From: Planctomycetota bacterium | GTDB taxonomy: Bacteria; Planctomycetota; Phycisphaerae; WQYP01 | Length of the DNA stretch: 32,525 nt | Direction: 5' to 3' | NCBI GenBank assembly: GCA_048498455.1 | Contig: JBEHXY010000003.1 | Location: 1 to 32,525, forward strand | Shown: one piece after another, positions 1-32,525 of the stretch | How the letters are laid out: each line of letters opens with the position of its first letter | Numbering within the stretch: the first letter of the stretch is position 1 | Translations under genes and position numbers: made by a program | The notes under the pieces: generated by a model | What the model saw: only the letters and a program-made list of their open reading frames with translations | Told to the model about the DNA's origin: nothing | The model's database searches: none

Positions 1-219
1 GGCCAGCGGATTGCCCAACCGCCGCACCGTGAATGCATGGCTTCAACGAGGCCGCGCCGGGTATGGCGCGGAGGGCGGTGCAACGCCATCGGCTTGTGCC
101 TTCCACTGCATGCTTCAACGAGGCCGCGCCGGGTATGGCGCGGAGGGCCTCGAATAATTTGTCCACCTCAGGAACTTTGGACTGCTTCAACGAGGCCGCG
201 CCGGGTATGGCGCGGAGGG
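1..219 (-). CRISPR. CRISPR array, leader-proximal end (type I-G-like repeat), probably continuing beyond the window start
   Basis: Three identical 36-bp repeats GCTTCAACGAGGCCGCGCCGGGTATGGCGCGGAGGG at 40-75, 112-147 and 184-219. Unique 36-bp spacers at 76-111 and 148-183, plus a probable spacer at 3-39. Minus-strand repeat CCCTCCGCGCCATACCCGGCGCGGCCTCGTTGAAGC has a 7-bp stem (CCGCGCC/GGCGCGG) and ends TTGAAGC; it lies downstream of cas2. Confidence 0.97.
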
Positions 220-481
220 GCAGTTCGTCCCAAATTCGCTTGGCAAGTGCATTTGTGTTTCAACAAACGAGCGACATGGGTCGCATAGGGGACGGCATCG
301 GGGCGGGGCGACCACAAAATAGTCCTTAAGTATTGACTTGCCAAAGAGCTCGAGCGAATCCCCGAACAGACGCACCACCTGACCGCTCGCGACAAGTTCT
401 GAACGAAAATGCAGCACGAACACCCCTCATCTCCAGACGAGGATGTATCATAGCAACGATGCATTGACAACGAAAAACAAC
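220..481 (-). promoter_or_regulatory. CRISPR leader
   Basis: Non-coding, lower-GC stretch between the cas2 stop (482) and the first repeat (219); contains repeated CGAGCG(A) motifs. Confidence 0.8.
447..455 (-). promoter_or_regulatory. Possible extended -10 promoter (TGnTATGAT) for the array
   Basis: Minus strand reads TGCTATGAT at 455-447, pointing into the leader and array; no good -35 at 17-bp spacing. Confidence 0.35.
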
Positions 482-772
482 CTACACGATCATGCTGCGC
501 ACCGGCGGATCGTAGGCTTTCCCCACCGCCTCCACGTGCACCGAGAGTTCATGTTCGCTCTTGCCCAGGTCCACGAACAAGACCTGGTCCTCCCCGCAAT
601 CGATCATCCCCGCCACCGACGCCTCCAGTGCCACCCGTTCCGCGATTGTCAATTGGCAGAAGAACACGCTGAACTGCGCGTGGTCGCCGTGGTCCTGCAG
701 GGTGTTGAACACCTGCGTGCGCCGCTTGTCGTCGGCTATGTCGTACGTGATCAAAAAATGCCGCCGGCTCAT
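482..772 (-). CDS. cas2: CRISPR-associated endonuclease Cas2
   Basis: 96 aa; LITYDIADDKRR and AQFSVFFC motifs; sits between cas1 and the array. Confidence 0.96.
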   Translation of the reverse strand: MSRRHFLITYDIADDKRRTQVFNTLQDHGDHAQFSVFFCQLTIAERVALEASVAGMIDCGEDQVLFVDLGKSEHELSVHVEAVGKAYDPPVRSMIV

Positions 773-776
773 CGCT

Positions 777-2555
777 TCACCGCGTCACAATGTTGCTGTA
801 CCGATCGATGTCACCGCGCAGCCAGCGCGACAGCAAGCGTGCTTGGAGCAGGATGGCGCTCCGCCACGAGCAGCGATAGCCAAACGCCGGATGGCTGATC
901 ATCTGGTCCAGACGCGCCTCATACGCCCGCAGCAGCCCCTTGCGCGCCGCATCGTTCATGCAACAGCCCGACGCCGCGATCGTGAAGCCCGACGTTCCCA
1001 CCATCCCCGTGTTGATCGCGGTGATGACCGCCGAATCCGCGATGATCGGCCGCAGCGGCTCCATCATGTCCAGCGCCAGCGCCGGCCGCCCATGCCGCGG
1101 ACGATGATAAAACCCCCAGAACGGATCCAGCCCCTCCGCCAGCAGCGCCACCGTGCATTCCTTCGCCAAAAGTGCGTAGGCGAAACTCAGCATCGCATTT
1201 ACCGGGTCCTTCGGCGGGCGACGGTTCCGCGCGGCAAAATCCCAGCTCGCTTCCATGTCCCGCGGCCGCAGCATCGCGGAAAACTGCGAAAAATAACTCC
1301 GCGCCACGTTCCCCTCGAGCCCCAGCAGCGACTCCACGGACGCCGTCTTCTCCACCTGCGGCACCAAATCCTCCATGTCCCGCAGCGCCCGATCCACCTC
1401 CGGAGAGGTCGCGGCGTTCCGCCGAAGCTGCGTCCGCTGGTTCATCGCCTTGTCCTGCACGATGCCCCGGGCGAAGGTCAGCGATCGCTCCCGGTCCGCC
1501 GCCGCTGCAAACTGCGCCGCCCGGTCATAGGCGTTTTTCAGCGTGATCCCGTGGGCGGCTCCGTAAAACCACATTCCCGCGGAAAAGTACACCACGGGAA
1601 TGTCCGCTTCCAGCAGCAAATGCACCGTTTGCGTCGACATTTGCACGTTTCCACACAGCACCACCTGGCTCACGTCCTTGGTGCCCACGCGCGTGAGTTC
1701 CTCCCCCTCCGCTTTTACCACAAGGCTTTCCCCCTTCTTGGACACGTACGCCCCCTGGTGCTGCACATACAGCGGCGTCGCCGTGGGCCGCGGCGGGAAG
1801 AGCCGCCGGATGCCCAGGTTGTCCACATCCTCTCCATGTCCGCGCGGCTTGGCGGGAATGGCCGCGTTTCCCGCCGCCGCGCGCATCGCAGCGATATCGC
1901 GCAGTGCCAAGGTTTCGTCAGGCATGCAGATTCCCGCGATCGAGCATCCCGCGCATTTGGGGCTGTCTTCCAGCGGATCGGGAATCACCGTCAGGTGTGT
2001 CGCCGCCTGGGTTTTGTTGATCAACTCGCGCGTCTGAAGCTCCAGTTCGCTTGTGAAGGGCACCGTCACCCGAACCCGTGATCCCGCGAAATACACCATC
2101 CCGTGGTCGCACTGGTATCCCTGTTCGCGCAGCAGCAGCCCCTGGGCCATCAACTGCACGCGCTGGGTGTCGTAGCAGCGCTCCGGGGTGTTGGGCACGC
2201 GCCCGCGCTTCGTTTCCACCGGCGCCGCCTCCTCGCCGTCGGTGCTCACCAGGTCCAGTTTCGCCGTCAGCCCCAGCTCCGAAGAGGCCAGCGACACCGA
2301 CCGCGAAATGACCGGGGGCTCATCGCCCTGCTCCGCTTCCTTAGACTCCTTCCCCTTGACGCCGCTCGCCGCCGGCAGCACATGGTCCACGCGATCGACC
2401 CGCCGATGCACATGGCGCCCTTCGATCGTGTACTGATTGTCCGCCCACCGTCCCTCGACATACATCAGATGAAACCGCCGCGGGCAGTAGGTGTACTGGC
2501 CGACCATGTCCAGGGTGAGCGCGTCGTCGCCGGTGATCGAAACATTCGCAGGCAT
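777..2555 (-). CDS. cas4/cas1: Cas4-Cas1 fusion
   Basis: N-terminal Cas4: YCPRR, KLDLV, VETK, CAGCSIAGIC Fe-S cysteines. C-terminal Cas1: LLGLEGNVARSYF, RRPPKDPVNAMLSFAY, GFYH, LALDMMEPLRP. The fusion is typical of type I-G. Confidence 0.96.
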   Translation of the reverse strand: MPANVSITGDDALTLDMVGQYTYCPRRFHLMYVEGRWADNQYTIEGRHVHRRVDRVDHVLPAASGVKGKESKEAEQGDEPPVISRSVSLASSELGLTAKLDLVSTDGEEAAPVETKRGRVPNTPERCYDTQRVQLMAQGLLLREQGYQCDHGMVYFAGSRVRVTVPFTSELELQTRELINKTQAATHLTVIPDPLEDSPKCAGCSIAGICMPDETLALRDIAAMRAAAGNAAIPAKPRGHGEDVDNLGIRRLFPPRPTATPLYVQHQGAYVSKKGESLVVKAEGEELTRVGTKDVSQVVLCGNVQMSTQTVHLLLEADIPVVYFSAGMWFYGAAHGITLKNAYDRAAQFAAAADRERSLTFARGIVQDKAMNQRTQLRRNAATSPEVDRALRDMEDLVPQVEKTASVESLLGLEGNVARSYFSQFSAMLRPRDMEASWDFAARNRRPPKDPVNAMLSFAYALLAKECTVALLAEGLDPFWGFYHRPRHGRPALALDMMEPLRPIIADSAVITAINTGMVGTSGFTIAASGCCMNDAARKGLLRAYEARLDQMISHPAFGYRCSWRSAILLQARLLSRWLRGDIDRYSNIVTR

Positions 2556-2557
2556 GA

Positions 2558-3451
2558 TCAGGGCTCCTCACTATGGCCGTCGATGGCGACCGGATTTGCC
2601 AAGTACAGATTTTTCTTATACTCGATGCGACGAGCCCCGAAGCATGCGAACACGCCCATTTCCTGCGTCCATGTCCGCTGTTGGAGCAGACATCCGATCG
2701 CCTCTGCATTCAAAGCGGCACGCCACAGGGGCCACGTGAAATGTGTCTCGCCTTTGATCTCGCGAAATCCGGTTGTTCGCAAACCATCAGTCGTTGGGAC
2801 AGACACCAGGAACGAAGTACCCACAAATGCGAGCGCATTTGCGGCGGCGACGGACCGGGTTTCCGTGCTGCCCGGGTCTGTAGACATGTGCGCTCCGGTG
2901 CGCATATCCAGCGGGTCCCAACGAAATGTGGGCTGGTCGAGGTCTTCATAGCGCCACGGCTCAAATAACGCTCCGCGGAGCCGCTCCGGCGTCGCGACCT
3001 GCACCAGCTTTTGGAAGTCTTTCAACAACAGCTTTCCCCCTTGGCCATTGCTGAAACTGAGCTGATTGGGAACGACGGTGCCTTTCTTCTCGGTCAAAAT
3101 CGCGTTCGACCCAAACGCCGCCGCGAAGCGCAGCCGGCACTCGCTCTCCGCTTGGTAGCCCTCCTTGACGAACTGCTCGAAGCGGCTGCATTCAACCCCA
3201 ATAATGTCGCCCAGCCCCGTCACACCCTCTTTGATGACCATCCGTAAACCATCACTCAGTTGCTGCGAAAACTCAGCCGGCGCCATCGGTTGCTGGGTAT
3301 ACAGCACCGCCCGAAATCCTTTCGTCCAGCCAAGCCCCGGTGACGCCGCGTCCACCATCCCGATCAGCCGCAACACCCCCAGCGCCGCCAGGAATCCCAC
3401 CGGATTCGCCCCGTCGATCCCGCTCAGTTCCGTCGCATGAACCGTTTTCAC
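2558..3451 (-). CDS. csb3: Type I-G large subunit, short form (Cas8g2/Csb3-like)
   Basis: 297 aa; LSGIDGANPVGFLAALGVLRL N-terminus, FRWDP and FTWPLW motifs; GTGA overlap with the cas3 stop. Confidence 0.8.
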   Translation of the reverse strand: MKTVHATELSGIDGANPVGFLAALGVLRLIGMVDAASPGLGWTKGFRAVLYTQQPMAPAEFSQQLSDGLRMVIKEGVTGLGDIIGVECSRFEQFVKEGYQAESECRLRFAAAFGSNAILTEKKGTVVPNQLSFSNGQGGKLLLKDFQKLVQVATPERLRGALFEPWRYEDLDQPTFRWDPLDMRTGAHMSTDPGSTETRSVAAANALAFVGTSFLVSVPTTDGLRTTGFREIKGETHFTWPLWRAALNAEAIGCLLQQRTWTQEMGVFACFGARRIEYKKNLYLANPVAIDGHSEEP

Positions 3452-6429
3452 CGTTCATCCTCCTGCTCGGCCACCGCACTTGCGTGTTGATCCGCGCATC
3501 GCAGCATCGATTCCAGGTACGCCAATCCCCACCAGCCATACCGCCGCGTCAACCCCCAGAACCGCTCCAGCACGCCGCTGTCGAGCCGGTGAGCCACGCC
3601 AGCAATTTCGGCTCGCGAACTCCGATCCTCAGCCCCCAGCCTTAGCCCCCCGATGGACACCGCTGGAGCCGCTTCATCCTCGACCACCGGCGCCAGCGGC
3701 CGCGCATATCCGTGATGCGCCGCTATCAAGTGCAATACCAAATCCCTCTCGCCATCCGCCAACTCCCCCGACCTCGCGGCCAATTGCATCGACAACATCT
3801 CATGCCGAAATCCCTCAGGCACCCCGAAATGCTGCCGCGCCTCCCGCTCTTTCCGGCCCGCAAACGTCCGCCCCGACTTTGCCAACAACTGCGTTTCTGT
3901 TCCCGCCCACCGCCGCCCCGCCAGATAGTTTTGAAACCGCCCATCGGCCTTCCCATAGTCATGCAGTTGCGCCGCCTCTACCATCAGCTTGGAAAGTTCC
4001 GGCGCCAGCACCGCCGACAACCAGCTCGCAGCCGCCTGGACCTCCCCGGTATGGTGCCACAGGAGCATCCGCTCATCCCCGCGCGATACCGACTCATCCC
4101 CTTCATCCGTCTCAAACGCCCAGTCCTCCACCAGTTCCTTCCGCTGCTTCCTCACCAGCAAATACTCCTTCTCCCCGTACGCCACCACGCGCGGTGGCTG
4201 CCACTCCCGCGATGCTCCCACCGCCAGCTTCCCTACTTCCTCCATCCATTCCCGTGCCAAGCGTTTTTCGCTGGAATCCGTCGGCATCGCTTCGATCCCC
4301 GCCCCCACCGCCGCCAACACCTCTTCAAGCTCCCGCTTTTCCCCCGCTTCCTTCTTGACGGTCGCCGCTTCTCCGAGCACTGCCGGAACGCGCAGCGCCA
4401 CGGCCTGCTTCGTCTGCCAATATGCCCATTCGTATGCGTCCGCAGGCGTGTCCGCACGTGGACACAACGAGTCAAAGGATCCGTCTCCCGCTGACAAAAC
4501 CACCACATCCTGCGGCCTGATTTTTGTCACCGCGCGAGGCGCATTCGATAATTCCCCCGCACGCCATATCCACACGCGAAGTGATGTTCCCCCAGCCGCC
4601 CCCTCCTTTTCCTCTGCCTCCACCCCTAGTTCCAAATCATCCCCCGCCTTCGGCTTGCCCCCGTTCAGATATTCCCGCAGCTCCCGCAACGGCAGCGTCA
4701 ACATCTCCGCCGACACCGGCGGCATCTCCTCCAGCGCCCGCCGCTCCGCTTCCAGATCCCGCCTCATTCCTTCGAGTTCCGCCGCCACCTCCCGCCGCCA
4801 GATCACCCGCACATCCGGCCGCGCCCGCTCCCCCGGCAGCGGAATCCCGTGCAGAAACAACCCAACCTCCGGCTCCAACGCCGGCTTCGGAGAAGTCTGC
4901 GACCACAAATCCACGTACGCCGGCAGCATCAGCGGTGCACGCCGCCGCCGCCCCACCAGCGATGACATGCGCCCGGCCGCTTGGACCTCCGCTACCGCCG
5001 GAGCCATCGCCCCAATGCCCATGTCCACCACCGTTCCCCCGAGCGCCCGGAGCCAGTTCCAGGTTCGTGCCAGCGCGTTTCCGTAAATCGGATCGAGCGG
5101 CTTCTCATCATCTAGGTCGTCATCCGCCGGCACATCGTTCTTCCGCGCCAGGATTGCCGCAGCCGCCGGTTGGGGCTGGTCCCCCAGCCGGTTCAACCGC
5201 CCGAACCGCTGCCGCAGCGCGTCCAGGCTCGCACACTCCGTCAGCAGCGCGTCAAAGCTGAAATCCGCCCCCACCTCCAGGCACTGCGTGGTCACCACAA
5301 CGATCGGCTTCTCCAACTTCTCCTTGCTGCCCGACTGCAGCTTCTTCTTATACGCCTCCACAAAACGATCCCGGTCCACCGGACGCCGGCGTCCGGTGAC
5401 AAGTTGCACGTCCGCCTGCTCGGCGCTCAGCAGTTTGCCCAAGGCGTCGATGACCTGCACCGCGGTCGCCACGCGGTTCACCATTACCGCCACGCGCTGC
5501 CGCCCGTCACTCACGAATGCCGCCGCCCGCTGTGCCGCTTCCGCCACCAATTCGTCGGCAGACAAGGTCTCCCCCTTGCCTTTGCCGCTCTTGGTTGAAG
5601 CGATCACCAACTGCGCGGGCTTCGATGCGCGAATCCGTTTTTGCAAAACAGCATCGCCAAGCGCCTTCTCCCGTTCCTCCAACGCAGGAAACACCCGCCA
5701 CTCGTTTTCCCCCGGCGGCGTCGCCGACATCACCACCAGCTTCAACGGCTTGTCCACCGGCTCATTCGCCCACGGCTTCCCGCGCAATCGCTCCACATAC
5801 CTCACCGTCTCAATGAAGGGCTCCGCCAGGTGCGCCTCGTCCACGATGATCAAGCTGTCGTTCCCCGCCAGCGCCGCATGAATCGGCAACATCCGATCCC
5901 CCACCCCATACCCCCGAAAGAGCAACCGCGACCCCAATTGGTCGATCGTGCTGGTGATCACGGCAGGCTGCGCCGGATTCCGGGACCACGCCACCTGCCG
6001 CGGCGCCCCGCCACGCAGTCGCGCCACGCCCAGCGGTGTCAATCCTTGATCACTTCTCTTGTCCTCCGGCCACCCTGCCACCGCCAGCAGACTGTTCCGG
6101 ACCCTGTGCAAAAGCCCTTCCTTCGCCCTCTGCAGTTGCTCCGCAATATCCTTCGCCCGCTCATACGCCTCATCCACCACAATCCGCCGATCCACCACAA
6201 ACCAGATCCGCCGCGGTGTGGGTAATCCCATTGCCAGCGCAAAGATCGCCACGTCCATGCACGCCGTCTTGCCGCTCGCCGTCGGCAAATCGATCAGGTC
6301 CGGCCATCCCTCCGTCGCCACCCGCTCCATTAGCATCGTCTGCCACGAAAACGGCTTGTACCCATGCAACCCTTCGAAGAACCTTCCGAAATCCCCCAAT
6401 GGCAGTTTTTCCGACATTGTCTTCATCAC
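3448..6429 (-). CDS. cas3: Type I-G Cas3 helicase-nuclease with C-terminal HD domain
   Basis: Walker A DLPTASGKT, DEAH, SAT, TTQCLEVGAD, QRFGRLNR. HD-domain motifs (LHDYGKAD, RHEMLS, AHHG, ADQHAS) are at the C-terminus, a type I-G hallmark. Confidence 0.96.
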   Translation of the reverse strand: MMKTMSEKLPLGDFGRFFEGLHGYKPFSWQTMLMERVATEGWPDLIDLPTASGKTACMDVAIFALAMGLPTPRRIWFVVDRRIVVDEAYERAKDIAEQLQRAKEGLLHRVRNSLLAVAGWPEDKRSDQGLTPLGVARLRGGAPRQVAWSRNPAQPAVITSTIDQLGSRLLFRGYGVGDRMLPIHAALAGNDSLIIVDEAHLAEPFIETVRYVERLRGKPWANEPVDKPLKLVVMSATPPGENEWRVFPALEEREKALGDAVLQKRIRASKPAQLVIASTKSGKGKGETLSADELVAEAAQRAAAFVSDGRQRVAVMVNRVATAVQVIDALGKLLSAEQADVQLVTGRRRPVDRDRFVEAYKKKLQSGSKEKLEKPIVVVTTQCLEVGADFSFDALLTECASLDALRQRFGRLNRLGDQPQPAAAAILARKNDVPADDDLDDEKPLDPIYGNALARTWNWLRALGGTVVDMGIGAMAPAVAEVQAAGRMSSLVGRRRRAPLMLPAYVDLWSQTSPKPALEPEVGLFLHGIPLPGERARPDVRVIWRREVAAELEGMRRDLEAERRALEEMPPVSAEMLTLPLRELREYLNGGKPKAGDDLELGVEAEEKEGAAGGTSLRVWIWRAGELSNAPRAVTKIRPQDVVVLSAGDGSFDSLCPRADTPADAYEWAYWQTKQAVALRVPAVLGEAATVKKEAGEKRELEEVLAAVGAGIEAMPTDSSEKRLAREWMEEVGKLAVGASREWQPPRVVAYGEKEYLLVRKQRKELVEDWAFETDEGDESVSRGDERMLLWHHTGEVQAAASWLSAVLAPELSKLMVEAAQLHDYGKADGRFQNYLAGRRWAGTETQLLAKSGRTFAGRKEREARQHFGVPEGFRHEMLSMQLAARSGELADGERDLVLHLIAAHHGYARPLAPVVEDEAAPAVSIGGLRLGAEDRSSRAEIAGVAHRLDSGVLERFWGLTRRYGWWGLAYLESMLRCADQHASAVAEQEDER

Positions 6430-7934
6430 TCGCTCTCCCGCTTTTGATCCATCGGCCGCAGCAATCCATACCCCCGAAACCGCCCCGCTCCCACCAGCAG
6501 CGGCCCCACCACCGGCCGGTCAAACTCGATGACGACATGCGTATGCCGCCGCTCGCTTCCATCCTTGCGTTTCATCCGCGGAAAATCCCGTGCCGGCGGA
6601 ACGCCCACAACCTCAGAAACTGCCGACACCCGCGCCTTCACCCCCACCTCCGCCCCCACCACGCGCCGCGCCGCCTCCTCCACCGAAGCACAGCATTCCG
6701 CCAGATACGCCGCCCGATCCTTCGCCTTCCCATGCTGGTCGTACACCAGCGGCGTCACGCTCGCCCAGCGCGTCGCCCCGTGCGGCGCCCCGGTCCACGC
6801 CTCCGCCTGCAATGCCGCACGCCAATCACCCAACGGTCCCTCGCGCACCAGCCGCCACTGCCCCAGCCCCGGATAACGCTGCCGGTCAAAACCCAGCCCA
6901 GATCCCTGGTGTTTCCCTTCATCCGCAATCGCCTCGATTGCTGCCAGCAGCAGCCGCTCATCAACCTCCGCCATCCCGCGCGGAAAGGCGATCCCCACCC
7001 CCAGCAAATGCCCGTTGGCATGTTCATGCCCCACGAACCCCAGCGGAAAACAGGCCACGTGCGCCCGCGTGGTCGCTCCGCCTCCCTCCCCATGCCCGCT
7101 GATCGACTCGGGCGCTCCCTTTGGACAGTGCTGCAGAATCGCCGCTCGCAGCGTCGCCGTCAGTGCCAGCGTCGTCTCCAATTGCAAATGACGAAACGTC
7201 GTCGCCGCCGGCTCCAGCCGCAGAATCTCCACGCGCTCGTCAAACACCGTCCGAGCCGCATCCGCCGGCGCGTCCATAACTTCCGAATACCCCTGTGACA
7301 TCGAAATCACCGGCCGATACCGCGGCGGTGAACGGAACGCTGTTTCCAGCCGTTCCAGCGTCCCCGCCGTCTGGCTGACCACCCGCATCGTCATCGCCGG
7401 CCGCCGCTCGACCGGCTGCCACGTCTTCAGCCCCTCCCCCGGCCCCTCCGCCACCCACACCTGCGCCAGCGAACTGCTGTGCCCCAGCCGCCCCACCAGT
7501 GCGCACAGTACCGAGAGCGTCTCCCGATGCCCATCCACCCCCGGCGCCTCCGGCCAGTTGAAATAGAGGCTATCCTCCTCAGGCGCCAGCGCCACCCGCG
7601 GAAACAACCGCTCCGCCCGATGCCGCTTCAACACCGGAAGTGTCTGAATGGAACCCCCACGCCCCACCGCCTTCGCGTCGTTCATGGGCACGAACGCGGG
7701 CACCGCCTCGTTGACGATCGCGCGCCCGCTCACATGCACCGCCGGCGGTGGCAATCCCTCCAGCCACTCCAGCGCCGCCCGCTCGGCCTCCCCTCGTGCG
7801 CACTCGAAATGCGCCGCTGCCAGTGCCATATACAGCCGCGCCGGATGCGGCGGCCACTCCGGAACCGGATCCGTCTTCGACCGCGCCGTCCCGCACAGTC
7901 CGGTCAAAAATCTTACCGCGATCGTCAAAGACAT
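6426..7934 (-). CDS. csb2: Csb2 (Cas5-Cas6 fusion, type I-G)
   Basis: PEWPPHPARLYMAL, LGHSSSL, WASVTP and C-terminal glycine loop GPLLVGAGRFRGYGLLRP. Start placed at ATG 7934 (AAGGGG upstream) rather than the track's 7988. Confidence 0.93.
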   Translation of the reverse strand: MSLTIAVRFLTGLCGTARSKTDPVPEWPPHPARLYMALAAAHFECARGEAERAALEWLEGLPPPAVHVSGRAIVNEAVPAFVPMNDAKAVGRGGSIQTLPVLKRHRAERLFPRVALAPEEDSLYFNWPEAPGVDGHRETLSVLCALVGRLGHSSSLAQVWVAEGPGEGLKTWQPVERRPAMTMRVVSQTAGTLERLETAFRSPPRYRPVISMSQGYSEVMDAPADAARTVFDERVEILRLEPAATTFRHLQLETTLALTATLRAAILQHCPKGAPESISGHGEGGGATTRAHVACFPLGFVGHEHANGHLLGVGIAFPRGMAEVDERLLLAAIEAIADEGKHQGSGLGFDRQRYPGLGQWRLVREGPLGDWRAALQAEAWTGAPHGATRWASVTPLVYDQHGKAKDRAAYLAECCASVEEAARRVVGAEVGVKARVSAVSEVVGVPPARDFPRMKRKDGSERRHTHVVIEFDRPVVGPLLVGAGRFRGYGLLRPMDQKRESE

Positions 7935-8012
7935 GCTGCACCCCTTGGAAACCGACAGGATCCCACGGCCCCGCATCACCGGGACCACCGCTGCCTCGCT
8001 GGCGAGTGTCTA

Positions 8013-9212
8013 TCAGTCTTCGCCCGCTTCGCTCACCGCCAGCTCCTGGCTCTTCCTCACAAGCTCCACCAACTGCTTCGACGGCGTCAGCACCACCGGT
8101 TCGGTCTCCCACGGCAGCCCCGCCTTCTTCGCCGCCGCTATCGCATCCTTCAGCAACTTCACGGCCGCCTCCCGATCGAGCGCATAACCCACCGGCGCCT
8201 GCCCCGGCACCGCCAGCAGCTCCCACGCCATCGGCCCCTCCGGAAACAGCAAACACCGCGACCGCAAATCCATCCCCGCCCCAAACGCCATCGCCGCCGA
8301 ACACAGCCCCAGCGCCGCCAGCACCGCCCGCGCTGCCACGTTCACCTCCTCCGACGCCTTCCCCTCCTGCCTAAGCGGAAACCGCAGCCGCCGAAGCTGA
8401 ATCAGCGACAACGTCGTCGTCTGCTCCGCATACTCCACCGTCACGCCGCCGTTGTCCGATTCAAACGGCACGCTCCCATGATTGATCTCCGCGGGCGAAA
8501 GCGTCCCCTTCGCCTTCGGGTCCGCCGCGACCTTCCACTGCGTCGGCGATTCCCGCTGCACCTTTACTGCCGCGCGGCTCCCCAGCGGATCCCGCCGAAT
8601 CCCGTGATTCTTGTCCACCGTCTCCACGTTCATCCCCACGACCTCCGATACGATCGCCCGCTCAAACTTCGTGCCCAATCCCCCCTTGGGCCCCGTCGAA
8701 TCCCACATCCCAAACAAGAGTGCCTGCGGGCACAACCGAAACAGCGGCGTCGCAAACCCAGCCCCCGCCATATCGATCTCCTTCCCGACCGCCGACGCCC
8801 GAAACGGCTTCTTCTCAAACTCGCTGTCACGCAAAATCGCATCCGCAATCCGATGCGGCGCCTGCAAACTGCTCACACGCCCCACTGGCTCAAGCAATTT
8901 GGCATCCGAAAAATCCACCACCACCAGCGGCATCCCCACTTCGCCGCCCTCCACCGCCTCCTGCAACGCCTCCTCCATGCGGTTCGCCTGGCTCTGCACG
9001 CTGTCCAGCACGACGCACTTCACTGCCTCCTCCCGCCCCGGCACGCGCCGCTGCTCCACCGCGTACACCGCCCCCGCATACGTCGGCGGAAACACCTTGT
9101 CCCCCGCCCCGCCGGCCGGCTGCAACCGCCGCCGACACCGAAACGCCGCCCCTTCCCGCACCGCCTTCGCCAACACCTCATACGTCAACACCGTACCCTG
9201 CGTTTCCGCCAT
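8013..9212 (-). CDS. csb1: Csb1 (Cas7, type I-G backbone)
   Basis: LQPAGGAGDKVFPPTY, LDSVQSQANRME, PHRIADA, LLFGMWDS; AGGAGA RBS at 9223-9218. Confidence 0.94.
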   Translation of the reverse strand: MAETQGTVLTYEVLAKAVREGAAFRCRRRLQPAGGAGDKVFPPTYAGAVYAVEQRRVPGREEAVKCVVLDSVQSQANRMEEALQEAVEGGEVGMPLVVVDFSDAKLLEPVGRVSSLQAPHRIADAILRDSEFEKKPFRASAVGKEIDMAGAGFATPLFRLCPQALLFGMWDSTGPKGGLGTKFERAIVSEVVGMNVETVDKNHGIRRDPLGSRAAVKVQRESPTQWKVAADPKAKGTLSPAEINHGSVPFESDNGGVTVEYAEQTTTLSLIQLRRLRFPLRQEGKASEEVNVAARAVLAALGLCSAAMAFGAGMDLRSRCLLFPEGPMAWELLAVPGQAPVGYALDREAAVKLLKDAIAAAKKAGLPWETEPVVLTPSKQLVELVRKSQELAVSEAGED

Positions 9213-9223
9213 GACGATCTCCT

Positions 9224-9243
9224 AAAAAGCGGCGCAACGCCGC
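9224..9243 (-). terminator. Putative intrinsic terminator/attenuator between herA and cas7
   Basis: Minus strand GCGGCG-TTG-CGCCGC followed by TTTTT, directly abutting the cas7 RBS. Confidence 0.45.
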
Positions 9244-9308
9244 GGTTCCATCTGCTTTCCTATTCCCACACAAGGCACCTTGTGCGACACACTTTCACAA
9301 GATGTTCT

Positions 9309-11186
9309 TCACTCCACCATCCGCAACTTGCACGGCGTCGGATCGATGCTCACCTGCAGCGCCCGCCCCAGCGTCGTCAGGCTCACCACCGCCTGGCCCG
9401 GCGCCAGCGCCGGGACCCGCGCCCACAGGCTGTCGTCGATCCCCCCGATCGACCGCCGCAGCCGCGTGATCACGTTGGCGTCCCCGATCTTGTGCAAAAT
9501 CCAATTATTGATCAGCCCCAGCACTTCGTCCGGCAAGTGCTGCGGCAACTGCGTGATGAACGCCATCCCGAACCGCCGCTTCCGCCCGCGCCGCGCAATC
9601 CGCGCCACTTGCTGGAAAAGCACCGGCATCTGCTTGATCCGCTGCGCCGACAGAAACTCATGCGCCTCCTCAATGCAGACCAGCACCGACGGCGGAGCCT
9701 CCCCCTTCTCCACCGCCCGCTCGTAATTTTCCTCCTGTGCCCCCTGCAGTCCCCGCAGCAAATCGGCGATCACTAGGTTGTTGATCTGCGGCGAATCCGT
9801 GTCGCTCAAATCCAAAATCGTCACCCGCCCCGGTCGCAACAGCAGCGGATACTCCAGCGGCTTGGCCTCGCGGTCATTCAGCGAATCCTTCACCTCCGAA
9901 TCAAAAATCCCCAGCCGCACGATTCTCCCCAGTTTTCCCACCACCGCCATCCAGGGAAACTTATTCTGCGGCACGTCCTTGTGCTCGCCCACGATCCCAA
10001 CCACCTCGTCCTCCCGCCCGCGCAACTCCCGGCTCGTCAGCCGCACCTCCCCCTTCTCTTTCTCCTTTCCCACCCCGGCCGTGATCGCCCGCACCACGTC
10101 ATACAGCAGCGGCAGGGTCATCTTCGGATACCCCTCCTCCATCTCGTCGAGCTCCACCTGCCGCACCCGCTCCTCTGGCGACACCGGCCAGATCTTCAGC
10201 CGCTCCATCACCACCTTGGCGATGTCATACGCTTTCAAAAACCGCTGCTCCTGCGCCTCATTAAGTTCCAGAATCTCCGCCACCGCAAAAGGCGAAAGCG
10301 TCTCAAAACGCAGCGAAAACGGCCTCCGATGCGGATGCCCCGGATTCGCCGACTTCCGCCCGATCAGGTGATAAATGACGCTCTCCCGCACCCCCGCCGG
10401 CCGCAAGCCCCGCCGCGCCAGCGCCTCCACCATCCCCTTGTCATTCGTCGGCTCGTTGATGTGCGTGTACTCCCCCTCCGTGTCAATCAGCACCACCGCA
10501 ATCCCCTCCGCCAGCGCCCGCGCGATCAGCCCGGACACCGTCGTCGACTTCCCGCCTCCCGTCGTCCCCAGCACCCCCAGGTGCCGCGGAAACAGCCCCT
10601 TCGCTTTCGCCGGCACCACTACTGGCAAATCCTCGAAGCCGTCCGCCAGCCCCAGCCGCAAATTCCCCTCCAGCTTCAGCACCTCCGCGGTCTGATGGGC
10701 ATCCAGCGCGAACACCGGACTATTGGGCTTCGGCCGCCGCCGCCGTGGCACCACCGCCCCGCCCCCCAGCTTCTCCCCGATCAGCTGGATCTGTACGCGC
10801 CCATGATGTTTGGGCAGCAGCAATCCCCCCTTGGCCAACGACACCACCATCGGCGTCGCATCCGCGCGCAGCCCGTCCGGCTCCGCAAACGGCCCCGCCA
10901 CTACCGCCCCCAGATACACCCGCCCATCCTTGCTGGCGATCCGCACCAGCGCCTGGCTCGTGAGAGAATCAATCATCCCCATCGGCAAAATCGCCGTCAC
11001 CGTCCCATCCTCGCTCGAGGCCGAATCAAACATCGTCCGCCCCACCGCCCCCTCCTCGCCCGCCGGCGGCACAAACGGCCCGCCCGGCACCCGCCCCGCA
11101 TCCGCATCAATCGCCGCCAGCGCTTCTTTCGGTGTCGGCATCGCCGCCCCATCGTCCTCCGCCTCTTCATGCTCCTTGACCACCAT
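9309..11186 (-). CDS. herA: HerA-family (FtsK/HerA, DUF87) ATPase/helicase
   Basis: Walker A GVLGTTGGGKST, IDTEGEY, Walker B VCIEEAHEF, arginine finger ARRGRK, ITQLP; N-terminal HAS-barrel-like region. Start placed at ATG 11186 after GGAGGA. Confidence 0.9.
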   Translation of the reverse strand: MVVKEHEEAEDDGAAMPTPKEALAAIDADAGRVPGGPFVPPAGEEGAVGRTMFDSASSEDGTVTAILPMGMIDSLTSQALVRIASKDGRVYLGAVVAGPFAEPDGLRADATPMVVSLAKGGLLLPKHHGRVQIQLIGEKLGGGAVVPRRRRPKPNSPVFALDAHQTAEVLKLEGNLRLGLADGFEDLPVVVPAKAKGLFPRHLGVLGTTGGGKSTTVSGLIARALAEGIAVVLIDTEGEYTHINEPTNDKGMVEALARRGLRPAGVRESVIYHLIGRKSANPGHPHRRPFSLRFETLSPFAVAEILELNEAQEQRFLKAYDIAKVVMERLKIWPVSPEERVRQVELDEMEEGYPKMTLPLLYDVVRAITAGVGKEKEKGEVRLTSRELRGREDEVVGIVGEHKDVPQNKFPWMAVVGKLGRIVRLGIFDSEVKDSLNDREAKPLEYPLLLRPGRVTILDLSDTDSPQINNLVIADLLRGLQGAQEENYERAVEKGEAPPSVLVCIEEAHEFLSAQRIKQMPVLFQQVARIARRGRKRRFGMAFITQLPQHLPDEVLGLINNWILHKIGDANVITRLRRSIGGIDDSLWARVPALAPGQAVVSLTTLGRALQVSIDPTPCKLRMVE

Positions 11187-11215
11187 GGCATCCTCCACTC
11201 GTTATACGCACAAAC

Positions 11216-12445
11216 TCACCGTGTCCTGCGCTCCGACATGTACCGAAATGGTGCCCCCGCCTCCGAATACGCCACCTGCATCGATGCCGTAAACGCATCC
11301 ATTCCGAATGTCGCCTTGCAAAGGTTGTCCGCCAGATCGATCAGCATCGGAAAACCGCGATGCTCCTGCAGCACGCTATCTGCCAGCGCAATCAGCGCCG
11401 CTTCATGGGCATGGTCCACATGCGCATAGAATGCCTGGCACGGGCTGAATCGCGACGCCCGATACAGCCCCCGCACAATCTTCGGCCCGCACTCGCGGAT
11501 GAACGCATCCAGTTGATCTTTGATCGGCCCCCACCCCTCGCCGCGATAATGCCCCCCGGCAACCTCCCCCAGGAACTGCTCGTGCGTCTCCAGGATCGCA
11601 TATTCCAGCGGCTGAAGGGCATTGCCGATGGTCAGCCACTGCCGCCCCTTGAAACTCGAAGGCACGAACACAAACCGCTCAAGCTCCACCATCCGGCGAA
11701 ACATGCGGATGCTCATTGCCGCAAGCTGCGCCATCCCGGACCCCGTCAACAGCTCATACGGCGTGGGATTCCCATGCCCCATCCGCCACACCGCGTTCGA
11801 ACGGTCCATCAGCACCGCACGCTCCGCATACGCCATGATCCCCCGCCGCGCAAGGTCGCTCAGCCGGTCACGCGCCGCCGCTTCATCAACCGCCGATCGC
11901 CGCCGCCGCCGTTCGAGGAGGGCATACAATGCATTCACCGGATCTCTCCCCTGACCCCGCAGATCCCGCCGAAACAACCGATGCACCCACGACCCCTGAT
12001 CCCCCTGGTACCCCGTCAAACACACCCCGATCTGCGTGATCGTCACCGGCAGCGTGTCATGCGCCGCCACGATCCCGTCACACGCCTCCACCCCTCCGTT
12101 GAACAGCAATTTCTGGTGAACCCCCTCTACCTGTTCGACCTTTGCCCTCCACACCCCCGCGCACGCCAAGCCCTGCCGCTCGCGCAATTGTGGAAAAATT
12201 TTCTCCCGAATCTTTTTCTGCCAATCCCCCTCCTTCCGCACTGCCTCCGCCACCTCCGCCTCCAGCCGCCCATACAACGCCGCCAAGTCCCCCCCCGCAC
12301 GCCACGTGTCCAGGTCCAGCGCCCGCTCCAGCGGCTCGTCAAACTCCCTGCTGAAATCGTCCCCGCCCATCGACGGTCTCGAATCAGGCACGCCGCCGCC
12401 CAGACTGCCCTCCTCACCCTCCTGCATGTCATCCGACTCGCTCAC
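11216..12445 (-). CDS. Divergent NurA-like (RNase H fold) nuclease
   Basis: 409 aa; VEACDGI resembles the NurA AxDGS motif and RGFPMLIDLAD resembles GYPxxLxxAH/D; lies immediately upstream of herA; CAGGAG RBS. Confidence 0.65.
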   Translation of the reverse strand: MSESDDMQEGEEGSLGGGVPDSRPSMGGDDFSREFDEPLERALDLDTWRAGGDLAALYGRLEAEVAEAVRKEGDWQKKIREKIFPQLRERQGLACAGVWRAKVEQVEGVHQKLLFNGGVEACDGIVAAHDTLPVTITQIGVCLTGYQGDQGSWVHRLFRRDLRGQGRDPVNALYALLERRRRRSAVDEAAARDRLSDLARRGIMAYAERAVLMDRSNAVWRMGHGNPTPYELLTGSGMAQLAAMSIRMFRRMVELERFVFVPSSFKGRQWLTIGNALQPLEYAILETHEQFLGEVAGGHYRGEGWGPIKDQLDAFIRECGPKIVRGLYRASRFSPCQAFYAHVDHAHEAALIALADSVLQEHRGFPMLIDLADNLCKATFGMDAFTASMQVAYSEAGAPFRYMSERRTR

Positions 12446-12472
12446 CGTCCAGCTCCTGTGGTGACAAGATGC

Positions 12473-13197
12473 TTACGCGCCCAACCACTCCCGCATCGAT
12501 TGCTCTTTTCGCCCACTTTCCCTCAAAAACGCCCCATACGCCCGCGCCGCTGCCTGCGGCAACCCAAACGCCGCCCGCAACACTTCGCCCGCCTCCGCAC
12601 CCGCATTCCCGATCCGCCGCCGCGCCTCCTCCGCCGGCGCCAAAAGCTCCAGCGCCAACCGATCCGCCGCATCCTCTGCCGCCAGCACCCGCGCGCTCAC
12701 GATGGATTCGTCCGGCCCACGCTCCATCAGGTGCTCCTGTCCCCCCACCTTCACCCCTGCAAACAACGCATTGAGCCGTTCCTCAGCCGTGGCCGGCCGG
12801 AGCCCATCCAGCGCCGGCGCAACCCCCGGCCCCAGCGCCGCAATCACCCGTTCCCGCGGCCACCAGTAGTCCATCAGGAAATGCGCAAGCTCGTGCGCCA
12901 GCGAATACCGCCTCTCGTCCGCCCCGTCCGCCGCATCCAGGAAAATCACTCCCCACCCGTTGCGCGCCACCATGCATGCCCGCAGCTTTCGCCCCGCGAC
13001 ATGCGCATCCCCAAAGCCCGCCACGCGCGCCGCCGCCAGCCACCCCTGCACCGCGCCTCCGTCCAGCCATGACCGCATATGAATCGCCACTGGCAACGAC
13101 GACAGCGTCGCTGTCTCGAGGTCTCGCGGAAACGGTCCTCCTTGCCTGCCAGCTTCCAGAACCGCGCCGCGTGCATTGCCACCTCATACTCCGTCAC
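12473..13197 (-). pseudogene. ImmA/IrrE-family (DUF955) HExxH metallopeptidase, frameshifted near 13137
   Basis: RRYSLAHELAHF and EDAADRLALELLAP motifs. The GTG 13197 frame (MTEYEVAMHAARFWKLAGKE) joins GPFPRDLETATLSSLPVAI if one G is added in AAGGAGGACCG, giving 241 aa. Could be a sequencing error. Confidence 0.8.
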
Positions 13198-13655
13198 GTC
13201 CCACCTCCTTTCTCCCCGGAACTTAAATCCCCGCCTTTCTCACCTGTTTGCCGGTCCCGCGCTGCCATCAACCATCCTCCGCCGGCAATGCCCTCGCCCA
13301 GCGCTACCACCGCCGCAACCTCTTTCACTACCCGCCCAAGCGCCGCCGCATCACACGGACCCGCCGCCGCGATCGCCTCCACGTCCTCCCGAAACGTGCC
13401 GCCTTCTTTGCCGGCCAATCCCTCACTTCGCGGCATAAAACACATCGCCAACGGCACAATTGCCCTAGCCTCGCACCCCAGCGCCCCCGCCAATTGCTCC
13501 TCCGACATTCCATGTATTCCCCGATAAACCCCAAGGGCATGCCCCAGAAACCGCCGATCCCCCGCGAGTTGATCCGCCGCCCGGCGGAACGCTCGCTCCA
13601 TCGCCCGCGCTTCCCCAGCCCGCTCAGTCTGATCGTTTCCTTCATCCGCTTTCAT
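13194..13655 (-). CDS. Hypothetical protein with XRE/Cro-like HTH segment
   Basis: 153 aa; LGVYRGIHGMSEEQLAGALGC looks like an HTH; C-terminal WLMAARDR; overlaps both neighbouring genes. Confidence 0.6.
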   Translation of the reverse strand: MKADEGNDQTERAGEARAMERAFRRAADQLAGDRRFLGHALGVYRGIHGMSEEQLAGALGCEARAIVPLAMCFMPRSEGLAGKEGGTFREDVEAIAAAGPCDAAALGRVVKEVAAVVALGEGIAGGGWLMAARDRQTGEKGGDLSSGEKGGGT

Positions 13656-14279
13656 GCCACTGATCTCCCAGCCGCCGAATCTGTTTGCTGATCCGATCCT
13701 TGCACCGCTTCACTTGATCTCGTTGCTCTTCGATGGGCAAATGCCCGATGTGCATGGTCTCTGCATAAACCTCAGTCCTCCGTTCATCCGCCAGCATCAA
13801 TCGCAGCACCTGCAGGTCTACCTCAGAGTTAAACAGGGCCTCTGCCCGCACAAGAAATTCCTTATTCTCAGCGATCGCCGCCGGATCGTGCCGCCCTTCA
13901 TCCCCCTTATTCCCATCCGCTTGGGAAAGTTCGACAGCCGCCCCCAAAATTCTTCCGTCCCCGCGCTGGGCCTTCGCCAGTGCATTTCGGAAGTCCCCCT
14001 CAGCCGCCATCTTCAAGAATCCCCAAAGCGATTTTCCTCGGTGCGGGTCATACAAGCCGGGTTTCCCAAGAAGCGATAAGACAGCATCGGTGGGCTGTCC
14101 ACAACCAGATCGTCGTCAGCGCGAGCCCCGAATCGCGTCGCCAAATGCCGAAAGAGTGCGGGAAGCGCGATAGTTAGCAGATGGACCCCACCGGCGGGCT
14201 GGCCTTCAACCACTCCCTTGAATGCTTCCATCAGGGCCACTTGGTCAATTGCTCCCGCCTTCTCCACGAGTCGCTCCAT
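13642..14279 (-). pseudogene. Sigma70/ECF-like sigma factor, frameshifted near 14093
   Basis: The ATG 14279 frame (…ADDDLVVDS) joins TDAVLSLLGKPGLYDPHRGKSLWGFLKMAAEGDFRN (region 2-like) if 1 nt is added in GACAGCCCACC. C-terminal DLQVLRLM…YAETM…VKRCKDRISKQIRR is region 4-like. 212 aa when restored. Confidence 0.7.
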
Positions 14280-15598
14280 CAGGGCTTTTGAAAAATAACT
14301 ACCACTTCACGACGCATCCGCCCCGCCACAGGATTGGACCGCGCCAGCTTCCCTGGTGGTGGCAGGCTCCGCCATCCGGCCGGCAAACTTCGAACCGCGT
14401 GTCCTACCATCGTCAGTCCGTGCTGGACTCCCAAAGCCTCCACCACCTCCGCCTCATCCGACCGACTCTTATTGATTACCGTCGGTCCCAACACCATTGC
14501 TGCCAGCCCCCCTGAGCGCAGCACCCTCGACACTTCCGACAGACTGTGCCCCAAATCCGAAAGATACCTCCGAACCAGGGCCTGCCTCCGACCCTCCTCC
14601 AACCGTCGCTTCAGCCGCAGTTCCAATTCCGTCGGCAACCCGTCGCGCGTCCACAAGCCGCGCTCCGACCCGATGAGGCTTCCGCGCAGCTCCCGGAGTC
14701 CTTTCAGCGAATGGCCCATCCAGACAAGCGAGAATCTGTGCCCCCGCAAATAGTCGATCGCATTGAGACACGGGGGAGAGGTCAGCACCAGATCCACCCG
14801 CCCGCTCGCAATGGGCAGGTTCCGCGCGTCGCCTTGCATCACCATGGCCGGAAGACCCGCGGGCGCTGCAAACGAGCGGCGAGCGATGACCGCGGTAAAC
14901 CGCTTCTCCCATAAAGCGAAGGGCGTCGACAACTCCCGGCCCTTGACCTTGTGCGGCCGGGAACGCGCAATATCTAGGGCGTACGAAACGCCCGCGCTCT
15001 TGGCGATGATCAACGACGAAAACGCGACCTCCGAGAGAGTTCGCACGGCATCCGCGGGCTCCTCGCGTATGGCGATTCGCAGCGCGTCGAGCTCATCTCT
15101 CGCCCCCCTTGGAAACCAATACGACAGAAACGTTCGAAGTTCAGCCGGGTGCCTGCCTTTACCAGATTTTAGTCGCGGAACCTCCTCCTTCATCACCTGC
15201 TTGGCCCGGGTCAAGATCCGCTTACCGGCCAGAAGGATATCGTCGGGCCAGTGATCGTTCACACTTACGCGGCTGACGAGCAATGCCAAGGGATCTCGAT
15301 CGATTCCCACGCCAACCCGGCCCAGAAATTTTGCCGCCACCACCGTTGTCCCCGACCCACACATCGGATCCAGCACGACATCACCCGGCCGGCTCAAGGC
15401 CTCGATGATCGCACGGGCCAGCGATTGGGGCATACGTGCGGGAAAAGGATGAACCCTCGCCCCATCCCGGTCCTGCCCCACCGCTCCCGCATCGATCGCA
15501 CGCAAGAGCGTTTGTGCGGCGGAGCGAAACTCGGCTGCATCAAACGACATACCCGGCACGGATCGCTCCCAGCGCGCAAAGCTGATCGGCTTGCTCAT
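14279..15598 (-). CDS. DNA amino-methyltransferase (N4C/N6A type, motif I before motif IV) with SPPC catalytic variant
   Basis: HPFPARM, SAM-binding VLDPMCGSGTT, GDAR, VDLVLTSPPCLNAIDY, RVLRSGG; TGATG overlap with the sigma gene. Confidence 0.85.
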   Translation of the reverse strand: MSKPISFARWERSVPGMSFDAAEFRSAAQTLLRAIDAGAVGQDRDGARVHPFPARMPQSLARAIIEALSRPGDVVLDPMCGSGTTVVAAKFLGRVGVGIDRDPLALLVSRVSVNDHWPDDILLAGKRILTRAKQVMKEEVPRLKSGKGRHPAELRTFLSYWFPRGARDELDALRIAIREEPADAVRTLSEVAFSSLIIAKSAGVSYALDIARSRPHKVKGRELSTPFALWEKRFTAVIARRSFAAPAGLPAMVMQGDARNLPIASGRVDLVLTSPPCLNAIDYLRGHRFSLVWMGHSLKGLRELRGSLIGSERGLWTRDGLPTELELRLKRRLEEGRRQALVRRYLSDLGHSLSEVSRVLRSGGLAAMVLGPTVINKSRSDEAEVVEALGVQHGLTMVGHAVRSLPAGWRSLPPPGKLARSNPVAGRMRREVVVIFQKP

Positions 15599-16309
15599 TT
15601 GGAATTAGCTGCCCCCACTGACGTAACGCGCTCGCCAGCGAAGGTAATTCCTATGGCCGGGGGGAATATATGCGAAATGTTTGAAAAATTCGGCGATTTT
15701 TCGTGACTTCCATAGCGGCGATGCGGGTAGTAGACTTTGATCACTTATACTAATCGTTGGTTTCTGCACTATTTGCCAGCGATGACTTTGTCGACTTCAC
15801 CATTGTCACCACGCCAGACGCGGTGAGCGTGGCCTTGTTGGCGGCCGGCACGTCGCTTCTCATGGGCCGGATAAAGTCAAAGACCTTGAGCGCTTAGCGG
15901 GTGGGTGCTGAATATCTAAATCGCGAGCGCGGACGAATTATAGAATGAAATTGTTGCACATTGGCGGCTGTCGTATCGGAGCAGGGCGCGTCTGTGGTGA
16001 GAGTCTGACAATAGTTGCTCACCACCAACGTGAACTGCAGCAATGGGCGTCCCTCCAATTGGTCGCGCGTCAAGGATGTCCAGTCCCACGCACCCTCACG
16101 GCCCGCCATCCTGCCCGCGCTTCTCGTTTCTCCTCACCGCTTGCGAATCTTCCCTGATGAGCTTGCGAAAGCCTAGGCACATTTGCATACTGCTGCTCCT
16201 GTTGATTCTACAGAATCATCTATTTACATCCAAACGAATAAGGCCGACAACATACTCCATCGCTCCCCATGGCCGGCCCCGTCTACATCGGCCTCGTCGC
16301 CACCTCCGG

Positions 16310-16968
16310 CTTCCGCGCGAAATGGGCTGCGGCAGCGGCATGACCTGCTGGCGTCGCCTGCGCGATTGGAACAAGCGCGGCGTATGGAAGCGTCTGCACG
16401 AGGTGCTGCTGAACAAACTCCAGGCGGCCAACAAAATCGAATGGTCGCGGGCGGTGATCGATTCCACCTCCATACGCGCGATGCAGCGGGGAAAAAAACG
16501 GGACCGAGCCCCGTGGACCGCCGTAAATACGGCTCCAAACACCATCTCTTGGTCGATGGCAAGGGACGCGTGCCCCTGGCGTTCTCGGTCACGCCGGCCA
16601 ATCGCCACGACGTGACCCAACTTCTTCCGCTGGTGGAGGGAGTGCCGATGGTCAAGGGGAAGATCGGCCAGCCGCGGCATCGGCCGGGAATTCTCCTGGG
16701 CGATCGGAGATACGATTCTGATCCGCACCGGCAGGCCCTTCGGGAAAGAGGCATTCGTCCTCCGATCGCCCGGCGGCGCACCGCCAACGGCAGCGGCCTG
16801 GGCATTTATCGCTGGGTGGTCGAGCGGGCTGAGAGTTGGGTGCACAAGTACCGTCGCCTCAAGCTGCGGTATGAACGTCGTGACGACATCCACGAGGCCT
16901 TCGTCGCTCTGGCTTGTGCGCTTATCTGTCATAATTGCCTGCTGGATCCATTTTGTTAGGAACTCTAA
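16310..16968 (+). mobile_element. IS5-family (IS427-group-like) element, 5'-truncated
   Basis: LPREMGCGSGMTCWRRLRDW…VIDSTSIRA, shifting frame at GGGGAAAAAAA (16488-16498) into TGPSPVDRRKYGSKHHLLVD…GDRRYD…RWVVER…RYER; stop at 16959. Transposase N-terminus and left end not found. Confidence 0.9.
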
Positions 16969-17199
16969 TAGTGTCTCCGTACTTTCTTTGTTGCGCCACC
17001 GGTTAGTGTCATCAGAGGCATATGCCTATTGGCAACCCGACGGGATGAACAAAGCGGTCGCAGTTTGGTCCGAGTGGGCTCCTGGCAGAGGAGTTTGAGA
17101 ATGGCGGACCGGGATATAGTATGAGCGAAGACAGTAGTCGTTATGGCGGGTTGGTACACGGGAATTTGACCTTCGTCGCTTTTCAAAGTCACGGTTAGT

Positions 17200-17470
17200 G
17201 TTGCCCTGCGTCTTGCCGTGGGCGAACGCATTCAAGAGTTCTCTGCCCCACCGGTTCCCCCAGTCGTAGCGCGTGGCGTGTGAGCGGTGCGGGGATGTGG
17301 GAGGTGGTACCCGCCCTCCGGGTGTGTGAACACCGTGAGCCGTGAGGCCGGGGGCGGGTGTCGGGGGTTGAACCATCAGGCTTAACAACCAGCAGCGCGC
17401 TTAACCAAGCCGTGAGGCTGAAAGCGTTCCCTTCTCCGCCAGGGGAAGGGCGCCGGGAGGGGGTACAACA
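17200..17470 (+). ncRNA. Structured non-coding segment (candidate IS110-type non-coding end/bridge RNA, or group II intron fragment)
   Basis: Hairpins GGTGT-GTGA-ACACC (17321-34), GCC-GTGA-GGC (17339-48), AGCC-GTGA-GGCT (17408-19), CCCTTCTCC-GCCA-GGGGAAGGG (17429-50) and TGCGT…ACGCA (17207-30). Ends in GGAGG (17456-60) followed by a junction with an IS5 fragment. Confidence 0.45.
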
Positions 17471-17770
17471 GCCAAGCTGGCGGGGGACAAGGGTTACAGC
17501 TACCGCACGGTTCGTCGCTGGCTCCATCGCTACGGCATCCAGGCGGTGATTCCGCTCAAGGAAAACCAGAAGGGCAAGCCGGGCAGACCCGCGGACTTCG
17601 ACCGGGAAGCCTACCGCCAACGCAACGTGGTCGAACGCTGCGTCGGCTGGTTCAAGGAGTGTCGGGCGCTATGCACCCGCTTCGACAAGCTCGCCGTCAA
17701 CTTCCTGGCCATGTTCAAGCTGGCCATGATCCGGAAATACTTGAAAATGCAGTCGTCAGACAGGCCCTAG
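17471..17770 (+). mobile_element. IS5-family transposase 3' fragment
   Basis: AKLAGDKGYSYRTVRRWL…FDREAYRQRNVVERCVGWFKECRALCTRFDKLA; ends …TCAGACAGGCCCTAG. Confidence 0.9.
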
Positions 17771-17841
17771 GCACCCGAGTGGCAACCGCCGTTCGCTTGA
17801 CGGACGTGCCTCCCGGTCTCCCTTCGCTACCTTGGGATATT

Positions 17842-19215
17842 TCAAGTCAGCTCCACACGTCGCCCGGCGGGAGTTGTTGCCACAATTCGCTTCTGCTCGC
17901 GATGGAACTGCACAGTGCAAGCCGACTGCGTCTGCGACACCAGCGTTGTTCCTGAGCCCATTTTAATCGACGTCCCGGAGAACAACGTCTCGCGGCAGAG
18001 GATTTCGCCTCCACCTTCCAGCGTCCAGGATGCATCCAAATCCCGATATCGTTGCTCCTGCTCCCGCGCTTGTGCACTCAGCACGATGTGCCGTTTGACA
18101 ACAGCACACAGGGCTTGGCGTTCAACGCTCGAGAGTTTTAGCAAATCCGGCCGAGCGTGCCTGAACTGCTCGATCACCTTTTCCAGCGCCACAATCATCT
18201 GCCGCAGTCCTGCGGCCTGCTGCTCGTGCTCCCCAAGCTGCTGCAGGATCTTCCAGTCATGGCCGACGGATACCCGCGTAGCCACCCCGGCCGCATTGCC
18301 CAGACACTTCACCTGGATACAACTTCCAGCCCGCAGGTCCCCTCCAAAAACAACACCCTTCCCCATGTCCACCGCCACCTGTTTGCCCGCTGTCAGCCGA
18401 GAATGGAGCACCGCGTGCCGAACCAGAATGTCACCCTCGCAGTAGACGGTCGCATTTTCCACGTATCGCACATCCACGACGGTCTTGGCCGAGATGAATC
18501 CGCAACCTCGCCCCGCCAGCCCCTGTTTCACCCGCACGGCACCGCCCGAGGAAACAACCGTCGCGCCTTCGACGCCCGCCTCCACTTCAATATCCTCGGT
18601 CGCGACCACGCGGGCTCCGTCCTTCACGGTCCCTTTGATTACCACCGTGCCCTCGAACTCGATGGCTTTGTCGTTCACCGTTAGGTCCCCTGGCCATACG
18701 AGATGCCGCCGAACCTCCAGACTTTGTCCGTCAAAGGTTGCCAGACCATCAACCGTTGCGACGAATGTCGCTGTGATTGCATCGAAGACGACCCCCGCCA
18801 GCATCGACAGAGCCGCCACTTTCCCGCACGGTGCCGGGATTTCCTCTCCCAAGACATTGATGCCCGAAGTGCCCGGGGACGCCGGCACGATACGGGCAAG
18901 CACCTCCCCTTTTCGCGTCATCCATTCCTTGGCCCGGCGTCCGCCCCTTTGCAGCAGAAGCTGTCCTGGCACAGGCACAATGCTGCCATCCTTGCCCCCA
19001 ACCGGCGAGCGTCCCGCCGCGATTTGTGAACGCTGCGAGGCACGCCCCGTTTTCAAAACCTCGCCGGTGATCGCCGTGATCGCTTCCATATCAACGCCTT
19101 GGACCACGCCTATCGCACGGAGCTTCGAAATCACGTCTGAGGTGGTGATGAACTTCCCGCCACCCTCCCCCGGCGTCACGCATAGGTACGCAGCCATCCG
19201 GTCTTCGCGGATGCT
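17842..19215 (-). pseudogene. DUF342/FapA-family protein, 5'-truncated
   Basis: SIREDRMAAYL…IAAGRSPVGGKDG…GTSGINVLGEEIPA…IEFEGTVVIKGTV…GKGVVFGG…LGNAAGVATRVSVG. The frame begins abruptly at the ISKra4 junction (~19215). Confidence 0.8.
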
Positions 19216-20202
19216 CCCCGATCACCACCACTTCCAAGGCCTCGCGGATGCCCCGGCGTTCCGCTTCCACCCGCGCCATCTCGCCAAAGACGGTGCTGTT
19301 GTTCATCGTGGCCACATAGCTGGTCACCAGCCGCCTGGGCACCGGCGCTTCCCCAGGAGCCTCAGAGGCCTGCTTGATGTACGAACTGATCGTGGCCACC
19401 TTGTCCTCGCGATACCGGCTCTGGGTCAGGGGATCCTTGTCCCTTTCCTGCACCCGGCCTCCATCCATCCCCACCGCCAGCAGCTGGGCCGCATTCTCCG
19501 GACCCCTTGGCCTGTGGCCTTGTGCTCCCTTGTGATACAAAGCCCGTTGGGCCTCCAGCAGCACACTCACCTTGCGGCCATAGTGCTCCGCCCACCGCTG
19601 AATCTGCTTGCCGTCATAAGCGGTGCCCCAGTCCGCATTGAGGCTCTCGGCCGCCCTGTCAAACGACGCCTGATCCACCCCCTCCCGGCTCACCCGCTCC
19701 GCCGCACGCGGCGTCAGATGCACCTGGGGATCCAACTCCCACCGGCTTTCCTGAGGGGGAAAAAGACCGGCCACACGACCGGCATCGCGCCACCTGCCGC
19801 GGCAGCACCACCACGCCATGCTTGCTTTGCCTTTCCCTCTGGCCGTGGGCCTCCAGCCACCGGGTGCTGGCGCTTTGACAGTGCGGGCATGCCCCCGGCT
19901 CAGCGAGTTCGCTGGCGTCCGACAAACGCGCCAGCTCCTCCATAAACGCCGCGGTCATTTCCCGGTCGAACTCGTCGGCCATCGCCTCCCACTGCCGGAA
20001 CTTCCCATCCGCCACCGGCTGGCTCTCATCGGCCGGCAAATACTTCTCCCGCAACCGCTCATATACCCCGTCCAGCCGCTCCCGTGCCTCCTGACGCCTG
20101 CTTTTCATGGCCTGCACTCCTTGCGCTTCCACTGCGCCTCCGTTCCCGAGACGCACACCTATCAGTTTACCAACCCCCACCCGCATAACGTGTCACGCAC
20201 CC
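19216..20202 (-). mobile_element. ISKra4-family element, 3'-truncated
   Basis: Probable left end GGGTGCGTGACA at 20202. ORF from ATG 20108 has CPHC…CRSC, shifts frame at TTTTTCCCCC (19764-19755) into FPPQESRW…GMDGGRV…YREDKV…AERRG…VVVIG, then stops being transposase-like mid-domain. Confidence 0.8.
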
Positions 20203-20650
20203 GTCAGCGCTCCAGGCGACGTGCCCTGCGGATTTTCTGCCTGGCTGCGATCGTCGTTACCATGATGATGATGGGTGTAAGCCAGTGCGTGGTCTTGAGC
20301 ATCGACGGCCACGGCCATCACTTCGTGGCGGCTGTCACTGCCGCTGCGTATATTTCGAACCCGACCCGGATCGATCCGTTCCACTTCCAATCGAGTTGAG
20401 TGGAATTCGAATTTTTCGTTCTCGCACCTGTTGTACGCACCCAAGCTTAGCCGCTTGGGTATTTCCCGGATTGTCCTCGTCCCATGGTGGCTCCTCATCC
20501 TCTTGGAGGGCGCGTTCACCTGGGAATTTGGATGCTGACGCGGACACCGCGAACCAAAACTGCTTTTCCTGTGGTCACCGGCGCGGCTTTTTGAAACAGA
20601 TTGGCCCTCCGACGCATGGTCACACGTCGAACGAATTATTCCACCCCTGA
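20203..20650 (+). pseudogene. Possible degraded membrane-protein gene
   Basis: Hydrophobic pieces lie in different + frames (LRIFCLAAIVVTMMMMGVS; IVLVPWWLLILL), followed by NCFSCG; no intact ORF. Confidence 0.25.
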
Positions 20651-20734
20651 ATTATCGCCGGCCAGGCCCACTGGTGGTCATAGAGGCCCGGACAAGTACA
20701 AACCACCTTGTCTGGGCCTCTGAGACTTCCTCTT

Positions 20735-21214
20735 TTATGTTTTCATATTCACCAGGAACTGCGCGGATTCAGTGGTTGGAAGCATGTCGGCGTCATACAT
20801 ATTTCCGCCCGCGTAAGGACCTGTATTGTTTACGTTGGCATTTTGTGAGGCGGAGAAGTACGCGTAATACTTCTGCGACACGCTCAGGGATTCGTTGTTG
20901 AAACCGAACGTGCGAGAATAGCTGCCAGCGCCAAAAGCCGCGCCATCAGCTGTGCTCAGACTCGTGGCGACAAGATTCGTCGGTGAGCCGATGTCATCTT
21001 CGCTGGCAAGCGAAGCGGAGTAGAGAAAACACGTTTCCGCACGCTGATCTGGGTCGGAACTTAAGTAACCTAGAACGAGGCTCACCAACTGAGCCTCGGT
21101 GGAGGTCCCCGGGCTTCCCGATCCGCCGGGCCCTGCTACGTTGGGAGTAAAGCTCTGCCCCAACATTGGAGCAGTGTGGTTGCGCGTGACAGATCCAACA
21201 GAGAAATTCGACAT
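20735..21214 (-). CDS. Hypothetical Ser/Gly/Asn-rich protein (probably beta-rich)
   Basis: 159 aa; strong RBS AAGGAGA upstream of the ATG; protein-like composition. Confidence 0.7.
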   Translation of the reverse strand: MSNFSVGSVTRNHTAPMLGQSFTPNVAGPGGSGSPGTSTEAQLVSLVLGYLSSDPDQRAETCFLYSASLASEDDIGSPTNLVATSLSTADGAAFGAGSYSRTFGFNNESLSVSQKYYAYFSASQNANVNNTGPYAGGNMYDADMLPTTESAQFLVNMKT

Positions 21215-21360
21215 GGCTTCTCCTTAGATAAAGCAACAAGGGCTCCCAACGCGACGCGCTGGTCAAGCCCGTTCGCCATGATATTAGGTTTTTGTTCGGT
21301 ATGCAAGATTTATCTTTGCCGATTTTGCAAACAGCGTTCCGGCAACGAGTTAAACGCGAT

Positions 21361-24306
21361 TCAATTGAGTTTTGAGAAATCCATGACTTGCGCCCCCGTC
21401 CCTTGGCGGACTGTCAGGACTTTGCCTCCGCCGGCTTCTAGAGCCCCTCCAATCGAAATCGGGATTTGTCGAACGAGGCGCCCATCCGCGGTATATACGC
21501 AGAGATTCCTCGCCTCCAGACAGAAAACGAGATCTCCGCTGGAGCCGACGCTCGTGATACGACCAGGGGGTAAAGTCATGGGACCGAGGTATTCCCCACT
21601 GCGCGCGGACCAACGTGAGAGGATCCCAAATGCGTCGAGGGTGACAACCAATGTCGTATCGGCCACAAACGCTGCACCATGGAGAGTGGATCCGGTAGGA
21701 TGAATATGGGAGAGCCTCTGGGGTTGATCGCTCGTCGTCCAGACCTCTACGTCTTGGGGGCCCGCGATGAGCATCAATTCTTTGGTGTCAGAAAACTTCG
21801 CAAAGTTGGCCGCCGAGACGTTCAGGAGGTGAGAAGCCCAGTTACCATCACCGCTCTTGACCCAAAAAGCAGGGCGTTCGTCGCCGCTGCAACTGATGGC
21901 CATTTTGCCTGAGGGCGCCATCGCAACTCTTTTTGCATTCGACGCCTTCCCGGCAAGCAGGGTGAACCGCCCGCCTGTCATGTTCCAAAATTGGGTGTGA
22001 TGGTCCGCAGTGCAGGCCACAAGAGATGATCCTGTGCGATCGAGACTTACATCGACAAAGGGCTCATCGGCATTGATTGTCGCAATGCCGCGTCCTGAGG
22101 TCGTGTCCACGAGCTCGATCTGTGAGCCCGCTGGAATTGCAGCGATTCGACCGTCACTGCTGATGGCAGCCAGGCCGCTGGGTGGGCTGGGAAGTTCGAT
22201 ATTTCGCATGCAACGAGCCGAGCGATCCTGCCAAAGCGTGGAGGAGAGCGAACTGTCCTCCACAAAGATCAGATCGCCACCCGCAGTAATCCGTTTGGGC
22301 GCCTTGGAAGGTATTCGCACGGCAATCTCTCCGGATTGCTTCACCAATTCCACGAGTCCCGATGAGCGGTCAAAACGAAAAACGGCATTCGGAGGAGACC
22401 CGAAGCCGGGCACGTGCAGCGGTCCCGCGAGCGTGGCCACAACCTGCGAGCCAGTGGGCGTCCAGAATTCGATCTTGCTTGAAGCGTCCTTCACCACCCA
22501 ATCACCGTTTTCGCCAAAAGCAAGGTTGTCGCCTGCGCTCCGTGGAAAATGCCCAGTTCGTTCGAGTTTCCACGCAGGCAGCGACGCATGGTAAACGGTC
22601 CCATCGTTGGCGATGGTCCACAATCGATCAAGCTCGTCAAATCCAGCGATAGGGCCAAGTTGCTCGTGCTCGAGGTGGACGACGGGAAACCGGCCGTTCG
22701 TGGGGACCACGACCAGTTGTCCATCCGTTGTAAAGGCGCAAAACTCATCCCGCCCGACCGCCAGGAGGCCGGGGCTCAGTGACAAGCTCTCACGGCGTAG
22801 CACTTCGCCCGTTTTGGTTTGCAAAACCGTGAATGCTGTTGTGGAGAGGACCGCCACTTGCGTTGAATCCCGCGAAAAGGCCACCCGCTCTGATTCCGCA
22901 TCGACGTGCGCCTGCCAGAGCAACGTTCCCGCAGTCGCATCCTCGACGACGAGACTCCCCTCCGATGTCAGGACGCTCAGCAGGGATCCATCACGCGAAA
23001 GTGCCACGCACTTTGGCGCCCTTCGAATATCCAAAGTCCGCAAGGGAAAAGCTGTATGGGCGTCGAGTTCCCAGAGTCCAAGAGCCGCCGGTAGGGGGGA
23101 TGCATGCGACTGCACGAAAATATCTCTCGCCGACACGTACAGATTTCGGGCTCGGGTGACGTTACCCGCGGTCAAGCACATGTCCGCTTGGGCCACCTGT
23201 GCTTCTGCAAGCTGAATCTGTGCGAGACGTTCGTGCACTCTTGCGCTTTTGGCTTCGTGTAGAGCGATTCCCATACCTGCTGCAAGCGAAACGACGATCA
23301 AGCTCGTGCTGAGCGCAAGATAGCGATGGCGTCGGAGCAATCGGCTTGCACGATACGCAGCTGTTGAACGGCGTGCGGCAATCGGGCGGTTGTCCATGAA
23401 GCGCCGCAGATCATCTGCCAGCGCAGCTGCCGAGGCATACCGGCGGTGCGGCTCCTTGGCCATCGCCTTCCCGACGATCATCTCGACGTCGCGATTGACC
23501 CAGGGACAGACCGATCGAAGCGCGGGGGCATCCTCCTCCTGAATCATCCGCGAGGCTTCCAGCATGGAATGACCCGAGAGGTCGACAGGGCGCCTGCCGG
23601 CCAGCACCTCGTACAAAAGCACCCCCAGAGAATACACGTCCGCTCGTTCATCGAGGCGGCTCCCCTTTGCCTGCTCAGGGCTCATGTAGTCGGGTGTACC
23701 TAGGAATTGGCCCATCTCGGTCAAATCGGGCGTGTCGTAGCGCTGTGTGAGCAGGGCCCCCAGCCCAAAATCCAGTATCTTGGCGCGCCCAGCCTCATCC
23801 ACCAGCACGTTGGCCGGTTTGAGGTCCCTGTGGATGATGCCTTCCCCGTGGGCATAGGCAACAGCGTCGCAGATCTCAATGGCCACGCGAAGGCGCTGTG
23901 CGGGGGGTTTCCCGCGAACGAACGATGTCACAGGTACGCCCGAGACCAGTTCCATCGCCAAAAAGGGAGACGCGCCGCCCGGCCCGATCATGGTTCCAGC
24001 TGTATACAAACGGGCAATCGCCGGATGCTGAAGCCTGGCAAGGATCTGGATCTCGCGGTTGAATCGGGCCGCTGCCTTTGCCTGCCAGATGGTGGGCCGC
24101 ATCACCTTCAGGGCTACCACACGCTCGGGGTATTCCTGGATCGCCTTATAAACCATCCCCATGCCCCCCTCACCCAGCAACTCACAGATCCGGAAGTTCA
24201 CGACCTCCGGCAGCCCGTCACGCGAGCCTGACCCACGGACCTCGCCTTGAAAGACCTGGTCCAGCGATTCAGGGAGCAGGGGGGAAGTTTCATGCTCGAT
24301 CGTCAA
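21361..24306 (-). CDS. Ser/Thr protein kinase with transmembrane segment and WD40-like beta-propeller
   Basis: LGEGGMGMVY, VALK, HRDLKPAN, ILDFG, GTPDYMSPE, DVYSLG; TM-like LALSTSLIVVSLAAGMGIAL; repeated VALSRDG/VAFSRDS/AISSDG blades. Confidence 0.93.
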   Translation of the reverse strand: MTIEHETSPLLPESLDQVFQGEVRGSGSRDGLPEVVNFRICELLGEGGMGMVYKAIQEYPERVVALKVMRPTIWQAKAAARFNREIQILARLQHPAIARLYTAGTMIGPGGASPFLAMELVSGVPVTSFVRGKPPAQRLRVAIEICDAVAYAHGEGIIHRDLKPANVLVDEAGRAKILDFGLGALLTQRYDTPDLTEMGQFLGTPDYMSPEQAKGSRLDERADVYSLGVLLYEVLAGRRPVDLSGHSMLEASRMIQEEDAPALRSVCPWVNRDVEMIVGKAMAKEPHRRYASAAALADDLRRFMDNRPIAARRSTAAYRASRLLRRHRYLALSTSLIVVSLAAGMGIALHEAKSARVHERLAQIQLAEAQVAQADMCLTAGNVTRARNLYVSARDIFVQSHASPLPAALGLWELDAHTAFPLRTLDIRRAPKCVALSRDGSLLSVLTSEGSLVVEDATAGTLLWQAHVDAESERVAFSRDSTQVAVLSTTAFTVLQTKTGEVLRRESLSLSPGLLAVGRDEFCAFTTDGQLVVVPTNGRFPVVHLEHEQLGPIAGFDELDRLWTIANDGTVYHASLPAWKLERTGHFPRSAGDNLAFGENGDWVVKDASSKIEFWTPTGSQVVATLAGPLHVPGFGSPPNAVFRFDRSSGLVELVKQSGEIAVRIPSKAPKRITAGGDLIFVEDSSLSSTLWQDRSARCMRNIELPSPPSGLAAISSDGRIAAIPAGSQIELVDTTSGRGIATINADEPFVDVSLDRTGSSLVACTADHHTQFWNMTGGRFTLLAGKASNAKRVAMAPSGKMAISCSGDERPAFWVKSGDGNWASHLLNVSAANFAKFSDTKELMLIAGPQDVEVWTTSDQPQRLSHIHPTGSTLHGAAFVADTTLVVTLDAFGILSRWSARSGEYLGPMTLPPGRITSVGSSGDLVFCLEARNLCVYTADGRLVRQIPISIGGALEAGGGKVLTVRQGTGAQVMDFSKLN

Positions 24307-24315
24307 GGCCCACCC

Positions 24316-25179
24316 TCACGGCCGGCCAGGTGCGAGAATGACATCCAGCTCGTTGGCGTTCAAACGCACCGCCGTCGAAAACTGGGTTCCTCCGGCCTTG
24401 ACGACGATGTTCCCCACGTCGGCGGCGTAGATGTTGTCATCACCGCGGCCGAAGGTGTTGGTCTTGGAAAACTCCACGTGGCTATCGGCAAGCAGGACCT
24501 GCTGCCCTCGGCCGCCATGATTCTGGGAGTTGCCCGCACGTTGCCCGGGAGGAGCGTTGGGATTCGCCAGTGGCAGCGACAGCGACGGCCCAATGTCGGC
24601 AGCGATCACCCGGGAACCGTCTGCACCACCGCGCCACCAAACGGCCACGGGGCCGGTCACGGAAACCCATGGATAGGCAAACGCGTAGCTGTAGGTCGAT
24701 TTGCCGAAGTTGAGCAAGTAGTCCGGAGGTGCAAACGTGCCGGCCCGCAGGGGAGCGGCCATGGGGGAGAGAGGGTCTGAGGGGCAGAGAAACTGCTTGG
24801 GCTTGGCCGTTCCCTGAAGCACCAGAATCCAGGCGTTGCCCATGGGCTCACCGGCAGCCAGGTAATTGGGAGGGGTCGACGCGCTTGAATCGTAATAAAG
24901 ATAGGAGACGGGGTCAGAGTCCCCAGGAGCGGTCGGCGGAGAGAGCGTCGACCACTTACCCATCTTTGAAGCAAGCCGCGGCGGTGGCTGGGTGGGAAAG
25001 AGCCGTTCGGAAAGGGCATACGTCTGCATGGCTAGGCCAATGGAACGAAGGTTCCCGGCACAGCCGGTCATCCGGCTGGCTTCCCGTGCGCGGGCAAGCG
25101 AGGGAATCATGAGGCCAAGGAGCACGGCGATGATCGAGATGACCACGAGAAGTTCAAGAAGCGTAAAGCCTCTTCGCAT
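24316..25179 (-). CDS. Prepilin-type N-terminal cleavage/methylation protein (DUF1559/H-X9-DG-like)
   Basis: MRRG-FTLLELLVVISIIAVLLGLMIPSLARARE…CAGNLRSIG, FLCPSD, NHGGRGQQVLLADSHV. Confidence 0.9.
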   Translation of the reverse strand: MRRGFTLLELLVVISIIAVLLGLMIPSLARAREASRMTGCAGNLRSIGLAMQTYALSERLFPTQPPPRLASKMGKWSTLSPPTAPGDSDPVSYLYYDSSASTPPNYLAAGEPMGNAWILVLQGTAKPKQFLCPSDPLSPMAAPLRAGTFAPPDYLLNFGKSTYSYAFAYPWVSVTGPVAVWWRGGADGSRVIAADIGPSLSLPLANPNAPPGQRAGNSQNHGGRGQQVLLADSHVEFSKTNTFGRGDDNIYAADVGNIVVKAGGTQFSTAVRLNANELDVILAPGRP

Positions 25180-25199
25180 ACAAGCCTCCGGTAATGGCG

Positions 25200-25700
25200 C
25201 TAGGGGAGTTTTGAAAGCGCGCCCAGGAAAACCGGGGACAATGTGGCCGCCCCCTTGTACTGTGCTGCCCAGGCAAAGGCCGTCCGCAACTGATCCGGCG
25301 GCAACTGGCTCAGGGAGGCATCAAGGGTCAAGAGGGCAGCGGCAATGGCTGCATAGTAGATCACGGCCGCTGGTTGGCCGCAGAGGGGGTTTTCCGGCAG
25401 ATGGCGAGTATGCCGGCCAAAATGTTTGATCGCTTCAAGAAGTTCCCGCGAGGGATGGTCCGACAGAAGTTCGCTAAGGAACGTTCGACTGGCACCGCCT
25501 TCTCCCAAAAGCAATTTCAAACGCGACGGGGTCATGCCCGGCGCCGTCAAAAGATCGGGAGCCAATGGGGCCGAAAGCTGATGCGAGAGGGCAGCGATGC
25601 CATCGTCAAGGGTCCAGGGCGTCATCTCGGCCGAAAGCAAGCGGCAAAGCTCGTCGCCGGTGAGACTCTGTAATTCCATCGCATCAAAAGGGCCTGTCAT
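25200..25700 (-). CDS. Hypothetical helical protein coupled to the ECF sigma factor
   Basis: 166 aa; ATGA overlap with the sigma stop; YYAAIAAALL segment. Confidence 0.7.
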   Translation of the reverse strand: MTGPFDAMELQSLTGDELCRLLSAEMTPWTLDDGIAALSHQLSAPLAPDLLTAPGMTPSRLKLLLGEGGASRTFLSELLSDHPSRELLEAIKHFGRHTRHLPENPLCGQPAAVIYYAAIAAALLTLDASLSQLPPDQLRTAFAWAAQYKGAATLSPVFLGALSKLP

Positions 25701-26455
25701 CGCAGCACCGTCGCTCGGGTCTGACGCGGGTACAAACAGCGCTGGAGGTCGGCAATTTCCTGATCGATGGAGGCTTCATCGAGTTCGTATTCGGCGACGG
25801 CGGCCCTCAGCAGCCGGGCGTACATCCTCTTGGCCGTCACAAGCAGATTGGCAGCCTGCGTGGGAGACGCCATGCCCAGACGTGTGGCAAGGGCTTGGTA
25901 GGGCTCAGGCGAACTGCCGGTAAACAGCGGCTCGACCATGCGCGCGTGAAACACCGACCAAACATCGGAACGTCCCGCGTCGACACACTCCTGGCGCATC
26001 ACTTCTAAAACGCTGGCGACGACGGTGCGGGCCCACTGGGCTTCAAGGAGTACGTCAGGCGTGTCGCCAAATTCAGTGTCGCTCGAAAGGCCGGCGAAGA
26101 CTTGGGGTTCACCAGCACGTGCCCGTGTCCGGCTGATGCAATAATTGCTAAAACTTGTCAGGAGGAACGTGCGGAGTCGGCCACGCCGCTCGTCGGCGTG
26201 TTGAAGGAGGTTTTGTTCGATGATCTTGTCGGCAACGAAGGCTTGGACAAGGTCCTCTGCTTCGTGCTCCGGGTAACGCCGCACCGTGTGGAGGTAAGAT
26301 TTGAGCGCGGGGCAATAGCGGTTCAGAAAGGTGGCAAGCGCCGCGAGCTGCGTCGATTCCCCCACGCCAGCGGCGCGGTGCACGAGCGACCAGTGTGTTG
26401 GGGGGAAAGGATGGTAGGAGTGCTTGGACACGTCCGGTAGGGTACCGGCGAACAA
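25697..26455 (-). CDS. ECF RNA polymerase sigma factor (kinase-associated type)
   Basis: FPPTHWSLV N-terminus, EAEDLVQAF, RGRLRTFL, YQALATRLGM region 4. The true start may be slightly downstream. Confidence 0.88.
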   Translation of the reverse strand: MFAGTLPDVSKHSYHPFPPTHWSLVHRAAGVGESTQLAALATFLNRYCPALKSYLHTVRRYPEHEAEDLVQAFVADKIIEQNLLQHADERRGRLRTFLLTSFSNYCISRTRARAGEPQVFAGLSSDTEFGDTPDVLLEAQWARTVVASVLEVMRQECVDAGRSDVWSVFHARMVEPLFTGSSPEPYQALATRLGMASPTQAANLLVTAKRMYARLLRAAVAEYELDEASIDQEIADLQRCLYPRQTRATVLR

Positions 26456-26514
26456 AGAGGGTGAAAACAGAATTCTCTGAAGAACTTCGCCGATGCTGAC
26501 TCGCGGCGCTCCCC

Positions 26515-26715
26515 TTATGATTGCTCGCGCTCGGGCGGGTGGACGATCTCCAGCGTTGCCTTGGCAGCGGTCAGGATGGTTCTACATTCGTGGCACAAGA
26601 GGCGATCGGTGCTCCGGCCGATGAGTGCGTTGACTGCCTCGCAGACCGGGCAGTAGTACACGATCTCGAGAAGGCCTTCCCGGTTGGCGACAAAAAGCGT
26701 CTGGATGGCGTCCAT
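26515..26715 (-). CDS. Small Zn-ribbon protein
   Basis: 66 aa from ATG 26715 (GAGG upstream); CPVC…CHEC. Confidence 0.55.
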   Translation of the reverse strand: MDAIQTLFVANREGLLEIVYYCPVCEAVNALIGRSTDRLLCHECRTILTAAKATLEIVHPPEREQS

Positions 26716-28162
26716 AAGAGCCTCACAAGCGCAATGAAGAACCGGCATATGGCCATTGCGCAGGGGTGTTCAGGGGCACTTCGGAGAGAATCGCGGTGGC
26801 TGCAGCCTACCATCAATCGGCGGTTTGCATGTCAAGAATCCGCAATTCACGTTTGGGGGAGATATTTGGCGTGAGCTGGAACCTGCGCGCCAGGAATGTT
26901 CTCGCCGCGTCGAATTTGAAAATCAGCCCTGGTGTCCCTTCTCTGCTAAATCCGACGATTCTCCTTCGGTGCACTGGCAATTTCTGCTCCTTAAGAAAAA
27001 ACAAGTGGGGATCCGGGTCGGCGGTGGCTTGCAATCTCGCCTGCTGGTCGGGTTCCGACGTGCGATGTGGGCTCCACTCGGTATACTGTGCAAACGCCTG
27101 CCAATGGAATCGGCAGGCGGCGCGCTGCCACAGGGAGGGCCTGGCTCCGGTGGCGCTGCCTGATTGCATGGTCCTTCTCCCAAGGCCCCGTGCGTCGCAT
27201 CCCCTGCACGCCGGGGCCTTCCTCTTTAGATGGTTGCGGCTCGCGGTCAACGGCCAGACGCCCGACAAGACACGATGTCTTTGTGATCAGGCATCAGGTT
27301 CAGAAGAACTGCAGAAGTCTAAAATCCGGTTTTTAAGTCAACAGGCCCGCGAGGTCGAAGGTCTGCCCTAACTCCTTGGAACCTGCGCCGGCTTTGTTCC
27401 GACGGGGGACTTGCAGACTCGGAGGAGCCTGGTCTTACCGAGTCCCAAGCCCGCGAAATAAGAAGCACACTAAAGAGCTGCCAACATGCCAGAGCACGTT
27501 GCCACAGGGGCATAGGTGTTCGCGTTGACCAGATTACAGAAAGATTGTTCACCGTGTCAGGGTGCAAAACATTGACATCACCGCAGATGATTGTGAGTTA
27601 TCACATCGGCCCTGACAAAACGGCGTGATGTAAGAATCGCCGCAACGACGAAGCGTCTATATTTAGGGGGGTATAGGGGAATCGGAGGCGCTCTATAACG
27701 TTAGAATTCGGTGAACCCTAGCTCCAGAGACACGAGATTAACATTGAAAATCCTAAATATTTAAAATCTTATTGACTCACGTTTTCTCGGCGCGGTATGA
27801 AGACCTTTACCCATTTGTGCAGGGGAAGGCGCACTTCTGAATGTCCCTGAGAAGGACCGATTGGCTGTTCCAATTGTAGCGTGCGGCGCCACGACGAGCG
27901 CAGGCATTTGCCTTTGTTGATCGGCTTTAAAGTCGCACGCAGACATCTGGTGGAGCTCGAAAGTCGTCGCACAGCACGACACAGTAAACCATTGTCGTGG
28001 TGCACAGGGGAGGTTACGCGCGCAATCATGCCTGCGCTCGGGAAGTATGGGCGTGGGCATTGGAGCTTTAGACGTGCACGTTCGGGAGGCTGAGGCCGAT
28101 TTGTCAGAACAGTGCTGACGCTCCCGAGCGAGATCCGCAATGTTTCAAGTCTGGAGCAGTGC

Positions 28163-30436
28163 ATGGTCAGCTGGATGAACTTTTCTGTCGGCAAACGCGT
28201 GGGTCTCCTGCTGGCGGCCGCTGCATGGATTTGCGTGCAGAAGCAGTCGATCGCCGCTGTTCCTGAGAGTGTCGCTGTTCGCAAGCAAGGTCCAGAAGTT
28301 CAGGCAATCATCGACCTGTTGGGCGCCAAGGCGATCAAGGCTGCCGGCACATGGCAGACGCGGGCGGGGTGGCAGGGCGTTCCCGATGACCCGTGGGAAC
28401 TGGGCCTGGCGTCAGGACAATGGTATGTCAAATCTCTTGCCTTGAAGCCTTCTGCCTTTGAATCTTTTCAACTGCTTGGTTCAACCGACGACATTTTTTT
28501 CATGTGGAAAAACGGATCCTCTCCCGACCCCGTTCGGTTCCAATTCGACACGTTGGAGAGCGGCCGTTTCCCCGGCGGGTCCGAGTACATCGCCGGGCAC
28601 TTCCTTTTGCAGATCAACGTTATGCCGCAGCAGTTCATCGGTGCTCTCGGGGGACTAAGCGTTGTTGGGAAACAGCCCGCCGAGGGTGTCGAACTGGTCC
28701 ACCTGCGGGCGGATCCCAAAGCGGACAAGGTCGCAGCATCTGATATGGCCTTTGTGGGTCCCACAGGTACTGTGCCTGCAGGGAGGCTACGCCCAACAAT
28801 CGATCTGTTTTACGACCCTGCACGGCAGGCAATTGTCAGGGTGGACGTATCGGCTTCAACCGCGGAACGATACCGGGCGAAAGTCGACGGGTGGGACGCG
28901 TTTGGCACCGCTTCACAATGGCCTGCCAAGATTACGGGGAGTCAATTCGGCCCAAGCACCCAATCGAACGAGGAAACTAGCGAACTCCCCAGAAAAACAT
29001 TCTTGCTGGTAGTTGAAAAGTTCACGCCTGGTCCATCGACGATGCTGAAGCAGGTGGCAAAGGACTTCGAGGCTCATCTCGCCATCCCGACTGCCCCGTC
29101 CTCGATGCGCAGGCCCGCGTTTTACAAAGCATCTTTGTCTCTCAAGGACAATCCGATGGACCGACTTGCTCTGGCAGAGGCCGATTTTCTGCTTGCAGAG
29201 GATGTCGAGGGCGGGCTTGCCGCATGGTCGCAGCTCGACCGCCAGTTCCCCGACCAAAAAACGCAGCGGACGGTACGAAACTCACTCGCTGTGGCCGCTG
29301 GACGGGCAATGGCCTCCGCTGCCAAGACCCCGAATCAGCAGTTGGCTTGCGCAGAACTGCTGCAGCGTTTTGTCCAATTCGACGACTCTGAGTTTCAAAG
29401 CATCGCGGGCTTCGTTTGCTCAACATGGGCGAGCCTGCGGAATGAACCGGCAACCCGCATATCCGTGCAACGGCTGACCCCCTTAATCCTTCGCAAGGCG
29501 GCCTCAGTTGGCAACGTCATGGTGCTTGAACAGCTGATTCGCATGGCGGAGAGTCGCAGAGAGGACGCTGAGCTTCTCGATCCGGTGTTGCGCACCATAG
29601 TAGAACAATCGGTCCCTCTTTCGGGCTTACTCGATAGCCGCCAAGACTACTTGATCGCAGCTGCAGTCCGTGCTGGAACCCTGCAACGGGCCGCCGGCTA
29701 CATTGACGCCTTAAAGTTCCAACCAGACGCAAAGGAACAGGATCGGCAAGTCGCTGCCCTCTGGCACCAAGCCGTTGAGCATGCTCAGACACTTCGGACC
29801 GGCGATCCCGCTGGCCTCACTGGTGCCATTGGAACATACGCCTCCTTTGGAAAGCTGAGCTTTGCCACCCACCGGACCGATCGCGTCTATGGTCAGCTTG
29901 TGCTCGTGCAAGCTGTCGAGGCGCTGCTGAATCGCTTGGCTGAAGGCAATGACAAGACGCAGGCGAGCGATTTGATTCGCCAAACTTCAAACGTTGGTGA
30001 CTCACAGATGTTCTGGCAAGCGGTCCTACGGCAAAGCGCGACGGACAATTCCCTGCGGCCGCAATACATGTTCGCTGTCATGGGACCGGCTATGCGAGCT
30101 TACGGCGAGGCTTTCAAAGATCTGGCCTTCGAGTCACAACTATGGGTATCCCTGGCAGTAAGGCCGGAGATACGAGGTCAGCAGCTTGGACTTGAAGTGC
30201 AGTATCTGAACAAGGCTCTCGCGGCCGCGCGGGACGATCAAGCACGGGGTCAGATCATCGTTTCTCTGGGCTCTGCATACGCAAACGTGCGCGAGTATGT
30301 CAAGGGGGCCCAGGCGGTCGAAGGTGCGGCCGACATTGTGCAGGATCCCGCAGTACGCATGCAGCTTATGTCGTTCGCCATGTATCTAAAAAACCGGGGC
30401 GCATCTGTCATGGCGAAGCGTGCTCCGTCACCCTGA
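28163..30436 (+). CDS. Secreted hypothetical protein with helical (TPR-like) C-terminal half
   Basis: Long ORF; GGAG before ATG 28163; signal-peptide-like KRVGLLLAAAAWICVQKQSIAA. Confidence 0.75.
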   Translation: MVSWMNFSVGKRVGLLLAAAAWICVQKQSIAAVPESVAVRKQGPEVQAIIDLLGAKAIKAAGTWQTRAGWQGVPDDPWELGLASGQWYVKSLALKPSAFESFQLLGSTDDIFFMWKNGSSPDPVRFQFDTLESGRFPGGSEYIAGHFLLQINVMPQQFIGALGGLSVVGKQPAEGVELVHLRADPKADKVAASDMAFVGPTGTVPAGRLRPTIDLFYDPARQAIVRVDVSASTAERYRAKVDGWDAFGTASQWPAKITGSQFGPSTQSNEETSELPRKTFLLVVEKFTPGPSTMLKQVAKDFEAHLAIPTAPSSMRRPAFYKASLSLKDNPMDRLALAEADFLLAEDVEGGLAAWSQLDRQFPDQKTQRTVRNSLAVAAGRAMASAAKTPNQQLACAELLQRFVQFDDSEFQSIAGFVCSTWASLRNEPATRISVQRLTPLILRKAASVGNVMVLEQLIRMAESRREDAELLDPVLRTIVEQSVPLSGLLDSRQDYLIAAAVRAGTLQRAAGYIDALKFQPDAKEQDRQVAALWHQAVEHAQTLRTGDPAGLTGAIGTYASFGKLSFATHRTDRVYGQLVLVQAVEALLNRLAEGNDKTQASDLIRQTSNVGDSQMFWQAVLRQSATDNSLRPQYMFAVMGPAMRAYGEAFKDLAFESQLWVSLAVRPEIRGQQLGLEVQYLNKALAAARDDQARGQIIVSLGSAYANVREYVKGAQAVEGAADIVQDPAVRMQLMSFAMYLKNRGASVMAKRAPSP

Positions 30437-30502
30437 GGACGGGTTGCACGAGAGCAGAATTGGTCGTGGAGATTCACAGGTCCGTTTTGAGATGAGGCCT
30501 TT

Positions 30503-32525
30503 ATGACGTGTTCATTTCGCGTTCGCCGCTCTTGGGTCGCAATTCTTTTAACATTGGCTGTTAGCCGTTTGCCGATGCCAGCGTATGGACAAGTATCCGT
30601 TGTCAATGGGGGCGTGGACCATTTCAACGGAAGCATCACCACAAACTTGCAGTTCCACGTGATTCCGGCCTCCGGAACCGAGGTGACAACGGATACGGGT
30701 GACCCAACCGAATTCACAAAGACCATCAGCGTGACCATTAATGGTGACGGCACGGTGTCGGAAGGGGGCACCACCGATGCGATTGCGTCACTCAATACCA
30801 CTACCGCATACGTGCCGATCTTGTCCGTGAGGATGTGGACAGACACGCGGTCGGCAGGCTTACGAGAAGTCTCAAGCGATATCCAAGGCTGGGAACCCCT
30901 TCAGGCCTGGACTACCAGCATTGTCAATAGCGGTGACCCTCAATATGAGGTTTGGGACCCCGAGCCCCGCGAGGTCTCTGGCGATCCTTTGCAACTCGCT
31001 GCCTTTCCTTTCGCCTTTACGGTCACAGTTCACGCAAAGCACAACGCCGATGTCACCTCGTCCGGCCTTGGTTTCTTGTTCGACCTGTCACTTTCGACAG
31101 GAACCCTGAAAAAAGAACCAAAGAACTCCATTGTCGCTCTCATGCCGACTTGTCATCTGCAGGGTAAGAGCGATTGGAACTCGTTAGGGAACATTTATGC
31201 GGCCTCGCCAATCACCTCGGGATCGGGCGTAGAACGAACCACCGGCGCTGCTCAAGTGATGCGGTCCGACATGGTATCAGGTTCTCTTGGGATGGCAGGA
31301 ATGAGCGCGAGCAGTTTTATGAGCATGTCCGCGGATGTAGTACCTGGTAATGGGAGCCCAGGACAAGGCAGCGGCTGGCAAATGGCGCAGCTGCCGATGC
31401 TTCGGTCAGCGGGCACGAACCAAATTGCAATTTCTGCGCGAGGCGATGCAGATAAGCAATACACGTATAGCTCCAGCAGCTGGCAGGCCCTGGCATTTGG
31501 CAAACATGCGTTCACGCAAAATACCACCGACAGTGAATACGTAGAGACCACGGAAAAAGGGGAAGTGTTACGCTACCACGACCTTAGCCAAAGCAGTTAT
31601 CCGCGCGGAGCATTCAAGAGCTTGGTGGATGGCTATGGCAATACGACCACAGCAGACTACGCCAGTGGGTCACTCACAAGCATCACGAAGGCTTCGGCGG
31701 GTGCGTCGCTCCGCGAACGGTGGTATTACACAATGGTGGCGACAGGTGTGAATTTTGATCTCGTAGAAAGCATTTCATACAAACGGTCCACGGATGCTGG
31801 TTCCACATGGGGAAGCATCATTCGGAAAACGGATTACGCCTACTATGATGGAATTGAGTCCAATGGAAACCAGCGGGATCTGAAGCTTGCTGTCGTCAAA
31901 GATGCAAGCGGTGCTGTCCTCGACACGAACTATTATCGGTATTACACAAGCGGCGAGTCCCAGGGATACACCCATGCTCTGAAGTTCGTTGTCGGACCTC
32001 AAAGTTACGAGCGGCTGAAAGCCTGGTGTGCGGCCCAGAGCCCGGCTATCAGCGATCCGACCTCCGTCACCGACAGTCAGTTGGCGGTGTTTGCCGATCA
32101 ATACTTTGAGTATGACTCGGACCGGCGCGTCACAACTTCGACCATCCAGGGGGCGGGCTGTTCCTGTTCTGGTTCCTCGGGGCAGGGGACTTACACGTAT
32201 GCCTGGACAAGCAACAGCCACTCCACCTACACCGATGACGCGAATGTCTGGAAAATCAAGTGCGTCGAGACGCTGCCGGACTCAAGCACACGCACCAGTT
32301 ACTCGAATTACCTCGGCGAAGTGATGCTGCTGGTCGATGAGGCTGGCAACAACCACTTCAGCAAGTACGATTCCGCCGGCCGCGTTTTATGGACCGCCGA
32401 GCCCTCGGCGTTCGTCGCCAGCAGCAGTGTCTACTACAACGACACGAACGATGATTTACTCAACTTCTCCACAGGCAACTCGCCCTACCTTTCGGACTCG
32501 GCTGGCTTAATTCACGTATTTAGCT
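30503..32525 (+). CDS. RHS/YD-repeat protein, N-terminal part (open to the window end)
   Basis: Hand translation from ATG 30503 (GAGG upstream) finds no stop before 32525. Signal peptide MTCSFRVRRSWVAILLTLAVS; YD-type segments LVDGYGNTTTADY, YAYYDG, DQYFEYDSDRRVT, ETLPDSSTRTSYSNYLGEVML, KYDSAGRV. Confidence 0.85.
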   Translation, partial: MTCSFRVRRSWVAILLTLAVSRLPMPAYGQVSVVNGGVDHFNGSITTNLQFHVIPASGTEVTTDTGDPTEFTKTISVTINGDGTVSEGGTTDAIASLNTTTAYVPILSVRMWTDTRSAGLREVSSDIQGWEPLQAWTTSIVNSGDPQYEVWDPEPREVSGDPLQLAAFPFAFTVTVHAKHNADVTSSGLGFLFDLSLSTGTLKKEPKNSIVALMPTCHLQGKSDWNSLGNIYAASPITSGSGVERTTGAAQVMRSDMVSGSLGMAGMSASSFMSMSADVVPGNGSPGQGSGWQMAQLPMLRSAGTNQIAISARGDADKQYTYSSSSWQALAFGKHAFTQNTTDSEYVETTEKGEVLRYHDLSQSSYPRGAFKSLVDGYGNTTTADYASGSLTSITKASAGASLRERWYYTMVATGVNFDLVESISYKRSTDAGSTWGSIIRKTDYAYYDGIESNGNQRDLKLAVVKDASGAVLDTNYYRYYTSGESQGYTHALKFVVGPQSYERLKAWCAAQSPAISDPTSVTDSQLAVFADQYFEYDSDRRVTTSTIQGAGCSCSGSSGQGTYTYAWTSNSHSTYTDDANVWKIKCVETLPDSSTRTSYSNYLGEVMLLVDEAGNNHFSKYDSAGRVLWTAEPSAFVASSSVYYNDTNDDLLNFSTGNSPYLSDSAGLIHVFS

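Follow-up and report, generated by a model that had tools for sequence, protein, structure and literature searches.

Six genes for a putative DNA-modifying and DNA-degrading module run into a type I-G CRISPR-Cas operon on a Planctomycetota contig (JBEHXY010000003.1), and we asked whether these twelve genes make up one system. The first-pass annotation had proposed that they do, with NurA-HerA resection feeding prespacers to Cas4-Cas1 or finishing Cas3 degradation, under a damage-sensing ImmA/HTH/sigma switch. We analyzed the whole stretch of 32,525 nt, referred to here as the window, and its features are collected in Table 1.

Gene content and layout of the window

The six cas genes were matched by models from Pfam, NCBIfam or PADLOC, which bears out their earlier assignment to type I-G; judged by these matches, the six genes and the array are a complete type I-G CRISPR-Cas module. 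In Cas3g, the Pfam Cas3_HD domain lies at residues 789 to 911. The repeat copies of the array (40-76, 112-148 and 184-220; period, 72) yielded no entry from Tandem Repeats Finder, and the end of the contig truncates the array, as the window begins at contig base 1.

The identities proposed for the methyltransferase, sigma, ImmA/IrrE-type peptidase, NurA-like and HerA genes were upheld by Pfam, PADLOC and Foldseek evidence. HerA matched PADLOC HerA models at up to 5.2e-23 and matched FtsK_SpoIIIE and TrwB_AAD_bind weakly. The Peptidase_M78 match of the ImmA-like product spans residues 49 to 76 only; HELAH is present, and PADLOC capP matched at 1.6e-7. The NurA-like product had no match in Pfam, NCBIfam or PADLOC. 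Its best Foldseek match was NurA (2ygk; E, 2.4e-6; TM, 0.41/0.49), with HerA-NurA 9x1m, NurA 3tal and TdpAB 8wfd_G (E, 6.3e-6) also among the leading matches, and this nuclease is represented by 487 clusters at 50% identity. The small 153-amino-acid protein matched no family in Pfam, NCBIfam or PADLOC. It carries a C-terminal LLMAARD motif conserved in the homologue alignment, and its AF2 model (pLDDT, 82.5) gave XRE-type matches with Z of at most 4.4, among them the CapH N-terminal domain, the ImmR DNA-binding domain and DdrO, so the earlier HTH call for this protein was only weakly supported.

Table 1. Coordinates, strand and supporting evidence for features of the window
Feature	Position	Strand	Evidence or remark
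CRISPR array	40..220	-	Three 37-nt repeats, 35-nt spacers; repeat search
cas2 (Cas2g)	482..772	-	Pfam CRISPR_Cas2 3e-17; PADLOC Cas2g 6.4e-27
cas4/cas1 fusion (Cas4g/Cas1g)	777..2555	-	NCBIfam NF049935 677.9 bits, cut-off 560; Pfam Cas_Cas1, Cas_Cas4
cas8g / type I-G Cas3-extension family	2558..3451	-	NCBIfam NF049934 176.8 bits, cut-off 65; PADLOC Cas8g 2.8e-59
cas3g, helicase + C-terminal HD nuclease	3448..6429	-	NCBIfam TIGR02621 686.3 bits, cut-off 400
csb2 (type I-G Cas5-Cas6 fusion)	6426..7988	-	NCBIfam TIGR02165 260.6 bits, cut-off 45; PADLOC Cas56g 5.6e-100
csb1 / cas7g	8013..9212	-	Pfam Cas_GSU0053 1.7e-52; NCBIfam TIGR02570 73.8 bits, cut-off 38
G+C hairpin + T5	9224..9243	-	6-bp stem, 3-nt loop; terminator-like site
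Motif before cas7 (TGTCGCAC, 14 nt, GGGAATA)	9261..9289	-	PWM 24.2 bits, second best in window
herA-family hexameric ATPase/translocase, 629 aa, intact	9309..11198	-	Pfam DUF87 2.3e-19, HerA_C 9e-12
NurA-fold nuclease, 409 aa, intact	11216..12445	-	Foldseek on AF2 model, pLDDT 87.3
ImmA/IrrE-type (M78) metallopeptidase gene, frameshifted	12473..13197	-	Pfam Peptidase_M78 26.3 bits, cut-off 22
Small 153-aa protein, intact	13194..13655	-	Predicted sigma-binding partner; weak XRE-HTH-like core
ECF-like sigma factor gene, frameshifted	13642..14279	-	Sigma70_r2 in 12/17 homologues, best 8.7e-8
Motif inside sigma (TGTCGAAC, 14 nt, GGGAATA)	13908..13936	-	PWM 35.0 bits, best in window
DNA methyltransferase, 439 aa, intact	14279..15598	-	Pfam N6_N4_Mtase 9.2e-16; PADLOC MTase_II 4.7e-22

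All twelve genes are co-oriented on the minus strand, with the array preceding cas2 in coordinates. The methyltransferase stop codon and the sigma-like ATG overlap at 14279 (TGATG), the sigma-like gene (end, 13642) and the small-protein gene (start, 13655) overlap by 14 bp, and the end of the latter at 13194 overlaps the GTG start of the ImmA-like gene at 13197 (GTGA). Gaps of 27 nt (12473 to 12445), 17 nt (11216 to 11198) and 96 nt (9309 to 9212) then separate the ImmA-like gene from nurA, nurA from herA and herA from cas7. In related loci the median junctions are -14 nt for sigma to small protein, -4 nt for small protein to ImmA and +7 nt for methyltransferase to sigma. Because the same junctions recur, the overlaps are not due to chance. 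The annotated co-orientation, order, overlaps and gaps stood, but the sigma-like and ImmA-like genes are each frameshifted rather than open. Positions 16043-16615 hold a DUF4096 fragment of the IS type.

Distribution and neighbors of the six-gene cassette

We surveyed 94 cassette loci, from 14 species-representative genomes and the best 80 of 401 metagenome matches; contigs were often short, genes came from an in-house caller, defense calls came from PADLOC v2.0.0 only, and the screen of upstream flanks used only Cas sequences from the window plus an array finder. The 14 genomes, from Latescibacterota, Binatia, Thermoanaerobaculia, Chloroflexota and Planctomycetota, carry NurA-like homologues 47 to 67% identical. 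Gene order was kept across the 94 loci, which span several phyla. Every testable locus had herA after the nurA-like gene (83/83; HerA homologues, 48 to 63% identical) and ImmA before it (81/81), a sigma gene was nearby in 66/68, and the small protein was present in 57/68. Of the 56 loci where it could be tested, 49 have the methyltransferase upstream in the same orientation and three (L011, L013 and L067) lack it; thus, methylation may not be obligatory.

What surrounds the cassette is highly varied. No flanking gene family occurred in more than 6 survey loci, and no integrase, relaxase, capsid or replication gene recurred beside it. PADLOC matches within about 8 kb downstream were found in 28/50 loci (the inverted methyltransferase of L068 itself excluded) and include Zorya, DRT2, PifA, AbiE, PsyrTA, R-M and UvrD-like helicases. 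Among the 50 loci whose contigs extend 2 kb or more past the cassette on the downstream side, cas genes followed herA in 4 (I-G once, a non-G type I once and V-B twice) and were lacking in 46. Across 400 genomes of the phylum, the window's own genome aside, the nurA-like gene was absent, and 15 genomes of this phylum that carry type I-G lack the cassette. Thus, with such varied neighbors and cas genes of three types in 4/50 loci, the cassette is not a dedicated I-G accessory, and the earlier proposal of a type I-G-centered unit did not survive the survey: the six genes travel together, and cas genes are rare beside them. The six upstream genes are an autonomous, self-contained cassette.

A promoter-like motif and the putative sigma switch

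Cassette loci share a conserved bipartite motif (TGTCGAAC, about 14 nt, GGGAATA), which across the 94 loci had 148 matches on the cassette strand versus 3 on the other. It lies inside the sigma gene in 55/69 loci, at most 330 nt ahead of nurA in 67/86 (4 to 116 nt from the called start, for matches labeled upstream of nurA) and within 400 nt behind herA in 7/65, ahead of variable nuclease cargo. Genes behind this third copy encode MazG_C, RmuC, DUF2130, Metallophos plus SMC/Rad50-like, or unknown products. In L071 that copy precedes a tightly packed, co-oriented series of Mre11-like, Rad50-like, cas4/cas1, cas2 and cas12b genes, none more than 16 nt from the next. From its conservation, position and strand, we infer that the motif is a promoter, which the cassette sigma would read.

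The window holds two matches versus 0.20 expected, and across all 4.05 Mb of the genome the extended motif has exactly two, with none for the reversed control: one inside the sigma gene, where it encodes V-E ... G-N in the protein, and one before cas7. The latter starts 19 nt past the herA stop and ends about 48 to 49 nt ahead of the cas7 ATG. The nurA-proximal copy is absent in the window, and 18 further cas7g loci, searched with 1.5 kb on either side in 15 genomes of the phylum, gave no match. Among the five CRISPR-adjacent loci, the motif stands ahead of cas genes in the window and L071 only; L011, L013 and L084 have none there, and in L011 herA is followed by a strong palindrome. The hairpin with its T5 run separates the motif from cas7, 17 nt before the ATG and just ahead of AGGAG. 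Terminator-like sites of this kind show no enrichment in the region (6 found versus 5.2 expected). We found no sigma-70-type promoter able to serve cas7 in 8900-16200. Since the only motif copy outside the sigma gene precedes cas7, the cassette and the CRISPR module are most likely linked through transcription and not by a dedicated mechanistic pairing.

The small protein is predicted to bind the ECF-like sigma. For the L002 pair the complex score was 0.83 versus 0.08 for the best of three controls; the mark was reached by 58/80 solved complexes and 2/110 mismatched pairs, and these counts apply only roughly because the prediction used our own alignments. At least 98% of contacts were common to the L002 runs, and the partner pLDDT was at least 81.

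Two genes of this putative switch are broken in the window. The sigma-like gene (638 nt) is split between two frames, 14013-14279 and 13642-14055; because its homologues are single open reading frames of about 200 to 210 amino acids, we placed a -1 frameshift in the three C residues at 14092-14094. The ImmA-like gene (725 nt) is likewise divided by a -1 frameshift, near 13128-13129, so that it reads in two frames, and the region matching the N-terminal 35 to 40 residues of its homologues is encoded in another frame. Over 12400-14400, contigs from four runs, belonging to four studies, show 0 differences and 0 gaps; three of these runs are possibly source data, and the fourth (X12), not flagged as source, spans both frameshifts. 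Therefore, the breaks belong to the organism and did not arise during assembly. The genome, 82% complete, yielded no second sigma of the cassette family. Thus, slippage aside, the proposed control cannot operate here as drawn; slippage by -1 at C CCA and T TTC, which might restore a little protein, is speculation. Because the sigma and peptidase genes are frameshifted and the nurA-proximal motif is missing, the switch has probably decayed in this genome. The earlier idea of a dedicated sigma factor thus receives unforeseen support from a cassette-specific promoter-like motif before cas7, but the sigma and ImmA genes themselves are frameshifted here.

Interpretation and relation to known systems

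We favor, with somewhat better than even confidence, an autonomous, sigma-regulated, restriction-like cassette with the I-G operon in its cargo slot, the coupling being regulatory and probably decayed here. The locus would then consist of two defense modules head to tail, module A (9309-15598) and module B (40-9212). The methyltransferase would mark host DNA, and the small partner would hold the sigma. By analogy with ImmR/ImmA and CapH/CapP, an infection or DNA damage signal would lead the M78/ImmA-type peptidase to cut the partner and release the sigma, which would fire the motif promoters within its own gene, before nurA-herA and, in some loci, behind herA before the cargo. Degradation of linear DNA is an established activity of HerA-NurA complexes, and the NurA-fold nuclease and HerA translocase of the cassette family would likewise degrade linear foreign DNA. 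With type I-G in the cargo slot, the cas genes would be induced together with NurA-HerA.

Plain adjacency in a defense island, with the I-G operon behind the cassette by chance and the motif a leftover 3' cargo promoter irrelevant to cas expression, is unlikely. The varied neighbors, the hairpin between motif and cas7, the sigma pseudogene and the lack of a motif before cas genes in 3/4 other CRISPR-adjacent loci are consistent with it; however, the 49-nt distance from motif to cas7 falls within the range seen at nurA, no sigma-70-type promoter that could serve cas7 instead was found in 8900-16200, and L071 shows the same arrangement with another CRISPR type. That all twelve genes form one system, as first proposed, we consider quite improbable. 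Their co-orientation, the short herA-cas7 gap and the motif ahead of cas7 speak for it, as do a Cas4/Cas1g-type fusion in four of the five CRISPR-adjacent loci (immediately after herA in L011 and L084) and post-herA cargo that is often DNA-end-processing (Mre11/Rad50-like, RmuC, UvrD-like plus PD-(D/E)XK). Against it stand the 46 loci with no downstream cas gene, the three different types among the cas neighbors, the 15 I-G genomes without a cassette and the broken sigma and ImmA genes of the window locus itself.

Very improbable is a cassette that serves not defense but regulation or DNA processing in a mobile element. Integrative elements and prophages commonly carry FtsK/HerA pumps and switches of the ImmR/ImmA type, the window's HerA weakly matches FtsK_SpoIIIE and TrwB_AAD_bind, the IS-type fragment lies nearby, and the distribution is patchy across phyla, with the nurA-like gene absent from 400 other genomes of the phylum. 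However, no mobile-element gene recurs alongside, 28/50 downstream flanks match PADLOC defense models, and HerA is paired with a nuclease of the NurA fold.

Several known systems come close to the cassette. TdpAB(C) is a phosphorothioate-linked HerA/NurA-like restriction system (PDB 8wfd). Like the cassette, it encodes a HerA-type ATPase and a NurA-fold nuclease with a DNA modification gene, and its chain G is among the top matches of the window nuclease, a comparison of structure and not sequence. The modification is phosphorothioation there, whereas the cassette has a methyltransferase. To our knowledge, TdpAB(C) has no counterpart to the sigma/partner/peptidase triad and promoter motif. MADS (mad1-8), the methylation-associated defense system of Pseudomonas aeruginosa, is methylation linked, has a MAD7-MAD8 ATPase-nuclease module and is reported to act together with CRISPR-Cas (PMC13662399; bioRxiv 10.1101/2023.03.30.534895). 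The window HerA matches PADLOC mad8 (8e-17) and the methyltransferase mad2 (1.8e-9). However, MADS has eight genes in about 22 kb and a detection model that needs MAD6 (kinase), MAD7 and MAD8 (bioRxiv 10.1101/2023.03.30.534895), whereas the six-gene, 6.3-kb cassette lacks a kinase, OLD-like MAD3/4 and a specificity subunit; its HerA matches generic HerA models better than mad8, and its nurA-like gene matches no mad model.

The HerA-NurA end-resection complexes of archaea and Deinococcus/Thermus (PDB 2ygk, 3tal, 9x1m and 7f6d; PMC13748450) share the nuclease fold, the HerA Pfam domains and the tight nurA-herA pair. The cassette differs in a nuclease without a sequence-family match, a defense-island setting with a methyltransferase and private regulator, and the lack of mre11-rad50 in the window, Mre11/Rad50-like cargo following herA in L071 and L077. 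An M78-type peptidase beside a small protein with an XRE-like core resembles the protease-regulator pairs ImmR/ImmA, CapH/CapP and DdrO/IrrE (bioRxiv 10.1101/2022.04.27.489752; PMC13228613). In contrast, the cassette protein is predicted to bind a sigma encoded just upstream, the output of its putative cleavage would be sigma release and not derepression, and the window peptidase gene is broken.

CalpL/CalpT/CalpS provides ECF sigma/anti-sigma control in type III CRISPR. DdvS/DdvA of Myxococcus xanthus exerts such control over defense islands (PMC11506125). These systems and the cassette as proposed here would have in common a private ECF-type sigma, a CRISPR-Cas operon in the regulon and a sigma freed by anti-sigma loss, but the cassette's anti-sigma candidate is small, soluble and XRE-like, its protease is of the M78 type, its effector is NurA-HerA with a methyltransferase, and its CRISPR neighbors are I-G (window) and V-B (L071) and not type III. 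We found no published description of the six-gene cassette in the literature. As read here, it would be a widespread six-gene DNA-degrading defense unit with its own sigma switch.

The six-gene cassette and its spread

Twelve minus-strand reading units, from 15598 down to 482, lead into the CRISPR array of the window. The junctions listed by the first-pass annotation were all right (TGATG at 14279, a 14-nt overlap at 13642-13655, and GTGA at 13194-13197), as were its gaps, which are 27 and 17 nt on the two sides of the nurA-like gene and 96 nt ahead of cas7. In related loci, the junction medians were -14, -4, and +7 nt, the same pattern as in the window. The arrangement therefore belongs to these genes as a set, and chance does not account for it.

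We assigned the six genes from sequence families, homologues, and structure models (see the table for the methyltransferase [MTase] and HerA). The window HerA scored far under the curated equivalog level: its best match to an NCBIfam HerA equivalog, for repair or antiphage function, scored 64.6 bits (cut-off 800), and the HerA_antiphage match scored 42.9 (cut-off 800). The 409-aa nurA-like protein matched no family in Pfam, NCBIfam, or PADLOC at E values up to 0.01. Its AF2 model (pLDDT 87.3) retrieved only NurA, HerA-NurA, or TdpAB chains at Foldseek ranks 1 to 10 (E 2.4e-6 to 4.3e-5, TM 0.31 to 0.49), the best being Sulfolobus, Pyrococcus, and Thermococcus NurA, the TdpAB complex, and Deinococcus HerA-NurA. 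As candidate catalytic acidic residues, with a DG motif among them, E120, D123-G124, and D356 were invariant in an alignment of 12 close homologues, and D356 in one of 33. The model thus assigns the protein a NurA fold outside the curated NurA sequence family; because it matches no curated family, we name it for the fold and not as a curated NurA member.

The peptidase matched Peptidase_M78 at 26.3 bits (cut-off 22) over residues 49-76 only, a stretch that includes HELAH (HEXXH), and three homologues scored 23.3 to 31.3 bits. The sigma call rests on homologues, 12 of 17 of which have Sigma70_r2 (best E 8.7e-8); the two window sigma fragments on their own had no Pfam match. For sigma region 4, there was no Pfam match at E up to 1 and no hit of the profile to PDB sequences, and the sigma alignment A3 shows a conserved basic C-terminal stretch, VKRHKDRLKKRL. 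The 153-aa small protein, which ends in a conserved LLMAARD tail, had no Pfam family, and its profile search of PDB sequences was unusable (one hit, E 0.38). Its likeness to XRE/Cro-type domains, among them CapH, ImmR, and DdrO, was weak by Foldseek (best E 0.39), and VIA-align gave Z scores of at most 4.4, below the level that the tool deems meaningful for helical models (434 repressor, rmsd 3.4 over 61 aligned residues; CapH NTD, Z 4.3).

We then asked how widely the cassette occurs. The nuclease has more than 2,600 relatives in a large protein collection, and at 50% identity it forms 487 clusters or more. The 94 loci that we surveyed came from 14 species-representative genomes (Latescibacterota, Binatia, Thermoanaerobaculia, Chloroflexota, and Planctomycetota) and from the best 80 of 401 metagenome matches, so that the survey leans toward the nearest metagenome matches, many of them on short contigs. 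The metagenome scan used an alignment of 12 close nurA-like proteins, a 33-protein diverse alignment being too divergent. Among testable loci, herA lay 3' of the nurA-like gene in 83/83, the peptidase lay 5' of it in 81/81, sigma was present in 66/68, and the small protein was detected in 57/68; the misses of the last are likely detection failures because the protein is short and divergent. Of 56 testable loci, 49 had a same-strand MTase upstream, 4 had it inverted or displaced, and 3 gave no MTase match. These three (L011, L013, and L067) have no detectable MTase despite sufficient upstream sequence, and two of them adjoin type I CRISPR-Cas. No other gene family recurred beside the cassette in more than 6 loci. 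The six-gene cassette is autonomous.

Features of the window and of surveyed loci, with their positions and annotations
Feature	Locus	Position	Strand	Annotation
MTase	Window	14279-15598	-	Pfam N6_N4_Mtase
HerA	Window	9309-11198	-	DUF87, 70.8 bits vs 23.2; HerA_C, 44.8 vs 22
cas3g helicase	Window			C-terminal HD (Cas3_HD at residues 789-911); TIGR02621, 686.3 bits vs cut-off 400
Csb1/Cas7g	Window			TIGR02570, 73.8 bits vs cut-off 38; PADLOC Cas7g
Csb2 (Cas5-6 fusion)	Window			TIGR02165, 260.6 bits vs 45; PADLOC Cas56g
Cas8g	Window			NF049934, 176.8 bits vs 65; PADLOC Cas8g
Cas4/Cas1 fusion	Window			NF049935, 677.9 bits vs 560
Cas2	Window			PADLOC Cas2g, 6.4e-27
CRISPR array	Window	40-220		Three 37-nt repeats; truncated by contig end
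Motif copy 1	Window	13908-13936		Usual site inside sigma
Motif copy 2	Window	9261-9289		~21 nt past herA stop, ~49 nt before cas7 start
ORF just past MTase	Window	16043-16615	+	Weak DUF4096 (IS4/IS5 transposase) match
FapA-family protein	Window	17842-19197	-	FapA_N and beta-solenoid domain
Ser/Thr protein kinase, 981 aa	Window	21361-24306	-	Fused to beta-propeller (WD40/PQQ-like) repeats
DUF1559 protein	Window	24316-25179		Next after kinase; N-terminal methylation motif
cas genes, type I-G	L011			cas4/cas1-cas2 immediately 3' of herA
cas genes, non-G type I	L013			Downstream of herA
cas genes, type V-B	L071, L084			cas4/cas1, cas2, cas12b
Metallophos and SMC_N/AAA_23 proteins	L071	6456-14551		Mre11/SbcD-like and Rad50/SbcC-like, behind herA and third motif copy
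Metallophos and SMC_N/AAA_23 proteins	L077	13026-15354		As in L071
493-aa protein	L055	8621-10102	As herA	C-terminal RNase_H_2-superfamily domain
493-aa protein	L075	8859-10340	As herA	Same
493-aa protein	L078	4542-6023	As herA	Same
493-aa protein	L082	13135-14616	As herA	Same
493-aa protein	L086	7872-9353	As herA	Same
493-aa protein	L089	8386-9867	As herA	Same
Long perfect palindrome	L011	13248-13310		Between herA and cas4/cas1

CRISPR-Cas and other neighbors of the cassette

A complete type I-G system lies beside the cassette. The genes at 482-9212 are cas2, cas4/cas1, cas8g, cas3g, csb2, and csb1/cas7g, all above the curated type I-G model cut-offs, with an array adjacent. Tandem Repeats Finder reported no array in the window; a separate repeat search did detect it. 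Its six cas genes, the 37-nt repeats (three copies), and a leader (~260 nt) make the window I-G locus complete.

The first-pass annotation had read the cassette and the type I-G genes as a candidate stress-regulated, resection-assisted CRISPR system. We examined the 50 loci in which 2 kb or more of sequence lay 3' of herA (234 ORFs). Genes were called by a codon model trained per locus, a heuristic of our own that ignored ORFs under 80 aa; the two PADLOC scans differed in threshold (1e-5 and 1e-12), and upstream flanks were screened with the window Cas proteins and the array finder only. PADLOC matches were found in 28 of the 50 downstream flanks and included Zorya, DRT2, PifA, AbiE, PsyrTA, HEC-05, TmtA, and restriction-modification components, as well as UvrD-like helicases and DEDDh exonucleases. 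Only 4 of the 50 loci had cas genes downstream of herA, and the array finder reported arrays in L011, L084, and the window only. In addition, among 400 other genomes of the window's phylum, cas7g homologues were present in 15 and the nurA-like nuclease in none. Varied neighbors, cas genes at so few loci, and I-G-bearing genomes without the nuclease do not fit a dedicated partnership. Therefore, the cassette is a defense-island resident with many partners and not an I-G accessory.

Several neighbors recurred. The most recurrent, a 493-aa protein whose C terminus carries an RNase_H_2-superfamily domain, lies 3' of herA in six loci, is preceded in three of them by a protein of ~185 aa without a family, and had no PADLOC match. 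A UvrD-like helicase of 860 to 945 aa, on the same strand 3' of herA in L006, L029, L034, L035, and L051 and followed next by a PD-(D/E)XK protein in L006 and L051, may be another recurrent accessory. In L071 and L077, the Mre11-like and Rad50-like proteins behind herA complete a full archaeal-style HerA-NurA-Mre11-Rad50 set in a bacterial defense cassette; in L071, this set continues directly into cas4/cas1-cas2-cas12b. The palindrome in L011, immediately 3' of herA, looks like a strong terminator and separates the two modules there.

The window itself spans the opening 32.5 kb of one contig in an 82%-complete metagenome-assembled genome. The DUF4096 ORF just past the MTase, together with a shift in G+C near 15.6 kb (0.62 to 0.68 over 1 to 15 kb and 0.53 to 0.61 beyond), would fit an acquired island containing both modules. 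Beyond it lie the kinase fusion, the DUF1559 protein, and the FapA-family protein, the last with ORFs around it that have no family match.

A promoter-like motif and the proposed switch

In the regions 5' of nurA, we spotted a shared bipartite motif, TGTCGAAC(TT) and GGGAATA separated by ~14 nt. Across the 94 loci, a loose pattern of it matched the cassette strand 148 times and the opposite strand 3 times. It lies at most 330 nt 5' of nurA in 67 of 86 loci. Within the sigma gene (55 of 69 loci), it codes for V-E ... G-N in an otherwise variable linker; the codons GTC GAA ... GGG AAT are kept there even in G+C-rich genomes, as they are in the window copy, which points to a DNA-level constraint in the sigma interdomain linker. 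In 7 of 65 loci it also occurs within 400 nt 3' of herA, and a co-oriented cargo gene always comes next: a MazG_C protein, RmuC, DUF2130, the Mre11-like and Rad50-like pair (L071 and L077), and two unknowns. By its AAC-containing upstream box and its spacing, the motif looks like an ECF-type promoter, and we infer that the cassette sigma would read it. In 45 loci, the 150-nt stretches 5' of the MTase showed no common motif by eye.

Complex prediction placed the small protein on the N-terminal helices of sigma with a score of 0.83, against 0.08 for the best of three controls; in a calibration that is rough with the alignments used here, 58 of the 80 solved complexes attained this mark, as did 2 of the 110 mismatched pairs. 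The sigma-small protein runs had at least 98% of contacts in common, and the partner pLDDT was at least 81. Taken with the M78 peptidase, this predicted binding suggests a protease/anti-sigma/sigma switch in the cassette.

We next asked where the motif lies relative to CRISPR-Cas. The window has two matches against 0.20 expected, and these are the only two sites of the extended motif in the entire 4.05-Mb genome (reversed control, none). The copy past herA has the same offset from herA as the cargo copies of L071 and L077. In L071, the motif is followed by the Mre11-like and Rad50-like genes, cas4/cas1, cas2, and cas12b in a tight run where no gap exceeds 16 nt. The motif was absent within 1.5 kb of all 18 other cas7g loci of the phylum, and a sigma-70 consensus scan of 8900-16200 returned no promoter-like site. 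Thus, the window (I-G) and L071 (V-B) would place two unrelated CRISPR types behind the putative cargo promoter of the cassette. The position of the motif supports a regulatory coupling of cassette to CRISPR, as distinct from NurA-HerA working with Cas proteins. The herA-to-cas gaps of L011, L084, and L013 had no motif. Two features of the window argue against a working circuit there: the nurA-proximal copy is missing, the peptidase-nurA gap being only 27 nt, and a G+C hairpin with T5 lies between motif copy 2 and cas7.

Also against a working circuit in the window is the state of sigma and peptidase, both of which are broken. The first-pass annotation missed the breaks. The units are 638 and 725 nt, neither divisible by three, and their homologues are single ORFs. 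Comparison with these homologues located a -1 frameshift in the CCC run at 14092-14094 of sigma and another near 13128-13129 of the peptidase, and the rest of the region's coding sequence, roughly 13.5 kb, is open. Four runs from four studies gave contigs that span 12400-14400 with zero differences and zero gaps, and one of these runs, not flagged as a possible source of the window DNA, spans both sites. Since both breaks recur in independent contigs, the lesions belong to the organism. We set aside programmed -1 frameshifting, for which P-site re-pairing would be possible at both breaks (C CCA and T TTC), as unsupported, the homologues being uninterrupted. No second sigma of the cassette family was found in the 82%-complete genome. 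The window therefore looks like a cassette with an inactivated switch, in which the MTase, nuclease, ATPase, and cas operon are still open and may be silent, constitutive, or under another factor. Public runs from soil and rhizosphere, of several studies, contain the segment 12400-14400 nearly word for word (half or more of the sampled words in 19 rows; 20 matching rows from nine studies), and the organism with both frameshifts appears widespread.

Relation to known systems and meaning

We liken the mode of working of the cassette, a system known from sequence alone, to modification-linked HerA-NurA restriction, as in Tdp and MAD7-MAD8 of MADS. Unlike Tdp, it has no phosphorothioation genes, and it is not a Tdp member. 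Membership in MADS was raised by PADLOC matches to mad8 (8e-17) and mad2 (1.8e-9). However, the nurA-like protein had no mad7 match, the cassette has no kinase and no MAD3/4, and it is far smaller; the MADS authors' detection model (bioRxiv 10.1101/2023.03.30.534895) makes the MAD6 kinase, MAD7, and MAD8 mandatory. By that model, it is not a MADS member. The regulator resembles the protease-regulator switches ImmR/ImmA and CapH/CapP, but its proposed output is sigma release. It would join features of a CapH/CapP-type pair (bioRxiv 10.1101/2022.04.27.489752) with those of the sigma/anti-sigma control that DdvS/DdvA exerts on defense islands (PMC11506125). We found no published description of the cassette in open-access papers and bioRxiv; supplements, with their lists of predicted candidate systems, or subscription journals may contain an earlier listing.

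The most far-reaching reading is tentative, and we hold it to be less likely than not. The cassette would represent a new, widespread defense family with an infection-triggered switch made up of a private sigma, an XRE-like anti-sigma that is soluble, and an M78 protease. This switch would fire a dedicated promoter before the NurA-HerA DNA shredder and again before a cargo slot 3' of herA, repeatedly filled with other nucleases, including whole CRISPR-Cas operons (I-G here and V-B in L071). Adaptive immunity would thereby come under an innate alarm signal.

With its sigma and protease frameshifted, the window is a decayed example, and L071 and loci of the L002 type are better experimental material. 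If the reading is right, a defense module that is common yet unnamed exists across many phyla of bacteria from soils and sediments, and Tdp and MAD7-8 of MADS, the few modification-linked HerA-NurA restriction systems, gain a further member. Its circuit of sigma, predicted binding partner, protease, and 29-nt promoter motif would be fully specified and testable, which is rare for a defense system known only from its sequence. A cas operon behind the cassette promoter would be a concrete route for wiring CRISPR-Cas into an innate alarm, and reporters could then test directly how infection induces cas genes, a question of long standing.

Follow-up and report, generated by a model that had tools for sequence, protein, structure and literature searches.

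On the minus strand of the 32,525-nucleotide stretch analyzed here (the window), which comes from a soil bacterium of the Planctomycetota, three overlapping genes lie within positions 12473–14279. They encode a sigma-like protein, a small helical protein, and a peptidase with a HELAH motif. Why should a sigma-like gene stand next to a peptidase gene of the kind so far known for cutting repressors, and what might such a group control? A sequence-only reading of the locus had proposed a proteolytic switch in which the small protein, taken to be a helix-turn-helix (HTH) repressor or an anti-sigma factor, is cleaved near an A-A-R motif to activate downstream defense genes. At the family level, that switch interpretation is partly supported by the data below. 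Our best explanation, which we put slightly above an even chance, is that the peptidase cuts the small protein and so frees a dedicated sigma factor to switch on the nuclease genes of the same cassette.

The three genes lie within a conserved six-gene cassette

The three genes recur in the same order in other loci, as part of a cassette that runs methylase, ECF-like sigma, small protein, M78 peptidase, NurA-like protein X, and HerA; this order is kept in 38 loci beside the window, in Planctomycetota and Chloroflexota (Table 1). Counts refer to 39 distinct loci, window included, with L008 treated as a duplicate of L004. The peptidase gene is downstream of the small gene in 38 of the 39, and the sigma gene is upstream of it in 37 of 38 assessable loci, so the triad noticed in this one locus is syntenic elsewhere. 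X follows the peptidase gene in 36 of 37 assessable loci, HerA follows X in 30 of 31, and a homologous methylase gene was present inside the fetched stretch in 17 of 39. A metagenome scan with a 10-row small-protein alignment gave five loci; one duplicates L004, and L012, a weak partial match, was dropped. Judged from this gene order, the three genes are most likely the control module of a conserved cassette.

The effector set (NurA-like protein, HerA, and methylase) is fixed and forms one cassette with the triad, rather than being an arbitrary choice of defense genes. The CRISPR-Cas genes further downstream are a separate neighbor outside the cassette. The proposal that the triad activates downstream defense genes therefore stands only as part of this fixed cassette, not as a free-standing switch and not for the CRISPR-Cas genes.

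The cassette is widespread and apparently not described before. Its distribution is patchy: it was found in 1 of 401 genomes of the window's own phylum and in 32 of 401 in Chloroflexota. Plasmid and phage collections gave no match in tblastn searches with X and the family member P0005 as queries. A literature search that covered few subscription journals found no description of the cassette, and X, the sigma, and the small protein all lack a model in the 2023 release of PADLOC. Three candidate assignments were rejected. PADLOC gave weak mad2 (1.8e-9) and mad8 (8e-17) matches that ranked below its generic methyltransferase and HerA models; MADS, in the part of its description available, is an eight-gene operon that has a kinase together with a specificity subunit as well as a methylase, and the kinase and specificity subunit are absent here. 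The MANTIS/Gao_RL system and the BREX-related HerA "capture" systems (PMC12839542), as far as the available parts of their descriptions go, are built from components that differ from those of the cassette.

The surroundings of the cassette vary. In the window, its neighbors are type I-G cas genes and transposases, and a tandem repeat search for a CRISPR array returned 0 rows there. In L007, a CRISPR-like array abuts the cassette; in L003, SbcD- and SbcC-like genes come after HerA.

Table 1. Features of the cassette in the window, in the direction of reading, with the evidence for each
Feature	Position	Strand	Evidence or remark
N6/N4-type DNA methyltransferase, 439 aa, first cassette gene	14279..15598	-	Pfam PF01555 E 9.2e-16; PADLOC type II MTase models
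Sigma-like gene, N-terminal fragment, 88 aa, with out-of-frame tail	14013..14279	-	aligns to residues 1 to ~80 of intact homologues
Sigma frameshift site GGGAAACCC, one C short of the P-x-x-Y-x-P reading kept by homologues	14059..14067	-	alignment
Sigma-like gene, C-terminal fragment, 137 aa: rest of domain 2, linker, domain 4	13642..14055	-	alignment and HMM
Two-block promoter-like motif GTCGAACTT-N13-GGAAT inside the sigma coding sequence	13909..13935	-	~280 nt upstream of the small-protein ATG at 13655
Small helical protein, 153 aa, candidate anti-sigma with distant Xre-HTH-like core, ORF intact	13194..13655	-	family profile; AF2 model
L-M-A-A-R-D-R motif, residues 129-135, proposed cut between A-A and R	13251..13271	-	alignments
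Peptidase gene, N-terminal 23 codons, GTG start at 13197	13129..13197	-	three-frame reading; alignment placing both fragments
M78 (ImmA/IrrE/CapP-type) zinc peptidase, main part	12473..13129	-	Pfam; PADLOC; profile against PDB
Protein X, 409 aa, NurA-like by lead only, ORF intact, conserved A-C-D-G	11216..12445	-	ESM Atlas
HerA-type ATPase, 629 aa, ORF intact	9309..11198	-	PF01935 DUF87/HerA E 2.3e-19; PF05872 HerA_C E 9e-12; PADLOC HerA models

The sigma-like protein is predicted to fold as an ECF sigma factor

Intact homologues are ~210 aa long, and the two sigma fragments of the window cover their N- and C-terminal parts in the alignment; the C-terminal fragment also matches an HMM built from these homologues at positions 65–207 of 214 (E 2.2e-29). 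The end of the gene overlaps the start of the small-protein gene by 14 nt. No Pfam sigma family matched the protein even at E 10, nor the N-terminal fragment alone, and the NCBIfam match stayed below threshold (17 bits, E 0.003; cut-offs 126–255). When the sigma profile was searched against PDB sequences, the top three matches were ECF sigmas, the best being RpoE (E 0.0039). The AlphaFold2 (AF2) model of the intact homologue from L003 (pLDDT 88.8) contains sigma domain 2, a linker, and sigma domain 4, and its top Foldseek matches are also ECF sigmas (SigK, E 3.8e-3). Domain 2 of this model superposes on sigma-E region 2 (PDB: 4lup) with a target-normalized TM score of 0.82 and an rmsd of 2.0, and on PDB: 2o7g with a TM score of 0.77. 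Despite the sub-threshold sequence matches, the model indicates that the protein folds as a two-domain ECF (group 4) sigma factor, in line with the label ECF-like that it had been given from the letters of the window.

The small protein is predicted to bind sigma domain 2

The small protein belongs to a family whose profile covers 2073 clusters at 50% identity and for which Pfam has no model. Near its C terminus, the family shows L-x-A-A-R-D as a near-invariant motif, and an acidic tail comes after it. The A-A-R near which cleavage had been suspected is invariant in three alignments (10/10, 56/56, and 35/35 sequences), and AAR[DE] is present in 150 of 157 family members. The sequence-only reading had given the length of the protein and the motif correctly; it had also placed the end of the protein at LMAARDR, and here it erred, since a Gly/Glu/Lys-rich tail of 18 residues follows the motif in the window.

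A complex of sigma and small protein was modeled with the intact L003 pair in place of the broken sigma of the window, using alignments built for this analysis. The scores were 0.83, 0.83, and 0.82, compared with 0.00 for the best of three controls; the score is a model confidence, and of 157 solved complexes 116 reach the mark applied to it, as do 2 of 215 mismatched pairs. At least 96% of contacts are common to the runs, and the pLDDT of the partner is at least 76. The predicted interface joins sigma residues 24–70 to the N-terminal helix of the small protein and its invariant L-C-x-x-P loop. It is limited to sigma domain 2, unlike the domain 2/domain 4 sandwich of classical anti-sigma domains, and the L-x-A-A-R-D motif lies outside it. 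The modeling thus supports binding of the small protein to sigma domain 2.

Could the small protein instead be a repressor of the CapH/ImmR/DdrO type that holds the two-block DNA motif described below as its operator until it is cut, with the sigma as a separate activator or a bystander? The M78 substrates characterized in the CapP/IrrE literature, in the parts available, are all HTH repressors, and the segment L-A-x-x-L-G-C...L-x-x-L-x-L-C-x-x-P resembles an Xre helix-turn-helix pattern. The best fold matches of the AF2 model (pLDDT 85.7) are DNA-binding HTH domains; two of them come from proteins that M78 peptidases are known to cut, CapH (N-terminal domain, Z 4.3, rmsd 3.0 over 55 residues) and ImmR (DNA-binding domain, Z 3.7), with NHTF between them (Z 4.0). 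These matches are weak, however: no Z score reaches 5, unrelated helical proteins score equally well, and the Foldseek matches have E values of at least 0.67. Neither Pfam (to E 10) nor NCBIfam gave an HTH match, except MarR at 0.11 in one member, and the family profile found nothing below E 0.2 among PDB sequences, with HipB at E 0.8–1.1 only. Across the family, the folded part is not basic (median pI 6.5), and the residues that would serve for DNA recognition are buried against sigma in the complex model. No classical anti-sigma domain is among the fold matches listed for the small protein. Between the two roles that had been offered for this protein, anti-sigma fits better than repressor, and we consider the repressor alternative unlikely.

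The peptidase belongs to the M78 family

The peptidase gene starts at a GTG that overlaps the stop codon of the small-protein gene (GTGA). Its HELAH motif (12895–12881) is followed downstream by an E-x-x-A-D...LLAP motif. Recognition of the protein as a HELAH peptidase is confirmed by Pfam PF06114 (26.3 bits; cut-off 22), by the PADLOC capP model (1.6e-7), and by a profile search against PDB sequences, in which CapP (PDB: 7t5t, E 1.4e-4) was the best match and IrrE (PDB: 3dte) reached 1.2e-3. The E-x-x-A-D...LLAP block aligns to the second motif of CapP, and both metal-binding motifs are present in 33 of 33 full rows of the alignment. By sequence, therefore, the protein belongs to the M78 family (ImmA/IrrE/CapP), with HExxH and the downstream Glu ligand both present, and at ~245 aa it compares with 291–301 aa for the CapP and IrrE chains, which carry a GAF-type sensor domain at the C terminus.

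A two-block promoter-like motif recurs at two fixed places

A motif with the consensus GTCG(A/C)ACTT-N13-GGAA(T/C) recurs at two fixed places across loci, inside the sigma gene and in front of X. The scan gave 55 matches, compared with a mean of 4.15 and a maximum of 8 in 20 shuffles. The internal copy is present in 27 of 37 loci and missing in the other 10 at one mismatch or fewer; 17 matches lie in front of X, where the same scan found none in the window. Within the internal copy, the nucleotides GTC and GGAA are kept while the encoded residues vary (VEL, VAL, VEH, VDL; GN, RN, RK, GK). L071 has one more copy, ahead of a Cas4-family gene. Upstream of the sigma gene itself, k-mer counts revealed no conserved motif beyond what shuffles gave, and the two-block motif is absent there.

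The first block, of the GAACTT type, resembles the -35 element of sigma-E promoters, GGAACTT; the second block, GGAAT, is atypical as an ECF -10 element. Both blocks contain GAA about two helical turns apart, a spacing that would suit a repressor operator, but the motif is asymmetric and not palindromic, and the likeness of its first block to the sigma-E element also speaks for a sigma target. The motif and its placement are established, and we infer that it could be used as a sigma-E-like promoter.

A role in defense is suggested by the context

X always adjoins HerA. In the three ESM Atlas clusters nearest to X (scores 0.95–0.98), NurA makes up 21%, 30%, and 64% of members, and the conserved A-C-D-G of X fits the NurA "DG" motif given in the available part of one account (PMC13748450). 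None of 28 members of the X family matched Pfam NurA (PF09376) at E 1 or better, the X profile found only eIF6 (E 0.089) and no NurA structure among PDB sequences, and a NurA family search in the window's own genome gave no match. We therefore treat the assignment of X as a NurA-like nuclease as a lead only.

The context suggests that the cassette serves in defense. It might otherwise be an inducible DNA-repair operon, with NurA-HerA end resection under a damage-responsive sigma, rather than a system against phages or plasmids; this we regard as quite unlikely. Such a role would agree with the SbcD- and SbcC-like genes of L003 and with the response of IrrE and CapP to DNA damage, as described in the parts of that literature available. 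The source quoted above, in its available part, describes DNA-end resection by NurA-HerA for archaea, Deinococcus, and Thermus, and states that bacterial NurA-HerA mainly degrade foreign DNA (PMC13748450). The patchy distribution, the linked methylase in 17 of the 39 loci, the cas genes and transposases beside the window cassette, the array abutting the cassette in L007, and the Cas4-family gene under the same motif in L071 all argue against repair.

The copy in the window is probably decaying

The sigma and peptidase genes are both broken in the window. The sigma gene is frameshifted at the site given in Table 1, and the peptidase gene at TTTCC (13132–13128), where one C is missing. The sequence from 12900 to 14300, both frameshifts included, is identical in contigs of four runs from four studies, and the frameshifts are genuine. 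In addition, motif IV of the methylase reads TSPPC in the window (Cys277, codon 14770–14768), compared with TSPPY in 13 of 13 aligned homologues. The aromatic residue of this motif, (S/D/N)PP(Y/F/W), is catalytic, and by alignment the methylase has lost its catalytic tyrosine (SPPY to SPPC).

A programmed slip of the ribosome or of RNA polymerase by one base, yielding a little full-length sigma and peptidase, is a very improbable explanation of the two breaks. Read in the upstream frame, the sigma break does coincide exactly with G_GGA_AAC, a heptamer of the classical -1 slippery kind, and a -1 slip would restore P-x-x-Y-x-P; at the peptidase break, on T_TTC, a -1 slip would restore F-P-R-D-L. 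The identity across four studies would also be expected of a programmed site. Yet the aligned homologues are single-frame at both sites, with the exception of L064, and no stimulatory RNA structure is predicted past the heptamer (MFE -18.9, shuffle mean -24.9, z +1.93). One C lost from a C run accounts for both breaks, and Y277C in the methylase points to general decay. L064 has a split sigma gene too; its break, between profile positions 86 and 89, falls a little downstream of that in the window.

With sigma and peptidase frameshifted and the methylase without its tyrosine, the window cassette is probably decaying and its switch is likely off. The anti-sigma, NurA-like, and HerA reading frames are intact, so the effector is probably locked off.

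Discussion

In the mechanism that we favor, the small protein would hold sigma domain 2 and keep sigma off RNA polymerase, as the complex model suggests. The M78 peptidase would respond to a signal, for which CapP and IrrE suggest single-stranded DNA or DNA damage as candidates, by cutting the free C-terminal region between A-A and R-D. The new L-x-A-A end could then act as an ssrA-like tag, as in CalpT and RseA, so that cellular proteases remove the rest of the protein and sigma is freed. The freed sigma would read the motif copy in front of the NurA-like and HerA genes, and the copy inside the sigma gene would give fresh transcription of the anti-sigma and peptidase genes. Marking of the cell's own DNA would fall to the methylase, and DNA without the mark would be the target of NurA-HerA.

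Taken further, the cassette may be a self-resetting inducible restriction system, in which an M78 cut at A-A|R-D of a soluble, HTH-derived anti-sigma creates an LAA-type degron and a private sigma directs the NurA-like/HerA pair against unmethylated DNA. The reset would follow from the promoter within the sigma's own linker codons, since activation would re-make the anti-sigma and the protease but not the sigma. We hold this fuller version only tentatively.

The closest parallel to the cut itself is CapH with CapP, kin of DdrO/IrrE and ImmR/ImmA. There too, an M78 peptidase gene directly follows the gene of a small helical protein and the module stands in front of immune genes. In the available part of the report, CapP cuts CapH at F82|R83 and an R83A mutant is uncut (10.1101/2022.04.27.489752); cleavage before an arginine would by analogy be expected here as well. 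CapH is a proven DNA-binding Xre HTH repressor, however, whereas the small protein has no HTH family match and is a predicted sigma binder. The effectors of CapH/CapP modules vary, whereas the cassette's do not. The same report, as far as its available part goes, lists 24 CBASS systems in which the gene of a sigma70-family sigma stands next to capH and capP, an observation that it does not take further (10.1101/2022.04.27.489752; Lau et al.).

In overall layout, the cassette is closer to the type III CRISPR-associated CalpL-CalpT-CalpS, to which Csx30/CASP-sigma of type III-E is related. According to the available part of its description, that system likewise combines a protease, which there is activated by a signal, with a soluble anti-sigma and an ECF-like sigma in one locus. 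CalpT is cut away from its sigma interface and exposes a ...QLAA degron, without which the ECF-like sigma CalpS is not freed (10.1101/2024.05.08.593097), and L-x-A-A|R-D here also lies outside the predicted interface. The protease differs, being an M78 zinc peptidase instead of CHAT or of SAVED-Lon, which cyclic oligoadenylate activates; there is no cyclic-nucleotide sensor, and a scan of the cassette proteins found no SAVED or Lon domain. No sequence link between CalpT and the small protein was seen. The RseA/sigma-E system of E. coli is a second example of an ECF sigma held by an anti-sigma. The available part of the CalpT report states that RseA cleavage exposes a VAA tag and that ClpXP removes the rest (10.1101/2024.05.08.593097), comparable with the LAA-type tag proposed here. 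RseA has a membrane anchor and site-1 and site-2 proteases, whereas the cassette lacks these and is all cytoplasmic. Because the motif lies inside the sigma gene and not in front of it, full-length sigma would not be auto-amplified, unlike in RseA/sigma-E.

The effector pair recalls NurA-HerA and the HerA-based defense systems Sir2-HerA and DUF4297-HerA, in which the HerA ATPase gene also directly follows that of a putative nuclease partner. The cassette differs from NurA-HerA pairs in that the partner is only remotely NurA-like and the pair is coupled to a methylase and a sigma switch.

The release of sigma factors by proteases has recently emerged as a theme in bacterial immunity, with CalpL/T/S and Craspase/Csx30 as examples. 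In the parts of those reports available, the target genes of the sigma factors are not named. Here, the position of the motif, ahead of the effector genes and within the sigma gene, allows candidate targets to be named, namely the NurA-like/HerA genes and the anti-sigma/peptidase genes, whereas cleavage in the cassette is proposed from its likeness to known systems. With nameable targets, the whole circuit from signal through cut, degron, sigma, and promoter to nuclease could be rebuilt with six genes. If the mechanism is correct, M78 peptidases, so far known as repressor cutters, would become tied to sigma control. A large protein family that so far lacks annotation, with 2,073 clusters, would gain a function, and its ~2,000 clusters could form a new class of anti-sigma factor. 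The copy in the window would then illustrate one way in which nature may silence a system that is potentially toxic to its own cell.

Composition and distribution of the cassette

The sigma-like, small-protein and M78 peptidase genes are part of a fixed six-gene cassette, which in the window comprises six consecutive minus-strand genes (9309-15598). Mobile-element remains flank it on one side and CRISPR-Cas genes on the other, and Tandem Repeats Finder detected no repeat array in the window. DUF1559/N-methylation-motif proteins, one of which is encoded nearby, are typical of Planctomycetota. The source genome was assembled from a metagenome; it is 82% complete and consists of 540 contigs.

Features of the cassette and its surroundings in the window
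Feature	Position	Strand	Remark
Type I-G (I-U) cas set	777-9212	minus	complete: Cas7g, Cas5/6g, Cas3g, Cas8g, Cas4-Cas1 fusion; directly after HerA
HerA ATPase	11198-9309	minus	cassette
X, 409 aa	12445-11216	minus	cassette; without family hit
M78 peptidase	13197 to about 13129 + 13129-12473	minus	cassette; two frames, the second carrying HELAH
Small protein (candidate anti-sigma), 153 aa	13655-13194	minus	cassette
Internal motif copy	13935-13909	minus	motif scan
Sigma-like gene	14279-14013 + 14055-13642	minus	cassette; two frames
N6/N4 DNA methyltransferase	14279-15598	minus	cassette
DDE transposase genes or fragments (PF01609)	16183-16959, 17546-17770	plus	just upstream of methylase
FapA-family protein	17842-19197	minus	unrelated neighbor
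Ser/Thr kinase, 981 aa, with beta-propeller repeats	21361-24306	minus	unrelated neighbor
DUF1559/N-methylation-motif protein	24316-25179	minus	unrelated neighbor

A search with X of 40 related genomes found one relative (G016) with the same six genes, all intact. Pattern scans for the small protein, which are biased toward close relatives, returned four loci in genomes (one in Tepidisphaeraceae and three in Chloroflexota) and five in metagenomes. By profile search the protein was present in 32 of 401 Chloroflexota genomes, a tally that includes one unpublished genome; in the window's own phylum it occurred in 1 of 401, the window's genome alone. Plasmid and phage collections contained no match to X or to a typical member of the small-protein family. 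For full-length Chloroflexota matches, up to about 9 kb of flanking DNA was fetched per side, or less where a contig ended, and HMMs made from the initial homologues were used to score all loci. The census comprised 39 distinct loci including the window; L008 duplicates L004, and L012, a weak partial match, was dropped.

The triad is syntenic elsewhere, with counts that are descriptive because related genomes are not independent. The sigma-like gene precedes the small-protein gene at 37 of 38 assessable loci (a contig end truncates L010), and the peptidase gene follows it at 38 of 39. X comes after the peptidase at 36/37 assessable loci and HerA after X at 30/31. A homologous methylase lay within the fetched stretch at 17 of the 39 loci, either upstream on the same strand, upstream and divergent, or downstream and convergent. 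The single exceptions differ in kind. At L007 (Dehalococcoidia; 6200-7900), a long array of short repeats stands in place of the sigma gene; the repeats translate to identical peptides in every frame (CRISPR-like), the array borders directly on the small-protein gene, and the other cassette genes are intact. The others are degenerate variants: L075 (1131-1800) lacks the peptidase and has AARH in its small protein; L068 (10171-12000) is without HerA; and L054 (8354-10231) is an orphan triad followed by the unrelated housekeeping genes map, fpg and polA in the place of X. In G016, the cassette (locus L003) is followed not by CRISPR-Cas but by SbcD-like (376 aa) and SbcC/AriA-like (877 aa) genes (13792-17552, plus strand).

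The sigma-like protein and its predicted partner

Curated family searches gave no hit for the sigma-like protein, with NCBIfam matches reaching 17 bits only. Its designation as an ECF-like sigma in the sequence-only reading is nevertheless supported by the intact L003 homologue. The AF2 model (pLDDT 88.8) returned nearly all ECF sigma factors in the top Foldseek rows, and domain 2 superimposed on sigma-E region 2 with a target-normalized TM of 0.82 and an rmsd of 2.0. The three best matches of the family profile among PDB sequences were likewise ECF sigmas (top E 0.0039).

The small protein had been described as HTH-like. No family was hit in curated searches (Pfam, NCBIfam). The model (pLDDT 85.7) is all-helical to about residue 125 and of low confidence beyond, and fold searches gave weak matches only, many of them to Xre-type HTH domains; the best, the CapH N-terminal domain (Z 4.3), was tied with unrelated rows. 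The family is large: among 1.84 billion representatives, its profile matches 2,073 clusters at E ≤ 0.001 and 1,319 at 1e-10. Its conserved features are two cysteines, a proline (L-G-C ... L-C-x-x-P) and, beyond a variable stretch, L-[M/L/A]-A-A-R-[D/E]-R followed by a Glu/Asp/Pro/Gly-rich tail. The LxAAR motif, near which cleavage had been suggested earlier, is conserved: A-A-R is invariant across three alignments, and AAR[DE] occurs in 150 of 157 members.

Modeling of the L003 pair, in which each chain was supplied with a family alignment made in this analysis, supports binding of the small protein to sigma domain 2. The three runs scored 0.83, 0.83 and 0.82, and the best of three controls 0.00, where the score expresses the model's confidence; of solved complexes, 116 of 157 reach this mark, as do 2 of 215 mismatched pairs. 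At least 96% of contacts are shared among the runs, and partner pLDDT is at least 76. The predicted interface joins sigma residues 24-70 to two parts of the small protein, its N-terminal helix and its invariant L-C-x-x-P loop. The sigma side includes a family-specific G-D-x-x-A-P-x-x-x-A-E stretch together with the helix after it, within the N-terminal half of domain 2. In known sigmas, this half of domain 2 bears the RNA polymerase-binding surface. A-A-R-D lies outside the predicted interface. Sigma/anti-sigma complexes are generally well represented in the PDB, but none of its structures was found to be a complex of the small-protein family.

The peptidase and X

The window peptidase scored above the Pfam M78 threshold, and its profile found CapP (E 1.4e-4) and IrrE (1.2e-3) through the HExxH block and a second metal-ligand block. 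A further conserved block, L-x-x-x-F-G-L-P-x-x-x-A-x-x-Y-A, lies at the C terminus (12500-12600, minus strand); it gave weak profile matches to one stretch of ribosomal protein uS3 (E 7e-4 to 1), which might hint at an element that binds nucleic acid. For X, Pfam NurA matched 0 of 28 members. The nearest ESM Atlas clusters point to NurA and a conserved A-C-D-G is present, on which basis X may be NurA-like.

A promoter-like motif at two positions

Conserved words in the peptidase-X spacers revealed a two-block motif, GTCG(A/C)ACTT, 13 bases and GGAA(T/C). With a tolerance of one mismatch for the first block, a scan of all loci on both strands returned 55 hits; 20 base-shuffled controls averaged 4.15 (maximum 8). 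Seventeen hits lie 12-146 nt before X, among 35 loci with that region, and looser versions are visible there in at least five further loci. At 27 of the 37 loci covering it, the motif occurs at one place within the coding region of the sigma gene, some 300 nt upstream of the small-protein gene. The remaining 11 hits are near background level; one, a third copy at L071 (10173-10888, plus strand), lies after HerA and before a Cas4-family PD-(D/E)XK nuclease gene (PF01930, E 4.2e-17), a possible extra regulon member.

The internal copy sits in the low-confidence linker joining the two sigma domains, where the DNA is kept and the protein varies: the first block, GTC-G(A/C)A-C(T/A)T, encodes VEL, VAL, VEH, VAH, VEQ or VDL, and the second, xGG-AAx, encodes GN, RN, RK or GK. 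Constraint at the DNA level would produce such a pattern. In sequence, the first block is similar to the sigma-E type -35, GGAACTT, and the second is atypical for an ECF -10. No motif was found in front of the sigma gene in the loci examined. Loci without a motif before X, the window included, mostly have almost no peptidase-X spacer; in these, transcription from the internal site would yield a single RNA spanning the small protein, peptidase, X and HerA.

A proposed regulatory circuit

The gene order, sigma fold, M78 motifs, conserved A-A-R-D and two motif positions are the observed elements of the circuit that we propose. The peptidase would cut the small protein between A-A and R, and the new L-x-A-A end would act as a C-degron. 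The freed sigma would read the motif, raising expression of the NurA-like protein and HerA. Anti-sigma and protease would be made anew and sigma would not, giving a built-in reset, and the methylase would shield the cell's own DNA.

Such a protease/anti-sigma/ECF-like sigma triad resembles CalpL/T/S and Csx30/CASP-sigma, known beside type III CRISPR; cleaved CalpT ends in ...QLAA, degradation is required to free the ECF-like sigma CalpS, and RseA exposes VAA for ClpXP (10.1101/2024.05.08.593097). M78 peptidases paired with HTH proteins are established controllers of immune operons, and 24 CBASS systems have been listed with a sigma gene next to capH/capP (10.1101/2022.04.27.489752). CapK/CapS reuse anti-sigma-type parts as immune regulators. 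Literature searches, with most subscription journals and preprint supplements outside their reach, found no description of an M78-controlled sigma, the small-protein family or the cassette.

Lesions in the window copy

The split sigma and peptidase reading frames had been counted as genes from sequence alone, and intact homologues confirm that each is one gene with a single-base frameshift. The sigma fragments align to the first ~80 residues and the remainder of homologues of about 210 aa, and the peptidase fragments to the first 23 residues and the remainder of homologues of about 245 aa. One C is missing from a C run in each (GGGAAACCC at 14067-14059; TTTCC at 13132-13128), and a one-base step back restores the conserved P-x-x-Y-x-P (sigma) and F-P-R-D-L (peptidase).

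Assembly error as the cause of both frameshifts was ruled out by contigs of four runs from four different studies, which match 12900-14300 without difference or gap, in one piece in three runs (depth 9-25) and in three pieces in the fourth. Three of these runs were flagged as possible sources of the window DNA; each belongs to a different study, which leaves no more than one of them as the actual source. An intact minority allele may exist, because contigs can hide rare variants. In run X12, contigs break and overlap at 14045-14054, adjoining the sigma frameshift site, which could reflect a C-run length variant in the sample or merely low depth (4-6x).

The sigma break falls on G_GGA_AAC, as a programmed -1 frameshift might, but this is a minor alternative: a stimulatory RNA structure is absent downstream, and the aligned homologues are unbroken, all except L064. 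Genome G441 holds two cassette copies: L048 is intact, and at the second, L064 (9029-9609, minus strand), the sigma gene again occupies two frames, its break falling between profile positions 86 and 89, a short way downstream of the site broken in the window.

The methylase carries TSPPC at catalytic motif IV (14768-14770, minus strand) versus TSPPY in 13 of 13 aligned homologues, at a position outside the stretch matched by the contigs of the four runs. No invariant position is lost from the window's small protein, X or HerA. The simplest reading is that silencing of the window cassette is under way. An inducible nuclease would endanger a cell that lacks a working methylase, and loss of sigma and protease with retention of the anti-sigma would leave the cassette locked off.
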